Shown: in pieces, positions 1-64,000 of the stretch
Layout: each line of letters starts with the position of its first letter
How positions within the stretch are numbered: position 1 is the first letter of the stretch
From: Escherichia coli
GTDB taxonomy: Bacteria; Pseudomonadota; Gammaproteobacteria; Enterobacterales; Enterobacteriaceae
Reading direction: 5' to 3' (one strand)
Assembly (NCBI GenBank): GCA_005400705.1
Contig: GCA_005400705.1_4079.1
Length of the DNA stretch: 64,000 bases
Program-made: the position numbers and the translations under genes
Notes under the pieces: model-generated
What the model was told of the DNA's origin: nothing
The model's input: the letters and a program-made list of their open reading frames with translations, nothing else
Database searches by the model: none

Positions 1-440
1 TTGTTTTCAGTAAAAATGGCAACATAATATGCGTGGTTAATAACTTGCTTCATCCCAGCATCAATAACTTCCTGTGGAATATGATCAGTAACATCCAACC
101 AATCAAGGTTAGATGATGCAATATCTGGAGTACTGAATTTGTCAAATCTAGTTGAGCCACAAACTAGCACTCTATCATCATTTGTCAAAGCCACTGTGCT
201 AGTCTGCATATTAGAACTGAATGATTTAACATTACTAATGTTAGACTTGTACCAACCCTTATCAGCAGCACCCACCGTGAATCCGGTTCCCATTGATCCA
301 CTTGTACTTGTACCATAAGCCCACATCTCACCACTATATGTTAGTGCCATACAGTGGCTTCCATTTGCTTGGAAATCCTTTATACCAGTGGGAGCAACCA
401 CTGTATTCCCATAATCAAACATTCTAACAAAAGGTAACAT
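1..440 (-). CDS. RCC1-like repeat protein paralog (partial, C-terminus beyond left edge)
   Basis: ATG at 438-440 on minus strand encodes MLPFVRMFDYGN, identical to the four paralogs to the right; frame open to position 1. Confidence 0.6.
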   Translation of the reverse strand, partial: MLPFVRMFDYGNTVVAPTGIKDFQANGSHCMALTYSGEMWAYGTSTSGSMGTGFTVGAADKGWYKSNISNVKSFSSNMQTSTVALTNDDRVLVCGSTRFDKFSTPDIASSNLDWLDVTDHIPQEVIDAGMKQVINHAYYVAIFTEN

Positions 441-473
441 AACTAAAATCTCCATATAATAATTATAATGTAT

Positions 474-511
474 TTACAAAAAAATACCAGTACATATTTC
501 AGTACTGGTAT
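474..511 (-). terminator. Rho-independent terminator downstream of CDS 516-1688
   Basis: Inverted repeat ataccagtac/gtactggtat (484-511) followed on minus strand by a T-run (plus A-run 475-483). Confidence 0.5.
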
Positions 512-515
512 AATG

Positions 516-1688
516 TTATGGTAAAATAATAGCTTGTAACGAACTCATACCCAATGTTGGGACACTCGCCTGTGGTGCTGGTGCATTCACTTTTGGTGAT
601 GAAACCGCATAAGTCATTCCTGTACCCAAATCTGGATCAAAAACTACAGAACAATAATCCCCATTGTATATAAGTCCATTAGTATATCCTTGTGCACTTT
701 GAATGCATTTCGTGAACGTACCAATGTCAGTAGTGGCATTTATTAAGTTCCTCCCACGGTAGCCACAGGTGTATATGAAATTATCAACACCTATGTACAT
801 ACTCGCAGAACCAGAAGAACTACATAGATAAGACATATAAGCACGCATGTTTTTAGGAGCAACTGACAATGTACCAGCATAGAATTTATTATTCATACTC
901 GAAATATCACCATCACCCAAAGCACCAAAACTCCCCCAACCAGTACCATAATATCTCTTATCACTCAAGAATATAATACAGTTGTTATTACACATCTTGA
1001 CTTGATATATCAATGAAGGATCAACCCCAGGGAATGATTCAGTGTATGTTAGAACAGCCAGATCAGTACTAGCATTACATTGATGATATGTATTAGTACC
1101 AGCGGACAATATTGTACCATCAACTAATAGAATCCTCGAAGTGCCAGTACCAGCAATACAAGCAACAGCATTACCTGTATATATTTGTCTGAAAGTAAAG
1201 AAACCAACAGTCTTACTCCCCTGTCCACTCCAACCAGTATTATCAACACCACATGCCCATACTGAACCATCTTGCATGATCATCATTACACCATAGCGTT
1301 CTATCGAAATATAGACAATCTTCGTAGTATCAACTGCACTAAATCTAGAAGTTATATCAGTCCAAACCTTTACACTCACCGCCGTCGCACCGAAAGTAGG
1401 ATCTTCCCCTGCTATCATTATCCTACCATTGTTAGTCAGATACATTGTCTGACTATAACCAGTACTACAAAACTTAACACTATCAGTCTCTGGAACTTTT
1501 AACCACTCGTTGTAACGTGTTACGTTAGTGTTATTACCTAACTGATAATAGTTATTCATCCCAGATACATATAACACACCATCCTTTATTAAACTATAAG
1601 TCGCACTATAGTCACTACAGGTATAACGTGTACCCACAGGTCGCTCAACGACGTTCCCATAATCAAACATTCTAACAAAAGGTAACAT
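516..1688 (-). CDS. RCC1-like repeat (beta-propeller) protein paralog
   Basis: 390 aa ORF; N-terminus MLPFVRMFDYGN; repeated G-x-N-x-x-G-x-LG-x-G-like motifs (YVSGMNNYYQLGNN, YYGTGWGSFGALGDGD); SD upstream. Confidence 0.7.
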   Translation of the reverse strand: MLPFVRMFDYGNVVERPVGTRYTCSDYSATYSLIKDGVLYVSGMNNYYQLGNNTNVTRYNEWLKVPETDSVKFCSTGYSQTMYLTNNGRIMIAGEDPTFGATAVSVKVWTDITSRFSAVDTTKIVYISIERYGVMMIMQDGSVWACGVDNTGWSGQGSKTVGFFTFRQIYTGNAVACIAGTGTSRILLVDGTILSAGTNTYHQCNASTDLAVLTYTESFPGVDPSLIYQVKMCNNNCIIFLSDKRYYGTGWGSFGALGDGDISSMNNKFYAGTLSVAPKNMRAYMSYLCSSSGSASMYIGVDNFIYTCGYRGRNLINATTDIGTFTKCIQSAQGYTNGLIYNGDYCSVVFDPDLGTGMTYAVSSPKVNAPAPQASVPTLGMSSLQAIILP

Positions 1689-1724
1689 AATTAAATCTCC
1701 AAAATTAAAATAATTAGATAGTAT

Positions 1725-1761
1725 TTACAAAAAATACCAGTACATATTTCAGTACTGGTAT
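1725..1761 (-). terminator. Rho-independent terminator downstream of CDS 1769-2911
   Basis: Inverted repeat ataccagtac/gtactggtat with 8 nt loop, T-run on minus strand. Confidence 0.5.
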
Positions 1762-1768
1762 CGTAGCG

Positions 1769-2911
1769 TTAAAATGGCATCTTAACCTCTTTATATACTA
1801 ATATATCACCGGATAAACCAGGAAACGCAGAACCATTACCACATGCATATATAGTACTATCATTCCACACTGCTTGATGGTAATTGCCTATAGTACATTT
1901 ATAATTCGATAAATCAGTCACACCAGGTGTTAGTACATAATATACTGGTCCACTAGGTAAATTAAAATCAAATCTACCAAAGTAGTTCAAACCAGATGAA
2001 TAGGACTTGTCATTAGCAAATATTACAGTACCATCTTCTGTAAAAGAACTGTGAGAAATGTCTTTGAGATTGTTCACAACACCAGACGGTATTGATGTAT
2101 TCAACGTAAAGGACGTCAATGGTGCTGCACTTGGTGTGTTGTTCGCCGTGTAACCATAATATGCATAACCAGCTACATATACACTCGAATCTGAACAAAA
2201 TAAAAATGCACTCCTATAACCCAACCTAATACTCTCTATAGTCTTACTAAAAGTAACTTTAGTAAAGGTAGGAACTAAACCACTATATCCTACCCCACAT
2301 GTACCAAAATCATTCTTCCCAGTACTGTACAATTCGTTATTATTTGTAAGGTAAAATGACGCAGCAGCACCGCTATCTAAAGTACTGTAAACGTCTTTTA
2401 CATTACTCGCAATCAATTTAAATGCACTCAATACGGTAGCCGAACCATTGTTAGACAGCGTTGTTGAATCCGTGCCTTGTCCTATTGTATATAAATCTCC
2501 AGTACTAGTCAAAACAAATATACCATTAGTCGCCATAACAATTCTGTCATTCTTTAAATTAAATGAACTAAAAAGTGTACTTATATCAGTAAAGGTAGTA
2601 TAACGCCCACTCTGCCCTATACTCGATAAATTCCCACTCAAATAAACCTTATTATCATTACCAACAGCTACATAACAACCCCACCCAGCATATATCTGAT
2701 CAATGCCTTGTATCGGTATTTGTAACCATTCACTACCAGTTACCGAAGCAGTACTTCCAGTTCCAAGTTCACCAGAGTTATTAGCTCCGAATACATATAA
2801 ATTCCCACTATCCGATAAAACAACTGTATTACCAACTCCAGTTTTTATATCCTTGATACCATTCTTAGGAGCAACATTCCCATAATCAAACATTCTAACA
2901 AAAGGTAACAT
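1769..2911 (-). CDS. RCC1-like repeat protein paralog
   Basis: 380 aa ORF; N-terminus MLPFVRMFDYGN; motifs YVFGANNSGELGTGS, YLSGNLSSIGQSG; conserved 5' UTR tataatgaataaaggagg upstream. Confidence 0.7.
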   Translation of the reverse strand: MLPFVRMFDYGNVAPKNGIKDIKTGVGNTVVLSDSGNLYVFGANNSGELGTGSTASVTGSEWLQIPIQGIDQIYAGWGCYVAVGNDNKVYLSGNLSSIGQSGRYTTFTDISTLFSSFNLKNDRIVMATNGIFVLTSTGDLYTIGQGTDSTTLSNNGSATVLSAFKLIASNVKDVYSTLDSGAAASFYLTNNNELYSTGKNDFGTCGVGYSGLVPTFTKVTFSKTIESIRLGYRSAFLFCSDSSVYVAGYAYYGYTANNTPSAAPLTSFTLNTSIPSGVVNNLKDISHSSFTEDGTVIFANDKSYSSGLNYFGRFDFNLPSGPVYYVLTPGVTDLSNYKCTIGNYHQAVWNDSTIYACGNGSAFPGLSGDILVYKEVKMPF

Positions 2912-2944
2912 ATTTCCCTCCTTTATTCATTATACTATATTTAA

Positions 2945-2976
2945 TCAAAAAGAAAAGCCAGTACTTGAGTACTGGC
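2945..2976 (-). terminator. Rho-independent terminator downstream of CDS 2984-4111
   Basis: Hairpin gccagtact-tga-gtactggc (2957-2976) followed on minus strand by T-rich run. Confidence 0.5.
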
Positions 2977-2983
2977 ATAGTTT

Positions 2984-4111
2984 TCAAAAAGGTAAATCAA
3001 TTTGCTTAGTAATAATAGTATCTAACGGTATTGAACACAATGAGAAATTCTTTCCACCCGTATTTTCAGGATTATATCCATTCATCCATACATTATTACC
3101 TTCGTAAAATGTATTCCAGTATAAAGCCCCACTATATCGTGTATTCGAATTGAACGATGGAAAGTTGAATTCTTGGAATGATGTAAAATATGGAATGGAA
3201 CTTGAACTACTTCCCGTAAATGGGGTATACCCAGTTGCTATTAGTTTGTTTGTATCTGCATTAATTAAAAATACAACACTAGTCGAATAGTCCAACGAAT
3301 CAGGATGATATATATTACTCATATCACCTATAGTAAAACCAACATCAAAAACTTTACTATGTGCACCACTACCAGCAAAAGTAGTTCCAGTTGCATATAT
3401 TTTATTATCAGATGTTATCATTACAAAACCAGCACCAGAAACAAAACTGCATTTTATATCATAAGATATATCATCAAACAACGGAACAAATGTGGTTGCA
3501 TCACCCGATGTTGCTTTAACTTGAAAGCTGTTATTTGAACCTGAACCATATACAGTTCCATCGTTTTTAATCTTAAACAATGTATCGCCAAGGTAACCGC
3601 CAAATATATTATCCACATTAGTGTCAAGTACAGTCCACGCTGAAACATAATTTTTATGTCCTAAACCTAATGCACCACTTCGATTCCATCCTCTTCCATA
3701 AAGTGTTCCGTCTTTCATTAATATAAATGCTGTATAACCACATAACATTTTTTTAATTTGGGTAACATCTATACCAGTGAAATACACACCCCAGTCAGTA
3801 TATCCTTGTTGGAAAGTATCAGAATTCGTGAATGCATATGTTGAACCTGAACCATATATTTTATCACCTTTAATAACAACGGAAAACAATCCTAACCATA
3901 AGTCATCAACTTCAGTTGTGATTTGTTGAACTGCTCCTAACGATACAAACTGTGTACTTAAACCCGCATTATAGTTTGAATCTTCACCGTGTGCATATAC
4001 AGTGCCATCTTGCATTAGAAACATTTCAAGAGTGTAACTAACAACACTTTTCTTTATATTATTAACTTCGATTATATTCCCATAATCAAACATTCTAACA
4101 AAAGGTAACAT
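2984..4111 (-). CDS. RCC1-like repeat protein paralog
   Basis: 375 aa ORF; N-terminus MLPFVRMFDYGN; motifs YGRGWNRSGALGLGHK, YGSGSNNSFQ. Confidence 0.7.
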   Translation of the reverse strand: MLPFVRMFDYGNIIEVNNIKKSVVSYTLEMFLMQDGTVYAHGEDSNYNAGLSTQFVSLGAVQQITTEVDDLWLGLFSVVIKGDKIYGSGSTYAFTNSDTFQQGYTDWGVYFTGIDVTQIKKMLCGYTAFILMKDGTLYGRGWNRSGALGLGHKNYVSAWTVLDTNVDNIFGGYLGDTLFKIKNDGTVYGSGSNNSFQVKATSGDATTFVPLFDDISYDIKCSFVSGAGFVMITSDNKIYATGTTFAGSGAHSKVFDVGFTIGDMSNIYHPDSLDYSTSVVFLINADTNKLIATGYTPFTGSSSSSIPYFTSFQEFNFPSFNSNTRYSGALYWNTFYEGNNVWMNGYNPENTGGKNFSLCSIPLDTIITKQIDLPF

Positions 4112-4149
4112 AATTCCCTCCTTTATTCATTATACTTTATTTAATACAA

Positions 4150-4177
4150 ATAAGAATTCCTGTATCGAGTACTGGCA
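4150..4177 (-). terminator. Possible weak terminator hairpin downstream of CDS 4184-5332
   Basis: Imperfect inverted repeat gaattcc/ggcattc around AGTACT; less convincing than the other three. Confidence 0.25.
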
Positions 4178-4183
4178 TTCAAT

Positions 4184-5332
4184 TTATTGTAAAAAGGACA
4201 TATCTACTTCTGTATAACTAAGAATGTTTTGACCAGCAATTCCACCCATTACTACTATTGCATACCCACAATAATATAATTTCCCAGTGTCCGTAAGTAT
4301 AAGTGAACCAGAAGGTGTTCTTACCAAATTACACGAACTATTAAAAGAAGTATACGAAGGAGTATAGGAGTACTGATCAATATTATTACCAACACCTAAT
4401 TGACCACCCCTATTCGAACCAGATGCATAAAGTACTTCATCTGCTTTGACAATATGTGATGCCATGTTACCAACACATGCATATACACCATATACCCCTG
4501 TACTCAATAATGTAGGAGTCTTGTATTGAATATCAGTACTAGTAGATGTTCCACCTGTGCCAAATTCATTACCATATTGTGCTCCGTACTGCTTCCCACA
4601 TGCGTACAAATTATTATCGGACTTAATAAAAAATGTACTCTGATAACTTACATCAAAATCTATAACATCCGAAGAAATCATCGTTACCCCAGTAATCGAA
4701 GTTTGATTACCAGTACCCAACTGGTAGTAATAGTTAAAACCACAACCCCATAAAGTATTATCTTCTCGCAAATAAATGTTACCAACAGCCTTTTTAACAG
4801 ATGTTATAGTACTGACCTTCTTGAAGGTATTAAATGAATCAATGTTAGTACCATCTCCAAAGGAGGATATGTTCGATGCGTTATTAGCACCACAACAATA
4901 TAATGTCCCATCCTTCAGTACTAAATTTACCTTCATATCATTAAAACTGCTCATATACTCAATATCAGATACACTAATACCACCTGATGTTATCCACGTA
5001 GTACAGTCCGTCCATAACGTCTTCCTATCAGTTACCCCAGTAAATGCCTCCGTGTTACCAGTGATAAACACTTTACCAGTACCCTTTTCTTCATACAATT
5101 GACAATCACTACTGTTATCTTCCAATAAAACCCTCTGTACATTCTCTGCACAAAGAATAAATTTACTCGATGCTACACCTGTTCCAGTACCCCAATTCGT
5201 CGCAGAAGATGCATACAACTTATGTGTTAGTGTATCATGCAAATACATAGAACCACTAGAATATATTTTAAAACGCCCAGAGTTGGTAGGTGCTTCATTC
5301 CCATAATCAAACATTCTAACAAAAGGTAACAT
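4184..5332 (-). CDS. RCC1-like repeat protein paralog
   Basis: 382 aa ORF; N-terminus MLPFVRMFDYGN; motifs YASGSNRGGQLGVGNN, YACGKQYGAQYGNEFGTG. Confidence 0.7.
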   Translation of the reverse strand: MLPFVRMFDYGNEAPTNSGRFKIYSSGSMYLHDTLTHKLYASSATNWGTGTGVASSKFILCAENVQRVLLEDNSSDCQLYEEKGTGKVFITGNTEAFTGVTDRKTLWTDCTTWITSGGISVSDIEYMSSFNDMKVNLVLKDGTLYCCGANNASNISSFGDGTNIDSFNTFKKVSTITSVKKAVGNIYLREDNTLWGCGFNYYYQLGTGNQTSITGVTMISSDVIDFDVSYQSTFFIKSDNNLYACGKQYGAQYGNEFGTGGTSTSTDIQYKTPTLLSTGVYGVYACVGNMASHIVKADEVLYASGSNRGGQLGVGNNIDQYSYTPSYTSFNSSCNLVRTPSGSLILTDTGKLYYCGYAIVVMGGIAGQNILSYTEVDMSFLQ

Positions 5333-5370
5333 AATTCCCTCCTTTATTCATTATATCATATTTACCCCAT
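5333..5370 (-). promoter_or_regulatory. Conserved 5' UTR/promoter of the RCC1-like gene (tataat plus SD aaggaggg)
   Basis: Minus-strand tataatgaataaaggaggg immediately upstream of ATG; same block precedes the genes ending at 2911 and 4111. Confidence 0.4.
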
Positions 5371-5375
5371 AACCC

Positions 5376-5404
5376 TTGACATCCTTTCAGTACTGGTGTA
5401 CTAT
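5376..5404 (+). promoter_or_regulatory. Sigma70-like promoter for the plus-strand small-gene array
   Basis: TTGACA (5376-5381), 17 nt spacer containing AGTACT, TACTAT (5399-5404); ATG at 5430. Confidence 0.45.
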
Positions 5405-5429
5405 AGAAGGAATATAAGGAGAACTACAC

Positions 5430-5657
5430 ATGACAGCTACACTTAAGTACTACATTAATACTCTAAATGAACTAGAGTACGCGAAGTTTCTCGCGGATTG
5501 TTCGTGGCTAATAGAGCTAAAAACACATAACAGTACTGGATGTAACCTTATGCTGAACAGTGCACTTGATACCCTTGTAGTGAGTATTTTACACAGCAAC
5601 ATCTGCGTGGATAGCAATAAACAATTATCAAAAATCTTAGTACTGGTAGCTATATGA
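5430..5657 (+). CDS. Family A small protein
   Basis: 75 aa; KYYIN near N-terminus, hydrophobic tail ILVLVAI. Confidence 0.55.
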   Translation: MTATLKYYINTLNELEYAKFLADCSWLIELKTHNSTGCNLMLNSALDTLVVSILHSNICVDSNKQLSKILVLVAI

Positions 5658-5866
5658 ACACTATGAACATTAAACAGTACTACATCGATGCACTACCAAC
5701 AAAAGGTCTACGAGAAAGCCTACTGTATACACAAAATAATTTTATACACTACAAACGTTATCCTAAACTCCTGAACTCGTACAGGAATAATAACATAAGA
5801 AATGCTTTACAAGGGGTAGAAAGTATGCAATACTATTACATCCTTACCCTTTTAATCGAGTACTAA
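5654..5866 (+). CDS. Family A small protein
   Basis: 70 aa; IKQYYIDALP, tail ILTLLIEY; start overlaps previous stop. Confidence 0.6.
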   Translation: MNTMNIKQYYIDALPTKGLRESLLYTQNNFIHYKRYPKLLNSYRNNNIRNALQGVESMQYYYILTLLIEY

Positions 5867-5867
5867 T

Positions 5868-6053
5868 ATGTATAAAGAATTCTACTGTAGTAAGCTGCAC
5901 AAACAATACAGAGATTCATTTCCCAATGAACCTATGGACATGAATAGTCCCTTTTATAATTTTGACTTCAGACTGGAGACACGTTATGCAATAGAACATC
6001 AATTTCCTGAAACTAAGTACTTAGCTATCATGAACCTCATCTTTAAGTTCTAA
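5868..6053 (+). CDS. Family A small protein
   Basis: 61 aa; MYKEFY, tail IMNLIFKF. Confidence 0.6.
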   Translation: MYKEFYCSKLHKQYRDSFPNEPMDMNSPFYNFDFRLETRYAIEHQFPETKYLAIMNLIFKF

Positions 6054-6065
6054 AAGAGTACTATA

Positions 6066-6277
6066 TGAAAACTATGAACATTCATCAGTACTACTTAGAT
6101 ATTCTCCCTAAAGATGTGCAGAACATCCTTAAACAAGAATTCAGTACTTTAAAAAAACCTTAAAAGATCCGCACCGAATGTACTCATCCTGCACCAAATA
6201 AATGTAGTTGATAATATTCTACAAGGTGTACCAGGAACCGAGTACTTTAATATAGTAAGGCTAATTACATTACAATG
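6066..6277 (+). pseudogene. Family A member disrupted by stop/frameshift
   Basis: ATG 6066 gives MKTMNIHQYYLDILP then stop after about 32 aa; family-like C-terminus (YFNIVRLITLQ) continues in another frame to about 6277. Confidence 0.4.
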
Positions 6278-6460
6278 AATCATATAAGCTACTATTACCA
6301 AAAACTATCCGACCGAGACAAGTACAGCCACAACTCCCATGTATGGTACTACAAACGCGGTAGTATAAGGGACAAACAACATTACTTCTGTACTGCTATA
6401 AAAGAAACACTAACAACTAAGTACACGTACAGAGCAGTACTGAAACTTATTGATATGTAA
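6275..6460 (+). CDS. Family A small protein
   Basis: 61 aa; YYYQKL, tail VLKLIDM. Confidence 0.6.
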   Translation: MNHISYYYQKLSDRDKYSHNSHVWYYKRGSIRDKQHYFCTAIKETLTTKYTYRAVLKLIDM

Positions 6461-6470
6461 AGAGAATACT

Positions 6471-6656
6471 ATGAATACATTTGAGTACTATACAAATAAA
6501 CTATCTATGCCAGAAAGATCTCATCTCTATGTGTGGAGAAATGCGTATAAAAGCGGCAATAAACTTATACAAAGAAATTCCCTTACAGTGTGTACAAATT
6601 TAATTAAAGCAGAGTACCGCACATATATTGAAGTACTGAAACTAATCTCTATCTAA
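6471..6656 (+). CDS. Family A small protein
   Basis: Track ORF 6450-6656 trimmed to ATG 6471 (MNTFEYY); tail VLKLISI. Confidence 0.6.
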   Translation: MNTFEYYTNKLSMPERSHLYVWRNAYKSGNKLIQRNSLTVCTNLIKAEYRTYIEVLKLISI

Positions 6657-6664
6657 GGTACTCT

Positions 6665-6844
6665 ATGCAAGAATTCTATATCTATAAACTTCAGCACAAA
6701 GATAGATACAACTATAATAAATTCCAAAGGTACTACACAGTCGGGAACAAAAGAGATAAAAAACGATACTTTCTATCATGTACAGTAGAAGCACAAAACG
6801 AAAAGTACACGTACAGAGAAGTACTGAAACTCATCTCAATCTAA
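6665..6844 (+). CDS. Family A small protein
   Basis: 59 aa, hand-translated (below track cutoff): MQEFYIYKL...REVLKLISI. Confidence 0.55.
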   Translation: MQEFYIYKLQHKDRYNYNKFQRYYTVGNKRDKKRYFLSCTVEAQNEKYTYREVLKLISI

Positions 6845-6852
6845 GGAATAAT

Positions 6853-7032
6853 ATGCAAGAATACTATATAGAACACATAAGCATTAAAGACCGTTTCATG
6901 TACGACACCTTCGTGAAGTACTACAACCTGGCAACTAACAGTACTAAAAATATTAATCTCAATAGCTGCATTCATCACGCACTAACAAAAGATAATCCCT
7001 TCAGGGAAATCCTCGCACTAGCATCTGTATAA
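6853..7032 (+). CDS. Family A small protein
   Basis: Track ORF 6778-7032 trimmed to ATG 6853 (MQEYYIEH); tail ILALASV. Confidence 0.6.
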   Translation: MQEYYIEHISIKDRFMYDTFVKYYNLATNSTKNINLNSCIHHALTKDNPFREILALASV

Positions 7033-7042
7033 AGGAAACCAA

Positions 7043-7702
7043 ATGAAACTTAATGCACACAGCAAACAATACCTTAAGCACTTTAAGTACCTCAACAGTA
7101 TTCAAGCAGAATCTATTACATCTGCATATACGTATCACCCTAATGTACTAAAGAAACGAAATAAAAAGAAAAAATCCAGAAATGTTCTCGTATCTAAGAA
7201 CCTCAAATCGTACTTGAAGAAAAATAATATAGCTCTTGCTTTTATTAATATCTATAATACTGATTTAAAAGTATTGAGTACTAATACCAGCACAAAAGCA
7301 CTAAAGAATGCATCTATCTATATACACATGGATAATATCCCGTGCACTATAATTCTATCTTTCGGGAATGTATACTTCTTCGGGAATTGTAATAGCACCC
7401 ATGATATCAGTACTGCACAATTCCAAATCGGCGATATGTACTGCATGGGTTCAGAAAAAATACACGATAACATGCACTTCTTCCAAAAGCAACGTACTAA
7501 CGAAACTGATACAGTACTGCAATTCCTCAAAGAATTACAAAACAAAGAATTATCCGAGGAAGAAGAATTCATGTACAGTACTGTAATCGATAATCCAGAA
7601 CTCTATAAAAACGCGTACAATCTAACAAAACATGTACAGGAACTTATCAGTACTGATAAGAAATTTCATCACCTCATTACGTATATTTCAAACTATGTAT
7701 AA
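7043..7702 (+). CDS. Hypothetical protein with family C-like motif (EEEFMYSTVID)
   Basis: 219 aa ORF inside the family A array; lysine-rich N-terminal half; C-terminal half has a variant of the family C core. Confidence 0.55.
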   Translation: MKLNAHSKQYLKHFKYLNSIQAESITSAYTYHPNVLKKRNKKKKSRNVLVSKNLKSYLKKNNIALAFINIYNTDLKVLSTNTSTKALKNASIYIHMDNIPCTIILSFGNVYFFGNCNSTHDISTAQFQIGDMYCMGSEKIHDNMHFFQKQRTNETDTVLQFLKELQNKELSEEEEFMYSTVIDNPELYKNAYNLTKHVQELISTDKKFHHLITYISNYV

Positions 7703-7877
7703 AGAATACTACAAAGATAAAATCCCAATGCATCTACAACACCATATACCAAACGTTGCATTGGGTATCAAAGATCACGCAAAGATAATGTTCCAACAAT
7801 GTACTAAGTACACGCTCATATACGATGATAATCCATATATGCTGTACTACGTAGTAATGCTAACATTCAGGTACTAA
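7695..7877 (+). CDS. Family A small protein
   Basis: Track ORF trimmed to ATG 7695 (MYKEYY); tail VVMLTFRY. Confidence 0.6.
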   Translation: MYKEYYKDKIPMHLQHHIPNVALGIKDHAKIMFQQCTKYTLIYDDNPYMLYYVVMLTFRY

Positions 7878-7878
7878 T

Positions 7879-8058
7879 ATGAATACTTATAAAGAATTCT
7901 ACCTCTCGTACCTTAATTCCGATATAGTAACATCCAATACATTCAGTACTAAAATTATCTATAATGAATTAATGAAAGAATGTATTAAAGGTGCTATTAA
8001 CCCTAAAGATACGTATGACTTGTACTATGCAGTACTAACCCTTGTTTTCACGAAATAA
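7879..8058 (+). CDS. Family A small protein
   Basis: 59 aa hand-translated: MNTYKEFYLSYL...YAVLTLVFTK. Confidence 0.55.
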   Translation: MNTYKEFYLSYLNSDIVTSNTFSTKIIYNELMKECIKGAINPKDTYDLYYAVLTLVFTK

Positions 8059-8066
8059 CACATAAT

Positions 8067-8258
8067 ATGAATAACCACAAAGAATACTACATAGAGAAAC
8101 TCCCAATGTATCTCCAACACCTTGTACCAACAGAACCATTGGGTATAGAAAAAAACTACGAAAAAGACTACTTCATTCAGTGCACTAAATCCTCGATATA
8201 TATTGAAGACTATAATCGAGTACTGTATCACATCCTTTTACTAATATATAGGTACTAA
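8067..8258 (+). CDS. Family A small protein
   Basis: 63 aa; MNNHKEYYIEKLP, tail ILLLIYRY. Confidence 0.65.
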   Translation: MNNHKEYYIEKLPMYLQHLVPTEPLGIEKNYEKDYFIQCTKSSIYIEDYNRVLYHILLLIYRY

Positions 8259-8259
8259 T

Positions 8260-8442
8260 ATGCACAAAGAATACTACACACAATTTCTCCCCAGCATTTT
8301 TGAACACTACGCCAGATACAAAGTCCCTATGGATAACGATTTGGCAGTACTGGGATTCAATAACTGCATAGAACGAAGTATAGAAAATAGTAGTAGTTAT
8401 GACCAGCTATATAACACTATCCTACTTATATTCAGGTACTAA
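8260..8442 (+). CDS. Family A small protein
   Basis: 60 aa; MHKEYYTQFLP, tail ILLIFRY. Confidence 0.65.
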   Translation: MHKEYYTQFLPSIFEHYARYKVPMDNDLAVLGFNNCIERSIENSSSYDQLYNTILLIFRY

Positions 8443-8443
8443 T

Positions 8444-8629
8444 ATGCATAAAGAATACTACACACAATTTGTTAAAGGGAACTACAAACATGCCGTACCC
8501 AGAACCCCTTTAAATTCTCATGACCCAAGTACTATATTCTTGTTTAATGACGCAATACGTACAGTACTCAATACTAAAGATGAAGATGTGCAGTACGTAT
8601 TCTTACTATTACTTATATACAGACACTAA
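8444..8629 (+). CDS. Family A small protein
   Basis: Track ORF trimmed to ATG 8444 (MHKEYYTQF); tail LLLLIYRH. Confidence 0.65.
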   Translation: MHKEYYTQFVKGNYKHAVPRTPLNSHDPSTIFLFNDAIRTVLNTKDEDVQYVFLLLLIYRH

Positions 8630-8634
8630 CTAAT

Positions 8635-8844
8635 ATGAATAAAGAACATAAAGAATTCTACTCCAAATACATAAGCCCCTCAGAACAAATGTTTCTAAGG
8701 ACTACTCCACCTTTAAGTACTAATACATTTTTCGGCAGAGTATGCTACAATAATTGTATTCAAATGACTTTAAACGCAAACGAAGATGGTAACAGTACTA
8801 ACCTGTACTCAGGTATCATAGGTATACTATTCCTGTATGAATAA
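8635..8844 (+). CDS. Family A small protein
   Basis: 69 aa; MNKEHKEFY, tail IGILFLYE. Confidence 0.6.
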   Translation: MNKEHKEFYSKYISPSEQMFLRTTPPLSTNTFFGRVCYNNCIQMTLNANEDGNSTNLYSGIIGILFLYE

Positions 8845-9025
8845 TTACAAAGACTTCTATTTGAATACACTACCTACTGTACTTTCTCTAAGTGCTCAAT
8901 GTAAAATCCCGCTGGATAATGCTTACGCCAGATATAGCTATTCCATAACTGTTAATCGATGTATAGAGAATCATTGCAGTACTAACCAGTACTATAACAT
9001 AATCCTACTTATATTCAGGTACTAA
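8837..9025 (+). CDS. Family A small protein
   Basis: 62 aa; MNNYKDFY, tail IILLIFRY. Confidence 0.65.
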   Translation: MNNYKDFYLNTLPTVLSLSAQCKIPLDNAYARYSYSITVNRCIENHCSTNQYYNIILLIFRY

Positions 9026-9026
9026 T

Positions 9027-9209
9027 ATGAATAAAGAACATAAAGAATTCTATATACGAAAACTAACATTCGTCCCCGTAAGAATATATAAAGAATGCGA
9101 CCCAAGATTATACCTATGGCACTTCAATGAGTGCATAAAAGATTCTATATACCATAAGAACTATAAAGAACAATTGTGCTCAGTACTAACACTAGTACTA
9201 TCATATTAA
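9027..9209 (+). CDS. Family A small protein
   Basis: 60 aa; MNKEHKEFY, tail LTLVLSY. Confidence 0.6.
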   Translation: MNKEHKEFYIRKLTFVPVRIYKECDPRLYLWHFNECIKDSIYHKNYKEQLCSVLTLVLSY

Positions 9210-9224
9210 TTAATAGAGAATACT

Positions 9225-9416
9225 ATGTATAAAAACTTCTATATAAGTAAACTAAAAGAAAATGAACAAGTATGGATTAGATCTATAATTCCACTGGCAT
9301 TTAATAGATATGCATTTAACAGATGTACCGAGATTGCTATAGACCCTTATAATATTAAAGAGAATGTACAGTATAATCAGTACTACTATATCTTAATGCT
9401 TATATATAGAAAGTAA
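9225..9416 (+). CDS. Family A small protein
   Basis: 63 aa; MYKNFYISKL, tail ILMLIYRK. Confidence 0.6.
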   Translation: MYKNFYISKLKENEQVWIRSIIPLAFNRYAFNRCTEIAIDPYNIKENVQYNQYYYILMLIYRK

Positions 9417-9693
9417 TTAAACACAAGTAGACAGGGGAAGCTCCTAGTGAACAACCTTTATGTACAGGCGAATTGTTAAAATTCAGCCTGGACAAATGCG
9501 ATCACTAGGATTCTCCCCAGGCTAAACCCCGTAATCATAGGTAGTCATAAGTAATCATATATAAACATTTATATGAGCACCGTAGAATCACAGAATGATT
9601 ATATATGATTCAGTACTGATTAGTATAGACAAGATTGCTCAAGAATGCACGGAAATGTGTGTGAATGATTCAGTACTGATATCCCACTAAGTA

Positions 9694-9720
9694 GGCAGAG
9701 GAAGTCTGCCGTACTTTTTA
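9694..9720 (+). terminator. Terminator-like hairpin
   Basis: ggcag-aggaagt-ctgcc followed by gtacttttt. Confidence 0.4.
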
Positions 9721-9826
9721 GTTTCCAAGCTCCTTTTCCATTTTTCAAATTACATCAAATGTAATCAAAAGTAATCACGCAATGATTAGTACTGAATTAT
9801 TACTTTCACCTTAATTACAATTACCC

Positions 9827-9846
9827 TTTTACCCTTCGGGGTAAAA
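9827..9846 (+). other. Perfect 8 bp stem with UUCG tetraloop
   Basis: ttttaccc-ttcg-gggtaaaa; no T-run after it. Confidence 0.5.
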
Positions 9847-10054
9847 TTCCATTACCCCTTGAGGCTCCAGCAAAAAGTTGGTTAGTACTCCATCCTAAAT
9901 CTCGATCCTAAAAATTTTGGAGTACCTATGAAATAAAAGTTGGATCTTCGAAAGTTGAAATTTACGTTGGGACGTTTATGATTTGTGGGATATAATGATG
10001 TTTGTAGTCGGGTAGTTCTCAAGAATATCAGTACTGAATGATGAAAGAAAGCTA

Positions 10055-10082
10055 TTGACTTTATGATTCAGTACTGTATAAT
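10055..10082 (+). promoter_or_regulatory. Sigma70-like promoter with no ORF downstream
   Basis: TTGACT (10055-10060), 16 nt spacer containing CAGTACTG, TATAAT (10077-10082), then gttttacat; following 150 bp non-coding and ends in a T-run near 10190. Confidence 0.45.
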
Positions 10083-10420
10083 GTTTTACATAGAGAGATG
10101 AGTTGCCGCAAACAATTCATTCACTCTACTTCCTGTCGTGAGACAGTACAGAAAGATAGTTCCTCCTATGGGTGGTACATCTTTTAGAACCTCTTTTTTC
10201 GTAATATGAACAGTACTGATATTAACAGAATGGTGTCAGTACTGATTTTAATTTAATGCATTATGCCACCAGCACAAGCTGGTGGATTCCCTCTAACAGT
10301 ATTCAGTACTACATGATGGTCTTCATCCTCCTAGGGTAACATAGTGAGGGCTATGATGGCAGTACTGAATACTCCCTTTCAAAAGATAGATCTATGGTAT
10401 AGTACTGACGGATTTTGGGC

Positions 10421-10600
10421 GTAGTTACCCTGGATGGATTTTGGACGTAGATATGTCTAGCCCTCCAGAAGTCTGGAAGTAAAGATGGCTATCCATCTAG
10501 ACGGCTAAACGGCTAGATTTCTGGATGGCTGGATGGCTAGACGTTTGGACGGCTAAACGGCTAGATGGTTACACGTCTGGAAGTATAGACGGCTAAATCA
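10421..10600. repeat. Iteron-like cluster of short direct repeats
   Basis: gacggctaaacggctagat x2, gtctggaagta x2, ggattttggRcgtag x2, ctggatgg x3, ggctag x4 within 180 bp. Confidence 0.6.
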
Positions 10601-11220
10601 AAATTTTATTTTGTTTTTTCCAATAGTTCCCCTACCGCGTGGGGATAGTTTCCCCGCAGTATCTGGAGTTAGATTTTTCTGAATCTGGAATCATTATCTT
10701 ATAAACTGGGGGCAATGTCAACCGCCTGGACGGATATTTTTAAAAATTTTTTCAGTACTGAATTTTGGGCGTAACTATGCACCCGGTGGGCTTGAGTCTT
10801 TCTCGACTTGATGGAACTATTATACAGTACTGGAAAAATAAAGCAATACCCTGGAAGCAAAAAAGTTTTAATTAATTTGCTTGCTATCCTGGGCCGGACT
10901 ATGGTACTATATTTCAGTACTGAGAAAGTGCGTTTACCTGCTAGGGTGCGGGAGTGTATCCTTTTTTTATATCTTGAATTTTGGGCGTAATTCCGCACCC
11001 TCTGGGGTTTCCGCTTTCTCGCGTCTATGTAGTAATTATACGCTTTTTCAGGATCAAGTCAATACCTAAAAACAAAATAATTGAAAATAATTTAACGCGT
11101 TTAAACGGCCCGTAAAGCCCTGGAATGATTGGAATGGTGCAAATGTATAGCTTAGGTGTATTAATGCGTTAGAATGCGTCTGAGGCCGTTTTACGGGGTA
11201 TAGGGATGATTTGGTGGATT

Positions 11221-11310
11221 GATTCAGTACTGAATGATAGTACTACTATATAGAAAGATAGTTCCCCTGAATGGTTGCAGTACTGAATGATAGTTCCCCT
11301 ATATAGAAAG
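11221..11310. repeat. Two direct repeats of about 45 bp (cagtactgaatgatag...tatatagaaag)
   Basis: Near-identical tandem copies immediately upstream of the first PeSL-type promoter. Confidence 0.5.
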
Positions 11311-11340
11311 AAAACTATTTTAAAAGTATTTGTAGAAAGT

Positions 11341-11402
11341 ACTTGCAAACTAAGTTTAACGGCGTATAATGTTTTACATCGAGAGCGGGAACACTTCCCG
11401 CT
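11341..11402 (+). promoter_or_regulatory. PeSL-type cassette: sigma70-like promoter plus 5' stem-loop
   Basis: aAGTACTTGCAaact, TATAAT at 11365-11370, gttttacatc, hairpin agcgggaa-cac-ttcccgct (11384-11402). Confidence 0.6.
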
Positions 11403-11425
11403 ACATATTACGAGAGATTAAAACG

Positions 11426-11788
11426 ATGGCGACTCAAATCACTAAAATTATTGCTAACCTGGTTAACTTTCGCGACGAGATGAAAGATCTTCCGGCAGAA
11501 ACGGTAAAAATTCACATTTCAGCTTATCGGGAACTTATTGCAATGTTACCGCTTAAGCGTGAACAATACGCCGCGACCGTGATGCTTGATGCGATGATCC
11601 ATAAGATGATCGCCAGTGATTTAACGATGGTTTATCAGTATATGGGCGAAAATTTCGCGGTGTATAGTAAACCAGTACCAGGAATGGAAAGTACAGAAGT
11701 ATTACACGGTTTAAATTTAAAACAAGATGCATGGGATAATATGCCTCGTTTCCTGGTATGGGCTGACAGTGGCAAGATTTACGAATAA
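11426..11788 (+). CDS. Hypothetical protein
   Basis: Track ORF 11369-11788 trimmed to first ATG after the hairpin (11426, MATQITK); 120 aa. Confidence 0.65.
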   Translation: MATQITKIIANLVNFRDEMKDLPAETVKIHISAYRELIAMLPLKREQYAATVMLDAMIHKMIASDLTMVYQYMGENFAVYSKPVPGMESTEVLHGLNLKQDAWDNMPRFLVWADSGKIYE

Positions 11789-11799
11789 GTTTTAGAAAG

Positions 11800-11861
11800 T
11801 ACTTGCAAACTAAGTTTAAAAGCGTATAATGTTTTACATCAGGTGGGGAATAGTTCCCCAC
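11800..11861 (+). promoter_or_regulatory. PeSL-type cassette
   Basis: agtacTTGCAAact, TATAAT 11825-11830, hairpin gtggggaa-tag-ttccccac. Confidence 0.6.
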
Positions 11862-11881
11862 TATATAAGAGGATTAAAAAA

Positions 11882-12121
11882 ATGGCTAAATCAAAAATGT
11901 TCTTAGGTCACAAAAACAAAACTCATTGGAATGTAAGCCTTTGGATTAATAACGATGAGTCATTGTACCGGTTGGCCCAGGACTTTATTAACGATAGCAC
12001 TAATCGCAATGATGCGGCCCGTCATATGATGTTATTTTTAGAACAGACTGGACAAGATAAAACACCGGACGGATTCAAATATAGCACTACTGCGATCCGT
12101 GCGGCGATGGTTGGAATGTAA
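11882..12121 (+). CDS. Hypothetical protein
   Basis: ATG 11882 (MAKSKMF) after SD aagagga; 79 aa. Confidence 0.65.
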   Translation: MAKSKMFLGHKNKTHWNVSLWINNDESLYRLAQDFINDSTNRNDAARHMMLFLEQTGQDKTPDGFKYSTTAIRAAMVGM

Positions 12122-12134
12122 TAGAATATATTTA

Positions 12135-12170
12135 AAGTACTATCGCAAAAAATGATAGTACTTTATAATA
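12135..12170 (+). promoter_or_regulatory. Promoter variant with AGTACT in spacer (degenerate -35)
   Basis: aaagtactatcgcaaaaaatgatAGTACTttataatag; homologous to the promoter at 23762-23796, which has a TTGACA -35. Confidence 0.4.
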
Positions 12171-12206
12171 GTGTTTTATTCATACACAAACGATAAGGGC
12201 AACAGC

Positions 12207-12473
12207 ATGAATATTAAGTATTTTGCGACGCGTGAACAAGCTCGGATCGCCGCACGCCAGGACGGGGCAACGTTTAAAGATATGGGCGTACAATCGGAAC
12301 GTGGTAAACGTTGGGCCATTATAAAGCGTAGTACCGCCAGATCATTACAGTACTGGTTAGCGGCGTTAAAAAGTCCTGATAGTGTATCGCGTCGAGTGGT
12401 AGAAATAAAGCTCGACCGAAAGGGCAACCGCGTGACCGTGTACCGTACTAAAAAGATAGCAGTACTTGAATAA
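12207..12473 (+). CDS. Hypothetical protein; paralog of 23839-24234
   Basis: ATG 12207 (MNIKYFATREQARIAARQDGATFKDMG...DRKGNRVTVYRTKK) matches KFYATREAARIVAREEGAAFKDMG...DRKGNSVTVFSKRR. Confidence 0.65.
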   Translation: MNIKYFATREQARIAARQDGATFKDMGVQSERGKRWAIIKRSTARSLQYWLAALKSPDSVSRRVVEIKLDRKGNRVTVYRTKKIAVLE

Positions 12474-12540
12474 AAGTACTTGCATACTATGTTTAAAGGC
12501 GTATAATGTTTTACATCGAGAGCGGGAACACTTCCCGCCT
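12472..12540 (+). promoter_or_regulatory. PeSL-type cassette
   Basis: aaagtacTTGCATact, TATAAT 12502-12507, hairpin gcgggaa-cac-ttcccgc. Confidence 0.6.
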
Positions 12541-12559
12541 ATAACCTGGAGTAATAAAA

Positions 12560-12790
12560 ATGACTAATATGTATATGACTGAAGTTAAAACTGTAAAAGA
12601 TACTACCACGAATAAAACTACTTACTTACAGCGGATCTGTGGTGTCTGGCAACGTATCAGCAAAATAAAGTACTATAAATTGACATCACATGCTAACCGT
12701 TCGGATTCATTCAGTACTGAAATAAAAGGTAATAAAGTACACCAATACGGCACTTATTATTATTATAGCCTGGATGCGATTGCAGTATAA
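12560..12790 (+). CDS. Hypothetical Thr/Tyr-rich protein
   Basis: 76 aa ORF after PeSL and SD ggag. Confidence 0.6.
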   Translation: MTNMYMTEVKTVKDTTTNKTTYLQRICGVWQRISKIKYYKLTSHANRSDSFSTEIKGNKVHQYGTYYYYSLDAIAV

Positions 12791-13034
12791 GCAGTTTACA
12801 AATCTTTACAATTGCCGGTATTGACTTATTTTGTCAGTACTGGCATAATGTATTCATTGGCAGATAAGCCGTAGCCCATAGGGTGCGGGAGTGTATCTAT
12901 AGAAAAAGTAGTTTATTACAGTTACAATTGTGCACCCGGTGGGTTAGCTGTTGTCATGGGGTATATTATACCAGTACTGGATAGTGCTGTCAATACCTTT
13001 TTACTATTCAGTACTGAAAACTATTTTTAAAAAG

Positions 13035-13066
13035 TACTTGCAAACTATGTTTAAAGGCGTATAATG
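13035..13066 (+). promoter_or_regulatory. PeSL-type promoter driving a structured leader
   Basis: aaagtacTTGCAAact, TATAAT 13060-13065. Confidence 0.55.
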
Positions 13067-13070
13067 TTTT

Positions 13071-13150
13071 ACATCAGGACGGGGAACGAAATAAGTAACT
13101 TCCCGTTAAGTAGCCCAGGAGTAAGGCACACGAAAAACTCCCCTGATAAA
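13071..13150 (+). ncRNA. Conserved structured RNA element, copy 1 (candidate cis-regulatory leader or small RNA)
   Basis: caggacggggaacgaaataagtaacttcccgttaagtagcccaggagtaaggcacacgaaaaactcccctg; identical copy at 22916-22990, diverged copy about 16030-16110; two predicted stem-loops. Confidence 0.35.
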
Positions 13151-13155
13151 ATAGT

Positions 13156-13183
13156 TTGACAAATGTTTTTAAAAGCGTATAAT
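13156..13183 (+). promoter_or_regulatory. Second sigma70-like promoter after the structured element
   Basis: TTGACA 13156-13161, 16 nt, TATAAT 13178-13183. Confidence 0.5.
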
Positions 13184-13215
13184 ACTTACATCAACTACTG
13201 AATGAGGGTTACAAA

Positions 13216-13827
13216 ATGAAAACTATCACTACTACTACTTTCGTTATGGCTTTTTCTGAATTGAACGCAGAACAACAAACGTCAGCTATCGAACTGGTTC
13301 GGGATCGGGAACGTTCAAGCGGTGATGATTTCTTTTCTGAGTCAGTGATCGAGTACTATAAAGAAACAGTACTACCAGAATATGGAATTGATGACGCTGA
13401 TTTGCAATTCAGTGGTTTTTGGTCGCAGGGTGACGGTGCATCAATCAGTACTGACCACGTTGACGCTGTGAAGTTTTTACGCAAGATTAAAGCATTAACT
13501 AAGTATCGTTCTATCCGTCACCTGCTGAATGAAGATGATTTGGCGATGAGTGTAAAGCGTTCTCACTCCCACTACTCGCATGAAAACACTGTAAGCGGGT
13601 ACATTGAATCGGGGTACACTGATTTAACCGCAAAACAAGAAACGTTAGTTAATGAGCTTGAGGAACTACTCACTGAAACTATTCGTGAATTATCCCGCAA
13701 GTTGTACCGTGATTTAGAGAATGCATATGAGGATCAATTCACTACTGAAAACATTACGGCACTGATTGAGGGTAACGAATATCAATTCAATGTTATTGAT
13801 GGCGTAGTAGAATCTATCGAATATTAA
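13216..13827 (+). CDS. Hypothetical acidic protein
   Basis: 203 aa ORF; SGFWSQGDGASIS motif; family not recognised. Confidence 0.7.
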   Translation: MKTITTTTFVMAFSELNAEQQTSAIELVRDRERSSGDDFFSESVIEYYKETVLPEYGIDDADLQFSGFWSQGDGASISTDHVDAVKFLRKIKALTKYRSIRHLLNEDDLAMSVKRSHSHYSHENTVSGYIESGYTDLTAKQETLVNELEELLTETIRELSRKLYRDLENAYEDQFTTENITALIEGNEYQFNVIDGVVESIEY

Positions 13828-13844
13828 TTCAGTACTGAATCAAT

Positions 13845-13863
13845 GGCGGGAGTGGTTCCCGCC
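13845..13863 (+). promoter_or_regulatory. 5' stem-loop without adjacent promoter
   Basis: ggcggga-gtgg-ttcccgcc then SD aggag and ATG 13884. Confidence 0.45.
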
Positions 13864-13883
13864 TATAACCAGGAGTAAGCATC

Positions 13884-14117
13884 ATGATCGAACAAATTCA
13901 AACGACCACAAGCCGGAGCGGAACGAAAGTACATTACATCGCTGATACTGATAAAGGTGTACCCTATTGTGCTGTACACGTAAATACTGACGGTGACTAT
14001 TGGTTAACTGTATACGGGCGTTACTCGTTTGCTTTTAGTGCACATTGTAAGATCCTGGAAGTAGTGAAGCCTACCGGTAAGAATATCACGCCGGGAAAAT
14101 GTTTTACTAAGCACTAA
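13884..14117 (+). CDS. Hypothetical protein; paralog of 15039-15275
   Basis: 77 aa; shared GVPYCAVHVNT(D/E)G(D/N)YW(L/F)TVYG...PTGKNIT. Confidence 0.7.
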   Translation: MIEQIQTTTSRSGTKVHYIADTDKGVPYCAVHVNTDGDYWLTVYGRYSFAFSAHCKILEVVKPTGKNITPGKCFTKH

Positions 14118-14118
14118 A

Positions 14119-14185
14119 AAGTACTTGCATACTAAGTTTAAAAGCGTATAATACTTTATATCGAGGCGGGGGAATGGTTCCCGCC
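14119..14185 (+). promoter_or_regulatory. PeSL-type cassette
   Basis: aaagtacTTGCATact, TATAAT 14147-14152, hairpin ggcggggga-atgg-ttcccgcc. Confidence 0.6.
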
Positions 14186-14203
14186 TTTACTGAGGATTAT
14201 CTA

Positions 14204-14491
14204 ATGAGCAAAGTAATTAACTATACAGTACTAAGCAAGTCATTATCTATTAGCCAGTGCACCGATGGTTTTTGGCTGTACGATGAAACGCGTGGCATGA
14301 ATTTAGCTATGCGGGAGAAAACTGCTGAGGCGGCGTATTTACAAGCCCTGGAATACTACCAGGAACGTTTAAAGGAAGTAGAAAACAATTATCAAAATTT
14401 AAAAGAGAAAGTAGATAATTTCGTTTGTCAATTCGTTGACGATGACGAGGAAGACGGGCACTACTGCAACCGTTGCGGATCTTACAATTAA
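14204..14491 (+). CDS. Hypothetical protein with C-terminal Cys pair (HYCNRCGSYN)
   Basis: Track ORF 14174-14491 trimmed to ATG 14204 (MSKVINYTV); 95 aa. Confidence 0.6.
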   Translation: MSKVINYTVLSKSLSISQCTDGFWLYDETRGMNLAMREKTAEAAYLQALEYYQERLKEVENNYQNLKEKVDNFVCQFVDDDEEDGHYCNRCGSYN

Positions 14492-14554
14492 GTACTTGCA
14501 ATTAGTTTTCAGTACTGTATAATGGTTTACATCAAAGGGAGAAATGGTTCTCCC
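14490..14554 (+). promoter_or_regulatory. PeSL-type cassette
   Basis: agtacTTGCAAttagttttcAGTACTgTATAAT, hairpin gggagaa-atgg-ttctccc. Confidence 0.6.
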
Positions 14555-14573
14555 TGGTAATGAGGAAAATAAA

Positions 14574-14795
14574 ATGGCTAATATCACTACTCTTTCCCAA
14601 CTGGAAGCACTGGTTAAATCTATGCGGGAACATGCCGACAAAATCGGCGTACAAGATCCAGCCGTTTGCTTCTGCGACGAATTGAATGATGATACCCTGG
14701 TAATAGCAGAAGTCCAGGACGTTTCTAACTATTCCTCGCGTTACACTGGCGGCGTAGCAAATAAAGGTGACTTCTGTTTATACCTTACAAAATAA
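14574..14795 (+). CDS. Hypothetical protein
   Basis: ATG 14574 (MANITTLSQ) after SD gaggaaa; 73 aa. Confidence 0.65.
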   Translation: MANITTLSQLEALVKSMREHADKIGVQDPAVCFCDELNDDTLVIAEVQDVSNYSSRYTGGVANKGDFCLYLTK

Positions 14796-14796
14796 C

Positions 14797-14830
14797 AACG
14801 CGGGGAGATAATAACTCCCCGTTACTTTTT
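14797..14830 (+). terminator. Rho-independent terminator
   Basis: cggggag-ataataa-ctccccg followed by ttacttttt. Confidence 0.55.
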
Positions 14831-14959
14831 CAGTACTGAATCATTTAATAGACGGATCTCGGCACCCGGTGGGTTAGTGACTGTTTCGTCTTGATGTAGT
14901 AATTATGCCAGTACTGGATGCACTTGTCAACAATTATTTTTCAAATACTTTTTATTAAA

Positions 14960-15018
14960 ATACTTGCAATTAGTTTTTAAACGCGTATAATGTTTTGCAT
15001 AGGGGGAGCGGTTCCCCT
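14960..15018 (+). promoter_or_regulatory. PeSL-type cassette
   Basis: aatacTTGCAAttag, TATAAT 14986-14991, hairpin ggggagcggttcccc. Confidence 0.55.
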
Positions 15019-15038
15019 GGTAACTAAGGAATAATAAA

Positions 15039-15275
15039 ATGCTTGAACAAATCAAATCAACGTCTTCGAATGTAACGGGAACGGTAGCACACTTTACTAG
15101 TGATGAATCGCGGGGCGTTCCCTATTGTGCTGTACATGTAAACACTGAGGGTAACTACTGGTTTACGGTTTACGGTTCATATTCATTTGGACGGCCAGGG
15201 CATCAAAAAATTCTGGATAAAGTACAGCCAACGGGTAAAAATATCACTGCTGAAATGTTTTATAAAAAATCATAA
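15039..15275 (+). CDS. Hypothetical protein; paralog of 13884-14117
   Basis: 78 aa ORF. Confidence 0.7.
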   Translation: MLEQIKSTSSNVTGTVAHFTSDESRGVPYCAVHVNTEGNYWFTVYGSYSFGRPGHQKILDKVQPTGKNITAEMFYKKS

Positions 15276-15340
15276 AGTACTTGCAATTAGTTTTTAGTAC
15301 TGTATAATATTTTACATCGCAAGGGGGAGCGGTTCCCCCT
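15276..15340 (+). promoter_or_regulatory. PeSL-type cassette
   Basis: aagtacTTGCAAttagtttttAGTACTgTATAAT, hairpin gggggagcggttccccc. Confidence 0.6.
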
Positions 15341-15359
15341 GGTAACTAAGGATAATCAA

Positions 15360-15659
15360 ATGAAAATTGCAATCATCGCCCTGGCTTTATCTGTTTCCTC
15401 TTTCGCTGTTAATGCGTCATTAGATGTAAGTAGTGAAAAATTCATTCAGTGCACTGTTGCAATGACCGATGAAAGTACTGGCGAGATTGTTTTAAAGGAT
15501 TTAGAGATCCAGCCCGAAGCATTTAAAAACGGGCCGTTCCATGAAGAAGACGAAAAAGGTAGCACGACAATTTATTACGATGCAAGTACTAAACGCGGTT
15601 CGGTCACTGTTATGGATACTGAGAAAGTAACTCATACTGGCGTTATTAATTGCCGTTGA
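15360..15659 (+). CDS. Small secreted or periplasmic protein (predicted signal peptide)
   Basis: 99 aa; N-terminus MKIAIIALALSVSSFAVNA is signal-peptide-like. Confidence 0.65.
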   Translation: MKIAIIALALSVSSFAVNASLDVSSEKFIQCTVAMTDESTGEIVLKDLEIQPEAFKNGPFHEEDEKGSTTIYYDASTKRGSVTVMDTEKVTHTGVINCR

Positions 15660-15680
15660 TAGATACTACGGGGTAACATC

Positions 15681-15911
15681 ATGACTAAGCGAATTGTTTT
15701 ACTTAACGAAAGCAGTACTACACAACTACTTAACGCCGTGCATTATGATATTGAAACGAGCGTTAATCTTATCAGTACTGTAGTACTGTTGGACACTGGA
15801 AAGGTCGCCAATGATAAAGCGATTGCAGGTATACTAACGGATCTTGAGCCTGGTAGCAGTGCACCAATAACGTTAAATGGTAAAGTGTTTAATATTTTAC
15901 TCACTGATTAA
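15681..15911 (+). CDS. Hypothetical protein
   Basis: 76 aa ORF after short gap, followed by a terminator. Confidence 0.6.
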   Translation: MTKRIVLLNESSTTQLLNAVHYDIETSVNLISTVVLLDTGKVANDKAIAGILTDLEPGSSAPITLNGKVFNILLTD

Positions 15912-15916
15912 GTACA

Positions 15917-15945
15917 TAGCCCACCTGGTGGGCTTTTTTGTTTTT
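15917..15945 (+). terminator. Rho-independent terminator
   Basis: agcccacc-t-ggtgggct then ttttttgtttttg. Confidence 0.6.
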
Positions 15946-15992
15946 GTAGTATCGTAGTACTGAGATACTTTGAAAATAGTTTTAAAAAATAG

Positions 15993-16020
15993 TTGACATT
16001 ACCGCAGAAAAGCGTAGAAT
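15993..16020 (+). promoter_or_regulatory. Sigma70-like promoter
   Basis: TTGACA 15993-15998, 16 nt, TAGAAT 16015-16020. Confidence 0.5.
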
Positions 16021-16029
16021 GTATTACAT

Positions 16030-16110
16030 CAAGACGGGGAGCACTAAGTAGACCGCCAGTAAGTCGAACGAAAAACTGGACACGTCGAGAAAACTTTGAT
16101 ACACTAATAA
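16030..16110 (+). ncRNA. Diverged third copy of the structured leader element
   Basis: agacggggagcactaagtagaccgccagtaagtcgaacgaaaaactggacacg shares gacgggga, agtaag and acgaaaaact with the element at 13071-13150. Confidence 0.25.
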
Positions 16111-16143
16111 ACGTAAACTAAACTTTAATTGAGGATTTATAAA

Positions 16144-16626
16144 ATGGCTAATGTAAAATCATTCATCAAAGCACTGGTAGCAAATGAAACTAACGTCGCG
16201 GCAGAGATCCTGGCTGATCTGGATAACGATACCATGAAAGCGGTACGCAATAATTTTAACATCGCTTATAGTACTGCGAAAGAACTACAAGCAAATAAAG
16301 CGGCAGAAATTGAAGCGGCAAAGGCGGCCCGTGAAGCAGAACTACAAGCAACAATTGAAAGTATCCAGGCGGCAGTAGTTGGATTGGATCTGGAAGTAGT
16401 TACAGAGATGGCACAAAAAGCCCTGGCGGTTAAGTATGGGGAAGATAAGCCGGAATCTAAGCCTAAAAAATGGATTCAAAAACGTGTAGCGGTAGTACTG
16501 GACAACGGGGAAGAATATCTGATTCCGGTGCGTGGTAACTGCATTGCGGTAGTACTGGATGCGATTAACTCCAGTGGTATGACTCGCGAGGAATGGATCG
16601 AAGCTCATCGCAAAGTTGAAGCATAA
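16144..16626 (+). CDS. Hypothetical protein with N-terminal coiled-coil
   Basis: Track ORF trimmed to ATG 16144 (MANVKSF); Ala/Glu-rich heptad-like stretch AAEIEAAKAAREAELQATIESIQAA; C-terminal internal repeat VAVVLDN/IAVVLDA. Confidence 0.65.
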   Translation: MANVKSFIKALVANETNVAAEILADLDNDTMKAVRNNFNIAYSTAKELQANKAAEIEAAKAAREAELQATIESIQAAVVGLDLEVVTEMAQKALAVKYGEDKPESKPKKWIQKRVAVVLDNGEEYLIPVRGNCIAVVLDAINSSGMTREEWIEAHRKVEA

Positions 16627-16645
16627 CAATTAAAGTACTGAATCA

Positions 16646-16678
16646 CTAGCCCACCTTAAACGGTGGGCTTTTTTGTGT
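16646..16678 (+). terminator. Rho-independent terminator
   Basis: agcccacc-ttaaac-ggtgggct then ttttttgtgttt. Confidence 0.65.
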
Positions 16679-16824
16679 TTATCGTTTACCAGGCCACCAG
16701 CACCGCCTAGAAACGATTCTAACGCATTAAACTGATTATCTGATGCATTGCCCTAGCTGGTGGCGTTAAGGCTGTAAGAACGCGATTGAGAGCGTTTAAA
16801 GTATTTTGCAAAAAGTAATAAAAA

Positions 16825-16885
16825 GTACTTGCACGATTAAGAGATTAGCGTATAATGTTTTACATCGAGAGGGGGAAACGGTTCT
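16825..16885 (+). promoter_or_regulatory. PeSL-type cassette (imperfect hairpin)
   Basis: aaaagtacTTGCACgat, TATAAT 16851-16856, GC-rich gggggaaacggttctcc. Confidence 0.5.
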
Positions 16886-16911
16886 CCTTCCAAATCAAAG
16901 GAATTAAAACA

Positions 16912-17139
16912 ATGGCTATCGTAATCACTCGCGTAACTGGTACTACTGGCAATTCTTCTACTGTTGCTGTAATTACTAATAAGAAAGGTGCGGAATTGCA
17001 TTTTGCAATGGATAAATGGGCCGTTAATGAGTTCGGTCAGTGGGCAAGTGTAGCATACATTGAAACCTATCAAGTGCCGTCGATTAGTTTAACTGATTTG
17101 GGCGTTGAGCGTATCCTTTGCCTGGATGAATTAAATTAA
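16912..17139 (+). CDS. Hypothetical protein
   Basis: Track ORF 16855-17139 trimmed to ATG 16912 (MAIVITRV); 75 aa. Confidence 0.65.
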   Translation: MAIVITRVTGTTGNSSTVAVITNKKGAELHFAMDKWAVNEFGQWASVAYIETYQVPSISLTDLGVERILCLDELN

Positions 17140-17142
17140 AAA

Positions 17143-17206
17143 AGTACTTGCAAAGTAAATCAGATAAAGTATAATACATTACATCAAGGGGAGAAATGGT
17201 TCTCCC
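17143..17206 (+). promoter_or_regulatory. PeSL-type cassette
   Basis: aaagtacTTGCAAagt, TATAAT 17170-17175, hairpin gggagaa-atgg-ttctccc. Confidence 0.6.
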
Positions 17207-17225
17207 TGATAATGAGGAAACTAAT

Positions 17226-17369
17226 ATGAAAACTTGTCAATGTGGTAAAAAATCTATTACTGGTTTAAAGCGGGGCGTTGCACTTTGCCAGTACCATTAT
17301 AATTTACAAGTATGGGGTAAAGAATGGGCCGACCAGGTGGAAGCAGCAAAGAAAGCAAAAAGTAAGTAA
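17226..17369 (+). CDS. Small Cys-rich protein (possible zinc ribbon)
   Basis: 47 aa hand-translated (below track cutoff): MKTCQCGKKSITGLKRGVALCQYHYNLQVWGKEWADQVEAAKKAKSK; PeSL and SD upstream. Confidence 0.5.
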   Translation: MKTCQCGKKSITGLKRGVALCQYHYNLQVWGKEWADQVEAAKKAKSK

Positions 17370-17384
17370 AAATATTATCACAGT

Positions 17385-17420
17385 ACTATTGACATAGTTT
17401 GATAGTACTGGCATAATAGA
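17385..17420 (+). promoter_or_regulatory. Sigma70-like promoter with AGTACT flanking -35 and in spacer
   Basis: cAGTACTatTGACAtagtttgatAGTACTggCATAAT (TTGACA 17389-17394, CATAAT 17412-17417). Confidence 0.5.
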
Positions 17421-17450
17421 TTTTATCAAGACAACTAAGAGGAAATTAAA

Positions 17451-17795
17451 ATGGCTAATATCAACACTATCGCAAAACAAAATATCAACCTGTCTTCTGT
17501 TGAAGTTGTACATATTGCCGCTCGGCGTTGGTTCCAGGCTTCATATGGTAACACTTATTTCTCTTTAAGTGTAGACGTAGAAATTGATGGTAATTTTATT
17601 GAAGTAGTAAACGTGCCGTTCCAATATGGATACGGGGATCACTTTGACACTGTAGCAATGGAAGAATTTAGCAAGGTTATTAATATGGAAGATAAGGAGT
17701 TTACACGCGGATCGTACCTTTCACGTTTTTGCCGTGATAATAATATCACTGTTTACAGTTCGGTAACTGATGTTAAACGCAAAAAAGATCTTTAA
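17451..17795 (+). CDS. Hypothetical protein; paralog of 23420-23743
   Basis: 114 aa; shared C-terminus (VTDVKRKKDL vs YYDVKRKKDM) and internal GYG motifs. Confidence 0.7.
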   Translation: MANINTIAKQNINLSSVEVVHIAARRWFQASYGNTYFSLSVDVEIDGNFIEVVNVPFQYGYGDHFDTVAMEEFSKVINMEDKEFTRGSYLSRFCRDNNITVYSSVTDVKRKKDL

Positions 17796-17875
17796 TTCGC
17801 TTTACTTTATGCAGATACTTTGATATAGTGTCTGCATAGGGGAAAGAAATTAAATTAACTTAAGAGGAACGTATA

Positions 17876-18145
17876 ATGAAAAATATCAGTACTTTAATCG
17901 ATGCAGGTACACATGTTCGGCGGTCAATGGTTGCAACCAGTACTACAAAACAAGTAGCGAGCGGTTATCTTGTATTTGTGCACGATGGTAAACTCCTGGA
18001 ACGTTCAATCAATTTTGATGTTAAAAACAATTGCCGTTTTATTATCTTTCGCCGTGAACAATATAAGATCGACATTCCAGCGAAGCCCATTAGCGGTGCG
18101 TACAACGTGCAATCATTGTTTGAGCGTCAACCATACACCTATTAA
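17876..18145 (+). CDS. Hypothetical protein
   Basis: 89 aa ORF after SD aagagga. Confidence 0.6.
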   Translation: MKNISTLIDAGTHVRRSMVATSTTKQVASGYLVFVHDGKLLERSINFDVKNNCRFIIFRREQYKIDIPAKPISGAYNVQSLFERQPYTY

Positions 18146-18196
18146 TCAAAACATCGTTAGCGGTTGATTTAGGCCGCTTATATTGAGGATTATACC

Positions 18197-18469
18197 ATGA
18201 ACGTTAATCAAGTACTGAATGAGATCGAAAGCATCATTAAACCGATGAAGCGTACTGATGCTATGTTAACACCGGAAGAATGCCGCCTATATGAGCGTTA
18301 TAGCGTCGAACAAGTCCAGGCAATGGCTATGGCTACCACAGCCGTTAAACCGCCTGAGAATGCGTTACAGGACGTTACAGGGGATTATATCATCAATCCA
18401 GTACTAGGGAAGATGGCTGCAATCACCGAAGATCAACAAGACTACTTAAGCCAGTACTTAAAAGGTTAA
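18197..18469 (+). CDS. Hypothetical protein
   Basis: 90 aa ORF after SD tgagga. Confidence 0.6.
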   Translation: MNVNQVLNEIESIIKPMKRTDAMLTPEECRLYERYSVEQVQAMAMATTAVKPPENALQDVTGDYIINPVLGKMAAITEDQQDYLSQYLKG

Positions 18470-18474
18470 TTAAT

Positions 18475-18684
18475 ATGCTTACTGTACAGGATAAGATCGA
18501 CATCTTAAAGGTTAATATGTATGTGATTGATGCCGTACCTGGTAAAGTATTTGCATACGATGATAGTACTGTAAGCGATTTCTACTATAGCCAGGACGTG
18601 GGGGATCTTTCTGTACAGTCGGTTATTGAAAACGTAGTTAATGCAGCGTATGAGCATTTACTTTCAAATAGTACTTGCAATTAG
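18475..18684 (+). CDS. Hypothetical protein
   Basis: 69 aa ORF. Confidence 0.55.
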   Translation: MLTVQDKIDILKVNMYVIDAVPGKVFAYDDSTVSDFYYSQDVGDLSVQSVIENVVNAAYEHLLSNSTCN

Positions 18685-18733
18685 TTTTTAAACGCGTATA
18701 ATGTTTTACATGAAGGGGAGAAATGATTCTCCC
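18670..18733 (+). promoter_or_regulatory. PeSL-type cassette
   Basis: agtacTTGCAAttag, TATAAT 18697-18702, hairpin ggggagaa-atga-ttctcccc. Confidence 0.6.
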
Positions 18734-18753
18734 CACTAATTAAGGAATATGAA

Positions 18754-18900
18754 ATGAAAGCATCAAAAAAGAGTAATACCAAGAAAGCATGTTCACCTTT
18801 CGCTGGGGTATTCCCTTTACGTTTCGTTGATGAAGTGGTTTCCTACCCGCCGGGCCTTACTCCTGAGATGGTAGAAAGTTTGCGTAAATCTAAAAAATAG
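18754..18900 (+). CDS. Small basic protein
   Basis: 48 aa hand-translated: MKASKKSNTKKACSPFAGVFPLRFVDEVVSYPPGLTPEMVESLRKSKK; PeSL and SD aaggaa upstream. Confidence 0.5.
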   Translation: MKASKKSNTKKACSPFAGVFPLRFVDEVVSYPPGLTPEMVESLRKSKK

Positions 18901-18963
18901 TACTTGCAATTAGTTTTCAGTACTGTATAATGTTTTACATGAAGGGGAGAAATGATTCTCCCC
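18899..18963 (+). promoter_or_regulatory. PeSL-type cassette
   Basis: tacTTGCAAttagttttcAGTACTgTATAAT, hairpin ggggagaa-atga-ttctcccc. Confidence 0.6.
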
Positions 18964-18981
18964 AATAACAGGAGAAACAAA

Positions 18982-19134
18982 ATGAAACAATACAACGCTC
19001 GGTTTGATGTTACTATCGGTAACGGCAAAGGTCAATTCTCTTTCAGTACTCGCAAAAGTTATACAGAAAACTTCCTGCGTAATTGTGCACTGACCGCCGC
19101 TCAAATTAAACATTACTTTCAGGCTAAAAAATGA
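18982..19134 (+). CDS. Small protein
   Basis: ATG 18982 (MKQYNARFD) after SD caggag; 50 aa. Confidence 0.55.
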   Translation: MKQYNARFDVTIGNGKGQFSFSTRKSYTENFLRNCALTAAQIKHYFQAKK

Positions 19135-19220
19135 AATCATTAGCTTACTATAGTTCGGCCCTGGTCGGTACATTGATCGCGGCATTGTTAGTAACCTATC
19201 TATTCTTTATGGTGATTTAA
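19131..19220 (+). CDS. Small hydrophobic (single transmembrane) peptide
   Basis: 29 aa MKSLAYYSSALVGTLIAALLVTYLFFMVI; ATG overlaps previous stop (ATGA). Confidence 0.4.
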   Translation: MKSLAYYSSALVGTLIAALLVTYLFFMVI

Positions 19221-19364
19221 ATGAATCCAACAGGTTTAAATTATAAAAGTTGTTCGGCGTTTACGAAAGCAAATAAAGCGAATGCACGTAAAGCGAAAGT
19301 ACAGGAATACATCAAGCAAGGCATGACGCGAAAGGCGGCGATTCTAAAAGCTAAAAATAAATGA
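19221..19364 (+). CDS. Small basic peptide
   Basis: 47 aa MNPTGLNYKSCSAFTKANKANARKAKVQEYIKQGMTRKAAILKAKNK; ATG adjacent to previous stop. Confidence 0.4.
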   Translation: MNPTGLNYKSCSAFTKANKANARKAKVQEYIKQGMTRKAAILKAKNK

Positions 19365-19373
19365 AAAAAGTGG

Positions 19374-19401
19374 TTGACTCCGGTCAGCCATTTTGCTATT
19401 A
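19374..19401 (+). promoter_or_regulatory. Promoter inside the repeated 100 bp element (copy 1)
   Basis: TTGACT 19374-19379, 16 nt, TATTAT 19396-19401; followed by agcccacagggtgcataagtgtatc. Confidence 0.45.
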
Positions 19402-19489
19402 TATATTCATTGAGAGATAGCTCACTAGCCCACAGGGTGCATAAGTGTATCTATTATATAAGTATTGAGTACTGAAAACTATTTTTAAA

Positions 19490-19554
19490 AAGTACTTGCA
19501 AACTATCTCAATTGGCGTATAATGTTTTACATCGCAAGGGGAAACGGTTTCCCC
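19490..19554 (+). promoter_or_regulatory. PeSL-type cassette
   Basis: aaagtacTTGCAAact, TATAAT 19518-19523, hairpin ggggaaac-g-gtttcccc. Confidence 0.6.
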
Positions 19555-19574
19555 TGGTAATAAGGAAACGAATC

Positions 19575-19916
19575 ATGACTATCTCAATTGCTCAATCTAA
19601 CTTTGAAAACGAAATCATCGCCCAGGCACTGCGTTTAAATGATGGTCGGGCCGAAATTAATTACGGTTTCAATTCAGGCGGTTGCGAAAAATATCAGTAC
19701 TTTGTAACGGCTGATGGCGGTGTCCTGGGGATCAATACAGTTATTGTAAACATTCAGAAAATTAATTTCAATGATCCAGAAGATAGCCAGTTTTACATCA
19801 CGGGCGTGAACGTGAACTATGAGGATGATTATCTAACTGATGATCACACTGGCGAGAAGTTAGAAAGTGCATACGGTGAAGATGATTATCAGTCCGGTCC
19901 AGAAGATTTTGAATAA
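19575..19916 (+). CDS. Hypothetical protein
   Basis: Track ORF 19512-19916 trimmed to ATG 19575 (MTISIAQ); 113 aa. Confidence 0.65.
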   Translation: MTISIAQSNFENEIIAQALRLNDGRAEINYGFNSGGCEKYQYFVTADGGVLGINTVIVNIQKINFNDPEDSQFYITGVNVNYEDDYLTDDHTGEKLESAYGEDDYQSGPEDFE

Positions 19917-19927
19917 TATTAAAAAAT

Positions 19928-19990
19928 AGTTTGACAATAGATTATAGTACTGTATAATAAGTTACATCAAGGGGAGAAATGATTCTCCCC
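19928..19990 (+). promoter_or_regulatory. PeSL-type cassette with TTGACA -35
   Basis: tagTTTGACAatagattatAGTACTgTATAAT, hairpin ggggagaa-atga-ttctcccc. Confidence 0.6.
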
Positions 19991-20010
19991 ACTAACAAAG
20001 AGAAAACAAA

Positions 20011-20223
20011 ATGGCTAATATCTGCACTGTACTGAAAAATGCAAAACAAGTTTTATTTTCTGATCATGAAAATTTCAACAAGGATATTACGGGCGTTCGG
20101 AATATCAAAGATGTAAAAAGTGTTATGGGTATCTATTGCAATATGAAACGTGTTGGTACGTTCGGCGACAAAGTACTATACCAGGCAGGGGATTATAACT
20201 TTACATTAACCATTATCAATTAA
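20011..20223 (+). CDS. Hypothetical protein
   Basis: 70 aa ORF (MANICTVLKN). Confidence 0.65.
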   Translation: MANICTVLKNAKQVLFSDHENFNKDITGVRNIKDVKSVMGIYCNMKRVGTFGDKVLYQAGDYNFTLTIIN

Positions 20224-20237
20224 AATATATTACCAGT

Positions 20238-20272
20238 ACTATTAACAATGATTGATAGTACTGGCATAATAA
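20238..20272 (+). promoter_or_regulatory. Promoter variant
   Basis: ccAGTACTaTTAACAatgattgatAGTACTggCATAAT. Confidence 0.4.
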
Positions 20273-20314
20273 CTTTTATCAACAGTAGTTAACTTAACAA
20301 AAGAGAGAAACAAA

Positions 20315-20458
20315 ATGATCGCACTAGATTCATTCATCGACGCAGTACTGGCAAAAACTGGCGAGGATCTGACCGCAGAACAATACGCGATGATCGAACA
20401 ATGTCAGCAAAACGGTAAATCGGTGAAAGATACTGTTAAGATTATCCGCAAGATGTAA
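20315..20458 (+). CDS. Small acidic protein
   Basis: 47 aa hand-translated MIALDSFIDAVLAKTGEDLTAEQYAMIEQCQQNGKSVKDTVKIIRKM; SD aagagag. Confidence 0.45.
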   Translation: MIALDSFIDAVLAKTGEDLTAEQYAMIEQCQQNGKSVKDTVKIIRKM

Positions 20459-20461
20459 GAT

Positions 20462-20494
20462 TATAGCCCACTGGTTAACGCTGGTGGGCTATAA
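20462..20494 (+). other. Long hairpin (10 bp stem) without a T-run
   Basis: tatagcccac-tggttaacgctg-gtgggctata; contains GCTGGTGG. Confidence 0.4.
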
Positions 20495-20563
20495 TTCATT
20501 ACCCTATACAATGCCAGTACTCAACCGTTTATCTCGTTAGAATGCGTTACAGGACGTTTACCA

Positions 20564-20761
20564 ATGATTAGCATGAAATCAGTACAAAAACAAATAGAAA
20601 CATTATCAAAAATTAAACGTAAACAGTACTCGTTAGAATATACAATCAATGGTAACTATCATCTAATGAAAGAGAATAATTTTATCGTCATTGATGAATC
20701 ATTGCAAGTTATTAGTATAGTACTGAAAGCATTAATCAATGACAGAAAAAAATTAAAATAA
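20564..20761 (+). CDS. Hypothetical protein
   Basis: 65 aa ORF. Confidence 0.5.
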   Translation: MISMKSVQKQIETLSKIKRKQYSLEYTINGNYHLMKENNFIVIDESLQVISIVLKALINDRKKLK

Positions 20762-20763
20762 TC

Positions 20764-20796
20764 TATTGACAATATCCTCCAGTACTGGCATAATAC
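20764..20796 (+). promoter_or_regulatory. Sigma70-like promoter
   Basis: TTGACA 20766-20771, 17 nt spacer with ccAGTACTgg, CATAAT 20789-20794; followed by about 290 bp of ORF-free leader. Confidence 0.5.
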
Positions 20797-20859
20797 TTAC
20801 ATCAAGACGAGAACGTCACCAACCCATAGGGTGCACAAATGTAACTATATAATATCGAT

Positions 20860-20950
20860 CAATAAATGATCAAAAAAGTACTGGATCAATTTAGCATAAG
20901 GCGTATAATTCTGATCAATTCTTGATCAAAGGCAATATACGCAGTTGAAT
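20860..20950. repeat. GATC / tGATCAa cluster
   Basis: Five GATC sites within about 85 bp (cgatcaataaatgatcaa...ggatcaat...ctgatcaattcttgatcaa). Confidence 0.55.
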
Positions 20951-21090
20951 TTATATAGACAGTACAAAGGCGTTACTATCCGTGGTAATGCTGGTGGATA
21001 TGTAGTATCATATGGTTTGAATAAGATAAACACTAGTAGTATTATTGTAGCATTACAGTACTATAGTATTTTTATAATGAGGTTAAAATA

Positions 21091-21348
21091 ATGGCAGTAG
21101 GATACGCGAAAGACGGGGCCGAACAAGACGAGATTCATGCAGTGATTCAGGCCGCCGTTAACCACGCTAGAAAGCAAATTAACGCACAAAGAGAATCACT
21201 GGTACATTGCCTCGACTGCGGCGATAAAATTCCTGAGAATCGACGCCAGGCCGTTATAGGGTGCATGTATTGTATTACTTGCCAGGAGGATCATGATAGT
21301 ACTTTTAAAAGAGATCCGCGTAATTGTTGGCATAGATCTATGAGATAA
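21091..21348 (+). CDS. TraR/DksA-family C4 zinc-finger protein
   Basis: 85 aa; CLDCGDKIPENRRQAVIGCMYCITC fits CxxCG-x2-IP-x2-R...CxxC of the TraR/DksA zinc finger. Confidence 0.65.
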   Translation: MAVGYAKDGAEQDEIHAVIQAAVNHARKQINAQRESLVHCLDCGDKIPENRRQAVIGCMYCITCQEDHDSTFKRDPRNCWHRSMR

Positions 21349-21352
21349 AAAG

Positions 21353-21386
21353 TAATTGACAGTACTGAAAGATAGTGTATAATGTT
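21353..21386 (+). promoter_or_regulatory. Sigma70-like promoter
   Basis: aaTTGACAgtactgaaagatagtgTATAATgttttatatc. Confidence 0.5.
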
Positions 21387-21412
21387 TTATATCTTAACTG
21401 AGGATAGAAATC

Positions 21413-21769
21413 ATGGGAATACAACATATCACGCGTACTACTGACAATGGCGAGATCACTGGTTATCAAGTACAGGGCAAAGTAGCACAATTGCAGTACT
21501 GGTTTGTTAAACGTGGAATCATTGCACCGGATCTTGATTATGACCGTGTAGCGTTTATTGATTCTCTTTATGTTGATCCTGATAGTCGGGGCAATGGTGA
21601 AGGTAACGAATTAATGAATGCCTTTATCGATGCCGCCGATGATTCAGATTGTATCATCTTAGAATGCGATACGGGAGAAGATAACGCCTTTAATCTTAAA
21701 GAATGGTACGAAGGTTTCGGATTCGAGGTATTGATAGATAGTGAATATCCTATCATGATTTTATCATAG
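21413..21769 (+). CDS. Small GNAT-like acetyltransferase (putative)
   Basis: 118 aa; LYVDPDSRGNGEGNELMNAF resembles GNAT motif A (V-x-P-x2-RG-x-G-x-G). Confidence 0.45.
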   Translation: MGIQHITRTTDNGEITGYQVQGKVAQLQYWFVKRGIIAPDLDYDRVAFIDSLYVDPDSRGNGEGNELMNAFIDAADDSDCIILECDTGEDNAFNLKEWYEGFGFEVLIDSEYPIMILS

Positions 21770-21830
21770 TACTTGCATTTAGTTTTCAGTACTGTTATAG
21801 TACTTGCATCAAGGGGAAACATCTTCCCCT
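21768..21830 (+). promoter_or_regulatory. PeSL-type cassette with weak -10
   Basis: tagtacTTGCATttagttttcAGTACTgttatag, hairpin ggggaaac-atc-ttcccc. Confidence 0.45.
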
Positions 21831-21847
21831 ACTAAGAGGAAATAAAA

Positions 21848-22036
21848 ATGGAAAACTTATCAAGTATTTTAGTACAAGATGATTTCGGTAATCCTGGAAG
21901 TGCTATCATTGTTCGGGGTAATAAAGCAACGTTTGTTATTGCTGGTGGACCCGTACAGCGTAGCATTAAAAATAATGCTGTTACCATTAATAATGTACGC
22001 TATCGCTTAGATAAAGAATTGATTCATAAACTGTAA
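21848..22036 (+). CDS. Hypothetical protein
   Basis: 62 aa ORF after SD agagga. Confidence 0.6.
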   Translation: MENLSSILVQDDFGNPGSAIIVRGNKATFVIAGGPVQRSIKNNAVTINNVRYRLDKELIHKL

Positions 22037-22039
22037 AAA

Positions 22040-22104
22040 AGTACTGGACAATAGATTATAGTACTGTATAATAAGTTACATGAAGGGGAGAAATGATTCT
22101 CCCC
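22040..22104 (+). promoter_or_regulatory. PeSL-type cassette
   Basis: agtacTGGACAatagattatAGTACTgTATAAT, hairpin ggggagaa-atga-ttctcccc. Confidence 0.55.
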
Positions 22105-22122
22105 AGTACTGAGGAAAGAAAA

Positions 22123-22335
22123 ATGCAAGGTCAACTAATCGTTCGTAAATGGTCTGATACTAACGCTAAACCGTGGGATGTACAATACATCGGCCCCAAT
22201 GGTGAATCCAGATATCAACCAGGTGTAACGCATAGTACTGAGCAATTCGCCGCCGCTCATCGTGAACGTCTGTTACAATCAATGCAGCAAGGTTCCGGTG
22301 AAAAATTCATTCAGGATCATTGGCTGAAAGATTAA
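22123..22335 (+). CDS. Hypothetical protein
   Basis: ATG 22123 (MQGQLIVRK) after SD gaggaaag; 70 aa. Confidence 0.65.
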   Translation: MQGQLIVRKWSDTNAKPWDVQYIGPNGESRYQPGVTHSTEQFAAAHRERLLQSMQQGSGEKFIQDHWLKD

Positions 22336-22337
22336 AA

Positions 22338-22401
22338 AGTACTTGCACAGTACTGAATAAAGTGTATAATGTTTTATATCGAGAGGGGAATAGTTCCCCT
22401 C
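22338..22401 (+). promoter_or_regulatory. PeSL-type cassette
   Basis: aagtacTTGCACAGTACTGaataaagtgTATAAT, hairpin gaggggaa-tag-ttcccctc. Confidence 0.6.
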
Positions 22402-22421
22402 CTAACAAAAAGGAAAGTATA

Positions 22422-22595
22422 ATGATCCAAGTAGAATTATCAGTACTGAAAGATCTATTTTATCGGTTAGGTACTAATGGCGAGTATCCTAAAAGTGATA
22501 CCGCAAAACTTTTTGTATCACTCGACTTATGGCAACGCGAACAATTAGTAATGTCGTGGCGTAAAGGTAAAGCAGATCGCGAGGTGAAAGCATGA
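22422..22595 (+). CDS. Small protein
   Basis: ATG 22422 (MIQVELSVL) after SD aaggaa; 57 aa. Confidence 0.55.
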   Translation: MIQVELSVLKDLFYRLGTNGEYPKSDTAKLFVSLDLWQREQLVMSWRKGKADREVKA

Positions 22596-22741
22596 AAGAA
22601 TTCTTATTTGAAGTAGTGTTTCAAGGTGTCGGTAATAACCAACTGATTCGATCAAGTGGTTATAATGTTAACCAGGCATGGAATAACATTAAACAAATGT
22701 ACCCTAACGCTATCACCTATCGCAACCCGAAAGAAGTTTAA
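22592..22741 (+). CDS. Small protein
   Basis: 49 aa hand-translated MKEFLFEVVFQGVGNNQLIRSSGYNVNQAWNNIKQMYPNAITYRNPKEV; ATGA overlap with previous stop. Confidence 0.45.
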   Translation: MKEFLFEVVFQGVGNNQLIRSSGYNVNQAWNNIKQMYPNAITYRNPKEV

Positions 22742-22758
22742 AAATAATTGAAAAAGGG

Positions 22759-22787
22759 ATTGACTCCGGTCAGTCCCTTTGCTATTA
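22759..22787 (+). promoter_or_regulatory. Promoter inside the repeated 100 bp element (copy 2)
   Basis: gggaTTGACTccggtcagtccctttgcTATTAT; -35 sits in near-palindrome gggattgac/gtcagtccc. Confidence 0.5.
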
Positions 22788-22874
22788 TATACGCATAGAA
22801 ACAAATCAGCCCACCGGGTGCATAAATGTATCTATTGTTTGCTGGTGGCTAGTACTGAAAACTATTTTTAAAAA

Positions 22875-22906
22875 GTACTTGCATTGTACTTAGAATCAAG
22901 TATAAT
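22875..22906 (+). promoter_or_regulatory. PeSL-type promoter driving structured leader (copy 2)
   Basis: aaagtacTTGCATtgtacttagaatcaagTATAAT. Confidence 0.55.
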
Positions 22907-22915
22907 GTTTTACAT

Positions 22916-22990
22916 CAGGACGGGGAACGAAATAAGTAACTTCCCGTTAAGTAGCCCAGGAGTAAGGCACACGAAAAACTCCCCTGATAA
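22916..22990 (+). ncRNA. Conserved structured RNA element, copy 2
   Basis: Identical over about 90 bp to 13071-13160. Confidence 0.35.
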
Positions 22991-22996
22991 AATAGT

Positions 22997-23024
22997 TTGA
23001 CAATAGAAAGTAAACGAGTATAAT
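22997..23024 (+). promoter_or_regulatory. Second promoter after the structured element
   Basis: TTGACA 22997-23002, 16 nt, TATAAT 23019-23024. Confidence 0.5.
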
Positions 23025-23057
23025 ACTTACATCAACCACTGATAAGGAAACATTAAA

Positions 23058-23333
23058 ATGCGGATTCTACTGACAGCTAACGAAATCGAACAAGTACTGA
23101 CTACTAACCTGGAACAATGGAAACGTGATGCAGATATCCAGGCGGTTCAATGGCTTAACGATAAGTTAACGCCGGATGACTTAAGCAAGATTGTAGATCC
23201 TCAATTCTACGAAGATATCCACGACACCGCGTTAAGCGTCGAGGATGTACTTGATAAGCACTACATTGATACTGATTTACAGGTTTACGGTCGTAAAAAC
23301 TTTATCACTATCCACGACATTTACAATAATTAA
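23058..23333 (+). CDS. Hypothetical acidic protein
   Basis: 91 aa ORF after SD aaggaaa. Confidence 0.65.
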   Translation: MRILLTANEIEQVLTTNLEQWKRDADIQAVQWLNDKLTPDDLSKIVDPQFYEDIHDTALSVEDVLDKHYIDTDLQVYGRKNFITIHDIYNN

Positions 23334-23398
23334 GTATTGACAAAGTATCTTAGTACTGTATAATAGTTTACATCAAGTGAGGGGAAACGGTTCCCCTC
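23334..23398 (+). promoter_or_regulatory. PeSL-type cassette (tattgacaaagta class)
   Basis: gTATTGACAAAGTAtcttAGTACTgTATAAT, hairpin gaggggaaac-g-gttcccctc. Confidence 0.6.
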
Positions 23399-23419
23399 CT
23401 AACAAAGAGAGAAATAAAA

Positions 23420-23743
23420 ATGGCTATGATCCTTACCCAGAAAGTAGAACTGAAAATTGTAACCTCCTTTGACATTAAAGTTAATCGCTGGACTGATCGG
23501 AACGGCAATACTTACCACTCTTGCTACGTGTCTGCATTGATTGGTGATCGTTGGGAAGACCTGGGACACGAAACTTTTACATACGGTTACGGTACGCAAG
23601 GCGAATACACGGGCTTGGAGATCATTAAAGAAACCGTTATAGGTTTCAACCCGAAAGAAAAAGTTATTCACCGCATCGAAAAAGAGATTAACAAAGAAAT
23701 AACAGTTCGCTACTACGATGTAAAACGTAAGAAAGACATGTAA
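23420..23743 (+). CDS. Hypothetical protein; paralog of 17451-17795
   Basis: 107 aa ORF. Confidence 0.7.
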   Translation: MAMILTQKVELKIVTSFDIKVNRWTDRNGNTYHSCYVSALIGDRWEDLGHETFTYGYGTQGEYTGLEIIKETVIGFNPKEKVIHRIEKEINKEITVRYYDVKRKKDM

Positions 23744-23761
23744 TAGAATCCATTTAAAGTA

Positions 23762-23796
23762 CTATTTGACATTACACAGATAGTACTTTATAATAG
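23762..23796 (+). promoter_or_regulatory. Sigma70-like promoter (homolog of 12135-12170)
   Basis: aaAGTACTaTTTGACAttacacagatAGTACTtTATAAT. Confidence 0.55.
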
Positions 23797-23838
23797 ACTC
23801 TAGCTTGTAGTACTAACTTAACTAATAGGATGTATACC

Positions 23839-24234
23839 ATGATTACTAAATTCTACGCTACCCGTGAAGCTGCCCGTATTGTTGCACGCGAGGAAGGAGC
23901 AGCATTTAAAGACATGGGCAAAGATGCACCGAAAGGCCAACGCTGGGCCGTACAGTTCAAAGAGATCTCTGATATTGTGAATTCACCGGAGCCAGTACTG
24001 ACAGCAGCAGAACAGAAGAAAGCTGATGAACTGTCAGCAGTTCTTAACGCTCAAGATGACTTTATCGCGGGTTCTGATATTAAAGTTTCCGTAAATTCGA
24101 ATGCATGGACTCACGCGGATCATCTGGCTAACTTGAAGCGTCCAAGTGTACTGATTCGCAACCAACGAGAGATCCGCCACGACCGCAAGGGAAACAGTGT
24201 TACTGTATTCAGTAAACGCCGCCAGGTTATCTAA
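23839..24234 (+). CDS. Hypothetical protein; paralog of 12207-12473 with central insertion
   Basis: ATG 23839 (MITKFYATREAARIV...); 131 aa. Confidence 0.65.
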   Translation: MITKFYATREAARIVAREEGAAFKDMGKDAPKGQRWAVQFKEISDIVNSPEPVLTAAEQKKADELSAVLNAQDDFIAGSDIKVSVNSNAWTHADHLANLKRPSVLIRNQREIRHDRKGNSVTVFSKRRQVI

Positions 24235-24256
24235 TAACTTGCAGTACTAACAACAC

Positions 24257-24284
24257 GGCGGGTTCAGTTCCCGCCTTTTTTTTA
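24257..24284 (+). terminator. Rho-independent terminator
   Basis: ggcggg-ttcagtt-cccgcc then tttttttt. Confidence 0.7.
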
Positions 24285-24298
24285 TAGGATAAACTAAA

Positions 24299-24553
24299 AT
24301 GATGAAGGTACAACTATCTAAAGATAATATCTTGCGGGTACACTATAAAGCACCACAGAGAATCATCACAAAGGCCGTACAGCTTGCTAATGAGTTTATT
24401 AATGGTAGTCTATTACCCAGGAAGTTAAGCAACGGGAAACTACGTGTTATCGATGTAGACACTAACAATAGAATAGTAATTGAGAGTACTGGAAAAATTA
24501 ATCTATATGAACACCAACAATACAATAAAAAAATAAAACTAATATCACGTTGA
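24299..24553 (+). CDS. Hypothetical protein
   Basis: 84 aa ORF. Confidence 0.5.
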   Translation: MMKVQLSKDNILRVHYKAPQRIITKAVQLANEFINGSLLPRKLSNGKLRVIDVDTNNRIVIESTGKINLYEHQQYNKKIKLISR

Positions 24554-24580
24554 CAGTACTCAATTGTTTTAGTATTATGT
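24548..24580 (+). promoter_or_regulatory. Sigma70-like promoter (duplicate module A)
   Basis: TTGACAgtactcaattgttttagTATTAT; near-identical to 24824-24856. Confidence 0.5.
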
Positions 24581-24606
24581 ACACATACCAACACGGGAGA
24601 AACAAA

Positions 24607-24825
24607 ATGAAATTATCTAAAATCGAAAAGAAAACTATTGATGAAGCAGTTAAGCACGGTTATACCTTTCGTAATGATTCACATTTTACCAATTTTCAAC
24701 AAGGGTATCGTACTATTAAAAAACTAATTGACAAAGGTTTATTAGTTGAAGTCAATAACGGCAATGGCATTGAGTATCAACCAACACAGGACGCATTTTA
24801 TTTTAAGAAATATAATATTATCTAA
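24607..24825 (+). CDS. Hypothetical protein
   Basis: Track ORF 24550-24825 trimmed to ATG 24607 (MKLSKIEKK); 72 aa. Confidence 0.6.
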   Translation: MKLSKIEKKTIDEAVKHGYTFRNDSHFTNFQQGYRTIKKLIDKGLLVEVNNGNGIEYQPTQDAFYFKKYNII

Positions 24826-24856
24826 TTGACAGTACTCAAATGTTTTAGTACTATAT
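24824..24856 (+). promoter_or_regulatory. Sigma70-like promoter (duplicate module B)
   Basis: TTGACAgtactcaaatgttttagTACTAT; same leader accaacacggg(g/a)a(a/g)aaacaaaATG as at 24580-24606. Confidence 0.5.
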
Positions 24857-24883
24857 GTACATACCAACACGGGGAAAAACAAA

Positions 24884-25126
24884 ATGATTACTTTAGAAAA
24901 ACGTATCAAAGAAACTACATCGCTGGTGGAACTGTTAACAGTACTGAAATGTAAAACAACACCATTCAGCACGCCGGACTTTATTAATATGGTTGATGTT
25001 AATGGTCGCTATCGCATCACGGTCGAACAAGGAGCGGCGAAAGTATTCAGTACTAAAAACACCAAGGAAGTGATCCACGCCGTTAATGTTAAAAAAGTAG
25101 TTGCCATTGATAGTAAAGTACTGTAA
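24884..25126 (+). CDS. Hypothetical protein
   Basis: 80 aa ORF. Confidence 0.6.
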   Translation: MITLEKRIKETTSLVELLTVLKCKTTPFSTPDFINMVDVNGRYRITVEQGAAKVFSTKNTKEVIHAVNVKKVVAIDSKVL

Positions 25127-25157
25127 TATAGTTTCATTAACTCAAGGAGAACATGCA

Positions 25158-25742
25158 ATGCGTAATTATACTAAATTCATCCGTACACTGTCAGAAATGG
25201 AAACCAACAAAGAGATCCTTTCAGCTTGTCGGTTAGCTGGCCTGGAGATCATCGGTGCTGGTTCTTCCCGTATAGTATTCGCTTTAAATGATCGGTTAGT
25301 GATTAAGGTCGCGAATTGTGATGCGGGTGTAGAACAAAATGAAACTGAATGTAAGGTATGGAATTTTTTAGACTATGACCGCCCTCAGTTGAAACAGTAC
25401 TTTGCAAAGGTGCATATGCATTTATGCGATCCTGATAATATGTTTATCGTTATGGATCGGTTGAGTACTGCAAGCAAAGGCAGTGTGAAGCACGTTAACG
25501 CGTGCAATGAATTAAAGTACAATATTAAACGTAATGCCATTGAACGCCAGCACCGCTTTGCTGATGCACTACAACACGTTGATGATACCTTATCAACACT
25601 AACTATAAGAGATATCAGAAAACAGAATATCGGCCAGGATCGCAACGGCTTGATTAAAGTACTTGATTACGGTTTAACCCGCAATATCTGGAATCAGTAC
25701 TATAAAAAGCGTGATGTAAAAGCCGTAACTATAACACGATAA
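25158..25742 (+). CDS. Putative minimal protein-kinase-like protein
   Basis: Track ORF trimmed to ATG 25158 after SD aaggaga; 194 aa with kinase-like motifs in canonical order: IGAGSSRIVF, VIKV, FIVMDRL, RDIRKQN, VLDYG. Confidence 0.45.
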   Translation: MRNYTKFIRTLSEMETNKEILSACRLAGLEIIGAGSSRIVFALNDRLVIKVANCDAGVEQNETECKVWNFLDYDRPQLKQYFAKVHMHLCDPDNMFIVMDRLSTASKGSVKHVNACNELKYNIKRNAIERQHRFADALQHVDDTLSTLTIRDIRKQNIGQDRNGLIKVLDYGLTRNIWNQYYKKRDVKAVTITR

Positions 25743-25760
25743 AAAAGATTAAAAAAGGGA

Positions 25761-25789
25761 TTGACTCCGGTCAGTCCCTTTGCTATTAT
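25761..25789 (+). promoter_or_regulatory. Promoter inside the repeated 100 bp element (copy 3)
   Basis: gggaTTGACTccggtcagtccctttgcTATTAT. Confidence 0.5.
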
Positions 25790-25872
25790 ATATGCATGAA
25801 AACAATCTAACCCACCGGGTGCATAAATGTATCTATTATATAAGTATTCAGTACTGAAAACTATTTTTAAAA

Positions 25873-25937
25873 AGTACTTGCATACTATCTCAATTCGCGT
25901 ATAATGTTTTATATCGAGAGGGGGAAATGGTTCTCCC
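25873..25937 (+). promoter_or_regulatory. PeSL-type cassette
   Basis: aaagtacTTGCATact, TATAAT 25900-25905, GC-rich hairpin agggggaa-atgg-ttctccct. Confidence 0.6.
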
Positions 25938-25959
25938 TGGTACATTAAGGAATAAAATC

Positions 25960-26367
25960 ATGACTACTACCAATCAAGCTCGGAACATCACCAACGATAA
26001 AAATCATGCTGCAATGGTCGCTGGATACATTGAAGCTATGCAATTCAGTACTGTATACAATGAGAACGGCGATTACCTGGAAGATTATGAATTATCAGAG
26101 CAAGCCCATCAAGCGGCAGTGATTGCATGTTCACGTTTCCTTGCTGTACATGGTGAAGATATGGAAACAGTACAAAAACACCATAATCCTGATTATACTT
26201 ATAATCATGCAGGTCATGATCTCTTTCTTACTCGCGAAGGTCACGGCACTGGCTTTTGGGATCGTGATATCGGTCACTATGACGATGTATTCACTAAGTA
26301 CTGCGAAGAAATCAACGTTTGCGATCCCTATGTAGGCGATGATAATCTAATCTATATGGGCGAATAA
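25960..26367 (+). CDS. Hypothetical protein (His/Asp-rich)
   Basis: Track ORF 25927-26367 trimmed to ATG 25960 (MTTTNQARN); 135 aa. Confidence 0.65.
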   Translation: MTTTNQARNITNDKNHAAMVAGYIEAMQFSTVYNENGDYLEDYELSEQAHQAAVIACSRFLAVHGEDMETVQKHHNPDYTYNHAGHDLFLTREGHGTGFWDRDIGHYDDVFTKYCEEINVCDPYVGDDNLIYMGE

Positions 26368-26369
26368 AA

Positions 26370-26432
26370 GTATTTGACAAAGTATATCAGTACTGTATAA
26401 TAGTTTACATCAAGGGGAGAATAGTTCTCCCC
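26370..26432 (+). promoter_or_regulatory. PeSL-type cassette (tattgacaaagta class)
   Basis: TATTTGACAAAGTAtatcAGTACTgTATAAT, hairpin ggggagaa-tag-ttctcccc. Confidence 0.6.
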
Positions 26433-26456
26433 ACACCAATAAAAGGAAACAAAATT

Positions 26457-26729
26457 ATGTCCAGCTACTCCGCTACTATGATCATTAAAGATATGAACGG
26501 TAATCCTACTTCTGCTGGTGGATCATTTGGAAATATTAACTTAGATGGGCGGTTATCCATGCAATCAGCCATTGATGCAGCGAAAGAAGTTTTTAAGAAT
26601 GAATGTACTGTAAGTAAGCTGGATTATATGGGATTCGCTATCGAGAAAACTAATCGTTTTGTGAACTACAAAAATCCACTGATGATCGATACTAACCTGA
26701 AAGCAAACGAAGTGGAATACTTATTATGA
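26457..26729 (+). CDS. Hypothetical protein
   Basis: 90 aa ORF after SD aaaggaaa. Confidence 0.65.
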   Translation: MSSYSATMIIKDMNGNPTSAGGSFGNINLDGRLSMQSAIDAAKEVFKNECTVSKLDYMGFAIEKTNRFVNYKNPLMIDTNLKANEVEYLL

Positions 26730-26917
26730 CAGTTGAAGAAGTTAAAAAAGTACTGGCAGTACTACGCTATCATAATCATTGTAAGGTGAAGAATGATCCT
26801 GATTATGTTGATTCATCCCTGGAGGAAGACACCTTAAACGCGATAAGCCATATGCAAACATTAGCAAAGCGTATGACCGAAAAGAATAGGCCGGACTATA
26901 TCGGAAATAAAATTTAA
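26726..26917 (+). CDS. Hypothetical protein
   Basis: 63 aa ORF; ATGA overlap with previous stop. Confidence 0.55.
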   Translation: MTVEEVKKVLAVLRYHNHCKVKNDPDYVDSSLEEDTLNAISHMQTLAKRMTEKNRPDYIGNKI

Positions 26918-26918
26918 A

Positions 26919-26986
26919 AAGTACTTGCATTGTAGTTAGATTAACGTATAATGTTTTATATCGAGAGGGGGAAATGGTTTCCCCTC
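26919..26986 (+). promoter_or_regulatory. PeSL-type cassette
   Basis: aaagtacTTGCATtgtag, TATAAT 26947-26952, hairpin gagggggaaa-tg-gtttcccctc. Confidence 0.6.
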
Positions 26987-27004
26987 AAGTCCAGGAGATA
27001 CACC

Positions 27005-27268
27005 ATGAACGCTATTGAAATCACTATCAATGCACACGTATACGACAACGTAGTACTGCAAACTACTATGACCGCTAACGATACCAGTACTTTGCGGAAT
27101 ACTGTTATTAGTGCTGTATGTGCCGCTATCGGTGATGTCGCCCTGGAAAATGCAAAACACGTAAACGATGGTTTCACTATGTGCAAACGTGATAACGCAA
27201 AACATATCATCGTAGAAGGTTACGGCGGTGTAGAATATAATGTTTATATGAAAAAAGTACTTGCATAG
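27005..27268 (+). CDS. Hypothetical protein
   Basis: Track ORF 26951-27268 trimmed to ATG 27005 (MNAIEITINA); 87 aa; 3' end overlaps next promoter. Confidence 0.65.
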   Translation: MNAIEITINAHVYDNVVLQTTMTANDTSTLRNTVISAVCAAIGDVALENAKHVNDGFTMCKRDNAKHIIVEGYGGVEYNVYMKKVLA

Positions 27269-27317
27269 TACTGAATAAAGCGTATAATGTTTTGCATAGG
27301 GGGAGATATCCTCCCCC
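27255..27317 (+). promoter_or_regulatory. PeSL-type cassette
   Basis: aaagtacTTGCATAGTACTGaataaagcgTATAAT, hairpin gggggag-atatc-ctccccc. Confidence 0.6.
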
Positions 27318-27335
27318 ACTAAAAGGAGTATTAAA

Positions 27336-27560
27336 ATGGCTAACTTTGATGAACTGATGCGGGAAGTAGCTAACCTGGCAGAAGAGAAGAAATCATTCGA
27401 TTCTATCTATAACACCGCTCACCGTGATTCAGTACTGGCATGTAACCAGGATCAAAAAGATGAACTAATCGCCACATATCATGAAGCATGGAAGTACTAC
27501 CGACAATGGGAGAAAGAAGAAAGCGAGTCTACCATCGAAGGTATCAATAATCTAATCTAA
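27336..27560 (+). CDS. Hypothetical acidic protein
   Basis: 74 aa ORF after SD aaaggag. Confidence 0.65.
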   Translation: MANFDELMREVANLAEEKKSFDSIYNTAHRDSVLACNQDQKDELIATYHEAWKYYRQWEKEESESTIEGINNLI

Positions 27561-27577
27561 AAGTTTTATTTCAGTAC

Positions 27578-27612
27578 TATTGACATAGCTTGATAGTACT
27601 GATATGATAACT
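27578..27612 (+). promoter_or_regulatory. Sigma70-like promoter (same class as 17385-17420)
   Basis: cAGTACTaTTGACAtagcttgatAGTACTgaTATGAT. Confidence 0.5.
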
Positions 27613-27635
27613 TTACTAACTAAAGGGGAAACATA

Positions 27636-27893
27636 ATGGAACAGTTCACACAATATCGGGTAAATCCAATTGCTACAGCCTACGTAGAAGACCATAAAAC
27701 GTTACCAGTACTGCAACCAGTTAAAGGCCGTATCTATCGTGGCCTTGCCTGGGATACGGCCCAGGATGGATATAAAACCGTCGCCGTGGGGATGTATTGC
27801 GGGAATGGTGAATGGTTTGATCCTAACAATCCGATTGCACTTGACAGTACTGAAAAAATGAAATGGTCCGACTACATCGAAGATATTTCATAA
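27636..27893 (+). CDS. Hypothetical protein
   Basis: 85 aa ORF after SD aagggga. Confidence 0.65.
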   Translation: MEQFTQYRVNPIATAYVEDHKTLPVLQPVKGRIYRGLAWDTAQDGYKTVAVGMYCGNGEWFDPNNPIALDSTEKMKWSDYIEDIS

Positions 27894-27897
27894 AAAC

Positions 27898-27962
27898 TAT
27901 TTGACAGTACTAACCAGTAATGTATAATGTTTTACATAGAGCGGGGGAATAGTTCTCCCGCC
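27898..27962 (+). promoter_or_regulatory. PeSL-type cassette
   Basis: TTGACAgtactaaccagtaatgTATAAT, hairpin gcggggga-atag-ttctcccgc. Confidence 0.6.
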
Positions 27963-27983
27963 AATAGTTTGGAGTAAAACATT

Positions 27984-28184
27984 ATGTCTATCGCTATCGC
28001 CCTGGTTGAAGTACTGAAAGAAGCTAAAGCCAACCTTATCGATGTACAGATTAAGGAATTGCAAAACGGCTTAATCGGCTGTACTTGTACCGCTGGTGGA
28101 GCGGCAGACTATCGAGAACACGAATCACTCGAATCACTGGTTCGGTATCTTACCATGATCGTTGATGATTGGAGAATCATCTAA
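27984..28184 (+). CDS. Hypothetical protein
   Basis: 66 aa ORF after SD ggag. Confidence 0.6.
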   Translation: MSIAIALVEVLKEAKANLIDVQIKELQNGLIGCTCTAGGAADYREHESLESLVRYLTMIVDDWRII

Positions 28185-28205
28185 CAAAAAAGAATAAAAA
28201 AGGGA

Positions 28206-28234
28206 TTGACTCAGGTCAGTCCCTTTGCTATTAT
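28206..28234 (+). promoter_or_regulatory. Promoter inside the repeated 100 bp element (copy 4)
   Basis: gggaTTGACTcaggtcagtccctttgcTATTAT. Confidence 0.5.
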
Positions 28235-28343
28235 ATACGCATAGACAAAAACTAGCCCACAGGGTGCATAAGTGTATCCAAAATATATAGTTAATAACGG
28301 TGAGTAACTATCTGCTGGTGGAGTGAAAACTATTAATAAAAAA

Positions 28344-28378
28344 AGTATTGACAAAGTATATCAGTACTGCGATAATGT
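28344..28378 (+). promoter_or_regulatory. Sigma70-like promoter (tattgacaaagta class)
   Basis: gTATTGACAAAGTAtatcAGTACTgcGATAAT. Confidence 0.5.
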
Positions 28379-28429
28379 ATCTCGTAGGGCGGCAATGGTG
28401 CGACGGCCCACAAAGTTAGGAGATTCAAA

Positions 28430-28762
28430 ATGACTACTTCAATCGCTATCGTTAAAGCTTTCATCCGTACTAATGTTTCCTCTGTATTCATCGACGGCCT
28501 CGACCGTAACGTAGAATACTCAATCATTATCGCACAAACGGCAAACGGTTCTCGGTACATCCTGAATGATAGTGAAGCAAATCACTACTACTTCACTAAA
28601 GCCACTGGCTTTAAACGCATCGATGCTGATGTAGTATACGCTAAGATGAATAAGCTGGTAGACAAGATTAACGCGAAAGGTACTATCGATTTACAGTACT
28701 GGACCGAAACCGATCCAGAATATGGATCACACCGCTACCTGAATCCAGGTATCAAAATGTAA
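28430..28762 (+). CDS. Hypothetical protein
   Basis: 110 aa ORF after SD aggag. Confidence 0.65.
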   Translation: MTTSIAIVKAFIRTNVSSVFIDGLDRNVEYSIIIAQTANGSRYILNDSEANHYYFTKATGFKRIDADVVYAKMNKLVDKINAKGTIDLQYWTETDPEYGSHRYLNPGIKM

Positions 28763-28763
28763 A

Positions 28764-28831
28764 AAGTACTTGCATAGTACTTAGATTCATGTATAATGTT
28801 TTACATAGAGAGGGGGAAATGGTTCTCCCTC
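28764..28831 (+). promoter_or_regulatory. PeSL-type cassette
   Basis: aaaagtacTTGCATAGTACTtagattcatgTATAAT, hairpin gagggggaa-atgg-ttctccctc. Confidence 0.6.
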
Positions 28832-28851
28832 CTAAATTAAGGAGTTTTATC

Positions 28852-29253
28852 ATGACCTTCTCAATCACTTCCTTCGCTGACGTTTTAGTACTGGCTCGGA
28901 CTTTTGGTAAAGATGCACTGGAGTACGCTGTAAGTAATGGCACTATCCAACCGGAACAGTGCCGCATCATTGGAAACTGCAAACGTTGGGCGGTATCCAA
29001 TACTATTGCACTGGAAAACTTCAACGATGGCAACAATGAATATTCTGTTGATGCAGTATTCGAAGCCGTAGACCTGGGCGGTATCTATAACACTAACCTG
29101 AATGATGTGCGTATCGTTCGCACTGGCTTCGGTGCTTATGATGTATCTATCCGTGAAGCTATGGACAAGGGATACATTAGCAAGGACCAGTTAGCTTACA
29201 TCATGCAGCAAACTAAGGAGCGTAACGAAGCCCGTACTATCTTAGGGTTGTAA
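28852..29253 (+). CDS. Hypothetical protein
   Basis: Track ORF 28789-29253 trimmed to ATG 28852 (MTFSITSF); 133 aa. Confidence 0.65.
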   Translation: MTFSITSFADVLVLARTFGKDALEYAVSNGTIQPEQCRIIGNCKRWAVSNTIALENFNDGNNEYSVDAVFEAVDLGGIYNTNLNDVRIVRTGFGAYDVSIREAMDKGYISKDQLAYIMQQTKERNEARTILGL

Positions 29254-29277
29254 GCGTTACACATCACCAAACATCAT

Positions 29278-29297
29278 AGGCCGCCTTGTAGCGGCCT
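29278..29297 (+). terminator. Hairpin, possible weak terminator
   Basis: aggccgc-cttgta-gcggcct; no clear T-run. Confidence 0.3.
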
Positions 29298-29321
29298 TAA
29301 CTATATCAGGAGTACATACAC

Positions 29322-29531
29322 ATGATCTATACAGTATATAGCGTTCTAGGTACTATTGCAGGCGTACACGATAACGTCGATAGTGCTATGCGTACAGTAC
29401 TGCAACAGGTTCCACTAAAGCCTAAGACCATTAAGCAGATGACAGCACGACTAACCAGGGCGACGGCTGGCGTGGAAGTATGGCAGGACTATGGGGATAC
29501 ACAGATAATCGTAAGCGTAACGAAGGATTAA
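29322..29531 (+). CDS. Hypothetical protein
   Basis: 69 aa ORF after SD caggag. Confidence 0.6.
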   Translation: MIYTVYSVLGTIAGVHDNVDSAMRTVLQQVPLKPKTIKQMTARLTRATAGVEVWQDYGDTQIIVSVTKD

Positions 29532-29566
29532 TGCGTAAAAGGATTTAGTACTGATTCAGAAAAAAG

Positions 29567-29628
29567 TCAAGGCGTTTTTAAAATTATGCGTTAAAAAAAT
29601 GCATAGGTAATCCCTTGACTTTTTTGAA
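29567..29628. other. 14 bp inverted repeat flanking a 30 nt loop
   Basis: gaaaaaagtcaagg ... ccttgacttttttg. Confidence 0.4.
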
Positions 29629-29722
29629 ATAAAAGGGATTGGACTATGGCAAAATGCGTAGGGGGGCTAAAGTGCGGGTAACTTAGCGACTTCGATAAAA
29701 GGGTATTACGAATAAAATGTTA

Positions 29723-29750
29723 TTGACTTTTTATATAAATCGTATAAAAT
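29723..29750 (+). promoter_or_regulatory. Candidate promoter at head of family B array
   Basis: TTGACT 29723-29728 then tataaaat; spacer 14-16 nt depending on which -10 hexamer is used. Confidence 0.35.
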
Positions 29751-29780
29751 ATGATTGATAATAATTTTAAGGGAGTCCCT

Positions 29781-29978
29781 GTGCGTATTTTAACTCAAGC
29801 AGAACACCACGAAAGACTTATCAATAACATGGCTATGATAATGTATAAGTCCCATGAACGTGGTATTGCCTATAAGCGTGAATTAGTACTGGAACTATTC
29901 ATTGGAACTAACTTTCAGGAAAGGTATGTCAACGATTGGATTTGGTATTTAATTGAAGATATAACGAGTAAACTATGA
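29781..29978 (+). CDS. Family B small protein
   Basis: Track ORF 29751-29978; start moved to GTG 29781 after SD aagggag because ATG 29751 abuts the -10; core IGTNFQERYV. Confidence 0.5.
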   Translation: MRILTQAEHHERLINNMAMIMYKSHERGIAYKRELVLELFIGTNFQERYVNDWIWYLIEDITSKL

Positions 29979-30169
29979 TAATTTTAACTAAAAAAGAATA
30001 TCAAGAACTGTTACGTAAAAACTACGTAAAGATTTACAATACAGACACACACGTAGAACGAATGGAGTTATACCTTTTGATTACATTGGGAACTAACTAT
30101 CAGGAAAGATGGGTGATTCAATATATGGATACATTGAAAAATAAAATATTGTCCACGAGGAAACAATGA
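29975..30169 (+). CDS. Family B small protein
   Basis: 64 aa; core LGTNYQERWV. Confidence 0.65.
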   Translation: MIILTKKEYQELLRKNYVKIYNTDTHVERMELYLLITLGTNYQERWVIQYMDTLKNKILSTRKQ

Positions 30170-30375
30170 AAATCATAACACACAGACAAGCATTGGGTCG
30201 TATGGTGAAGTATCTTGAATTGATGGTGTCTATACCAAAGAGCTTACCAAAAACTGAAAGAGCGATACATTCAGCAGAGTATCGTCTGTTAGCAGTACTG
30301 AATACTAACTACCAAGATGAATATGTTGACGATTGGATTCTATCATTAATAGAAGATATAAAGAGTAAACTATGA
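30166..30375 (+). CDS. Family B small protein
   Basis: 69 aa; core LNTNYQDEYV. Confidence 0.65.
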   Translation: MKIITHRQALGRMVKYLELMVSIPKSLPKTERAIHSAEYRLLAVLNTNYQDEYVDDWILSLIEDIKSKL

Positions 30376-30584
30376 TTTTTTTAACACCAGAAGAATATAA
30401 GATACGTTTTGTTTCTGTCCAGAATAAAATCTTAATTATATACAATTCAAATGCAGACCTTAACTTATCAAGGGTATTAGAAAAAGATTTACTTATGGGT
30501 GCATTTTTGGATACAGACTTTCAGGAGTATTATGTAGGGGAATACTTAATTGCACTCAAGAATTATATTAAGAGTAAACTATGA
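30372..30584 (+). CDS. Family B small protein
   Basis: 70 aa; core LDTDFQEYYV. Confidence 0.65.
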   Translation: MIFLTPEEYKIRFVSVQNKILIIYNSNADLNLSRVLEKDLLMGAFLDTDFQEYYVGEYLIALKNYIKSKL

Positions 30585-30796
30585 ATATCATTGCAAACTC
30601 AAATCAATATACCGAACGCGTCGCTGCAAGACAACTTGAAATTCTCATAGTATACGAAGAGACTTCTGATTTAAACTTAGCCGAGGTATTGGAAAATGAT
30701 ATACTATTGGGTGCATTCCTCGGCACAGACTATCAGGAGCACTTCTTGAATGAGTATATAATTGCACTCCAGAAATACATTAAGAGCAAACTATGA
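30581..30796 (+). CDS. Family B small protein
   Basis: 71 aa; core LGTDYQEHFL. Confidence 0.65.
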   Translation: MNIIANSNQYTERVAARQLEILIVYEETSDLNLAEVLENDILLGAFLGTDYQEHFLNEYIIALQKYIKSKL

Positions 30797-31029
30797 AACA
30801 TTTAAGTAATTCCGAGAAGAATAAAATTATCGTTGCTGCAATAAACAAATATTTTACACTTCCTCACACAGAAGGTTTATGTGTAAGAGAACACAGGATA
30901 AACACCACCGATATACGCATGATGGCTGTACTGGGGACTAACTTTCAGAAGGAGTATGTTGATGCACACATTACCGCACTGATGAACTTTATAATGGGAA
31001 AGGTAAATGAAACACTTAACACTAGATGA
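30793..31029 (+). CDS. Family B small protein
   Basis: 78 aa; core LGTNFQKEYV. Confidence 0.65.
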   Translation: MKHLSNSEKNKIIVAAINKYFTLPHTEGLCVREHRINTTDIRMMAVLGTNFQKEYVDAHITALMNFIMGKVNETLNTR

Positions 31030-31264
31030 ATATGAAACTATAGTCCGTAAACTAACCCCTATAGCAAGGATAGTCTACGATGACCCCAGCCTTACATGGA
31101 ACCAAATGCGAGCTAAAGTTAATGAGCTATGGTTGCTGTACTTTATGGGAACGCAATATCAAGATAAGTTTTGCACAGAATATGTCGAACAATTAATGAA
31201 TGTTATACAGGATAAACTAGATGATTATTGGCTCGCAAAACATGAAGACTTTATCAGGAGTTGA
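31007..31264 (+). CDS. Family B small protein
   Basis: 85 aa; core MGTQYQDKFC. Confidence 0.6.
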   Translation: MKHLTLDEYETIVRKLTPIARIVYDDPSLTWNQMRAKVNELWLLYFMGTQYQDKFCTEYVEQLMNVIQDKLDDYWLAKHEDFIRS

Positions 31265-31493
31265 GTATCAAACTGCCCTATTCTCTTTAATCCATACCCT
31301 TAGAAAAAACAATGCCTTACATGGTGCACCTGAAGTGGATGTTATCAACGGTGAACTTTATCTGATGAAATTCATTGGAACAAACTATCAAGATCTGTTC
31401 ATTCAACGATACCTATCAGCATTAAGAAACCAAATCCAATATAAAACCATCAAGGCCAAAAAAGAATGGAATAAACAATGCGACACAGACTAA
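31221..31493 (+). CDS. Family B small protein (start uncertain, 31221 or 31242)
   Basis: core IGTNYQDLFI. Confidence 0.55.
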   Translation: MIIGSQNMKTLSGVEYQTALFSLIHTLRKNNALHGAPEVDVINGELYLMKFIGTNYQDLFIQRYLSALRNQIQYKTIKAKKEWNKQCDTD

Positions 31494-31729
31494 ATCACAA
31501 AATGTATTGTAAACTATTGCAGACACTGGCACAGAAACACTATGACACGGTATCTGAAATATTACCCTATGATATCATGCGTTTACTTCACTGTGAGGCC
31601 GAGATGCTTGTACTGATGACAGGCACAGATAAAAAAGCAATTGCCAAATCAATAGATATGTTCATCGAAGCACAATGTCAACACATTAGAACCGAGATAT
31701 GGAGGCGAGAGAATGATAACCCTAAATGA
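31478..31729 (+). CDS. Family B-like small protein (degenerate core)
   Basis: 83 aa; core TGTDKKAIAK. Confidence 0.5.
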   Translation: MRHRLNHKMYCKLLQTLAQKHYDTVSEILPYDIMRLLHCEAEMLVLMTGTDKKAIAKSIDMFIEAQCQHIRTEIWRRENDNPK

Positions 31730-31928
31730 GTATCAGTATCATTGGAGGTTACAAGCTATAAGAAGGAAAGTTGTTAGTATTTCTTTAGACAAGTCTATTG
31801 CACAAGAGGACAAATGTGTTATAATAGCTGAAATGAAGTTGGGTGTTTTCGTAGGGACAAACTATCAAAACATCTACACTGACGTATTGTTAAGTGTCTT
31901 ACGTAACAAGGTGATATCAAAAGAATGA
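31713..31928 (+). CDS. Family B small protein
   Basis: 71 aa; core VGTNYQNIYT. Confidence 0.65.
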   Translation: MITLNEYQYHWRLQAIRRKVVSISLDKSIAQEDKCVIIAEMKLGVFVGTNYQNIYTDVLLSVLRNKVISKE

Positions 31929-32143
31929 GAAAATTACAAGGCTTTGAATACATCAGGCTCCTGAAAACATGTGGCAGCAGAAGGAGAATGATATCAAGCG
32001 ATAAGAGCATCTCTATTGACCTGAAGCACGCAATGAAAGCTGAACTCTATGTAGGAGCACTATTGGGGACAAACTATCAACAAATGTATGTAGACCTATG
32101 GATTGATGCATTAGTCAAGGAGGTCCAAAGTAAATGCAAATGA
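31925..32143 (+). CDS. Family B small protein
   Basis: 72 aa; core LGTNYQQMYV. Confidence 0.65.
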   Translation: MRKLQGFEYIRLLKTCGSRRRMISSDKSISIDLKHAMKAELYVGALLGTNYQQMYVDLWIDALVKEVQSKCK

Positions 32144-32352
32144 TTAATTTAAGTAAAGATGAATTTTATGTTCTACTGGCGAAAACTTATTCATTACGCA
32201 AGGCCGTTTATGATAGTCACATTATTGAACCAACAAAGAAGTTGATTTTAGTATCTGAGATAAAGATGCTTTCAGTCTTAGGAACAAACTACCAAGAGAA
32301 TGCTGTACTGTTGTTAATTGATGCCCTCAAGAGAGAGATACAAAGTAAATGA
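32134..32352 (+). CDS. Family B small protein
   Basis: 72 aa; core LGTNYQENAV. Confidence 0.65.
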   Translation: MQMINLSKDEFYVLLAKTYSLRKAVYDSHIIEPTKKLILVSEIKMLSVLGTNYQENAVLLLIDALKREIQSK

Positions 32353-32588
32353 TTCATTTATCTTACCATGATTATCAAAAACGTTTAAATGCATCAAGGG
32401 ATATAAGAATTCAAATCTTCAATAACAAAAAATTGAAACCTGACACCAGAAGAATCAAAATAATCGAAGCAGAGTTATGCAACTTCCTGGGGACGAACTA
32501 TCAGGCAGGTAAGGTAAAAAACTATCTTAGAGAACTCATGAATTGTATCGAAAATAAATGCGATGCTTTGGAGGATAAAAATGATTAA
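32349..32588 (+). CDS. Family B small protein
   Basis: 79 aa; core LGTNYQAGKV. Confidence 0.65.
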   Translation: MIHLSYHDYQKRLNASRDIRIQIFNNKKLKPDTRRIKIIEAELCNFLGTNYQAGKVKNYLRELMNCIENKCDALEDKND

Positions 32589-32838
32589 TTTAAATTCTGA
32601 TGAATATCATGAACGCATGGCTAAAATCTCAACTAAACGAAATGAAATCTATCACAACCCAGAAATTCAACACAGTAAGAAAATGATTATGATGCGTGAG
32701 TTAAAGTTGGGTGTATTCTTAGGAACAAACTATCAAGAACCAGAGGTCCAACGCGTATTAAATGAATTACTAATGGAAATCAGAGGTAAGCTTTACTTTC
32801 ATCAAATGACCCAACCACTGAGGTGTACTGTGAAATGA
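32581..32838 (+). CDS. Family B small protein
   Basis: Track ORF trimmed to ATG 32581 after SD ggagga; core LGTNYQEPEV. Confidence 0.65.
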   Translation: MINLNSDEYHERMAKISTKRNEIYHNPEIQHSKKMIMMRELKLGVFLGTNYQEPEVQRVLNELLMEIRGKLYFHQMTQPLRCTVK

Positions 32839-33050
32839 TCAACATCACATTACAAGAAAGATTCATCCGAATCAACTATGCAATTTCCAAATTAGATGCT
32901 ACAATAGGATTTCAAAGTCTACCGTTCAAAACCAGAATGATATTAGAGTGCGAAGCCAGGTTAGGTGTACTGTTAGGGACGCAACACCAACAACGATATG
33001 TGGAAATCTGGATTGATCTTTTAACCCAAAATGCACATGAGAGAATGTAA
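32835..33050 (+). CDS. Family B small protein
   Basis: Track start 32823 is GTG; ATG 32835 overlaps previous stop; core LGTQHQQRYV. Confidence 0.6.
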   Translation: MINITLQERFIRINYAISKLDATIGFQSLPFKTRMILECEARLGVLLGTQHQQRYVEIWIDLLTQNAHERM

Positions 33051-33281
33051 ATGCAAAATGAAATGATATACTTAACACATGATGAATTTCAAGAGAAGAT
33101 GTTAAAAGCCAATAACATTACTCTTAAGTTCGTTCCAAATCAATCAATATATGAAATGTCTGCGAATGTATTGTTTGAGAAGCTACCATACGTTCTTGGA
33201 ACTGATAAACAAGAATTTATGGTTCAAAATATGATTGAGCATCTTGCAATGAGTATTATGGAAAAAGTAAATGCAAAATGA
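33051..33281 (+). CDS. Family B small protein
   Basis: 76 aa; core LGTDKQEFMV. Confidence 0.6.
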   Translation: MQNEMIYLTHDEFQEKMLKANNITLKFVPNQSIYEMSANVLFEKLPYVLGTDKQEFMVQNMIEHLAMSIMEKVNAK

Positions 33282-33531
33282 AATGAAATACTTAACATAT
33301 AATGAATACGTCGAGAGATTAGTTAGTGCCAAGAGATATGCCAATCAACTTCCTAATGATCCAAACCAAACCCCAGAGGAAAAGAATGCGGAAGCTCTAT
33401 TCCAAGCACTACCATACCTTCTTGGAACTGATAGGCAGGAGTATCACGTTGAACGTATAATTAAATCTCTTAAAATCACTATTAAGGAAAAAGTAAATGC
33501 AAAAGGAAATGATATACTTAACAGACGATGA
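33271..33531 (+). CDS. Family B small protein
   Basis: 86 aa; core LGTDRQEYHV. Confidence 0.6.
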   Translation: MQNEMKYLTYNEYVERLVSAKRYANQLPNDPNQTPEEKNAEALFQALPYLLGTDRQEYHVERIIKSLKITIKEKVNAKGNDILNRR

Positions 33532-33754
33532 GTTAAAAGAACGATTAATTAAATCCAGAAAACTTACAAATCAACTTCCAAACGACACAAACAAGTCACC
33601 TGCCGAAAGGAGTGCAGAAGTTTTATACATTCAACTCATGTACTTTCTTGGAACTGACAGACAAGAGTATTACATTGAAAGTATGCTTCGATATCTTAAA
33701 TTCTCTATAAAGGAAAAGATACATGCTCAAGAATTTAAAAATCCTAACAGCTAA
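33497..33754 (+). CDS. Family B small protein
   Basis: 85 aa; core LGTDRQEYYI. Confidence 0.6.
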   Translation: MQKEMIYLTDDELKERLIKSRKLTNQLPNDTNKSPAERSAEVLYIQLMYFLGTDRQEYYIESMLRYLKFSIKEKIHAQEFKNPNS

Positions 33755-33980
33755 TGAATATCATAAGATTGTAATGGAAACTAATAGTGCTTACGCTAAA
33801 AAATCAAACCCAAAGTATATACTGGAACACACATTTGAAGAACGTCAATTAGCTCTAGTTGAAGCAAAACTTCTTGCACTATTAGGAACAAACTATCAGG
33901 AAGAATACAATAGAAAACTAATATACCTTTTAACTAAACACATCAGGAAAAGAAAAAAGCATGAAACACTTGACAGATGA
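33723..33980 (+). CDS. Family B small protein
   Basis: 85 aa; core LGTNYQEEYN. Confidence 0.6.
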   Translation: MLKNLKILTANEYHKIVMETNSAYAKKSNPKYILEHTFEERQLALVEAKLLALLGTNYQEEYNRKLIYLLTKHIRKRKKHETLDR

Positions 33981-34191
33981 TGAACATGGGCTTATAGTAA
34001 TGGATGTAATCAACATCGAATTCAAAAAGTTGATACGCTACCGTTGTTATGAAGATAAGCAACTCGTTCTAGCAGAACAGAAGTTGTTTCGACTCTTAAA
34101 CACAAACTACCAAGCACAATACGAAGAATCGTATATGTACCTTTTGGCGAGGAAAGCAAAAAGAGATTATGAAAATTTTAAGCCACGATAA
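33961..34191 (+). CDS. Family B small protein
   Basis: 76 aa; core LNTNYQAQYE. Confidence 0.6.
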   Translation: MKHLTDDEHGLIVMDVINIEFKKLIRYRCYEDKQLVLAEQKLFRLLNTNYQAQYEESYMYLLARKAKRDYENFKPR

Positions 34192-34384
34192 ACAAACAGA
34201 ATTGTTAATCTTTAATACAAGTAAATTCTTAAACATAACATTGTCTGATATAGATGAGGATGAAAAAGAGTTACTTAGAGCAGATTTAAGAGTTCTTTTA
34301 TATATTGGAACTAACTTCCAAGAGCAATTCGTTGAGGACTACATCGATGAACTTAAAGAATCTGTACTGAGAACATGCAAATGA
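34169..34384 (+). CDS. Family B small protein
   Basis: 71 aa; core IGTNFQEQFV. Confidence 0.65.
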   Translation: MKILSHDKQTELLIFNTSKFLNITLSDIDEDEKELLRADLRVLLYIGTNFQEQFVEDYIDELKESVLRTCK

Positions 34385-34626
34385 AAATCCTTTCACCAAG
34401 TGAATACCACGAACTATTAAGTAGTTTAATTCTAAAATTGTATATAGCAAAGACCACAGATTTACCAGATGAAGAAAAAAATATTCTAATGAGTGAAATC
34501 TATGTTAATTCTACCCTAGGGACTAACTATCAAGAATGTAATATTAATGATTACATCAAAGAACTAAAAAGGTTTATCCAATGCAAATGCGAATCATTAC
34601 CGGAGAAGAATACCGAACAATCATAA
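34375..34626 (+). CDS. Family B small protein
   Basis: 83 aa; core LGTNYQECNI. Confidence 0.65.
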   Translation: MQMKILSPSEYHELLSSLILKLYIAKTTDLPDEEKNILMSEIYVNSTLGTNYQECNINDYIKELKRFIQCKCESLPEKNTEQS

Positions 34627-34823
34627 ATGGACTGTTTTTGAAGTTATTTGCCATTAACACATCAAAACTACCAGATACGGATAAAATTATTAAGTTAAAT
34701 GAAATCTACGTTCAAGCAACTCTAGGAACTAACTATCAAGAAGCCAATGTTTATAATTACATTAATACACTTAAAAGGGTAATACAATTAAAATGCACAG
34801 ACAGCACATACACAAACCCCTAG
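34581..34823 (+). CDS. Family B small protein
   Basis: 80 aa; core LGTNYQEANV. Confidence 0.65.
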   Translation: MQMRIITGEEYRTIINGLFLKLFAINTSKLPDTDKIIKLNEIYVQATLGTNYQEANVYNYINTLKRVIQLKCTDSTYTNP

Positions 34824-35023
34824 GAACAGCAGAATACATTGAACTAATGGCAGCAAACTTCTCATCCTTTCAGAAACTGATGCAAGAATCAAATAATGAT
34901 TTAGAATATCATATCAAAAGTTCAGATTTAAGATTGTTACTCACTCTAGGAACAGACAGTCAGTACAAATTCGTACAGGAGCATATTAGAGCACTTTTAA
35001 ATGGCATCAGGAATAAACTATGA
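34793..35023 (+). CDS. Family B small protein
   Basis: 76 aa; core LGTDSQYKFV. Confidence 0.6.
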   Translation: MHRQHIHKPLGTAEYIELMAANFSSFQKLMQESNNDLEYHIKSSDLRLLLTLGTDSQYKFVQEHIRALLNGIRNKL

Positions 35024-35235
35024 AGGTAATATCAAACCAAGAGTACTTGGCACTATTCAGAAAAAATAGTCAAGAATTTCTGAATCTTGATACAAGAACT
35101 GATATAAGTGAACTTGAAAAAAATCTTTTGCGTTCAGAGATGATAGTACTGACACTCTTAGGAACACAGCACCAAGAGAGAACTGTTAATTCACACATAG
35201 GGATTCTTATACAGATAGTACAGGAAAAGATATGA
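35020..35235 (+). CDS. Family B small protein
   Basis: 71 aa; core LGTQHQERTV. Confidence 0.65.
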   Translation: MKVISNQEYLALFRKNSQEFLNLDTRTDISELEKNLLRSEMIVLTLLGTQHQERTVNSHIGILIQIVQEKI

Positions 35236-35453
35236 GAATCATAACACAACAAGATATTCTTAAGTTCACAAGGGTTCATGCATCTGAATTTGATGCTATA
35301 TTATCAAAAAGTTACAACAACCCTTATACAGAAGATGTACACTACAGTGAATTATGGGTGTATATACTTTTAGGTACAGATCATCAAGAGCAAGCAGTAC
35401 AGAAGTATTTGTTAGCGTTAAGTACTGCTACTGCTAATGGAGTATGTGTTTAA
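35232..35453 (+). CDS. Family B small protein
   Basis: 73 aa; core LGTDHQEQAV. Confidence 0.65.
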   Translation: MRIITQQDILKFTRVHASEFDAILSKSYNNPYTEDVHYSELWVYILLGTDHQEQAVQKYLLALSTATANGVCV

Positions 35454-35697
35454 TATGAAAGTACTGACAGAATTAGAAATGTATCATAGATTTAATAAGT
35501 ACTATCATTTACTTAAACCTATACAGAGGATTAAGTGTCCCTTTGTAGTGAAACAGGTATTAATTTATGAGCATAAGTTATTTGTATCATTAGGTACGAA
35601 TGAACAAGAGTATTATTTGAAGTTGTACTTAATTACTTTAATTGAATTGATTAATTACAAAACTCAGAAAGCGAAGAAATCTAAAAATGAAAACTAA
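35437..35697 (+). CDS. Family B small protein
   Basis: 86 aa; core LGTNEQEYYL. Confidence 0.6.
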   Translation: MEYVFNMKVLTELEMYHRFNKYYHLLKPIQRIKCPFVVKQVLIYEHKLFVSLGTNEQEYYLKLYLITLIELINYKTQKAKKSKNEN

Positions 35698-36028
35698 AAT
35701 TCAACTCAGGGTATACATATCGTATGAAAATATATACGTTAAAAGTAGTCTATGTAAAGATGTAATGGACTACAAAGGTAAACCATTCACAGTTACTTAC
35801 AGTTTAACAGGAGGTTTATATATCTCTTTTGCTAATTACGAAAATAATATGTACGAACACATTGACATTGAAGATTTAAGTACTTTATCACCAGAGGAAT
35901 ACTTCCAGGAATCATTAGTATGGGATTTAGAGTTCCCTATGCCATTAGTACATAAGATGATAGTACTAATGAAAGAATCTAAACAGGAGCCTAATAGTGC
36001 TTATGAAGAACACATTATTGAGTATTAA
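35687..36028 (+). CDS. Family C protein (embedded in family B array)
   Basis: 113 aa; core EEYFQESLVWD. Confidence 0.65.
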   Translation: MKTKIQLRVYISYENIYVKSSLCKDVMDYKGKPFTVTYSLTGGLYISFANYENNMYEHIDIEDLSTLSPEEYFQESLVWDLEFPMPLVHKMIVLMKESKQEPNSAYEEHIIEY

Positions 36029-36040
36029 GAGTACTGATAT

Positions 36041-36256
36041 ATGAAAAGATTATCATACAAAGATTACAGTAAACTTATCAGTACTTTACAACCAGAAATT
36101 AGAAGAATTAATTATCTTCCTATATCTAACGAAGAACGTGTAGTACTGAAAAATGAGTTAATCTTAAAACGCACAGTAGGTACTAACTATCAAGATAATA
36201 GTGTTCGCGATTTAATTAGAGGGTTAATGATCACAATAAAGGCCAAGTGCTATTGA
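36041..36256 (+). CDS. Family B small protein
   Basis: 71 aa; core VGTNYQDNSV. Confidence 0.65.
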   Translation: MKRLSYKDYSKLISTLQPEIRRINYLPISNEERVVLKNELILKRTVGTNYQDNSVRDLIRGLMITIKAKCY

Positions 36257-36262
36257 CAGTAC

Positions 36263-36291
36263 TTGACGGAGCTTTTCATTACTGATATAGT
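36263..36291 (+). promoter_or_regulatory. Internal sigma70-like promoter
   Basis: TTGACG 36263-36268, 17 nt, TATAGT 36286-36291. Confidence 0.4.
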
Positions 36292-36320
36292 GCATCAACG
36301 TTAATCATAGGGTACAGATT

Positions 36321-36566
36321 ATGTTAAAATTTTTAAATTTCCTTATCGTCTTGTGTATTGTTCTTGGAATTGCACCGTTTGTATTAGCGTATCTGGATTC
36401 AGATGAAATGCAGAAGATGAATTGCACAAAGACAGGACAGAGTAGAGAAGAGACGGTTATGATGCCTGTAACGGTTATTGTGAATAACATACCAATTACG
36501 AACATGATTCCTACCCTAACGACAACGTACCAGTACTCTTGTGCTGACGGAGAGAGGTGGAGATGA
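36321..36566 (+). CDS. Small membrane protein
   Basis: 81 aa; hydrophobic N-terminus MLKFLNFLIVLCIVLGIAPFVLAYL. Confidence 0.55.
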   Translation: MLKFLNFLIVLCIVLGIAPFVLAYLDSDEMQKMNCTKTGQSREETVMMPVTVIVNNIPITNMIPTLTTTYQYSCADGERWR

Positions 36567-36874
36567 AATTTAATATAGCAAAAACATCGAGTATATGTAT
36601 TTTTGGTTATTCCTATGAATTGGGTGATATTGACATTCTATTGTACAAAACGAATGGTGTTATGCATTTCAAGTACCAGGATGAAGAGGCAGACAATTAT
36701 CTTTTACCTAATTTAGTACAAATGCAGGAAGAGGAATTATTCCAGTACAGCTTAATATACGACATTGATATTTGCACGATGCCAGTATTAATTAGTATTC
36801 AAAAAGTGATGCTCGATATGTATGATAAGCTAATACAAGGTATGTCAGGGAGGATCATTGAAATCGATATATAA
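36557..36874 (+). CDS. Family C protein
   Basis: 105 aa; core EELFQYSLIYD. Confidence 0.65.
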   Translation: MEMKFNIAKTSSICIFGYSYELGDIDILLYKTNGVMHFKYQDEEADNYLLPNLVQMQEEELFQYSLIYDIDICTMPVLISIQKVMLDMYDKLIQGMSGRIIEIDI

Positions 36875-37070
36875 GAATTTACCTAATGAATATTTGTTGA
36901 AGTACAAAGAGTTTATTAAAGATGTATATGTAGATCCTTTTAATATCAAATTTGCAGAGTTCGAAGTATCATTTTATCTAGGGACAATAGTACAGGACCA
37001 ATACGTTGATAATCTAATAAGGTGTTTGAAAAAGGAGATACAATGCAGACCCAAATGTACAAAAAAATAA
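36858..37070 (+). CDS. Family B small protein
   Basis: 70 aa; core LGTIVQDQYV. Confidence 0.6.
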   Translation: MKSIYKNLPNEYLLKYKEFIKDVYVDPFNIKFAEFEVSFYLGTIVQDQYVDNLIRCLKKEIQCRPKCTKK

Positions 37071-37306
37071 ACTGTTATTTGTATGCATCAAAGTACAGGG
37101 ATTTTTGTTTACGAGGGGGAGAGGAAGATTTTGCTCTGAGATTATCGGAATTTAATATGTTATTTTATCTTGGTACATCAGTACAAGAAGAAATGGTACA
37201 GAAATTTATCAATCACCTTGTACAAAAAATTAATATGCAAATTTTGATGCTTGAGTTACAGAATGAGATAAACAAATATGAACCCAACAATAGTACAGGA
37301 TCTTAA
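37043..37306 (+). CDS. Family B small protein
   Basis: Track ORF trimmed to ATG 37043 after SD aaaggag; core LGTSVQEEMV. Confidence 0.6.
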   Translation: MQTQMYKKINCYLYASKYRDFCLRGGEEDFALRLSEFNMLFYLGTSVQEEMVQKFINHLVQKINMQILMLELQNEINKYEPNNSTGS

Positions 37307-37667
37307 ACAAGTAATATTCCTTTTGAATACAAGAAGTGAAATGTATACAGAGTTTAAAGAGATTAATGCATTTTATCAGAATTTTGTAATTCAAGAGTTC
37401 AGTGATTTAATTACAGATGCATTATTTGAATTATCGGAAAAATACAAAGGAACAGAGTTCAGTGTTAAAAATGTATTACGTTCTTTATCAACGCGTATAA
37501 TAAAATTAGATCATTTCAAATTTGAAAATAAAGATTTATTCAGTCACAATCCAAGTACAGCTTTATATTTTATTCCTGATTCAGACAAAAATCATCCTAT
37601 TCATTACGGATGGATTTTGTCGTACATAGTACAAGGAAAGGAGTATCCTATTAAATGGAACGATTAG
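37278..37667 (+). CDS. Hypothetical protein
   Basis: 129 aa ORF, no family motif. Confidence 0.5.
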   Translation: MNPTIVQDLKQVIFLLNTRSEMYTEFKEINAFYQNFVIQEFSDLITDALFELSEKYKGTEFSVKNVLRSLSTRIIKLDHFKFENKDLFSHNPSTALYFIPDSDKNHPIHYGWILSYIVQGKEYPIKWND

Positions 37668-37815
37668 GGCGATTAGATTATTACACAATTAATACAAATT
37701 ATTTGTTGCGTAATATAAAATCCGATTACAAAATATGGATAAAGAACAGAGATAGTATGTGTTATGAATTTTATTTAGATTATGCCATCAAACGCTTTTT
37801 AAGAGAAGAACATTA

Positions 37816-38007
37816 ATGCACACACCGCACAAAGAGCACAAAAATACAAAAACGATAAATGTTTTAAATGATTCTTTATTGGTGAGTATAAATTTATATT
37901 ATAAAATTCATTTAAATGGTGGTATTGAAAATTTTAGTTATTATTTGAGTGCAATATCGCAAGAGCATTTAATATACCAAGATCATTTATTGCACCCGAA
38001 TCCATAA
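37816..38007 (+). CDS. Hypothetical small protein
   Basis: 63 aa ORF, low complexity. Confidence 0.3.
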   Translation: MHTPHKEHKNTKTINVLNDSLLVSINLYYKIHLNGGIENFSYYLSAISQEHLIYQDHLLHPNP

Positions 38008-38015
38008 GGCGAATT

Positions 38016-38561
38016 ATGAATGAGATAGAATTATTAGCACACAAGATTAGTACAATAATGCTTATCCTAAATAACAACCATCCTATATCGCAGATAGATG
38101 GAATCCTGAGTCAGAGGACAGGTGGTAGTTTATATTTGACATTAACAGAGGTTATCGCAAGGAATTACATTGATATTGAAATCGAGAACAGTGATGCATC
38201 AGGAAAGGTTGATGTAGGTGCATTAATCAGTTCAAATCCAGTATCAGCATCCCCATTGACCAAAGGTGTTAGTACAGGATTCGAAGGGTATTTGTGGTAC
38301 AATACCAATGATGATTATTTTATATATCAGCATTCCAATACAAATTATGATGAAGACAAATTTCAGTTCATAGACCCTTATGATGAAGCTGAAGTATTTC
38401 AAAAATCATTAATCACAAAACCGCATGAGATGATGTATCTAATGTTATTCAGTACAATGCATTTGAATCCATTAATTAAAGGTTTAAAATTTTATATTCA
38501 ATTAAATTTAGTCCATGTAGTTTATGATTTATTAATGCAAGGATATAGTTATGAAGTATAA
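38016..38561 (+). CDS. Family C protein
   Basis: 181 aa; core EAEVFQKSLITK. Confidence 0.65.
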   Translation: MNEIELLAHKISTIMLILNNNHPISQIDGILSQRTGGSLYLTLTEVIARNYIDIEIENSDASGKVDVGALISSNPVSASPLTKGVSTGFEGYLWYNTNDDYFIYQHSNTNYDEDKFQFIDPYDEAEVFQKSLITKPHEMMYLMLFSTMHLNPLIKGLKFYIQLNLVHVVYDLLMQGYSYEV

Positions 38562-38862
38562 AATGATGTATACCCCAGATATGATTTATGTTGAATTAGA
38601 AGATGATGACGATGGGTGGAATTTGATTTATTCAAGAAGTTCAGGTTGGTACATGGCACATTTAAATGATTCGATAGTTACAGATTATTTTGTAGATTTC
38701 AATACATTATCCGATGAAGAATTGTTCCAACAGCAATTAGTGATTGACACGGGTGGTTATGATGTCTTATTATTAAAAAAGATACAAAAAGCTGTTATTG
38801 ATTTTAAGCCCATGATATGGCAAAGGAAATATTATGACCTCGAAGTACCATACCAGCAATGA
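38551..38862 (+). CDS. Family C protein
   Basis: 103 aa; core EELFQQQLVID. Confidence 0.65.
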   Translation: MKYKMMYTPDMIYVELEDDDDGWNLIYSRSSGWYMAHLNDSIVTDYFVDFNTLSDEELFQQQLVIDTGGYDVLLLKKIQKAVIDFKPMIWQRKYYDLEVPYQQ

Positions 38863-39400
38863 AATTCAGTACACCTACGCTAATGCAATCCTTATGGGAC
38901 AAAAGTTAGCTTGTATTGTTGCAGCCTTATATAATGCCCAGAAATATCACAAGCGTCATTTCCACAAATGTATTGGTATTATTCCATCGAAGTACAATAC
39001 ATATATTGCGTGCACGAGTCATTTTGATAAACGATTCAATACACCTGATACCCCAAATGCCAGTAGTGTTATTGGTCTTTTGGATTTCGCACCTGGTGCT
39101 GTTATTGGAAAGAATGATTTAGAGTACACATGGTATAATAAAAATGCCCCGTTAGTAATGGGAAAATATGATACAGAAACGAATAAAACAATAGAGTACA
39201 ATACATATAAATCAGAGGAAGAATTTTTCCAAGGTTCATTGCTTGTACCAGTGCGTTTGTTGTTTTATAATGTCCTTATTAGTACAGTACACAATAGTCC
39301 ATTACACAAGAATCACAAAATTAATTTCAATTTTTGTGCTTATGCGATTGATGGTGTGTATGAGTGTTTAATGGAGGTATTGAGCTATGAAGCTGAATAA
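38834..39400 (+). CDS. Family C protein
   Basis: 188 aa; core EEFFQGSLLVP. Confidence 0.65.
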   Translation: MTSKYHTSNEIQYTYANAILMGQKLACIVAALYNAQKYHKRHFHKCIGIIPSKYNTYIACTSHFDKRFNTPDTPNASSVIGLLDFAPGAVIGKNDLEYTWYNKNAPLVMGKYDTETNKTIEYNTYKSEEEFFQGSLLVPVRLLFYNVLISTVHNSPLHKNHKINFNFCAYAIDGVYECLMEVLSYEAE

Positions 39401-39728
39401 TACATTTGATATTAATAAGTTAAGAGAATGGTTTTATAGTATTGAAATTGAAGCCATCCCGTATCATAGATATGAACAATATAATTTAACCAGTATTGAT
39501 ATCCGTGAGTTGTACGCGTATTATCAAAGTGCATTAGAGATGCATAAGTTATTTTTGAGTACAGATTTTGTTATAAATTACAATTTTGAGGAATTTAATA
39601 ATTATAATTTAGTACAGAAATATGTAGTAGCAAAGTACATGTACCTTCAAGGAATTACAAGTAATTTGGAATTCAATACAGTCCTGGCTTTAGTTGAGGT
39701 AATTTTATGCAGTACATGTATGATTTAG
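39387..39728 (+). CDS. Hypothetical protein
   Basis: 113 aa ORF; no clear family core. Confidence 0.5.
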   Translation: MKLNNTFDINKLREWFYSIEIEAIPYHRYEQYNLTSIDIRELYAYYQSALEMHKLFLSTDFVINYNFEEFNNYNLVQKYVVAKYMYLQGITSNLEFNTVLALVEVILCSTCMI

Positions 39729-40213
39729 AGTTTAGTTTAGATGCTGCCTTTAAATTTGTTCACAAGATAGAAACAATATACAGTACATTATGTGCAATAC
39801 AATCAGTATCATCTGAGTTTGATGTTGGTGAAAAATATCAGGTATGGAATAATACATTTCTAAACAAAGAACGTTGCTCTACGGGGTTTAATATTTTAAC
39901 ATTTAACCCCAGCAATTGTTACCCAGAGAAGCATGAACGTTATCCGAATGACGACATGTGGTTTGATTACACAAAAGATGGTGATATGTCATCCCTTGTA
40001 GTTCCTGATGATTTTAATGCCGAAGATTTAACGAAAGAGTGGTGGTTTCAACAGAATTTAGTACACGATGATATTGATTTATTTTTTTATGTAGTATTTA
40101 AAATGCTTTACCACAACAATATATTAAAAGATAGTGTGTTTTTTTCATGTCTATATATTGATGATTTGTACAATGAAATCCAAATCAACATGCCCAGAAC
40201 GCCTGTATCGTAA
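39707..40213 (+). CDS. Family C protein
   Basis: 168 aa; core KEWWFQQNLVHDD. Confidence 0.65.
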   Translation: MQYMYDLEFSLDAAFKFVHKIETIYSTLCAIQSVSSEFDVGEKYQVWNNTFLNKERCSTGFNILTFNPSNCYPEKHERYPNDDMWFDYTKDGDMSSLVVPDDFNAEDLTKEWWFQQNLVHDDIDLFFYVVFKMLYHNNILKDSVFFSCLYIDDLYNEIQINMPRTPVS

Positions 40214-40239
40214 GATATGGGCTTTTTTCGTTTTGGTAT

Positions 40240-40268
40240 TGACAAAGAAGTGCAAAGCTGTTATCATG
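40240..40268 (+). promoter_or_regulatory. Internal sigma70-like promoter (tattgacaaag class)
   Basis: gTATTGACAAAGaagtgcaaagctgtTATCAT; preceded by gggcttttttcg. Confidence 0.5.
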
Positions 40269-40295
40269 TGTAATCATTTTAAAGGAGAACATATA

Positions 40296-40817
40296 GTGAG
40301 TTTCATAATCCCAAGTACATACGAAGATGCATCAAGTGCAGTGTATAAGGTTCATTATATTTTTAATTTAATTATTAGTGCATCAAAAAATAAAATGTAT
40401 GCACCTCTTGTGAAATATGATAAAAATGAGGAAATTTTTGTTAGCACAGAACAAACGATTTTTCCATATTTCAAAGAAGATAGATTGTGGTTCATGCATT
40501 CAGTCGCATTACAAAGATATAATATAACAAGGTCCAATGAGCATGATTATTTGGATATACAATTAGATCAACCCGATATTGGAGAGGATGAATATTTTCA
40601 GTACAGCACAGTACACCACCATGAAGATATCTTTGCTGCTATGCTTATTGCTAAATTGAACACCGTTGATTTGGAGCAGCACAAATACAATAATAAATCA
40701 TGTAAGATCATAATCCCTGCATTCATTGCTCTTTATGATTACATTGTGCATAACAAAAAAGATGATACATATGCTTTCAATGAAGAGTATTTGAATTTTT
40801 TTAAGGAGAACATATGA
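40296..40817 (+). CDS. Family C protein (probable GTG start)
   Basis: Track ORF 40134-40817; ATG 40266 lies in the -10; in-frame GTG 40296 follows SD aaaggag; core DEYFQYSTVHHHE. Confidence 0.5.
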   Translation: MSFIIPSTYEDASSAVYKVHYIFNLIISASKNKMYAPLVKYDKNEEIFVSTEQTIFPYFKEDRLWFMHSVALQRYNITRSNEHDYLDIQLDQPDIGEDEYFQYSTVHHHEDIFAAMLIAKLNTVDLEQHKYNNKSCKIIIPAFIALYDYIVHNKKDDTYAFNEEYLNFFKENI

Positions 40818-41341
40818 GCAGTGAAGTGCTGAAATCAATGACATTCAATGAAATTGGTGCATTTAAAGATAAGATCATTGATTGCATTGAATACATGATT
40901 TGTAGTAATATCGAAAGTATTGAGATATTTAACAAGACAAATCGCTCTTACCATATGATGTACATTGCAAACAATAATGGTATCATTCCATTTATTTCGG
41001 ATAGTACAATATGGTACGCATGTGATACGAAAAAAACCACAATAGGTTTACATTCATTTGAGACACATTATGATCTAATTATTCCTGAACATTGTATGCA
41101 AGAAGAAGAATATTTTCAAATGCAATGTATACATTCACCATTAGTGTTGTTTAGTTTATATATTATACCTTATATCACCAAATGTGTTCATGAGAATAAA
41201 GCTCCGTGGAATCATGAATTTGTATCGTTGAAGTTATTGTATAATGTATTAGTAGAATATTATGATTACAGGCACAATGGTACAATCAGTGATGTATGGG
41301 ATTTTGAATCGCTAAGGGTGAAAACATACACAGGTGAATGA
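40814..41341 (+). CDS. Family C protein
   Basis: 175 aa; core EEEYFQMQCIHS. Confidence 0.65.
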   Translation: MSSEVLKSMTFNEIGAFKDKIIDCIEYMICSNIESIEIFNKTNRSYHMMYIANNNGIIPFISDSTIWYACDTKKTTIGLHSFETHYDLIIPEHCMQEEEYFQMQCIHSPLVLFSLYIIPYITKCVHENKAPWNHEFVSLKLLYNVLVEYYDYRHNGTISDVWDFESLRVKTYTGE

Positions 41342-41957
41342 TATGACCAGAATTAAAATGTATGATTTGATGCAGTACAGTAAAATTGCCATTCCAGTGC
41401 TTAATAAAGTGCTGGATGCATTCATTGCCAAATACCCTGAGAATTCAGTGTTATGTATTCCATTTAGTGTTCCAGATAAAGATGATATATTCCAAGTGAA
41501 TGTCAGTACACGTGGTATTACATTGCAGCAGAAATACATGGATACGGAATATTATGGAATAAAGTTGGATTCAGTACAGGGTTCAAAATCAGCCTATGAT
41601 TTTTTTGTTCCTAATAATATAGAGTCATGGGAAACAAACATTTCAAAGAAAGATGAAAATGATGTTCCTATTAGTGGTGTGTTCAACAATAAAGTTTTTT
41701 ATTATTACGAAACCGACAAATTCCCTGAAGAGTTATATTACAATTCAGAAATGAATGAAGATGTAGATGCATTCATGTTTCAATTATCGTTAGTACATGA
41801 TATCATTGATGTTCAAGAGTTAAGAGCAGAAATCAATTTAGCTAAAGAGTTATCGGACATGCTGCCACCGTTTAGTATGCTTTTTTGTGAAGGAGGTTAT
41901 TTTTCAAAAGAAGTGTTTGAACATTTCGTAGATGTTGTAAAAGGGTTGGATATATAG
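41334..41957 (+). CDS. Family C protein
   Basis: 207 aa; core DAFMFQLSLVHD. Confidence 0.65.
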   Translation: MNDMTRIKMYDLMQYSKIAIPVLNKVLDAFIAKYPENSVLCIPFSVPDKDDIFQVNVSTRGITLQQKYMDTEYYGIKLDSVQGSKSAYDFFVPNNIESWETNISKKDENDVPISGVFNNKVFYYYETDKFPEELYYNSEMNEDVDAFMFQLSLVHDIIDVQELRAEINLAKELSDMLPPFSMLFCEGGYFSKEVFEHFVDVVKGLDI

Positions 41958-41958
41958 T

Positions 41959-42153
41959 ATGCTTACAGTTGATGTTAAACAAAAATACCGTAAGTTTGAT
42001 TGGTTCACCGACAGTTTCCAGCTTGAATTATTACATTTGAATATCTGTGAAACATTATGTGCAGAAACACAAGATGAATTTGATGATAGAGTGCTTCACA
42101 TCGTAGTTCTTTCTTGCTTTAAACATTTTGGTTATTTTTTCGGACAGAATTGA
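41959..42153 (+). CDS. Hypothetical small protein (possible truncated family C)
   Basis: 64 aa; DSFQLELLHLN. Confidence 0.4.
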   Translation: MLTVDVKQKYRKFDWFTDSFQLELLHLNICETLCAETQDEFDDRVLHIVVLSCFKHFGYFFGQN

Positions 42154-42161
42154 GGTAAAAA

Positions 42162-42680
42162 ATGCATCAACACAAGCATCATTCATATGATTTTGCAATT
42201 AACATTATGAAGTTCATTCGAGCGTTGGAGGATGGGAAGCTTAGTCATAAGTACACCAAAGTGGGTGACAATTGGTTCAGAAATGATGATGATGAGTTCA
42301 GAAGTCATAAGATTGTTTACAGCAATAATTACAGTGCCAATTACCTACAAGATGTAGTGATGTGTTTTGAATACGTGTTACAGTTCAGGGGTTCCATCAG
42401 TCCTGAGCTAAGAGAACACATGTACATTCGATACCTACCAATGCTTAAGGATGAGAAATCAATATTCAATTCAGTACACCACAGAGTACGAGAGAGAACA
42501 TTCAGAGATATTTTGGAAGATGAAGCTGCCTATTTTCAGCAATCATTGATTGATGCTCCTGATGTGTTACAGATGCAGAATTTGTATAATGTATTAGATG
42601 CGAACATCGATACGGATATCTTTTTTTCCTTAAGTGATTATGAAACATTTTTGGAAGATTTAAAGGAAATAGGATTATGA
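42162..42680 (+). CDS. Family C protein
   Basis: 172 aa; core EAAYFQQSLIDA. Confidence 0.65.
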   Translation: MHQHKHHSYDFAINIMKFIRALEDGKLSHKYTKVGDNWFRNDDDEFRSHKIVYSNNYSANYLQDVVMCFEYVLQFRGSISPELREHMYIRYLPMLKDEKSIFNSVHHRVRERTFRDILEDEAAYFQQSLIDAPDVLQMQNLYNVLDANIDTDIFFSLSDYETFLEDLKEIGL

Positions 42681-43021
42681 GTAGATTTTCAGTTTATATA
42701 GTAAACGTCAGTAAAGATGGTAGTTTAATTGAATTTGATGTAGTTGATAACAATGATAATTCATATGGTATTAAGGTACAGGACAATGATGTACAGTTCA
42801 GTACAAGGACAAATTTTGAGAATCCAGTCCAAGTTCCGAATTTCATAGAAGATGAAGCTGCACGATTCCAATACGAAACGGCCTTTGATAATTTAGCGAT
42901 GCATATTATTATGCAAGAAAGTTTAGTTCAATTGCTTCAGGTATTCAGACAAAATATATATGTACATGAAGTGTCGATTAATGGCATTCAAAGTTCCGTT
43001 TTGTTCGGTACAAATATGTAA
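42677..43021 (+). CDS. Family C protein
   Basis: 114 aa; core EAARFQYETAFD. Confidence 0.6.
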   Translation: MSRFSVYIVNVSKDGSLIEFDVVDNNDNSYGIKVQDNDVQFSTRTNFENPVQVPNFIEDEAARFQYETAFDNLAMHIIMQESLVQLLQVFRQNIYVHEVSINGIQSSVLFGTNM

Positions 43022-43031
43022 GGAAAGTACA

Positions 43032-43586
43032 ATGAGTTCAATGAGTTTATTAGATACATTAGAAAAAGACAGAAGTGCCATTAAGAGATTAAAAAATCTT
43101 GTCCAGAGCATTGCGAACAACGCTGAGAAGTTCAGTGACAATCTTAGTATAGGTGATATAACCAGTACAGGAATAAAATCCCTGAAGTCAGATTTATTAA
43201 TTCATAAGGAAGATAAATTATTATTTGTATTGAGTTCAGATTTAATGGTTGCAAGTAATGGTTTCAATTCGATATCAACACAAGATGGTAGCACAGGATT
43301 ATATCTATCACAGGGTGTCCAGACGAACGAACAGAAGTGTTTTAGTTCAGGAGTACAGAATCCCTTTAAGTTCAGTACAGAACAAGCTACAGAGCTTTTA
43401 GAGGCTTCAGAAGAGATGTTATTTCAGTACAAAACGGTTCATACAGATTTTGAATTACGATGCATGTACGCTGTTAAGCATTATGTTCAGGAGTTCGAGG
43501 ATTTAAGTTATCTTTTAGTTCGAACGAATACAAAGAACATTGGTGCATTAGAAGATTACATTTCAAAAGTTGTTAAAGGTTGTTAA
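43032..43586 (+). CDS. Family C protein
   Basis: Track ORF 42960-43586 trimmed to ATG 43032 after SD aaggaaag; core EEMLFQYKTVHTD. Confidence 0.6.
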   Translation: MSSMSLLDTLEKDRSAIKRLKNLVQSIANNAEKFSDNLSIGDITSTGIKSLKSDLLIHKEDKLLFVLSSDLMVASNGFNSISTQDGSTGLYLSQGVQTNEQKCFSSGVQNPFKFSTEQATELLEASEEMLFQYKTVHTDFELRCMYAVKHYVQEFEDLSYLLVRTNTKNIGALEDYISKVVKGC

Positions 43587-43749
43587 AGGGTGCTGATGAA
43601 AGAGTTATTTGAAGAACAGTTCGATACATATGTGGATAATATTCTTTATTCTAGCCGTGCTAGTCAACGAGGAAATCGTGCTTACAACATAGATTACCTA
43701 TTAACGGTGCTGAGTTCACAGTACACCTACGCTGTACAGAGGACATATT

Positions 43750-43953
43750 ATGAATAATTTTAGAGATGTTGCAAAGGAGAAGTTCAAGTGCAGTTTAGAT
43801 TACGGTTTAAATGATTTTCTTACATGCACAATGTACAGGAATGATGATTATGAGCAATCCGTAATTTCGTTGCACAGATATTTCGAAATAATTTACGCAA
43901 GATATCTTAGAAGGTTAGATGGGATAGGGGATTGGAATTATGATTACGTTTGA
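43750..43953 (+). CDS. Hypothetical small protein
   Basis: 67 aa ORF. Confidence 0.45.
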   Translation: MNNFRDVAKEKFKCSLDYGLNDFLTCTMYRNDDYEQSVISLHRYFEIIYARYLRRLDGIGDWNYDYV

Positions 43954-44164
43954 AGAGCCGGAAGTGGTATATTGCTTTAGTGTGAAAGGTTTTGAATACA
44001 TGATGGATTCGATTTTGAAGGATACATATTTGGTTCAGATTGCAGTTACAGATAATACAGATAATGCATTACAGCGTGTAATGAATATGTACGAGAAGAC
44101 AAGTCGAAGGCTTTGTGCAATGAAAAGGATTGAAGAAATCAAGGTTTCTAGGCTGAATAAATAG
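43940..44164 (+). CDS. Hypothetical small protein
   Basis: 74 aa ORF. Confidence 0.45.
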   Translation: MITFEEPEVVYCFSVKGFEYMMDSILKDTYLVQIAVTDNTDNALQRVMNMYEKTSRRLCAMKRIEEIKVSRLNK

Positions 44165-44364
44165 AGACGTTTCATTTTGACAGGCCGCAGGGGGGTCAAA
44201 AAAATTTCCGCTGAAAAACATGCTAAGGTATATGTTTAATATAAAGTTTTATATTGTGTTTTTCAGAGTACAGTTTATGTTTCCTGAAACAAAAAAAAAA
44301 TACCCCGCCACCGAACGTGCTCCTTATATTGGAGTTTACCTTATTAATTATAGTAGAGATTAAG

Positions 44365-44742
44365 ATGGAAATAAAATATAATGAATTTTGTGCAAGGACA
44401 TGGATGTACACTGGTGAGTTAGTTACGCACTCTAACTTATACAAGGGTGATTTAAACTACGCTAGGGACAAGATTTTAAAGTACTGGAATGCTGACTTTT
44501 ATTTGATGGATTTTAGTACTGGGTTTAGGGGTAAAGCAACCGAGATGTTGGACTATACAGTACTTGATGATGCTGCACTGTTTCAGGAGGCATTAGTATT
44601 TGATAAGAAGTACATCTGTACATTAGAAGAGATGATTGAATTACAGCGTAGAATTAAATGTATTCACAGGGAATGTATAGATATCTGGTGCAGTACTGGT
44701 GAAGTTGATTTTTGTAATCATTTCAATCTAGGGGAAGTGTGA
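44365..44742 (+). CDS. Family C protein
   Basis: Track ORF 44254-44742 trimmed to ATG 44365 (MEIKYNEF); core DAALFQEALVFDKKYICT. Confidence 0.6.
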   Translation: MEIKYNEFCARTWMYTGELVTHSNLYKGDLNYARDKILKYWNADFYLMDFSTGFRGKATEMLDYTVLDDAALFQEALVFDKKYICTLEEMIELQRRIKCIHRECIDIWCSTGEVDFCNHFNLGEV

Positions 44743-45098
44743 TGGAATTTGATTTTTTAATATCAGTACATTCTTTTAAGCACAGTTTTCAGTACTTTTG
44801 TAATTTAAACAAAGGTGATTTAATGCACAGTGCGAATGAGTATATTCATTTTACTGATGGTAAATTCTCATTTATTGATTACAGTTCATTAGATTTTCCA
44901 TACACTGATATGCCGGACTATACATTGATGGATGCTGGTGAACTATTTCAAGCTGCATTAGTATTTGACAAGAAGTACATCTGTACATTTGAAGAAGTAA
45001 TTACTATACAAAATGAAATGAAGGTGTATGCATCGTTGAATAAACCTAATGAATGTATTAATCAAGAATACAAATTCAATATAGGAATTCCAAAATGA
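44739..45098 (+). CDS. Family C protein
   Basis: 119 aa; core GELFQAALVFDKKYICT. Confidence 0.7.
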   Translation: MMEFDFLISVHSFKHSFQYFCNLNKGDLMHSANEYIHFTDGKFSFIDYSSLDFPYTDMPDYTLMDAGELFQAALVFDKKYICTFEEVITIQNEMKVYASLNKPNECINQEYKFNIGIPK

Positions 45099-45454
45099 CA
45101 TATGATTATTCTATGTACTATTATAAGTTACCTAAAGGATGGGACTTGTGCTGTAATCTTATTAAGGGAGACTCGGAACATGAGTTGAGTTTATATATGC
45201 ACTACAAAGATTCTTGTTTTAAATTTATTCATGTATTACATGATGGCTATGACTATGAATCTGAGAGTCTTATAGATTATACAGTACTGGACGATGGTGA
45301 ACTATTTCAGGAAGCATTAGTGTTTGATAAGAATAAGTACTCCTGTACATTTGAAGAAATGGTTTCTTTGCAAAATGAAATGAAGAGATTTGAAAAAGAA
45401 AACGTATTTAATCCATCCCCATCAAGAACGAATAATTATTATTTCAATATATGA
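45095..45454 (+). CDS. Family C protein
   Basis: 119 aa; core GELFQEALVFDKNKYSCT. Confidence 0.7.
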   Translation: MTYDYSMYYYKLPKGWDLCCNLIKGDSEHELSLYMHYKDSCFKFIHVLHDGYDYESESLIDYTVLDDGELFQEALVFDKNKYSCTFEEMVSLQNEMKRFEKENVFNPSPSRTNNYYFNI

Positions 45455-45463
45455 GATTATAAA

Positions 45464-45958
45464 ATGACATTACAGAGTTCATTGGAAAAAGCAAAGAAGA
45501 TTCATGAGTACATGAATATGGCAAAAGAAGGTTCAGTTTACGGTGTTTTCAAAGACACAAGTACTCAATATTATGTGCCGGATAACCTCCTTTATAATGA
45601 CTGCTCAGATACAGAAACGTGCGTACTGGATACAGAAACGTGCATACTAGATACCGACCCTAATGATTATGAATGTTTCATTGATATGCATAATGAGTAC
45701 ATGGTCTATATTAATGATGCAGATATTACCATATACAGTACTGACTGCGATTCCGATGACATTATAATTCCGAGTGAAGTACTAGAAGGTCAGTGGGATA
45801 GTGAAGAGTATTACTTCCAACAAAGTACTGTTTACGATGATGAAGTACTTGAAGTATTAGTTATTATGTGGTACTTTAAAAGTATTGGTTCTGGGAACTT
45901 CTATTTCGATTACAGATACGTAACGAAAACTGTAGATAACGGTATTAACAGGGGTTGA
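45464..45958 (+). CDS. Family C protein
   Basis: 164 aa; core EEYYFQQSTVYDDEVLEVLVIMWYFK. Confidence 0.7.
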   Translation: MTLQSSLEKAKKIHEYMNMAKEGSVYGVFKDTSTQYYVPDNLLYNDCSDTETCVLDTETCILDTDPNDYECFIDMHNEYMVYINDADITIYSTDCDSDDIIIPSEVLEGQWDSEEYYFQQSTVYDDEVLEVLVIMWYFKSIGSGNFYFDYRYVTKTVDNGINRG

Positions 45959-45959
45959 A

Positions 45960-46430
45960 ATGAGTTTAGAAAGAGCATTAGAGATTGCGAAGTTAATTGA
46001 TTTATGCAGCAAAGAAATTGTATCAAATTGTCTCAATGGATATCTATTCAAGGAAGGTAAATCATATTGTCGAATGATATACGATGACAGTAGTGAATAT
46101 ATCCATATGTATGAAGAAAACTTAGATGATTCTGACATAGTACTCACAGGATGTGATGTTAATTTGGAAGATAATTACATGTACTTCTGCCGTGATGCTG
46201 ATATTTTAATCCAAGATTCATTAATTCAAACAGGTGCACCAGAGGTATATCTTCCGTATTCAGTACTGGATAATAACTGGGGTAGTGAAGATTACTATTT
46301 CCAGCAGAGTACTATATATAATGAAGATATACTTGACAAACTTGTTATTTCTTGGTACTTTCATAACACGGATTATAGTAGCTTCTACATAGACTTGGAT
46401 CTACTAAGAGTACTTAAAGAGGATATATGA
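45960..46430 (+). CDS. Family C protein
   Basis: 156 aa; core EDYYFQQSTIYNEDILDKLVISWYF. Confidence 0.7.
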   Translation: MSLERALEIAKLIDLCSKEIVSNCLNGYLFKEGKSYCRMIYDDSSEYIHMYEENLDDSDIVLTGCDVNLEDNYMYFCRDADILIQDSLIQTGAPEVYLPYSVLDNNWGSEDYYFQQSTIYNEDILDKLVISWYFHNTDYSSFYIDLDLLRVLKEDI

Positions 46431-46867
46431 GTTTAGAAAAAGCACTAGAACTAGCCAACAAAATACATCAGTACCATGATAAAATAAAAAGTGGGTTCTA
46501 TGCTGATAAAGTACATGCATATGGGAATGAATATTACCTCACTGGAGTAAAGAGATACTCTAATGATATTTTACTTATGGGTCATGATAAAGACAATAAT
46601 ATACAGTACTCTTCATGTAGTCAATATACTAGTTTTATGGTATATATTCCTGGTACTAAGATTACTTTTGACACATCAAATACACCTGTTGACTTCGGAG
46701 TACTTGATGGCCCGTGGGGTACTGAAGAGTATTACTTCCAACAGAGTCTCATTTTTAACCAAGAAATGCTTGATTCCTTGGTTGTGTTGTGGTACTTTAA
46801 GGAATTGAATTTTGAACCATTCTTTCTTGACTGGGGATCATGTGAGTATTTAATTTCAGGGGAATAA
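46427..46867 (+). CDS. Family C protein
   Basis: 146 aa; core EEYYFQQSLIFNQEMLDSLVVLWYFK. Confidence 0.7.
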   Translation: MSLEKALELANKIHQYHDKIKSGFYADKVHAYGNEYYLTGVKRYSNDILLMGHDKDNNIQYSSCSQYTSFMVYIPGTKITFDTSNTPVDFGVLDGPWGTEEYYFQQSLIFNQEMLDSLVVLWYFKELNFEPFFLDWGSCEYLISGE

Positions 46868-46869
46868 TA

Positions 46870-47358
46870 ATGTCATTACAAAGTGCATTGAAAGAAGCAA
46901 AGAAAATTCATGAGTACATGATTATGGTACAGGAAGGTTCAGTACCAGGTGTATACAAAACATCAGATACGGAATTCTTCGTTAAGGATAGAGATGATTA
47001 TGACGAATCAGAGGTATGTGCAGAAACATTAGTACTGCACACTGATACTGGTGACAGTGATAACTGTGAATATCATATGTACAACCAGTACATTAGTTAT
47101 TGCCGTAATGAAGATATTACCATCTACAACACAGATAGTGATGCTGATGACACTATCATTCCTTATTCAGTACTGGAAGGTCAGTGGGATAGTGAAGAAT
47201 ATTACTTCCAGAATAGTACTATCTACAATGAAGAAGAACTGGATGTTATTGTGATTATGTGGTATTTCAAAAGTATTGACTCCAGTAGTTTCTATTTTGA
47301 TTATGAATATGTAGAGAATACAGTAGGAGAAGGTAATGTCATTACAAAGTGCTCTTGA
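46870..47358 (+). CDS. Family C protein
   Basis: 162 aa; core EEYYFQNSTIYNEEELDVIVIMWYFK. Confidence 0.7.
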   Translation: MSLQSALKEAKKIHEYMIMVQEGSVPGVYKTSDTEFFVKDRDDYDESEVCAETLVLHTDTGDSDNCEYHMYNQYISYCRNEDITIYNTDSDADDTIIPYSVLEGQWDSEEYYFQNSTIYNEEELDVIVIMWYFKSIDSSSFYFDYEYVENTVGEGNVITKCS

Positions 47359-47788
47359 AAAAGCAAAAGAACTACATGGATACTTTGAAGATATAAAGGC
47401 CGGAAAGTTCAAAGAAGTGTACAAAGCCGAGAACGGTAACTACTACAAAGATGAAATGTATAATAACTCCGTTAGTGTAAGGGTTATTCTTGGGTTGAAT
47501 TCCAATAGTCCTATATCGTTTTCTGAATACAATAGAGATGCAGAATTTATTAGTTATGTTGAAAATGGTAGCATTCGTTTTATTAATAGACAAAAACCAT
47601 TAATTTTGAATTATGAAGTACTGAATGGTCCGTGGAATAGTGAAGAGTATTACTTCCAAAACAGTACTGTATATGATGATGAAGTACTTGAAGCATTAGT
47701 TATTATGTGGTACTTCAAGAGTGTTAGCTGTCCTCGATTTTATTTGGATTTCGAAGATCTTCGTAAAGATCCAGAAGGTATAGAATGA
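47336..47788 (+). CDS. Family C protein
   Basis: 150 aa; core EEYYFQNSTVYDDEVLEALVIMWYFK. Confidence 0.7.
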   Translation: MSLQSALEKAKELHGYFEDIKAGKFKEVYKAENGNYYKDEMYNNSVSVRVILGLNSNSPISFSEYNRDAEFISYVENGSIRFINRQKPLILNYEVLNGPWNSEEYYFQNSTVYDDEVLEALVIMWYFKSVSCPRFYLDFEDLRKDPEGIE

Positions 47789-48099
47789 AAAACTTATTCA
47801 GTGTTCAGTACGTTCCTGGTGAAATTGGTTTATTGTATCTATTTGACCATGATAATTCATTATTACTAGTAGTGAAGAAATGCCAAGCTAGTTCGTTTGT
47901 TGAATACATTCACGATAGTGAATACATTCCTGATTTCCTAGAGTGTGATTATCACGATGAACATGAATCATTTATTTTTCAGGAATCACTCGTTTGGAAT
48001 AAGTCTATTAACTTCTTTACGTTAATTGAATTACAAAAGCAGGTGAAGTATCATTGGGATTACTTAATTACACAGGATTACATTGAGATAGAAATATAA
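47785..48099 (+). CDS. Family C protein
   Basis: 104 aa; core ESFIFQESLVWN. Confidence 0.65.
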   Translation: MKNLFSVQYVPGEIGLLYLFDHDNSLLLVVKKCQASSFVEYIHDSEYIPDFLECDYHDEHESFIFQESLVWNKSINFFTLIELQKQVKYHWDYLITQDYIEIEI

Positions 48100-48407
48100 T
48101 GACTAAAAATGAATTTGATTCACTTTGTACGGTTTATAATTCATTGACAGAAATACCTGACTTTATTAATTACATTTCAGCTTTAAATCAAATTATGCAT
48201 AGTTTTGAACAATCGTTTGAAGAGAAATATGCAGGTAGAAAAGTTCTATGTCATATGTCAATGTACTTGGGAGATGGTGAGCCTTACACTACCAGTACTA
48301 CATGTGAAATAAAAAAATATAATATATTATTGGGGACAATAGAATTCAAGGTATCCAATGGTGGTAGTTATATGTACTTTAGAGATGGAGTGGTTGAATT
48401 ATTATGA
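48099..48407 (+). CDS. Hypothetical protein
   Basis: 102 aa ORF without family core. Confidence 0.5.
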   Translation: MTKNEFDSLCTVYNSLTEIPDFINYISALNQIMHSFEQSFEEKYAGRKVLCHMSMYLGDGEPYTTSTTCEIKKYNILLGTIEFKVSNGGSYMYFRDGVVELL

Positions 48408-48853
48408 GTTACGAAAGTGCAATCAAGAAAGCAAATGATATTCTAAAAGTTGTTAAGTTCTTCAAAGAAAATCCTGAATACTTAGCTGATGAAAACCATG
48501 ATCACGATGAGAGATTGAGACGAAAAATTGTTTCTTTATTTGACACTAATGCAGATAATTATAGTCTAATTGAGTTAGCATACGATTATATTTCATTGAA
48601 CCGAAACGGAAATTTAGTTAATATAGAAAGACATGAGAGTGAAGAATCTTTTAAAATTTCAGACATTTTATCCCTGAGTACTGAAGAAGGGTACTTCCAG
48701 GGTAGTACTGTTTATGAACAAGGAACACTTGACAATCTATGCACATTCAGTGTAATATATCAGAAATCAGTACTGGATGTATTTTATCTTGACACTGCTG
48801 AACTGGATACACTAACCAATTTTGTTACTACTGAAGAGGCCACATTCGAGTGA
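48404..48853 (+). CDS. Family C protein
   Basis: 149 aa; core EEGYFQGSTVYE. Confidence 0.65.
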   Translation: MSYESAIKKANDILKVVKFFKENPEYLADENHDHDERLRRKIVSLFDTNADNYSLIELAYDYISLNRNGNLVNIERHESEESFKISDILSLSTEEGYFQGSTVYEQGTLDNLCTFSVIYQKSVLDVFYLDTAELDTLTNFVTTEEATFE

Positions 48854-49386
48854 TGAAAGTTAACATCAATGACTTTGATGCATTACAAGATTTATCAAAA
48901 AAGATTCGTATCATCGTACCAGTACTAAAAAAATGCAGTACTGGTTTAATTGATCCTAGTACTGTTGTTAATGAGAAGTACAATTTTCATCGTGTATTAC
49001 AGGGTACAGGTGCATTTCAGAAGTGTGATGTACGTGAGAAACACGTAATTGATACATCATTGTTTTCTATTGGTGCACCTGTGTCGAATAATTCTATTTT
49101 CTTGGATAACGCAGGAAATATTCAACAATTAACATTTAAGAAAAGGAAAAAGAACAATAACATTGGTGTGTACGCGATGAAGTGGGGGCAACCTGATTTG
49201 AAGCGTGAAATTCACATCCCTAAGTACAATTACAATGCATTTGACGAACAGTGTTTTCAACTATCGTGTACTGACCCTGACTATGCAATCATTCAGTTCT
49301 ATATGGAATTGCAGATAGCATTTAATAGTAATTTGTATATTAACTTATTGGCGATGAACATCGATGAAGTATTCAAAAACATTTAA
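48850..49386 (+). CDS. Family C-like protein
   Basis: 178 aa; core DEQCFQLSCTD. Confidence 0.55.
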   Translation: MMKVNINDFDALQDLSKKIRIIVPVLKKCSTGLIDPSTVVNEKYNFHRVLQGTGAFQKCDVREKHVIDTSLFSIGAPVSNNSIFLDNAGNIQQLTFKKRKKNNNIGVYAMKWGQPDLKREIHIPKYNYNAFDEQCFQLSCTDPDYAIIQFYMELQIAFNSNLYINLLAMNIDEVFKNI

Positions 49387-49582
49387 TCGAATTGAATACA
49401 TGAGAACTGTGAGTGCAGTGTGGGATATATGGTTCACTACTAAACCAAAAATGGATTACCATGACTTTAAGCTATTGTTCTTCATTGGCTCTAACAAACA
49501 GGATGTTGCAATGAAGGGTTATATTCAGCACTTACAGGAACTAATACAGAAGAGGGTTAATGAAAATAATAGACCAAGATGA
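49364..49582 (+). CDS. Family B small protein (embedded in family C array)
   Basis: 72 aa; core IGSNKQDVAM. Confidence 0.55.
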   Translation: MKYSKTFNRIEYMRTVSAVWDIWFTTKPKMDYHDFKLLFFIGSNKQDVAMKGYIQHLQELIQKRVNENNRPR

Positions 49583-49751
49583 TATTGCTAAACTATTCAA
49601 TATATATTCTACTAGAATGATGCAAACAGACTCATATAGTACTGAATTCAAAGAGTTGAAAGTACTGATGTACTTGGGAACCCAATATCAGGAACAAGTT
49701 ATTTTGGAATATATTAATTCGTTGAAGAAGGATATCCGTTATGTACGATGA
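49560..49751 (+). CDS. Family B small protein (embedded in family C array)
   Basis: 63 aa; core LGTQYQEQVI. Confidence 0.6.
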   Translation: MKIIDQDDIAKLFNIYSTRMMQTDSYSTEFKELKVLMYLGTQYQEQVILEYINSLKKDIRYVR

Positions 49752-50301
49752 TTTAGATCTTGCGTTTGAACGTATGGTAATTTTAATGCAATGTGCAGAA
49801 ATGCATGAAACAATCCGTCGCACCAAAGGGATTGAATATACAAGTAAACTATTCTCATACGAAAGTCGTCGAGGGATGGATCATTTTTACTGCACTGATT
49901 GTTCAAAGTTTTCAGTACTGAAATATTATCATCCTACTGTTTCCAATAATAGTTTAATATCCACATATGATGGTGATCTGTTTAGTGTAATGTATGACAC
50001 ATTACATCCATCAATTTCAATCTATAAAGATTGCGATAGTAGTTTATCGTATATAATTGAAGATTACTTATCTCCTAATACTGAAGAGAATATTTTTCAG
50101 AACAGTGTGTTGCATGATGAATTAAGTATAAAATGCATCTATATGTTCAATAAGTTAAAAGAGTACGCCGATAATAATTACTTCATTGATGATTTAGCGG
50201 TATTGTCTGTTTCCGTTTTTAATACAAATGATATTGATATGAAATACTATAATGAGATTTGTAAAGTACATCATATGTATAAGGAACTATTATGTCAATA
50301 A
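49741..50301 (+). CDS. Family C protein
   Basis: 186 aa; core EENIFQNSVLHD. Confidence 0.65.
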   Translation: MYDDLDLAFERMVILMQCAEMHETIRRTKGIEYTSKLFSYESRRGMDHFYCTDCSKFSVLKYYHPTVSNNSLISTYDGDLFSVMYDTLHPSISIYKDCDSSLSYIIEDYLSPNTEENIFQNSVLHDELSIKCIYMFNKLKEYADNNYFIDDLAVLSVSVFNTNDIDMKYYNEICKVHHMYKELLCQ

Positions 50302-50894
50302 ATGCAAATAAATGTTGTAGTGCAAATGTGCATTTGTTTTTTAAGAAATTAGCAAATGATATTATATATATGCAGGAAATGATTTATCACAAACGAGCGG
50401 ATTTAGAAAAAGCATTAGTACAGTTCTCATTTATGCTTGATGGTGATATATTTCTAGAGAGTGATGCATTGCGAATAGTATTAGACAAAAATGCTAAAAG
50501 ATTTTTATTTCATATAGATAATAAATTATGTTCCTCCGTATGTCGTACTTTTTATAATCGTGATTCGGACTTATATCAATTCCTTTATTCCAAAGGTGCA
50601 GTAGAAGCATCATATGGTGATGGTTATGCCCTAGGAAAGAGTATTCCATTTATGAAATCATTTAAAATAGAACACATCAGTACTGATGAAGATGCAATGT
50701 TCACAAATGATATAACTATGGGACGTGAAGATGCAATGCGATATATTACAAATTCTATGCATACATTCTTTCAACGAACAGAATTTGATAATGTATATAT
50801 ATCAAATGTAAATATTTTCAATGACCTGTGTCAGTACTTGAGAAGTGTTTGTGACTTCGATGAAAGTTATTGTAAGCTATACACTGAGGTATAA
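50292..50894 (+). CDS. Hypothetical protein (degenerate family C core)
   Basis: 200 aa; DEDAMFTNDITMG at the expected position. Confidence 0.5.
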   Translation: MSINANKCCSANVHLFFKKLANDIIYMQEMIYHKRADLEKALVQFSFMLDGDIFLESDALRIVLDKNAKRFLFHIDNKLCSSVCRTFYNRDSDLYQFLYSKGAVEASYGDGYALGKSIPFMKSFKIEHISTDEDAMFTNDITMGREDAMRYITNSMHTFFQRTEFDNVYISNVNIFNDLCQYLRSVCDFDESYCKLYTEV

Positions 50895-50899
50895 AACAA

Positions 50900-51262
50900 A
50901 TGAACACATTAAGTATTACATACTATACAACTAAAAAATTAGTTACTTGTTTAATATCTTTGAAGACAAACCATGATGATATGTTTGATATGGCTGCATA
51001 TGAATTAGAATTATCAGAAGATGGCTTCAAGAGCTATGAATTATATAGCTATGTCCGTGAAGATGTAATTGACACTACACTAATGCAAGAGGATGAGTTA
51101 TTCCAAGAAAGTTTAGTATGGGATAATAAGTACGATTGTAACTTTGATTTCTTATGTTTAATCCAGAAAGAAATGAAAAGAATCTTTGATAATTATCCAA
51201 TCAAACGTTTCAGTACTGCACCTGAGCAATATAAAAGGATTATATTCACCTATGAAGATTGA
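50900..51262 (+). CDS. Family C protein
   Basis: 120 aa; core DELFQESLVWDNKYDCNF. Confidence 0.65.
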   Translation: MNTLSITYYTTKKLVTCLISLKTNHDDMFDMAAYELELSEDGFKSYELYSYVREDVIDTTLMQEDELFQESLVWDNKYDCNFDFLCLIQKEMKRIFDNYPIKRFSTAPEQYKRIIFTYED

Positions 51263-51629
51263 ATTTGAAGTTATTACATATAGTATAGGTGATGGTATCC
51301 GTTGCTATGTACAAGCAAGGCATATGGTTCCTGATGATAAACTGTCACCCAAAAGCTTCTGTATCACACAAGATCTCTTAGATATCAACGGAGAGTACAA
51401 GTACATATATTATCTTACTAAGGGTTATTGTAGTACACGTGGTTTTAATATTGTAGCTGTTTCTAGAGATGAAATTGATGATTTAACTGAGTACGGGGAA
51501 GAAGAGATGTTCCAGTACAGTACTGTTTTTAATGAACTGGATGTGTTTCTGTTACGAAAAATACAACACATTATGCAAAAATGTTTGCATCATAAGAGAG
51601 GTATTGTATGCGACGTGAATCTGAATTAG
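51252..51629 (+). CDS. Family C protein
   Basis: Track ORF 51186-51629 trimmed to ATG 51252 (MKIEFEV); core EEMFQYSTVFNE. Confidence 0.6.
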   Translation: MKIEFEVITYSIGDGIRCYVQARHMVPDDKLSPKSFCITQDLLDINGEYKYIYYLTKGYCSTRGFNIVAVSRDEIDDLTEYGEEEMFQYSTVFNELDVFLLRKIQHIMQKCLHHKRGIVCDVNLN

Positions 51630-51949
51630 TTAAAGTAATGTACGCTACTCATATTAAACTACTACTTGTTAAATTTGATTATAATAAAAAACATAATGAT
51701 TTCTATACTTTAATTCGTGATGAAAATACATTCTCCTTGCGATGCAACAATATACCCTTGAAGATAAATGATTTTACTTCACTTGACGAGGGGGAATTAT
51801 TTCAAGAATCATTAGTTTTTAATAGTAATATAAAAATTGATATAGAAGTTATTAAAAAATACCAGATTCTATTGAACAAAATTATGAATTGTTATCCATG
51901 TGAAATAGGTGGTCATATGCAGTTCAAATCAAAAATGTATGAATTATGA
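51608..51949 (+). CDS. Family C protein
   Basis: 113 aa; core GELFQESLVFNS. Confidence 0.65.
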   Translation: MRRESELVKVMYATHIKLLLVKFDYNKKHNDFYTLIRDENTFSLRCNNIPLKINDFTSLDEGELFQESLVFNSNIKIDIEVIKKYQILLNKIMNCYPCEIGGHMQFKSKMYEL

Positions 51950-52493
51950 GGTTTATATGTTAGATAAAAAAATGAACTCTGGAACCCAATATAATCATCT
52001 TAAGTTGGATACATTCGAATCAGCTATCAGTACAGCACAAGATATAATTGATATTATCAAGTTCATTAAAGAAGATAAGTTCAAATGTTTGAAAATACTA
52101 AATCGTTCAATGTACCGTGATAAAAATATTCATGTATCAGTACGTAGACCGAAAGATCAAGAAAGTGGGAGAGATTTCTATAACAACAGTGAGCAGTTCG
52201 AATGTGAATATGATCCAGAATTTAGAGGTGGTTTCATGTGTTACTGTATGAAGGATACCTCACACATTGAGATACGTTCATCGAAAGGTGGCATACGTAC
52301 ATTAGAGTTTATTGATATAGTTTTAAATCAGGAATACTACTTTCAACTATCATTATTGTTTCCTGCATACGATTTAGGAGTTCTATTCATGTATAAGTAC
52401 TTTTATGAGCACTGGAATGAAGACTTCTATCTGGACTTAGAAGATTACCAATTAGTTTGGAAAGAAATGGTAAAACTTCGCAACCCATCTTGA
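51909..52493 (+). CDS. Family C protein
   Basis: 194 aa; core QEYYFQLSLLFP. Confidence 0.6.
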   Translation: MVICSSNQKCMNYEVYMLDKKMNSGTQYNHLKLDTFESAISTAQDIIDIIKFIKEDKFKCLKILNRSMYRDKNIHVSVRRPKDQESGRDFYNNSEQFECEYDPEFRGGFMCYCMKDTSHIEIRSSKGGIRTLEFIDIVLNQEYYFQLSLLFPAYDLGVLFMYKYFYEHWNEDFYLDLEDYQLVWKEMVKLRNPS

Positions 52494-52519
52494 CACCCTC
52501 CGATTCTTTGTGATATAAT
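52490..52519 (+). promoter_or_regulatory. Internal sigma70-like promoter within an inverted repeat
   Basis: TTGACA 52490-52495, 18 nt, TATAAT 52514-52519; tgtgatataa (52508-52517) pairs with ttatatcaca (52541-52550). Confidence 0.45.
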
Positions 52520-52552
52520 CTCTTTATATTAATTGTAAAGGGTTATATCACA

Positions 52553-53035
52553 ATGTCCAAAGACCTATCATTTAGCAATGCACAAAAAATCGCACAAAAT
52601 ATCATTAAACTTCATAAGTTCCTTTTAACAGTTAAAGAGAATATAATTCTCCCACGATGCACACTTTATGCGTACAAAAATTATTTGTCAATGAATAGCA
52701 ATTTGTTGCATACTACAGATGAGAATTTCTGTGGTATTCGTGTACTTGACGATGCACCAACAGGGGATTTTATCTCATATTGTTTCCATACATCTGATAG
52801 TTTTAAGTACTATCATCCTAGATTTAATGATGATGAATATGAATATGACACATTTAATGTTAGATCAGAAGAAGAATTCTTCCAGTACAGTACTTTGTAC
52901 AATGAGAGAATCGTGTTTAGTTCTACAATTTTTACAGTACTTAAAGATGAACTCAATGACGCAGATGATAGATTCTATATGGATTTAAACTTCGTAGATG
53001 AAATCATTGAGTACATGGAGAAAAATGGTCTATGA
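52553..53035 (+). CDS. Family C protein
   Basis: 160 aa; core EEEFFQYSTLYNE. Confidence 0.65.
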   Translation: MSKDLSFSNAQKIAQNIIKLHKFLLTVKENIILPRCTLYAYKNYLSMNSNLLHTTDENFCGIRVLDDAPTGDFISYCFHTSDSFKYYHPRFNDDEYEYDTFNVRSEEEFFQYSTLYNERIVFSSTIFTVLKDELNDADDRFYMDLNFVDEIIEYMEKNGL

Positions 53036-53514
53036 TTACAACAGAATATGATTACGATGGTGTTTTAGAATTTGCATCTAACATTCATCGCATTGCAAAG
53101 GAGTTCAGAAGTCCCCAACCTTTCGGTGGAATGCCTTTTGGTGGAATGTTCCAATATGACCAATTCAGTTCAACCAAAGGAAGACTTGCCTTTAAAAATA
53201 ATAAGGGCAATCAAGTATATGCTGAGTTCTTTGACGATAATGACTTTCACTACAGAGCTGAATATATTTCATATTGTCAAGGGTCTGATTTGAAGATTAA
53301 CATTGATACATTTAGAGATTCAGTGTTTATCCCTTATAGTGAGTTAGTTTTCATGACAGAAGAAATGTACTTCCAAGGGTCTTGTATTCATGATGCAAAA
53401 GTACTTAATGCTATATTACTTTATGGTGCACTACTTCATCATTACAAATACAAACAACGATTCTTTATAGATTTAGTTGTATACCATCAATGCGTGGATT
53501 ATTTGAATGCATAA
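53032..53514 (+). CDS. Family C protein
   Basis: 160 aa; core EEMYFQGSCIHD. Confidence 0.65.
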   Translation: MITTEYDYDGVLEFASNIHRIAKEFRSPQPFGGMPFGGMFQYDQFSSTKGRLAFKNNKGNQVYAEFFDDNDFHYRAEYISYCQGSDLKINIDTFRDSVFIPYSELVFMTEEMYFQGSCIHDAKVLNAILLYGALLHHYKYKQRFFIDLVVYHQCVDYLNA

Positions 53515-53869
53515 TACAACAACAATTCAGTACATGACGGATGGCAATGATTGCTTTGCTTCAAGATATGAATTCATCAAGAACCATTTCGTAACCTATA
53601 TCCCTGAATATAATCAGTTTTATCTACAGATTTACCAAAATGATTCATATATGAATGAGATATATTCTGAAATAAAAATCCCTGATTATAGTACTTTATC
53701 AGAAGAGGAATTGTTTCAGGAGAGCACTGTCAATACTGAAGATGTGTACGAACTAATGGAATACCAGAAGGTACTTAAATATTTCCATGAAGTTCAGGAT
53801 ATACAAATGGATAGTGTTAAAACGTGGAATTATAACACATACGAGGTAAATTATGTTCGAAATGATTAA
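53507..53869 (+). CDS. Family C protein
   Basis: 120 aa; core EELFQESTVNTE. Confidence 0.65.
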   Translation: MHNTTTIQYMTDGNDCFASRYEFIKNHFVTYIPEYNQFYLQIYQNDSYMNEIYSEIKIPDYSTLSEEELFQESTVNTEDVYELMEYQKVLKYFHEVQDIQMDSVKTWNYNTYEVNYVRND

Positions 53870-54266
53870 AATTATGCAACGATGCATTGTTGACCAACAT
53901 GGAATATATGGATATAGTTTAAGTGCAGCTATTGACAAAAACAAAACAACCTATGTAAGATATAATGCAGTACTTGGATTTGATATATTCATTGATGCTA
54001 ACAATAAAATCAAACAAGCTAAGGATGTGTCTATAATGACCCCTGACGAGTTATTTCAGTACAGCTTAGTTCTGCCCACCTGTATTGATTTACAACGCCT
54101 AGGAGCTATACAGAAGGTTTTACGCGAACATAAAGTACAACCAAATAAAATTACACACATCCCAGAAACATTCTACAAACCAATAGAAGTAGAAACACCT
54201 GATTATATGTTAAGTGATGATGAGTTCTACAAGAAACACTTCCCTGGTAAAGTTTGGAGAGAATAA
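53853..54266 (+). CDS. Family C protein
   Basis: 137 aa; core DELFQYSLVLP. Confidence 0.65.
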   Translation: MFEMIKIMQRCIVDQHGIYGYSLSAAIDKNKTTYVRYNAVLGFDIFIDANNKIKQAKDVSIMTPDELFQYSLVLPTCIDLQRLGAIQKVLREHKVQPNKITHIPETFYKPIEVETPDYMLSDDEFYKKHFPGKVWRE

Positions 54267-54748
54267 TGAACAGAAAGTACAGAGAAACTATGAAGTTCGC
54301 TAAGGAGTGTTTAGAGACAGTTGATTTCATTTTCGATAACAAAGACTCATTGGGTCGCCACTTCGTAATTACAAAGAAAGAAGATAAGAGATACAAATGT
54401 CAACGATTAGGATACAGTATTGAGTTCTCCTTAATGATTGACGGAATGATAAACTCCTTATATGAATGTGGTAAGACTGATTACATTTCATTTAGATCAT
54501 GGAGTGAAGGTATCATGTTCTTGAGAACAAATGGAGTTATATATCCTTTTATTGATGATTTATCAGAAGAAAGTTACTTTCAAAATACTTTAATTTACAC
54601 AGAAAAAGAACTCAAGATGCTATTCATTATGTCGTACTTTAAAAAGTACTGCAAATTTAAATCATTAGCTTTTGAGATTTCTGCAATGAAAGTATTCATT
54701 AAAAATGTAAAAGAATTAAAGAGGATTTACGATGTACATAGAAAATGA
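54254..54748 (+). CDS. Family C protein
   Basis: 164 aa; core EESYFQNTLIYTE. Confidence 0.65.
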   Translation: MERIMNRKYRETMKFAKECLETVDFIFDNKDSLGRHFVITKKEDKRYKCQRLGYSIEFSLMIDGMINSLYECGKTDYISFRSWSEGIMFLRTNGVIYPFIDDLSEESYFQNTLIYTEKELKMLFIMSYFKKYCKFKSLAFEISAMKVFIKNVKELKRIYDVHRK

Positions 54749-55274
54749 TAATGTAAAATGCATTACTGACATTTGTATAAAATTAATGAAAATTTTCATT
54801 AACCCAAAATACAAGACTCGTTCTTTACGTCATAACATTGATGATCATTGTGTAATTACTATTCTAGGTAGTATGCTTGATGTAAAATACGATGGTAAAT
54901 TGTTATTCGGTGTCCGAGAAGAGAAGATAGATGATGCATTCTTTTCCTGTAAAGATAAATTTGAACCTTCTGATTATAAAGTAATTATTCGTGATGATAG
55001 CATCTACATTAGTAGTGATTATTCAAATTACTTCGATAAAATATACACTGAAAACGTTGACTACCATTATGAAATGATAGATTTACCAGTAACAGACATT
55101 GATATGGAGAGAATCAAATTTTCATTATCAGATAATGAGTACTTAGGTATACAAACATATTATTCACTACAAGGAAAGATTCCACCTGCTATGTATATAA
55201 GGATTGAGATTGGTAATGTATTCAATGATAAGGTTATATCAATTGCTGATAAAATATTGAGGGTTGAATTATGA
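54732..55274 (+). CDS. Hypothetical protein (degenerate family C)
   Basis: 180 aa ORF in array, no FQ core. Confidence 0.5.
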   Translation: MYIENDNVKCITDICIKLMKIFINPKYKTRSLRHNIDDHCVITILGSMLDVKYDGKLLFGVREEKIDDAFFSCKDKFEPSDYKVIIRDDSIYISSDYSNYFDKIYTENVDYHYEMIDLPVTDIDMERIKFSLSDNEYLGIQTYYSLQGKIPPAMYIRIEIGNVFNDKVISIADKILRVEL

Positions 55275-55834
55275 ATATCAATGATTACCAATTTCATAGG
55301 CTTGAATTTCGTCATTGTGTTGCATTTGCAAAAACATTGATGTGCATCATTGACACTCTTTCATCCAAACAATTTCGTAAGGATAATGATTTATTTCTGA
55401 AAAAAGGTCGTGTAACATCAACTGATATCGGTATTGAACTATTTGTTGATATCAGTGTTGATACCGGAGACAGTACAAGGGTTGGTTGTATAGGTCATAT
55501 TGGTACACATTGCTTCACATGGAATCCAAATACAAGTCAAGTGCGAATTGATTATAGAAATTCACGTTGGGTTGATCTTAGTACTGAATCAGATTTAGAA
55601 TCAGCTATGTTCCAGCTAAGTTTAATTCATAATCCTAATGAACTTCTTTACATTATTACTTTCAGTTATCTGTTACAAAACTACGATAATCCATCAGGGT
55701 TTTTCATGGAATCGGATATAGAAGAAATTATGGCAGTGTTTCCTAGTTTAAAGGATATTCTGGAAGAAAAAGATTTCTATGAAGACTTCAGAGATTTATA
55801 CGACATGCACTTGGAGTTATTTAAGAATGGATAA
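55271..55834 (+). CDS. Family C protein
   Basis: 187 aa; core ESAMFQLSLIHN. Confidence 0.65.
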   Translation: MNINDYQFHRLEFRHCVAFAKTLMCIIDTLSSKQFRKDNDLFLKKGRVTSTDIGIELFVDISVDTGDSTRVGCIGHIGTHCFTWNPNTSQVRIDYRNSRWVDLSTESDLESAMFQLSLIHNPNELLYIITFSYLLQNYDNPSGFFMESDIEEIMAVFPSLKDILEEKDFYEDFRDLYDMHLELFKNG

Positions 55835-56345
55835 AGATGATATTCTAATTAGACTAATTAATAGTTTAATAAAGTTCTCAAATAATGATGTCGATACATA
55901 CAAAGTAGGGGATATTGAATTTAAATCATTTGGTATGTACGGTGAGGATAAAACATATTATGCGTCAATGAAATTTCAAGATTTTCACGAGATGTTAATA
56001 TCGTTATCATATGAAGATGTTGATCCAAGATGGAGTTCCAGTATTTCACTATCGAGAATGGTAATTCGTAGTAAGCATCGTTATATTTCGTCAAAGAATA
56101 CTCCTAACTTGATTAATATTGTGTTGAATGAAAATACAAATCCCCTATCTAAACATGATATCGTACCGTTAACCGATGAAGTTCTTTTTCAATTGAGTAC
56201 CATTTGTGATGAAGATGTGATATCATGTATGAAAATTTATGAGAAGGTTGGGAGTGATATTCCCATGAACTATTACCTAACTATAGATGGAACGTACCTT
56301 CGAGATGAGGTTCTAGCGTACATTGACAGTGTTTTACCAAAATAA
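55827..56345 (+). CDS. Family C protein
   Basis: Track ORF 55779-56345 trimmed to ATG 55827 (MDKDDILIRL); core DEVLFQLSTICDE. Confidence 0.6.
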   Translation: MDKDDILIRLINSLIKFSNNDVDTYKVGDIEFKSFGMYGEDKTYYASMKFQDFHEMLISLSYEDVDPRWSSSISLSRMVIRSKHRYISSKNTPNLINIVLNENTNPLSKHDIVPLTDEVLFQLSTICDEDVISCMKIYEKVGSDIPMNYYLTIDGTYLRDEVLAYIDSVLPK

Positions 56346-56368
56346 AGACCCGTATGGGTCTTTTTGTG
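56346..56368 (+). terminator. Rho-independent terminator inside the family C array
   Basis: agaccc-gtat-gggtct then ttttgtgttt. Confidence 0.6.
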
Positions 56369-56375
56369 TTTATGG

Positions 56376-56404
56376 CTTTACAAGAGCATTCAGGTGTGTT
56401 ATAC
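56376..56404 (+). promoter_or_regulatory. Internal sigma70-like promoter
   Basis: TTTACA 56376-56381, 17 nt, TATACT 56399-56404; SD ggagg before ATG 56433. Confidence 0.4.
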
Positions 56405-56432
56405 TTGATTTTAAATAGAGTTGGAGGAATCT

Positions 56433-56999
56433 ATGAGTACTGAATTAATTAAAGAAGTCACATTACTTCTGAAGCATTGTTTTAAGTTCATTCCTGATAC
56501 TGGTTCCCGCCAGTACATTAAAGTCAATGAGAAATATAACATCAATATCCTTGCATCCGAAACTGCAAGCAGTTATGCTAACATTGAGTTGGATTCTGAA
56601 GAAAAATATACAGTATTACAAATCATATCAGATGTACAACGTAAACAAGATTATCGTTCTTCATTTTACAACGATCATCTGTGTGTTTGCTCAAACTTCA
56701 GTGAGAATAAAATTGTGTATACGAATTTATACACACATGAAGTGATTGATACATATAATTATAAAATTTCATCTGATGAATACAATGTTCTAATGTTCAA
56801 CGCAAACCTTTTGTATGATGCCAGTACTGTACGCTGTTTAGAGTTAGCATATAAAATTCCAAAGATCATGGAAAGAAAAGATTTGATTCACTTTAAAACT
56901 ATTTTAAAATACAGTACAAAAGAATTAGAGGATTTAGTACAGGCTCTTAAGAATTTCATTAATGAACATGTACCTGTTAAATTCGAGGATGCACAATGA
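56433..56999 (+). CDS. Family C-like protein (degenerate core)
   Basis: Track ORF trimmed to ATG 56433 (MSTELIKE) after SD ggagg; DEYNVLMFNANLLYD. Confidence 0.55.
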   Translation: MSTELIKEVTLLLKHCFKFIPDTGSRQYIKVNEKYNINILASETASSYANIELDSEEKYTVLQIISDVQRKQDYRSSFYNDHLCVCSNFSENKIVYTNLYTHEVIDTYNYKISSDEYNVLMFNANLLYDASTVRCLELAYKIPKIMERKDLIHFKTILKYSTKELEDLVQALKNFINEHVPVKFEDAQ

Positions 57000-57580
57000 A
57001 CCATATCAGAACTAAAATTTTGAGACTCATGCATGACATTGCAGAACTTTCAGAGATTCATGACATTACGGAAATTGTTGAATTTGATAATTATCGACTG
57101 AAAATTGAAAACAAATCCAAACATCGTTTTGGTTCAGTTCAGTTGGATGTATATAAAACTTATGAATTTTCTAAAAAAATTAAAAGTTCATGGGATACGA
57201 TTACTATGTACATTCGCACATCCAGAAATCGTGAACGTATTGGTTCTATTTCTTATAATATGGTATTTGCGAATGCATTACATGAAAAAATGAATAAAAT
57301 TGTAGAATCTAATTTCAGTGAAGATGATGGTTTTATTGGTTTGGAAGTTCCACCAGAATTAGACCAAAGTGAAGATATTCGAGATGCATTCATTTTCCAG
57401 AAATCATTGTTGGACAATTACAAAGAATTCGAGTACTTAATGCTTTGTTACGATACTGCAAAAGTTCTTGATTGTGGTGAACTAGTTATGTACAATGATT
57501 TTATCAATTGCAAGACTGATGTTCTGAATACACTACTTCAAAATATAGAATCTGTTAAGGAAAAATATGAACGCTTATAG
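56996..57580 (+). CDS. Family C protein
   Basis: 194 aa; core RDAFIFQKSLLDN. Confidence 0.65.
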   Translation: MNHIRTKILRLMHDIAELSEIHDITEIVEFDNYRLKIENKSKHRFGSVQLDVYKTYEFSKKIKSSWDTITMYIRTSRNRERIGSISYNMVFANALHEKMNKIVESNFSEDDGFIGLEVPPELDQSEDIRDAFIFQKSLLDNYKEFEYLMLCYDTAKVLDCGELVMYNDFINCKTDVLNTLLQNIESVKEKYERL

Positions 57581-58145
57581 TTATATGACAGAACGCCATC
57601 AGTTATTATATGATATCAGTAAAAAAATGCTATCAATTGTTGGTAGTGCGAAAGAAATTGAAAAACAATCTCTCATCCGTGATGTAGCAATTTCATCTAA
57701 ATGTTGGTCAAATGAATATTACGACCACGGTATTCTTACTATTTCTGGGGCCAGAAATATTTGTATTGTAAAAAATAAAAGTAAAAGTAATGAAGAGTGT
57801 GAGATTAGAACCGATATACAAATTAAGGATGATGGAAGTTTTTCACATCACCCATTCCATATTAGTACTGTTGGTGTTTTATATAATATTAAAGTTCTAT
57901 TCGGTGATGAAGAGTATGTGTTAAAAGCTATCAATCCAGATTCAAGTACAGTTGAAGAAGAACTGTTCCAGATGAGCACTGTTATACCTGAAGAGGTTCT
58001 TAGTACTGTTATTTTTTGTAGTTTAATTTATCATGAATACAAAAAGAACCAGTTCGATTTCCACATGTTAGGAACGTACATCTTCAATAATTTGAATGTA
58101 GATCGTTTAAAAGCATTAAATTCAGCAATGGATAAGGTGCTATAA
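57567..58145 (+). CDS. Family C protein
   Basis: 192 aa; core EEELFQMSTVIPE. Confidence 0.65.
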   Translation: MNAYSYMTERHQLLYDISKKMLSIVGSAKEIEKQSLIRDVAISSKCWSNEYYDHGILTISGARNICIVKNKSKSNEECEIRTDIQIKDDGSFSHHPFHISTVGVLYNIKVLFGDEEYVLKAINPDSSTVEEELFQMSTVIPEEVLSTVIFCSLIYHEYKKNQFDFHMLGTYIFNNLNVDRLKALNSAMDKVL

Positions 58146-58573
58146 TGACAAGAGATGATTGTTTGTACATATGGGATATAATTGAAACTACACTTTCAAA
58201 TCCAGAAAATTATAAAACACAAAAAAGACAACGACACAAAACATGGATAGATTTGTTCGTTGAGGACATACACGCAGTGACTATTTGGGATTCACCGAGG
58301 ACATCAGCATCTACTCTGTTGGACAATGAATGCATTGATTGTATTAATTCCACTTTTCATCTCCACGGTACTACAATTTTTGGTACATTTCTGGATATTG
58401 AAAGTAAAGATGATATTGATTCACTTGCGTTACAATACCAAGTACTGTATAATACTAAATTAATTTACGATTTAGTACTAGCTTCTTATGTGTATAAATT
58501 AATGATGAAATATAATCATATTTCTGTTTCAGTTTATACTAAGGATATTCTTTCATTAAGAGACAAAACATGA
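58145..58573 (+). CDS. Family C-like protein (degenerate core)
   Basis: 142 aa; SLALQYQVLYN. Confidence 0.5.
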   Translation: MTRDDCLYIWDIIETTLSNPENYKTQKRQRHKTWIDLFVEDIHAVTIWDSPRTSASTLLDNECIDCINSTFHLHGTTIFGTFLDIESKDDIDSLALQYQVLYNTKLIYDLVLASYVYKLMMKYNHISVSVYTKDILSLRDKT

Positions 58574-59079
58574 GTTTATTAAATGCACGCGAATTGGTTG
58601 AGATGTATGAGATTTTGTCTTCATATAAAAATTCTCATGGAGATGTGATTCTCGACAAAAAGTTCCATGTCAGTGTTGAAAATATATCAAATATAGATAT
58701 GATTTCTTTGGTGGAAAGTAATAAGTCAGGTCTTGAACGCGATATCATGCGTTTGATTTATATTCCCAAACCATCATATACTAATGATAGTTCAATTAGT
58801 AATGAGACATTCATGTATAGTCCTGGTACGGATTCTACTATAGTATCGCTGTCCAATAAATCAATGGGTACTTTCCAATTCATCTATACCAGTACTGATA
58901 ACATTGAAGAAATTGAATTTCAAAACAATACATTAAGTCCATGTAGTAGTGTTATAACCTTTATGTCATATCTATGGTCAACTAAAACAAGTGCTGTTGT
59001 ATATAGTTCAAATTATACACAAGATAGTATTGTTGAATCATATAAAGTTCTAAAGGAATACTATGAAAATAACAAATGA
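58570..59079 (+). CDS. Family C protein
   Basis: 169 aa; core EEIEFQNNTLSP. Confidence 0.6.
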   Translation: MSLLNARELVEMYEILSSYKNSHGDVILDKKFHVSVENISNIDMISLVESNKSGLERDIMRLIYIPKPSYTNDSSISNETFMYSPGTDSTIVSLSNKSMGTFQFIYTSTDNIEEIEFQNNTLSPCSSVITFMSYLWSTKTSAVVYSSNYTQDSIVESYKVLKEYYENNK

Positions 59080-59644
59080 TTTTATTAAAAGTGTAGTACA
59101 CCCTATGCTTAGTATTATGAAAAAAATACAGAATCTACCGGAAGATAACGATTACAAGTTTAATCGTTTTGATTCAGATGTGTTTTGTATTGAAATTGAA
59201 ATTAATAACAATCGCAATTTACATTTAAAATTCAAAGAATCGTCAAGTCCGTACTACAACTTTGATATGAATTTTAAAATAGATACTGACATTGAAGAAA
59301 ACGTAATATCAAATCATACTAGCAAAAATGGTTTTATGCATAGAACTACTATGTACAATAATAAAAATAGTATTATATCTAAATGGAATCATCAATTCAC
59401 TAAAATTTGTGAAATTGTATATAGTGATTTTGGTGAAGAGAATTACTTTCAGTTAAGTACAATTCATGAACTTCCACCGTATGATTATGTTAAAACATGG
59501 TTTGATATTCATAATATAATTGATGATGCAATCAAACTTCCATTTGGTGTGTCAATATCATATACTGCTCCTAAAACATTTGTTTTTACTGAAGATATGA
59601 TTATGAAAAAGATATGGGCAATTATCCCACTTATGATGGATTAA
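59063..59644 (+). CDS. Family C protein
   Basis: 193 aa; core EENYFQLSTIHE. Confidence 0.65.
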   Translation: MKITNDFIKSVVHPMLSIMKKIQNLPEDNDYKFNRFDSDVFCIEIEINNNRNLHLKFKESSSPYYNFDMNFKIDTDIEENVISNHTSKNGFMHRTTMYNNKNSIISKWNHQFTKICEIVYSDFGEENYFQLSTIHELPPYDYVKTWFDIHNIIDDAIKLPFGVSISYTAPKTFVFTEDMIMKKIWAIIPLMMD

Positions 59645-59658
59645 ATTCGTACCAGGGG

Positions 59659-59687
59659 TTGACTCTGGTATTTTTGTATGATACATT
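59659..59687 (+). promoter_or_regulatory. Candidate internal promoter
   Basis: TTGACT 59659-59664, 17 nt, TACATT 59682-59687; overlapping inverted repeat accag/ctggt. Confidence 0.3.
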
Positions 59688-59705
59688 GTCCTAAAGGAGA
59701 ATTTT

Positions 59706-60257
59706 ATGAACTACAATCATGATCTTTTTACATTATGTGCATCCAAATGTGTTGATGGATGGACAGATAAAATCAATACCATAATTCATCGATATCTGGT
59801 CTTTAGTTCTCGTGCACGAAGTGAGGGGGCTATGGATTTCAAATATACACTATCTATTGATGGTGTAACTATCCATGCAGACGAAGAACGTCTGAGCATT
59901 AATTTGTATGATTCCTGTGTATTTGCTATTCACCAAAAGATGGGGAAAGGATGGGGTTGTAATAACATTAACTCAAAAGCTATCTTTTGGGTTGGTCACC
60001 ACCAGACAGTACTTGATCCTTCAATCAAATCTAATCTTTTATCCGATAATATGGTTTATGATTTATTGTACTCCGAAGAACAACATTTTCAGTTAAGTAC
60101 ATTACATGATCTGGCACAGTACGAGGATTGTTACAAAACATTAGAACTATGCCATTCCCTTGAACTTAAAGATAAATTGATACAAGTTTACCCTTCATTC
60201 TTTCATGAAGAAGTACAAAGTACACTAGATCATATTTTATATGGATACGATAAATGA
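59706..60257 (+). CDS. Family C protein
   Basis: 183 aa; core EEQHFQLSTLHD. Confidence 0.65.
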   Translation: MNYNHDLFTLCASKCVDGWTDKINTIIHRYLVFSSRARSEGAMDFKYTLSIDGVTIHADEERLSINLYDSCVFAIHQKMGKGWGCNNINSKAIFWVGHHQTVLDPSIKSNLLSDNMVYDLLYSEEQHFQLSTLHDLAQYEDCYKTLELCHSLELKDKLIQVYPSFFHEEVQSTLDHILYGYDK

Positions 60258-60856
60258 GAAAAAGTTATCAAGAAGCTATTGACTTAATTCGTGAAGTTAT
60301 CAAGGTGGCTCCTGCTGCTATTGAGTTCAAGAAGTCCATATACAAGAAGTATGGTTCAATGTCGAGTATGTGCTTTCAAAAGAAACGTAGAGCATTCACT
60401 ACCCAGTACTGGAATGATTCTATCATCCTGAGCAATGAGACTCAGCGTATTTTAACACTAGAATCTGAACCTAATGAGTACGGGGAAGGGAACATTTGTG
60501 TACCTGATTATGATGAAATTAACTTCAACTGCGGTGATTTTGAAACAACATTATTACTTCATGAGGGTTATCCAGAAGGTGATGTATTAGCTGAGTACAA
60601 TCCAAAAACTAAAATTCTCAAAAGAGGAATCCAGTTCACTATTAATAACAAAGATGATGTTCAAGCAGCACTGATGCAACTGAGTACAAGTGAACCTATC
60701 ACTATTAGTGTAGAAGAGTTATGGGGAATTATTTCAGTACTCAATGAGTGCTATAAAGTAAAATCATTGCGTAAACACAGCATTATATTACATACCAATA
60801 TGGCAAATATAAAATGTAAGCACATTCAAGAAATGGTGGTTCCAGATGGACTTTAA
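60254..60856 (+). CDS. Family C-like protein
   Basis: 200 aa; core QAALMQLSTSEP. Confidence 0.55.
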   Translation: MRKSYQEAIDLIREVIKVAPAAIEFKKSIYKKYGSMSSMCFQKKRRAFTTQYWNDSIILSNETQRILTLESEPNEYGEGNICVPDYDEINFNCGDFETTLLLHEGYPEGDVLAEYNPKTKILKRGIQFTINNKDDVQAALMQLSTSEPITISVEELWGIISVLNECYKVKSLRKHSIILHTNMANIKCKHIQEMVVPDGL

Positions 60857-61430
60857 AGAAATTGAAAGTAAATTAAAGTACTTCAAAGATATCAAACTTC
60901 TTTGGGAAAAGTATAAAGTTGATTACAATTTCAGTGATGATGACACTGTAAAAACAATTGAGATTAATATCAAAATCAAGTTCAAGAATAATAATTATGG
61001 TGAAGTAACCTTAAATCATACTGGTATATCACTCAAGGACTATGATGGTTCAACACTCGCATATTTTGACTTCACACCAGAACCAGGTGAAACACTACTT
61101 AGTGAGATAAATTCCTATGACATGGAAGTGTTCGGCGGGAATCCGTTACTGTTCCGACTTTCTGAAGATTGGAGTGAAGAATACTACACTTACAAAGATG
61201 GTGTAGTACTTGACATTAATGGTGAAGTTGTGAATGACTTGGAAGAACGCTTGTTCCAAGAATTGTGTGTTTCAAATACTTCATATGCATACAATCATAT
61301 CCTTGACATGTTTGATTTATATAGTAAAATAGATGCTGAAATGAATGCACATGGTATTCATTATCTTACAATCAACGACTATGCTCAACTTGAAACTGTA
61401 GTGAAAGCATTGACTAAAGTACTGAAATAG
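60846..61430 (+). CDS. Family C protein
   Basis: 194 aa; core EERLFQELCVSN. Confidence 0.6.
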   Translation: MDFKEIESKLKYFKDIKLLWEKYKVDYNFSDDDTVKTIEINIKIKFKNNNYGEVTLNHTGISLKDYDGSTLAYFDFTPEPGETLLSEINSYDMEVFGGNPLLFRLSEDWSEEYYTYKDGVVLDINGEVVNDLEERLFQELCVSNTSYAYNHILDMFDLYSKIDAEMNAHGIHYLTINDYAQLETVVKALTKVLK

Positions 61431-61439
61431 GAATGAAAT

Positions 61440-61853
61440 ATGAAACTGTATCATGCGAGTACTGTAAAAATTGATAACTTTTATATCCCGTATGGTGGTC
61501 TTCATATGGGAGGTAAACACAGTGCTTTGGAAGCTGCATTACGCAAGCTCAGAAGTCCACTGAACGTAGTAGACGCATGTACAGTATACTTGCATACCTT
61601 AGAAGTTGATGTTGATAACGTGCTTCTGTGTGAAGATTTAGGCAGTGATGATGAGTGGCGTTCACTTATTGAGAATTGCACTGCTCAAGGTTATGATGCT
61701 GTTCAGTACAAAAATGATTACGAGCCAGACAATGTTCCTAGTTTTATGATTTGGGATGCATCTAAAGTTCGCATCATTGAAGTTGATGCTATGCATATGG
61801 ATGAAGCTGAAATGATTATCGAAGATTTTCTTGATGAATATGAAGGTGTATAA
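61440..61853 (+). CDS. Hypothetical protein
   Basis: 137 aa ORF without family core. Confidence 0.5.
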   Translation: MKLYHASTVKIDNFYIPYGGLHMGGKHSALEAALRKLRSPLNVVDACTVYLHTLEVDVDNVLLCEDLGSDDEWRSLIENCTAQGYDAVQYKNDYEPDNVPSFMIWDASKVRIIEVDAMHMDEAEMIIEDFLDEYEGV

Positions 61854-62371
61854 TGATTGAACCTATGACAGTACTAGCACGTACTAAATTATTATTGAGG
61901 ATTGGTGAGATATTCACTGATATTTTGTACAGTGGGATTGATATACTTGAATTAGGCATTAAGCAACCGTGGGAATTAACCAAGTTCTCTGCGTTCCATC
62001 GTTTATCCTATAAAGGGGAAACGGTTCTTGACTTGAACCCCAAAGCCAGATTCATGGACTATGCAGCTTTATATGGAACATGTGGAGGAATAACAAATGA
62101 TTTCAAAGAAATTAAAGTTCAAACAGCGTCACATGAATTTAATGATTTATTATATCCAGAATTTAAGTTAACAGAAGAATCATTCTTCCAGTACTCATTG
62201 ATTTTAAAAGATCTTAATGATTTAGAGTACTACAAAGAGTTAGTAGATATTTTTATTAATACACGACTTTCAAAAGATATTGTGATATTCTGGTATACAG
62301 AGCATGTTACGGAGGAATTGCTTACTGAATTTCTTCTAAATATGACAGCTATAAAGGAGAAGTTATGTTAG
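61853..62371 (+). CDS. Family C protein
   Basis: 172 aa; core EESFFQYSLILKD. Confidence 0.65.
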   Translation: MIEPMTVLARTKLLLRIGEIFTDILYSGIDILELGIKQPWELTKFSAFHRLSYKGETVLDLNPKARFMDYAALYGTCGGITNDFKEIKVQTASHEFNDLLYPEFKLTEESFFQYSLILKDLNDLEYYKELVDIFINTRLSKDIVIFWYTEHVTEELLTEFLLNMTAIKEKLC

Positions 62372-62838
62372 ATATTTTAGGAAACATCGACACTGCAAAT
62401 TATTTTATTCAAGATGCATTGTTTAATACAGTACAACAAGGTTTAGAAGTTCACCACAATGTTTATCAGGGTGATGGATATTTTGTTGATATTATCGAGA
62501 CACGTAAAAATACATTTAATGTTAACATTACGACGCTTGGAAGACAGAACATTGCACGAATTTTAGTAAGTAAAGATGAAATAGTACTGAGATACAGTGC
62601 TAAGTTTATGTTGACTTATAAGAAAAAAACTGATATGTTCAGTACTAATTTATTTGATGAGCCATTTGACCTTGAAGATATTGAAGCTACTTTCTTTACT
62701 CAAAGTACTATGGTAAAATACACTGATGTTCAATTTTCTGCTGATGTAATGTCAGAAACATTACAAATGATCAAGGTATTATTTTATGCATTTGAGCAAT
62801 TTAGAGAAGAAAGAAACAAGGTTAACAACCACAGATGA
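62365..62838 (+). CDS. Family C-like protein
   Basis: 157 aa; core EATFFTQSTMVKY. Confidence 0.55.
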   Translation: MLDILGNIDTANYFIQDALFNTVQQGLEVHHNVYQGDGYFVDIIETRKNTFNVNITTLGRQNIARILVSKDEIVLRYSAKFMLTYKKKTDMFSTNLFDEPFDLEDIEATFFTQSTMVKYTDVQFSADVMSETLQMIKVLFYAFEQFREERNKVNNHR

Positions 62839-63199
62839 ACTAATAGAGGCGATCACTAAGGAGTCAAAATACCATAAAGGTATTCGTCTATACTTTATAG
62901 ATACTGGTTCGATGGAAGGTACATACATTTATGGTTCACAATCGTTGTCTTATGATGCAATGCCAAATAAACATGTTAAAATCTTTTTAGGTTCAAGTAA
63001 TAAAACTTTCTTGACAATTAATGATAGCAGTGTTATTATGAATTCGTTGGGTCATGATAAGGTGGAAATTGATCTAAACACGCTGGAGGATATTGATTTT
63101 TTTCAATACGAGTGTTTAGGTGTTGACTTACATGGCATTAGTAGCGATATGATAAAATCATTAATCAAATATTTCGAAGGTGTTCATAAATGTATCTAA
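62786..63199 (+). CDS. Family C-like protein (start uncertain)
   Basis: 137 aa; core DIDFFQYECLGVD; 52 nt overlap with previous ORF. Confidence 0.5.
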   Translation: MHLSNLEKKETRLTTTDELIEAITKESKYHKGIRLYFIDTGSMEGTYIYGSQSLSYDAMPNKHVKIFLGSSNKTFLTINDSSVIMNSLGHDKVEIDLNTLEDIDFFQYECLGVDLHGISSDMIKSLIKYFEGVHKCI

Positions 63200-63687
63200 C
63201 TAAATCAATGAAAAATTCATTTGATAAAATCAAGAGTTGTCTTGATGGAGAAAATATTACAAGTGTTACACAAACTGCTGACCAAATTCAAAGCAGTTCA
63301 AGTGATTGCACTGTTATTTTTGGTTTACATAGTCTGCGTTTATCAATAGTAAATAATATTGACAACACTGCTATTGTAATCACACCATGCAATATTCAAA
63401 ATGAGAATGGTGTATATCTTCATCACATGGGAACAGTATTTCACATTTTCAATTCAAACGAAAACATTGTTAAGGAATACAATACTCTTAATATTGATTC
63501 AGGTGAATTATTTCAAATGAGTACTTTGTACTCATGTAATTTTACAGATACTTCATGTATTTTGCCATTTTTCTTGGAAATTATTAAGAAAATGGAAAAT
63601 TTAAAACGTGAATACAATAAAGAAATGGTTCCTGAAGCTATATTAAATATTACTAATGCTATAGAGAAGTATAATGCAGTGACTTAA
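63190..63687 (+). CDS. Family C protein
   Basis: 165 aa; core GELFQMSTLYS. Confidence 0.65.
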   Translation: MYLTKSMKNSFDKIKSCLDGENITSVTQTADQIQSSSSDCTVIFGLHSLRLSIVNNIDNTAIVITPCNIQNENGVYLHHMGTVFHIFNSNENIVKEYNTLNIDSGELFQMSTLYSCNFTDTSCILPFFLEIIKKMENLKREYNKEMVPEAILNITNAIEKYNAVT

Positions 63688-63729
63688 TAAAAACGCACAT
63701 GGAGTGCATTAGAAGATCAAGGATAGATC

Positions 63730-64000
63730 ATGGAGATTAAAACTGTTGAAAATGGGAAAATTGATGACATTTTAGAGTTGGACGCATTCAAAGTTCATGA
63801 TATAATGTTTAATGTGAAGGACATTATTCAATGTCTATTTTTGTGTAGCAAGACAATGCATGATTTTTTTCACAACCCAAATACTAACGTTTTTATACTA
63901 ACAATCAGTACTGAAAACTCGTTTATCATGGGTATGCCTATGAGTACAAATGAACAATATATTGATTGTGTTATTCGTAATAACGATAGTATTACGCCAC
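63730..64000 (+). CDS. Hypothetical protein (partial, continues beyond right edge)
   Basis: ATG 63730 (MEIKTVENGKIDD...) open to end of window, hand-translated with no stop. Confidence 0.5.
   Translation, partial: MEIKTVENGKIDDILELDAFKVHDIMFNVKDIIQCLFLCSKTMHDFFHNPNTNVFILTISTENSFIMGMPMSTNEQYIDCVIRNNDSITP

Follow-up and report, generated by a model that had tools for sequence, protein, structure and literature searches.

In bacteriophage T4, the proteins IPI, IPII, IPIII and Alt are otherwise unrelated, highly polymorphic virion proteins that share an N-terminal capsid-targeting peptide of about 10–12 residues, and the internal-protein loci of T-even phages consist of individual cassettes that recombine at conserved flanks. 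In encapsulins, a short terminal cargo-loading peptide suffices to send cargo of diverse kinds to a single site on an HK97-fold particle. The promoter/stem-loop regulatory cassettes (PeSL) of T4-type phages are short conserved promoter-plus-hairpin junctions on either side of variable genes, and recombination takes place at them. RaK2, of the sister genus Alcyoneusvirus, carries a virion-protein array (gp526-534) in which common N-termini (M.N.LIQPKGSVSKE.. or MSLSNLSSSN..) precede variable bodies; these proteins, of 570-1113 aa, bear tail-fibre or tail-protein annotations. Hypervariable tandem arrays occur in Rak2-like jumbo phages and include phAPEC6 gp549-gp010, 121Q_234-248, the PBECO4 array, Munch 535-550 and GAP32_001; the corresponding protein family is PHROG 4219. 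In published descriptions of these arrays the genes count as DNA-condensation genes that have been duplicated; the literature searched on them contains no mention of a shared N-terminal motif, or of its presence on the "unrelated hypothetical proteins" inside the arrays.

The DNA analysed here (the window, 64,000 nucleotides) is from an Asteriusvirus-like (121Q/phAPEC6) jumbo coliphage, and the five genes described below are members of such an array, the first five genes of 11–16 labelled "DNA condensation proteins"; related genomes hold 11–16 such genes each. The tandem array adjoins a divergent early region, and its flanks are syntenic in EJP2, Munch and Hallingskeid. No flank synteny was detected between this Asteriusvirus array and RaK2 gp526-534, which resembles it in pairing common N-termini with variable bodies but differs in its N-terminal motifs and in body size, the proteins of our array being single small domains.

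A first-pass annotation of the sequence had described five consecutive RCC1-like genes on the minus strand, and all five are there, four as complete ORFs and one cut by the window start. They are g1 (4184..5332, 382 aa), the array's first gene, beside the divergent early region; g2 (2984..4111, 375 aa); g3 (1769..2911, 380 aa), a rare cassette; g4 (516..1688, 390 aa); and g5 (1..440), of which the 5' part (146 codons) is present. The genes match phrog_4219 with E values from 8e-43 (g2) to 1e-107, and g1, g2, g4 and g5 reach nucleotide identities of up to 80–97% with orthologues in Rak2-like arrays (96.6% for g4 against EJP2_505, 97% for g5 against the start of EJP2_510, a 376-aa protein). At the protein level, g1 is 82–96% identical to its orthologues (dN/dS 0.10–0.18) and g2 is 97% identical to EcMJ_583. 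Unlike these, g3 has no close relative in GenBank phages (best match 34.5% aa), and a 97% match occurs solely in a short sequencing-run assembly, P0001. The bodies are as divergent as had been claimed, with pairwise identities of just 20–27%, yet all carry GxNxxGxLGxG motifs and exceed the gathering score for Pfam RCC1 and/or RCC1_2: both families for g1, RCC1_2 at 30.9 bits for g2 (cut-off 22), RCC1 at 26.7 and RCC1_2 at 24.2 bits for g4 (both over threshold), and RCC1_2 at 31.8 bits for the translation of g5. With dN/dS at 0.10–0.22 in the more diverged pairs, the bodies are functional genes.

The propeller fold proposed for these proteins is supported by two confident AlphaFold models. That of g1 (pLDDT 92.3, pTM 0.88) has seven four-stranded blades, and that of g3 (pLDDT 76.6, pTM 0.81) is a seven-bladed propeller with Foldseek TM scores of 0.80–0.83 to UVR8 and 0.67–0.73 to RCC1/RPGR/HERC2. 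In both, all seven blades are complete four-stranded sheets, the C-terminal strand closes the propeller, and the extreme N-terminus is left out. Residues 1-16 of g1 and 1-14 of g3 are the sole segments with pLDDT below 50, a weak indication of disorder, and the models suggest a flexible N-terminal peptide outside the fold. The seven-bladed architecture and the GxNxxGQLG repeat signature are those of RCC1, UVR8, RPGR and HERC1/2 (Pfam PF00415, PF13540, PF25390). The phage proteins are about 18% identical to these eukaryotic ones and differ from them in being single domains with a phage-specific N-terminal tag and virion components as relatives. To our knowledge, no Ran or chromatin partner of RCC1 exists in bacteria.

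This N-terminal tag is the distinctive feature of the locus. The first 35 nt of g1 to g5, ATGTTACCTTTTGTTAGAATGTTTGATTATGGGAA, are identical (five exact matches, none expected from 100 shuffles) and encode the 12 residues MLPFVRMFDYGN. The tags, codons 1-12, lie on the minus strand at 5297..5332 (g1), 4076..4111 (g2), 2876..2911 (g3), 1653..1688 (g4) and 405..440 (g5). Across phages the consensus is M-[LI]-P-F-x-R-[MIL]-h-x-Y-G-N (h, hydrophobic), in which P3 and F4 are fixed by the pattern used to collect the sequences; R6, Y10, G11 and N12, where that pattern allows alternatives, are 93–99% conserved across host genera and unrelated bodies. No other run of 12 columns in the family alignment is as well conserved: the tag reaches 3.5 bits per column against a mean of 1.5 and 2.25 for the best stretch elsewhere. 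Tagged genes were found in 61 of 50,697 GenBank phage records, all of them jumbo phages of 310–386 kb with 1–16 copies each, and in only nine IMG/VR contigs (348–378 kb). Among 1.84 billion representative proteins there were 15 matches, 12 at or near residue 1 and three in internal repeat-like stretches. RaK2 is without the tag in its GenBank record. By this distribution the tag is clade-specific, confined to Rak2-like jumbo phages of about 310–390 kb. Nucleotide identity between copies is a local peculiarity of the window, since elsewhere in the group no two copies in a phage are encoded alike (17 nucleotide versions in Munch, 10 in Hallingskeid and 9 in CBB); selection acts on the amino acids.

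The tag is also portable, as expected if the bodies are swappable on a common peptide. When it was removed from 177 unique tagged ORFs, the majority of the remaining bodies were RCC1-like propellers, and the others included unrelated folds. There were Kelch propellers, with Pfam E values of 1e-27 to 1e-30, and several groups of ConA-like lectins, for which Laminin_G_3 passed its threshold; the rest comprised glycine-rich domains, one fusion of RCC1 with Kelch and a small number of all-beta bodies of unknown type. No enzyme was found among them.

The conserved region extends upstream of the start codon, but less uniformly than the single Shine-Dalgarno/-10 block that had been described before every gene. 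That block holds for g1 to g3, whose class 1 leaders GTATAATGAATAAAGGAGGGAAnT are near-identical and occur at 5333..5364 (TAAATA at 5359-5364, TATAAT at 5350-5355, GGAG at 5339-5342), 4112..4143 and 2912..2943, all on the minus strand. The leaders of g4 (1689..1727, minus; TAAATA at 1722-1727, GGAG at 1697-1700) and g5 (441..476, minus) belong to a second, EJP2-type class, TTGGAGATTTAATT / TATGGAGATTTTAGTT. Common to all five are GGAG and a TAAATA box 26–33 nt upstream of the ATG, the latter a partial match to a late promoter deduced from a handful of phAPEC6 upstream regions. Because (T)ATAAATA precedes the virion (head and tail) genes of phAPEC6, which encodes a gp55-like late sigma factor, late expression of g1 to g5 is plausible.

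The hairpin that had been assigned to each gene is similarly present in most cases. Within the window, which holds the 3' ends of g1 to g4 and not that of g5, terminator-like hairpins on the minus strand follow g2 (2957..2976, GCCAGTACTCAAGTACTGGC and then a T-run, -14.2 kcal/mol, z -4.3), g3 (1733..1762, z -4.7) and g4 (484..511, z -4.1). After g1 there is a degenerate remnant (4150..4176, minus, GCCAGTACTCGATACAGG) whose structure is not significant (z -1.2), as 24 of 200 shuffles fold equally well. The motif CCAGTACTG does not qualify as a feature of the RCC1 genes: the window has 32 copies against 0.34 expected, and CCAGTACTG(G) is a genome-wide motif found also within early-promoter spacers. 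The copy upstream of g1, which the first-pass annotation had assigned to the RCC1 genes, lies inside the spacer of the sigma-70-like promoter (5376..5404, plus strand, TTGACA-17-TACTAT) that serves the divergent early genes. These junctions recall PeSL but differ from them by reaching 36 nt into coding sequence and by having late-type rather than early-type promoter boxes.

Recombination breakpoints at the tag, which the first-pass annotation had anticipated, were found across related phages. In comparisons with EJP2, Turkey5, EC.P1, vB_Ec-M-J and metagenome contigs, the break in homology always falls at 1692, 1757, 2875/6 or 4074, positions that are tag edges or hairpins, a result partly built in, as the junction is the sole sequence common to paralogues. 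The g2 tag is a boundary against EC.P1 and phAPEC6; homology to vB_Ec-M-J and to metagenome contigs restarts exactly at the 3' end of the g3 tag (2875/2876); that to Turkey5 and three contigs (L042, L050, L065) stops at 1692, by the g4 tag; and a further boundary (1757/1758) falls in the hairpin after g3. In vB_Ec-M-J, the slot equivalent to g3 holds a paralogue of 27% identity. Phages thus trade whole cassettes precisely at tag, leader or terminator junctions. Tag and body also have discordant histories: against EcMJ_584, the body of g1 has a dS of 0.57 and its tag differs at 1/36 nt; against EJP2_505, the body of g4 has a dS of 0.016 and its tag differs at 4/36 nt; and against P0001, g3 differs at 5/12 residues in the tag and 6/368 in the body. 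Within genomes, tags are homogenised.

Published mass spectrometry places tagged proteins in the virions of three relatives. Eight RCC1-like array proteins were detected together in phAPEC6, at low coverage (1–5 peptides), the opposite of a locus in which only one copy is ever expressed. In CBB, all nine of CBB_536, 537 and 548-554 start with the tag, and seven of the nine are structural proteins by mass spectrometry. GAP32_001 and GAP32_002 are both tagged; the former was found by mass spectrometry and the latter is annotated in its record as "virion structural protein". The tag is thus correlated with virion incorporation, on data from phAPEC6, CBB and GAP32. The earlier reading of a docking peptide with exchangeable propeller domains survived all the tests made here, on fold, portability, virion link in relatives and breakpoints. 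The array proteins look less like alternatives that exclude one another than like a panel displayed together.

On balance we lean towards reading the tag as a virion-docking peptide on an exchangeable set of adhesin-like modules; docking, external location and ligand binding are what we infer. An extracellular role is plausible because bacterial proteins homologous to the propeller also contain T9SS sorting, dockerin, MucBP, discoidin and Big_5 domains, RCC1 propellers are fused to tail-fibre N-termini in other phages (PollyC; P0003), and phAPEC6, CBB and fEgEco12 have been described as hairy. Inside cells, however, propellers and lectin folds commonly serve as protein-protein interaction modules too.

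A different destination is proposed if the tag is a capsid-targeting sequence that loads proteins into the prohead, either for the inner body, as in the published DNA-organising suggestion, or as injected anti-defence or host-takeover proteins. The T-even internal-protein loci have the same architecture as the tagged locus, with a short common N-terminal peptide on polymorphic, virion-associated proteins and cassettes that have a promoter and terminator per gene and conserved recombining flanks. phAPEC6 has a T4 gp21-like prohead scaffold/protease and an inner-body rod, for which its authors, favouring an internal role, proposed the RCC1-like proteins. The fast turnover of cassettes is in keeping with an arms race against host defences and would fit injected anti-defence proteins equally well. 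Nevertheless, we regard this destination as unlikely. Unlike in the T4 proteins, the tag is not followed by a conserved glutamate or other cleavage motif: residues vary over positions 13-20, where no column has Glu in more than 25/177 sequences. The bodies are rigid all-beta binding folds of 25–45 kDa with bacterial relatives in extracellular contexts, whereas T4 internal proteins are small basic proteins or enzymes, and a range of 1–17 copies at the same genome size would be unusual if they formed a core structure inside the particle. The proteins showed no DNA-binding feature, and they owe the "condensation" label to the name of eukaryotic RCC1.

It is more doubtful still that the tag serves the proteins' own architecture, as a closing propeller strand or as a donated strand that polymerises subunits into bead-on-a-string hairs. 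Its conserved hydrophobic and aromatic residues alternate (L2, F4, R6, h8, Y10) like those of an edge beta-strand, a C-terminal h-x-h-x-L-P-[FW] strand is common to the RCC1-type members, and hairy appendages of about 119 nm are reported for CBB, with similar ones on phAPEC6 and fEgEco12. However, both modelled propellers are already closed without the tag, the tag also heads Kelch, lectin and glycine-rich folds that have no common acceptor motif, and none of the tests here indicated self-association. That the tag has no protein role and is conserved as DNA or RNA, either as a recombination or gene-conversion tract or as a translation-initiation region kept together with the leader after serial duplication, is very improbable, for although the window tags are identical at 35/35 nt including all synonymous sites, coincide with recombination boundaries and are homogenised within genomes, the copies in Munch, Hallingskeid and CBB each use different codons for the same residues, R6, Y10, G11 and N12 are kept across host genera and unrelated bodies, and two different leaders precede the same window tag.

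On the virion-docking reading, each gene is a separate unit. A late-promoter-like TAAATA and a Shine-Dalgarno sequence come first, then the 12-codon tag and a short linker, often rich in proline; a single globular all-beta binding domain follows, in this window an RCC1-like seven-bladed propeller, and in most cases the gene ends with a terminator of its own. Through the tag, all array proteins would dock to the same acceptor site in the virion, where the peptide would probably add a beta-strand or lie bound in a groove. Encapsulin cargo-loading peptides offer an analogy alone, with no evolutionary link implied; they are C-terminal, of other sequence, and act in bacterial nanocompartments. The conserved tag, leader and terminator junctions would double as homology arms for whole-cassette swaps. 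In the literature searched, the array genes themselves are already described, and it is the 12-residue tag, most likely an address label that fixes these proteins to the virus particle, that goes unmentioned. Each particle would thus bear a mixture of binding modules. Our best guess is that they are displayed externally, on the decorations or hair-like fibres that have been described in this group of phages, where they may act as adhesins or accessory host-recognition modules.

Five consecutive minus-strand genes stand at the start of the window. Four of them, g1 (4184-5332), g2 (2984-4111), g3 (1769-2911) and g4 (516-1688), are complete ORFs, and g5 (2-440) comprises the first 146 codons of a gene cut at the window edge. 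The first-pass annotation had claimed an identical N-terminus for these genes, and all five indeed open with one 35-nt stretch encoding MLPFVRMFDYGN (five exact matches versus 0 in 100 shuffles). Past codon 12 of this peptide, hereafter the tag, pairwise identity is only 20-27%. The DNA of the window is 86-97% identical, in a patchwise manner, to Asteriusvirus jumbo coliphages, among them EJP2, vB_Ec-M-J, EC.P1, Turkey5, fEgEco12, phAPEC6, 121Q and PBECO4. Homologous genes in these relatives form tandem arrays annotated as 'regulator of chromosome condensation' or 'DNA condensation protein'. Because the arrays of the relatives hold 11-16 members, the window shows only the first five array genes, beside the early region. 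The window proteins match phrog_4219 over their full length (E 8e-43 to 1e-107), and the tandem array adjoins a divergent early region with flanks syntenic with those of the relatives, as is the case for Rak2-like arrays. The annotation of phAPEC6 (MK817115.1) omits three tag-bearing ORFs of 369, 396 and 244 aa and starts gp002 108 nt too early, its tag-bearing ATG being at 3614; the missed or mis-started ORFs are located at 2434, 3614, 6063 and 7325. Tagged genes number about 14-15 in phAPEC6, versus 11 reported, and at least three, not one, in GAP32.

The RCC1-like repeats that had been read from the sequence are borne out by profile searches. Pfam RCC1 and/or RCC1_2 score above the gathering threshold in all five proteins, g2 and g5 with RCC1_2 only. 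Structure prediction, which had been proposed as a check of the propeller, gives seven four-stranded blades for both g3 (AlphaFold, pLDDT 76.6, pTM 0.81) and g1 (pLDDT 92.3, pTM 0.88). In Foldseek comparisons, the TM score is 0.80-0.83 to UVR8 and 0.67-0.73 to RCC1, RPGR and HERC2. The C-terminal strand closes the ring in both models, and the sole N-terminal stretch of low confidence is the tag with its linker (residues 1-14 in g3 and 1-16 in g1). The tag is thus predicted to lie outside the propeller. A role of the tag as the closing ('velcro') strand was rejected, since both rings close with the C-terminal strand, these residues are unstructured, and the tag also occurs on non-propeller folds. 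Among solved structures no phage RCC1-like protein was found, and the tag is absent from all PDB entries. Pfam scans of the window proteins detect no DNA-binding domain. To our knowledge, bacteria have no partner for Ran exchange or chromatin binding. The 'DNA/chromosome condensation' label is a name transferred from eukaryotic RCC1, and nothing in the analysis supports it. A signal peptide was taken to require a positive N-region, a hydrophobic core of at least 10 residues, and a cleavage site or lipobox. By inspection, no Sec, Tat or lipoprotein signal was found in the tag and its Pro-rich linker, which have neither a hydrophobic core nor a lipobox cysteine.

A distinctive property of the tag is its occurrence on bodies of several kinds. 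With the consensus M-[LI]-P-F-x-R-[MIL]-h-x-Y-G-N, to which all five window genes conform, it heads array genes in phAPEC6, EJP2, Salmonella phage Munch, Erwinia phage Hallingskeid, Pectobacterium phage CBB and Cronobacter phage GAP32, where it is present on every annotated RCC1-like gene, in the case of phAPEC6 gp002 only after correction of the start. The array ORFs that do not carry it are short ones outside the family, such as phAPEC6 gp004 and gp008. The tag is likewise present on the 'unrelated hypothetical proteins' scattered among the array genes. Besides RCC1-like propellers, the tagged bodies include Kelch propellers (Pfam E 1e-27 to 1e-30) and ConA-like lectin domains, several groups of which score above threshold for Laminin_G_3, as well as glycine-rich domains, a fusion of RCC1 and Kelch, and a few unknown all-beta bodies. 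The fusion is a 676-aa protein of contig L026 (+1903; IMGVR_UViG_3300031414_000001), in which the tag is followed by an RCC1-like and then a Kelch propeller, and it is the only two-domain tagged member seen. A further uncharacterised tagged module of 243-245 aa, with conserved YKEVYEKGMVWG ... GRGRF ... WWP motifs and no Pfam match, is found on metagenome contigs L043 (+238), L045 (+5323) and L053 (-1541). No enzyme stands behind the tag among the bodies examined. A search for enzymatic or otherwise informative tagged bodies in IMG/VR, metagenomes and, by profile, 1.84 billion representative proteins returned only the same clade and only all-beta binder folds.

The tag is confined to one clade. 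It is present in 61 of 50,697 GenBank phage records, all of 310-386 kb and with 1-16 tag copies apiece, and in nine IMG/VR contigs of 348-378 kb; the 1.84 billion representatives yield 15 matches, 12 at or near residue 1 and three in internal repeat-like stretches. The hosts of tagged phages are Escherichia, Salmonella, Erwinia, Yersinia, Cronobacter, Serratia, Pectobacterium, Klebsiella aerogenes and Xanthomonas, and copy number varies between 1 and 17 per phage at equal genome size. Among 121 members of RCC1 size, the tag averages 3.5 bits per column; the remaining columns average 1.5, and no other 12-column stretch exceeds 2.25. The collecting pattern itself dictated some of the tag positions, and annotated array genes independently show the same conservation. 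Tag nucleotides exist in 17 variants in Munch, 10 in Hallingskeid and 9 in CBB. Because the codons differ in every copy in these three phages, selection acts on the peptide, and conservation as RNA or DNA only is rejected for the family. The identical tag nucleotides in the window are the result of local homogenisation. Tags resemble each other within a genome, with MFD in the window, MVK in phAPEC6 and 121Q, IL in Munch, and MI[QK] in Hallingskeid. This likeness agrees with gene conversion or with co-adaptation to a partner specific to each genome, or with the two combined.

Comparison with relatives indicates how the bodies are exchanged. A search for recombination breakpoints at the tag had been proposed, and homology to relatives always breaks within the ~110-nt junction module of hairpin, leader and tag. 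To some extent this outcome is inherent, since the paralogues have no sequence in common other than the junction. For example, Turkey5 and metagenome contigs L042, L050 and L065 match 1-1692, breaking at the g4 start codon, and the contigs resume at 2876, the end of the g3 tag. Phage vB_Ec-M-J matches 1-1757 and 2875-5338, the g3 body being swapped between its hairpin and tag, and EC.P1 matches 1-1757 and 4074-5600, with both g3 and g2 swapped. Genes g5 and g4, adjacent in the window, match EJP2 at 97% and lie 5 kb apart in that phage. The slot of g3 is elsewhere occupied by a paralogue at 27% identity, and for g3 itself the best GenBank phage match is at 34.5%. These alignments still show exchange in whole-gene units. 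Tag and body also have separate histories: g1 and EcMJ_584 differ at 1 of 36 tag nucleotides at a body dS of 0.57, g4 and EJP2_505 differ at 4 of 36 at a body dS of 0.016, and g3 differs from its counterpart in a sequencing-run assembly (P0001, a 97% relative) at 5 of 12 tag residues and 6 of 368 body residues. In diverged pairs, dN/dS of the bodies is 0.10-0.22. Such purifying selection marks the array bodies as working genes and not decaying duplicates.

The shared 5' UTR described in the first-pass annotation stands only in part. All five genes do share a GGAG and, 26-33 nt before the ATG, a TAAATA box, whereas the leader is of two kinds, one (GTATAATGAATAAAGGAGGGAAnT) for g1-g3 and another for g4 and g5. 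The region 1-5332 is accordingly a leader mosaic, phAPEC6-type on g1-g3 and EJP2-type on g4-g5, yet with one homogenised tag throughout. Similarly, of the hairpin assigned to each gene, CCAGTAC/GTACTGG terminator-like structures follow g2, g3 and g4 (z -4.1 to -4.7), but the g1 counterpart is degenerate (z -1.2). In plus-strand orientation, the hairpins at 484-511 and 1733-1762 end in CAGTACTGGTATAAT, a sequence match to a putative TGn-TATAAT extended -10 element directed antisense into the preceding gene. The phage phAPEC6 codes for a gp55-like late sigma factor and a gp21-like prohead protease and has (T)ATAAATA upstream of its head and tail genes; the TAAATA boxes of g1-g5 are partial matches to this motif. 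From the sequence, we infer that g1-g5 would be expressed late.

The stems of the array terminators are built from the same palindrome as CCAGTACTG(G), which occurs 32 times in the window (0.34 expected), at 12835, 12971, 14908, 20779, 5376-5404 and 27 other sites. Several CCAGTACTG copies form the spacer of sigma-70-like early promoters, TTGACA-N17-(C/T)ATAAT, and end in TGG directly before the -10 box, as in an extended -10. One of these is the predicted sigma-70-like promoter of the divergent early genes (5376-5404, plus strand). The motif may be a binding site or a common building block of promoters and terminators. Further tandem paralogue families lie on the plus strand at 29751-49751, 44254-54748 and 6275-9416; the families have 23 members (ORFs of 63-91 aa), 7 members (146-164 aa) and 5 members (113-162 aa), and products of the small families at 6.2-9.4 kb end in ..LLIFRY. 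A tRNA scan of the window found none.

Array proteins have been detected in virions of the relatives phAPEC6, CBB and GAP32. Mass spectrometry of phAPEC6 virions identified eight RCC1-like array proteins by 1-5 peptides each, which the authors tentatively linked to DNA organisation or to the inner body (PMC7247149). In CBB, all nine of CBB_536, 537 and 548-554 are tagged, and seven of them are listed as structural proteins detected by mass spectrometry (PMC5259590). The RCC1-like GAP32_001 was also detected by mass spectrometry, the lectin-like GAP32_002 is annotated as 'virion structural protein', and both are tagged. From these detections and this annotation, it follows that the virion-associated members share the tag and not the fold.

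On balance, we lean towards a docking function: as a flexible peptide, the tag would attach all array proteins to a single acceptor site on the virion. If so, external display as adhesin-like modules is favoured, with a putative role in binding host receptors, for the following reasons: all bodies are binder-type all-beta folds; in bacterial propeller homologues, the partner domains are of secretion, cell-surface or carbohydrate-binding type; other phages have RCC1 propellers joined to the N-termini of tail fibres; copy number ranges from one to 17 among phages of equal genome size; and the hairs and decorations of phAPEC6, CBB and fEgEco12 are unexplained. A more ambitious version, which we offer tentatively, holds the tag to be a portable virion address, a natural plug-and-display system in which any domain behind MLPFxRhhxYGN and a short linker would be loaded at one acceptor site of the 350-kb phage particle. 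The array would then be a recombining library of at least 12 unrelated lectin-like and propeller binders, with cassettes swapped between genomes and the tag co-evolving with its acceptor. As a more speculative extension, the tag could act as a donated strand that strings modules into the hairs of phAPEC6 and CBB.

In the main rival explanation, which we regard as unlikely, the tag would direct internal or injected proteins to the capsid, as the targeting sequence does in T4. T4-type internal proteins also bear a short common N-terminal peptide on polymorphic proteins, and both the locus architecture and the inner body of phAPEC6 fit this explanation. Their targeting peptide, however, ends in a prohead-protease motif (hydrophobic-x-Glu), and no such cleavage motif follows the array tags: at positions 9-20 there is no conserved Glu, the maximum in any column being 25 of 177 sequences. 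The nature of the folds does not fit either. Less likely than docking or capsid targeting are a self-assembly or donated-strand role of the tag, which we consider improbable, and a purely nucleic-acid role, to which we give hardly any credence.

A shared N-terminus with a variable distal part, encoded in an array, is also a feature of receptor-binding sets of the RaK2 gp526-534 type. In RaK2 (NC_019526.1, 22765-45683), tail-fibre/spike genes fall into two groups, each with its own conserved N-terminus: gp526, 527, 529 and 530 start M.N.LIQPKGS.S.E, and gp532-534 start MSL..L..SN, with gp531 similar (LSNL..TN) after a four-residue extension. These motifs differ from the tag, for which the GenBank phage scan found no match in RaK2. 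The elongated fibre or spike architecture differs as well, each window model being one globular propeller (375-390 aa) from which fibre and coiled-coil segments are absent. Positional equivalence of the two arrays was rejected, as the flanks show no similarity and the N-terminal motifs differ. RaK2 is a parallel case of shared N-terminal anchors in the sister genus.

The gene family, the arrays and their presence in virions are already published. In the literature searched there is no mention of the tag motif, and the Sharanji paper contains nothing on the array genes. Two papers that seemed to link RCC1 to phage tail fibres proved to be false matches, to culture-collection strain numbers and to Rhodobacter locus tags. 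We found no description of the 12-residue tag, of its presence on unrelated folds among just those proteins that are virion-associated, or of its dual role as a recombination arm. The system is of a known kind, that is, virion proteins of modular build whose N-terminus is a conserved anchor or a targeting peptide. If the tag targets the head interior, it would be a kind of signal not described before in this phage group, and the array would be a large polymorphic set of injected proteins. If it is a true docking peptide, it would account for up to ~5% of a jumbo-phage genome being devoted to arrays mislabelled 'DNA condensation proteins', and would make the 'unrelated hypothetical proteins' of the arrays members of the same system. 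It would also suggest a candidate for what the unexplained hairs and decorations of the particles are, and foreign proteins could be loaded on a large phage, for display or retargeting, by a very short handle that does not depend on fold. Finally, it would provide a clean natural example of a coding sequence doubling as a recombination arm, in which tag and body have separate histories.

Follow-up and report, generated by a model that had tools for sequence, protein, structure and literature searches.

Short DNA words that mark a genome for a dedicated reader are known from several prokaryotic systems. Examples are Chi (GCTGGTGG, recognized by RecBCD), KOPS (FtsK), and the uptake sequences of Neisseria and Haemophilus. 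All are asymmetric 8-12-mers whose strand skew is related to replication; they occur far above chance, about once per 0.4-1 kb, and are embedded in coding DNA in all frames. A second group is comprised of scattered palindromic sites, such as those of SlmA (SBS), Noc (NBS), and ParB (parS), which number tens of 12-16-bp sites per genome and are bound by a dimeric DNA-organizing protein. The GATC/Dam/SeqA system of Escherichia coli uses a short palindrome, generally held to occur near chance frequency, to mark the whole chromosome, and the word is locally clustered at regulatory DNA. Among phages, Bacillus phage SPO1 has TF1 and controls early promoters that lie in a long terminal redundancy, while EcoP15I sites (CAGCAG) are reportedly strand-biased in phage T7.

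The window analysed here (64,000 bases) is from an Asteriusvirus jumbo coliphage and spans its 20-kb direct terminal repeat. An initial annotation had reported that the palindrome AGTACT is strongly over-represented in it. We propose, with a probability of about 0.42, that positive selection maintains AGTACT as a DNA-level recognition word of a factor confined to enterobacterial Rak2-like jumbo phages, where it serves both as an early-promoter operator and as a genome-wide self-mark. A phage purged of most restriction-type palindromes keeps about a thousand copies of one of them, which suggests that this lineage has an undescribed DNA-reading factor; no description of the word as such was found in the literature searched. 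The features discussed below are listed in Table 1.

Table 1. Location of AGTACT-related features in the window.
Feature	Position	Strand	Remarks
AGTACT, 278 copies	1..64000	.	preferred context hAGTACTd
Right end of unique genome	1..9689	.	53 AGTACT in first 9.4 kb
Four RCC1-repeat paralogues	516-5332	minus	inside right end of unique genome
Noncoding cluster	9612..10406	.	11 AGTACT (~14/kb), many as TGATTCAGTACTGA
Direct terminal repeat	9690..29683	+	138 AGTACT (6.9/kb), densest genome part
Double-site early promoter	14491..14523	+	AGTAC, TTGCAA (-35), ttagttttc, AGTACTg, TATAAT (-10); sites 20 bp apart
Same 20-bp double-site design	15276/15296 and 18899/18919
22-bp double-site variant	17382/17404, 20235/20257, 27573/27595		AGTACTA, TTGACA ... 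AGTACTGG, CATAAT
AGTACT-free block 1	30295..35041	+	0 AGTACT vs ~11 expected at genome-wide density
Island between blocks	35042..36537	+	12 AGTACT in 1.5 kb (8/kb), same paralogue array
One-sided domain	36538..44479	+	0 AGTACT, 0 GTACT, 42 AGTACA
Return of AGTACT	44480..64000	+	71 AGTACT (3.6/kb), tightly packed + strand genes

AGTACT is enriched, conserved, and selected at the DNA level

AGTACT occurs 278 times in the window, compared with 21.5 copies expected from base composition, 19.0 from a first-order Markov model (14.6-fold), and 48.8 from a second-order model (5.7-fold). It ranks first among the 4096 hexamers (z = 32.8, second-order model). The excess is stronger than originally claimed and persists in the second-order k-mer count that had been named as its decisive check. 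The earlier hand counts of about 11, 7, and 5 copies come near the actual numbers, which are 10-11 at 9601-10400 (9612 to 10361, plus 10401), 6 at 12481-13080 (7 if the copy at 12475 is included), and 5 at 45481-46080. The density of one copy per 80-120 bp is reached in hot spots only, the window-wide mean being one per 230 bp. All sequence contexts quoted for the word were recovered (CAGTACTG 71 times, TTCAGTACTGAA 8 times, and AAAAGTACTTGC 12 times).

The contrast with other palindromes is real and extreme, in that the next palindrome reaches only 2.7-fold by the measure that gives 14.6-fold for AGTACT. In the window, 25 of the 64 palindromic hexamers do not occur at all, nor does GCGC, for which 43 copies are expected. 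Restriction-site avoidance, in which a site is rarer than expected, was rejected for AGTACT given its excess. The 278 sites form 252 context clusters, of which 232 are singletons, and this uniqueness indicates that the excess is not a repeat artefact.

The base at -1 is C in 45-48% of sites and G in only 5-9%, and the flanking information does not exceed 0.18 bit anywhere except at ±1 (0.3-0.4 bit). AGTACT is therefore strict and has no flank requirement, as is found for short palindromic restriction-modification targets; in its low flank information it is unlike 12-16-bp operators and more like an enzyme site. Such features would fit a reading in which AGTACT is the target of a phage DNA methyltransferase or base-modifying enzyme, the modified word being an epigenetic self-mark comparable to GATC/Dam/SeqA and AGTACA being what would then be its permanently one-strand-modified version. 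We consider this improbable. A fixed 6-bp palindrome whose flanks matter little is indeed typical of restriction-modification-type recognition, AGTACT occurs once per 360-420 bp, near what is usually given as the GATC density of E. coli, and several methyltransferases are present in these phages, including a C5 methylase confirmed in CRJP21 and Dam-type and other methylases reported for CBB, Sharanji, and RaK2. However, none with AGTACT specificity was identified among them, modification targets are not normally enriched, and promoter phasing (see below) would still call for a reader. The 5mC reported for RaK2 occurs in a CpG context, which AGTACT lacks, and the C5 methylase found probably acts on such CpG-containing sites in RaK2. 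Among the points in favour of the DNA-binding factor proposed above, ten restriction enzymes were reported to cut fEgEco12 DNA as predicted (PMC13070987), and this DNA is thus not bulk-modified.

As had been noticed, AGTACT is frequent within genes in several frames. All three are enriched (75, 43, and 73 sites vs 21.6, 13.8, and 17.1 in synonymous shuffles), and approximately 85% of the sites are intragenic. Coding copies in the window exceed codon-order shuffles 6-12-fold, and a 3.2-3.8-fold excess over synonymous shuffles is seen genome-wide in genes of either strand. Between the window and CRJP21, 86% of AGTACT sites are retained compared with 73-75% for control hexamers, and in noncoding DNA the retention is 70 of 73 (96%) compared with 76%.

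Codon usage is skewed to AGT, ACT, GTA, and TAC, and synonymous shuffles yield about twice as many sites as codon-order shuffles. This would suit an origin without function, in which AGTACT is a by-product of codon or dipeptide usage, of repeat amplification, or of biased repair or gene conversion creating the word, as very-short-patch repair creates CCWGG; biased conversion would also mimic conservation. Such an origin is hardly credible and has already been largely refuted by the enrichment of noncoding DNA along with all three frames, the unique contexts of most sites, and the 18 one-mismatch neighbours, none of which is clearly depleted (0.5-3.8-fold). Furthermore, the trait is stable across genera, its promoter placement is position-specific, and a sharp-edged domain swaps AGTACT for AGTACA.

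Promoter phasing in two genera and restriction to one lineage

In a close relative, 1022 copies of AGTACT are found genome-wide, and every 5-kb bin, with the exception of two AGTACT-free blocks, contains at least 5 copies (1.7 expected). The density is even, at 2.4/kb over approximately 310 kb, which makes a packaging signal unlikely. Spacing is slightly under-dispersed (CV 0.93 vs 1.00 ± 0.04; longest gap 2.3 kb). Coding and intergenic DNA outside the terminal repeat have the same density, which is unrelated to gene starts, and no helical periodicity between sites was seen there. The boundaries of the repeat were assigned from the homologous repeat of CRJP21, which is exact and 20,152 bp long and in which AGTACT reaches 10.6/kb in intergenic DNA vs 4.6/kb in coding DNA; the noncoding cluster straddles the left genome terminus placed in this way at 9690. 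True Chi sites are also present in the genome.

Fixed positions of AGTACT inside promoters, as initially described, were confirmed in the window phage and in Pectobacterium phage CBB, which belongs to a different genus. Among 45 sigma-70-like candidates in the terminal repeat, and counting from the first base of the -10 hexamer, AGTACT starts at -7/-8 (14 cases), -27 (9), -30/-31 (4), or -17/-18 (4), with few starts at other positions; AGTACTgTATAAT or AGTACTggCATAAT is present in 14 candidates. The corresponding positions in CBB are -27 to -29 (21 cases) and -7 (12 cases), with different flanking letters, the -10-proximal copy being AGTACTT directly before TATAAT, without TG. Thus, both phages carry a dyad site at fixed positions over the core promoter, as expected of an operator. 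Confinement to regulatory DNA, another property of operator sites, was not observed, given the intragenic majority and the even density (2.35/kb) outside the repeat. Early promoters recur across the repeat region, and duplicated promoter cassettes could account for part of the phasing. Some AGTACT-bearing promoters had initially been labelled PeSL-type; PeSL (promoter-early stem-loop) cassettes of T4-type phages join an early sigma-70 promoter to a stem-loop and recur between early genes. The label is tentative here, and the promoter class of the repeat region that clearly lies in a stem-loop (TTGACT inside GGGA...TCCC; GGGA TTGACT ccgg TCAGTCCC) carries no AGTACT.

AGTACT is enriched 5.5-7-fold in Asteriusvirus, RaK2, GAP32, CBB, Munch, and Yersinia phage fHe-Yen9-04, and five enterobacterial Rak2-like lineages show the enrichment. 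The enrichment is absent in Pseudomonas phage PA5oct, Vibrio phage 2.275.O, the unrelated coliphage tuntematon, and a sample of E. coli K-12, and per kb, host DNA contains the word about 40-100 times less often. This confinement to one lineage favours a phage-lineage reader over a general host effect.

The same distribution could be taken to suggest that an Enterobacterales host protein, perhaps SlmA or RNA polymerase, reads AGTACT and is exploited by the phage, since the positive phages all infect Enterobacterales whereas the negative relatives infect Pseudomonas and Vibrio. In addition, the sites abut promoter hexamers, and the nucleoid-occlusion binding site of SlmA, which we take to be GTGAGTACTCAC, a 12-bp palindrome with conserved GT..AC flanks, contains the AGTACT core. 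Nevertheless, a host reader is very improbable. The SlmA flanks are avoided, with GTNAGTACTNAC at only 1 of 893 sites and G as the least frequent base at -1, and AGTACT copies were accordingly rejected as SBS. Tuntematon, a large phage of the same host, is not enriched, the copy next to the -10 differs from a canonical extended -10 (as is evident in CBB), and copies inside late genes have no function at promoters.

The promoter phasing argues for a factor that binds, and in our reading a sequence-specific DNA-binding protein encoded by the phage is the likeliest candidate. At immediate-early sigma-70 promoters of the 20-kb repeat, two AGTACT copies bracket the core, one abutting the upstream edge of the -35 and the other abutting the -10; such bracketing is seen in both genera. 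Paired copies are 20-23 bp apart and therefore on the same helix face, and in the proposed mechanism a factor on both would occlude RNA polymerase, so that the pair may act as an operator for the shut-off (or gating) of immediate-early transcription. The thousand or so further copies would label the entire phage chromosome, coding and noncoding, and a word rare in the host would concentrate the factor on phage DNA for organization, protection, or titration. We infer that the reader is a phage-encoded, repressing protein and that the genome-wide copies are a self-mark. The thousand intragenic sites without obvious regulatory use speak against a repressor, and Pfam and PHROG scans of about 40 of the approximately 550 proteins, taken from the repeat, both blocks, and elsewhere, detected no DNA-binding domain above threshold.

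The functional role originally suggested from the enrichment therefore holds in its core, a DNA-level role being supported by frames, conservation, upkeep across genera, and promoter positions, whereas the mechanisms put forward with it (a binding site, a target for modification or nicking, a signal for packaging or recombination) have been narrowed only partly.

AGTACT-free blocks and the one-sided AGTACA domain

The initial annotation had overlooked two AGTACT-free blocks, at 30,295-35,041 and 36,533-44,479. The first sits in a tandem array of some 30 paralogues (29,751-36,256), whose products of 70-90 aa have a common LGTNYQE motif. This block contains 8 TGTACT, roughly half of which fall in a conserved Val-Leu codon pair. 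The second is almost entirely an 8-kb domain of Asteriusvirus-specific genes without known function, in which AGTACA takes the place of the palindrome. Third-position skews are unusual in both.

It is possible, though doubtful, that the actual word is strand-specific 5'-AGTACW-3', read one-way by a DNA-tracking phage machine or a single-stranded DNA reader, and that the palindrome is its two-way form. Candidate functions would be a primase start (for which the site is unusually long) or a polar signal at which a helicase, nuclease, or translocase stops or is loaded, i.e., a counterpart of Chi or KOPS, and the domain might be a deliberately one-way stretch beside the terminal repeat. All 42 AGTACA of the domain lie on the coding (+) strand; they are distributed over all three frames, each has a context of its own, and they are accompanied by 2 AGTACC, 1 AGTACG, and no TGTACT. 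Minus-strand AGTAC is absent, and T follows none of the 70 GTAC. Outside the blocks, AGTACT makes up 75% of AGTAC, and its absence among the 45 of the domain has a chance of ~6e-28. The excess of AGTACA (41 vs 13.4 ± 3.0 in synonymous shuffles) is 3-fold, or 11-fold over composition. Turkey3 keeps the one-sided pattern (48:0:0) even though about 40% of its sites are at non-homologous positions. The short, strict core almost without flank information, the even genome-wide density with its slightly under-dispersed spacing, and the unusual third-position skews would also fit AGTACW.

On the other hand, AGTACW leaves unexplained the fixed core-promoter positions of AGTACT in two genera. There is no general preference for the one-sided form; outside the domain, AGTACA and TGTACT show no enrichment (1.1-1.3-fold over synonymous shuffles), and an orientation bias, absent genome-wide, where the word is a palindrome, is present in the domain alone (42:0). 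An excess of AGTACA persists at 44480..64000 (38 copies; 1.6-fold over synonymous shuffles in the CRJP21 equivalent). For a primase, a copy on the opposite strand should do no harm, yet the domain has none at all. The reversed polarity of the first block is weak (7 vs 2.8) and partly due to the Val-Leu codon pair, CBB is enriched without any one-sided domain, and true Chi sites already protect ends. If AGTACW is correct, the domain would be part of a polar sequence architecture; we know of no phage genome for which one has been described.

Returning to the lineage-specific DNA-binding protein, the one-sided domain is not explained by a symmetric dimer because such a dimer cannot tell AGTACA from TGTACT. 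Together with the strict short core, the domain favours a short-site, strand-aware reader.

Comparison with known systems

SPO1 resembles the window phage in that strong early promoters of the host type are packed into a long direct terminal repeat. In SPO1, these promoters carry favoured sites of a DNA-binding protein that the phage encodes and that can shut them down. TF1 differs in recognizing hydroxymethyluracil DNA with a loose sequence preference; no HU-type protein was identified among the approximately 40 proteins scanned, and we know of no thousand-copy palindromic word in SPO1. With the SlmA, Noc, and parS systems, AGTACT shares scattered palindromic sites, but it consists of about a thousand hexamers rather than tens of longer sites; the SlmA flanks are avoided, and no SlmA homologue was found in the phage. 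GATC is similar to AGTACT in its shortness, palindromic form, density, chromosome-wide distribution, and clusters at regulatory DNA, whereas AGTACT is 8-15-fold above chance.

With regard to the one-sided domain, the T7 EcoP15I sites offer a parallel, as an asymmetric site co-oriented over a long stretch, like the 42 AGTACA. The T7 bias is understood as a way of evading a type III restriction enzyme, at a site that is not over-represented, in contrast to the 11-fold excess of AGTACA, whose domain covers only 8 kb. The strand polarity of the domain also recalls Chi and KOPS, which, together with the uptake sequences, resemble AGTACT in frequency, in their position within coding DNA in all frames, and in marking self DNA for a dedicated reader. 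Unlike these asymmetric words, AGTACT is a 6-bp palindrome, is viral, and is also built into promoters.

AGTACT counts, selection, and occurrence across phages

The palindrome AGTACT occurs 278 times in the window, compared with 21.5 copies expected by base composition, 19.0 under a first-order Markov model, and 48.8 under a second-order Markov model. Strong over-representation had been proposed in the initial annotation from hand counts; a recount confirmed the local counts and quoted contexts, and the excess persisted under the second-order model suggested there as a check. AGTACT ranks first among the 4096 hexamers, its own sub-words fill the ranks beneath it, and the next-most enriched palindrome reaches only 2.7-fold. 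The excess is all the more striking because other palindromes are depleted: 25 of the 64 palindromic hexamers have no copy in the window, and GCGC is absent (43 expected). A repeat or paralogue artefact was ruled out, since the ±12-bp context is unique for 232 of the 278 sites, as it is for each of the 42 AGTACA sites of block 2 (see below). Flank information is restricted to the adjacent positions, with C at 45-48% and G at 5-9% at position -1.

Within ORFs called by a simple longest-ORF heuristic, AGTACT is present in all three frames (AGT-ACT 75, nAG-TAC-Tnn 43, and nnA-GTA-CTn 73). Within-gene synonymous-codon shuffles yielded 21.6, 13.8, and 17.1 copies, and codon-order shuffles 11.7, 6.1, and 5.9, respectively, which rules out codon or dipeptide usage as the sole cause. 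In the close relative CRJP21, which served as the reference genome, AGTACT exceeds synonymous shuffles 3.2-3.8-fold in early, middle, and late regions and in genes of either strand. When the window is aligned with CRJP21 (overall identity 92.6%), AGTACT sites are intact in 86% of cases, compared with 73% of frame-matched hexamers and 75% of hexamers within 30 bp of a site; for non-coding sites the figures are 70 of 73 and 76% of controls. Very-short-patch-type biased repair, which would convert neighbouring words into AGTACT, is unlikely because no word among the 18 one-mismatch neighbours shows clear depletion. The AGTACT excess is thus selected at the DNA level, and its being a non-functional by-product is the least credible of the explanations considered.

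Occurrence in other genomes is given as observed copies over first-order expectation, relatives other than CRJP21 being sampled over 20-50 kb only. Enrichment was detected in CRJP21 (structural region, 82/12.6), E. coli phage A4 (86/12.4), Klebsiella phage RaK2 (76/10.4), Cronobacter phage GAP32 (90/12.5), Salmonella phage Munch (66/12.0), and Yersinia phage fHe-Yen9-04 (39/5.5); the first 50 kb of Pectobacterium phage CBB hold 266 copies, a count without a computed expectation. It was not detected in two distant relatives, Pseudomonas phage PA5oct (4/13.4) and Vibrio phage 2.275.O (4/6.1), or in the unrelated coliphage tuntematon (4/5.4), a Phapecoctavirus infecting the same host and having one gene in common with the window. 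One 50-kb sample of E. coli K-12 gave 3/4.8, and AGTACT per kb is approximately 40-100 times denser in the phage than in this single host stretch. GCGC is wholly absent from every sampled AGTACT-enriched genome, and PA5oct, the Vibrio phage, and tuntematon contain it about as often as expected; the two features travel together among the sampled phages. The enrichment belongs to the enterobacterial Rak2-like lineage and not to host range as such, which favours a phage-encoded reader, i.e., a hypothetical factor recognising AGTACT.

That a host factor reads the word is very improbable. The site of the host protein SlmA contains an AGTACT core; a role of the phage copies as an SlmA decoy was rejected, as SlmA-type flanks are avoided (one full match in 893 sites), and tblastn detected no SlmA homologue in the CRJP21 genome.

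Terminal repeat, genome-wide distribution, and early promoters

By megablast, the window represents an Asteriusvirus jumbo coliphage, with 90-96% identity to 121Q, PBECO4, phAPEC6, and CRJP21. The full CRJP21 record (366,301 bp, OQ708376.1) was assembled from eight stretches; it begins and ends with the same 20,152 bp, which form a direct terminal repeat. Terminal repeats of 20.7-21.0 kb have been proven experimentally for Sharanji (PMC11895373) and fEgEco12 (PMC13070987). The window spans the whole repeat and both flanking unique ends, with boundaries inferred by homology from the record of this relative; a concatemer junction or a circularly closed assembly would be expected to show such a layout. 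Coordinates of the features are listed in the table.

Features of the window discussed in the text
Feature	Position (nt)	Basis or remark
Unique genome, right end	1-9,689	alignment to CRJP21
RCC1-repeat paralogues	516-5,332	minus strand
Terminal repeat	9,690-29,683	alignment to CRJP21
Run of short direct repeats	10,430-10,600	GGCTAGACGG, GGCTAAACGG, GGATGGCT
DUF7249 gene	11,843-12,121	in terminal repeat
Chi, plus strand	10278, 16756, 20480, 20990, 21941, 22841, 24922, 26514, 28092, 28314	GCTGGTGG
Chi, minus strand	10266, 16694	Chi span in window 10,266-28,321
AGTACT-free promoter class, 4 copies (-10 hexamer)	19,397; 22,783; 25,784; 28,229	aaaaagggaTTGACTccggtcagtccctttgcTATTAT
Unique genome, left part	29,684-64,000	alignment to CRJP21
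LGTNYQE gene array	29,751-36,256	tandem
Block 1	30,295-35,041	AGTACT-free
Block 2	36,538-44,479	AGTACT-free

Several other observations were made on these genomes. Rfam and tRNA scans of the window gave no matches. Four tandem paralogues of 375-390 aa occupy the right unique end, and Pfam confirmed RCC1 repeats in both of those scanned; their homologues are virion proteins in phAPEC6 (PMC7247149). It was also reported from bubblegram observations that the phAPEC6 and 121Q capsids contain a radiation-sensitive protein embedded in the packaged DNA (cited in PMC7247149). A 92-aa gene of the terminal repeat (Pfam DUF7249) recurs, at 81-88% nucleotide identity, in Phapecoctavirus and Vequintavirinae coliphages (135-155 kb) and in records labelled Campylobacter or Acinetobacter phage, which indicates that unrelated phage groups have exchanged it recently. 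Product names in the GenBank record of CRJP21 are displaced relative to the genes, making the labels unusable: the sigma-70-like factor is gp_504, although the name sigma factor stands on other genes, an HNH endonuclease carries the name 'starvation-inducible DNA-binding protein', and the C5 methylase is gp_442.

CRJP21 holds 1022 copies of AGTACT (893 with the repeat counted once) compared with 124 expected, and all 5-kb bins contain at least 5 copies except two directly after the repeat. Outside the repeat, coding DNA carries 2.35 copies per kb and intergenic DNA 2.67, and the sites bear no positional relation to gene starts; inside the repeat, the word is denser, at 4.6 copies per kb within genes and 10.6 in the DNA between them. 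Spacing is approximately random and slightly even (CV 0.93, a marginal value; longest gap 2.3 kb), and no 10.5-bp periodicity or helical phasing was found for sites outside the repeat. The 800 bp around the inferred genome terminus hold 11 sites.

With regard to other elements of the terminal repeat, the run of short direct repeats lies in its non-coding leader, approximately 750-900 bp from the inferred terminus, and may serve in packaging or replication. The plus strand of the 20-kb repeat has 10 copies of the E. coli Chi octamer, compared with a roughly estimated 0.1, and the inferred left terminus has a back-to-back Chi pair (CCACCAGCACAAGCTGGTGG) some 580 bp away. With this orientation, RecBCD entering at either end of the genome would be stopped within about 0.6-1.4 kb; CBB likewise has 7 Chi sites on the plus strand of its terminal repeat. 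Protection from RecBCD by AGTACT was rejected, because the true Chi sites of the terminal repeat already serve that function.

Among 45 sigma-70-like promoter candidates in the repeat, AGTACT starts at -7/-8 in 14, at -27 in 9, at -30/-31 in 4, and at -17/-18 in 4, counted from the first base of the -10 hexamer, and is rare at other positions. The commonest architecture is AGTAC/TTGCAA - 9 nt - AGTACTg/TATAAT, with the two copies 20 bp apart. The same design is found in the terminal repeat of CBB, a phage of another genus with only about 37% identity in a structural protein, where AGTACT starts at -27 to -29 in 21 candidates and at -7 in 12 and the flanking letters differ (gAGTACTt/TATAAT). 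The predicted promoters of the window and CBB conserve the hexamer and its position and not the surrounding sequence. The CBB genome paper described an 'UP-like element' ahead of the -35 in RpoD-like promoters; judged by position, this is probably the AAAAGTAC stretch.

By sequence, the AGTACT-bearing early promoters appear near-consensus, with no predicted need of an activator. A putative factor bound to AGTACT pairs would act as an operator-binding protein at these immediate-early promoters, and gating of early transcription is favoured mainly because a factor sitting at both positions would mask the surface to which polymerase binds. AGTACT is lacking from one promoter class in the repeat; its -35 lies inside a short stem-loop, and the class is also present in CBB. 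A promoter and terminator scan of 29-46 kb gave matches not above shuffles.

AGTACT-free blocks

Block 1 sits within an array of approximately 30 overlapping paralogous genes (64-91 aa) with a conserved (L)LGTNYQ(E/D) motif, whose proteins match no Pfam family. Array members in 35.0-36.3 kb carry AGTACT and those in 30.3-35.0 kb carry none, an absence that is not unusual against the 1.2 copies expected by composition but highly unusual against the approximately 11 expected at the local norm. TGTACT occurs eight times in this block, with about half of the copies falling on a Val-Leu codon pair that the paralogues conserve, and is in modest excess over synonymous shuffles (7 vs 2.8). This excess is a weak hint of reversed polarity; opposite polarity on either side of an origin was downgraded as an idea, because the excess is partly a paralogue artefact of the Val-Leu pair.

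Block 2 is an 8-kb domain with 70 GTAC, none of which has T as its next base. AGTACA is present in 42 copies, in all three frames, compared with 3.7 expected by composition and 13.4 ± 3.0 in synonymous shuffles of the CRJP21 equivalent; AGTACC (2) and AGTACG (1) are rare, and the minus strand has no AGTAC at all. As 75% of AGTAC elsewhere extends to AGTACT, the chance of 0 in 45 is about 6e-28. In phage Turkey3, whose proteins at block 2 are 42-100% identical (approximately 75% on average), there are 48 AGTACA, no AGTACT, and no TGTACT, and about 40% of the sites are at non-homologous positions. The genes are Asteriusvirus-specific, and CBB has no domain like block 2. The one-sided pattern is robust.

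No tested model accounts for the cause of this one-sidedness. Evasion of type III restriction was rejected, since CAGCAG, AGACC, and similar sites lack strict strand bias. In CRJP21, where 20-35 kb is the equivalent of window 30-44.5 kb, the third-codon-position skew of block 1 is A>T (+0.1 to +0.2 vs -0.14 elsewhere) and that of block 2 is G>C (+0.16 to +0.33 vs about 0 elsewhere), which suggests a different mutational or replication regime, or foreign origin.

A symmetric dimer is blind to AGTACA versus TGTACT, so the word must be read with a sense of strand or direction in block 2. The main alternative to the reading preferred below, conceivable though unlikely, is that the real unit is the strand-specific AGTACW (AGTACT or AGTACA); a machine that tracks along DNA or reads single strands would recognise it, and the palindrome would be its two-way form. 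This accounts for block 2, for a core that is short and strict, and for the evenness of the density, but fails to account for promoter phasing. A binder that is monomeric and sensitive to orientation could reconcile the two views, if two of its copies occupied the palindrome back to back.

A putative reader and comparison with known systems

The reading that we prefer, tentatively and with a probability of roughly 0.4, is a lineage-specific, probably phage-encoded DNA-reading factor with the core AGTACT, which would use promoter pairs as operators and the genome-wide copies as a self-mark for phage DNA. Proteins encoded in the repeat, in the two blocks, and in the AGTACT-bearing island between the blocks were scanned against Pfam and PHROG, which revealed no function and no reader protein. 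The DNA of these jumbo phages is unmodified, and they survive by purging restriction-type palindromes, and yet about a thousand AGTACT copies are kept by selection, which implies that a hitherto unrecognised factor is a specific reader of phage DNA. That AGTACT serves instead as an epigenetic target is improbable.

A reader of this kind would let a clade that has neither a phage nucleus nor bulk base modification tell its own DNA from that of the host. The gating of immediate-early transcription in the terminal repeat, the identity of the DNA-embedded proteins in 121Q and phAPEC6 (PMC7247149), and a polar sequence code in a virus are thereby opened to test, and the sites provide handles for a reader pull-down (e.g., with a TTCAGTACTGAA duplex). 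AGTACT is also a one-line genomic signature of the clade: ScaI would shred these genomes, and most common 6-cutters do not cut in the 64-kb window.

Literature searches on AGTACT or CAGTACTG, Asteriusvirus, RaK2, and ScaI found no account of the enrichment, and the genome papers of the clade that were consulted are silent on it. Among described systems, the closest are Chi, KOPS, and DNA uptake sequences; the sites of SlmA, Noc, and ParB; GATC together with Dam and SeqA; SPO1 TF1 acting on early promoters in a terminal redundancy; and the one-way EcoP15I sites in T7. None of these systems unites a hexameric palindrome present in about a thousand copies with placement in promoters and a domain that holds a one-sided variant.
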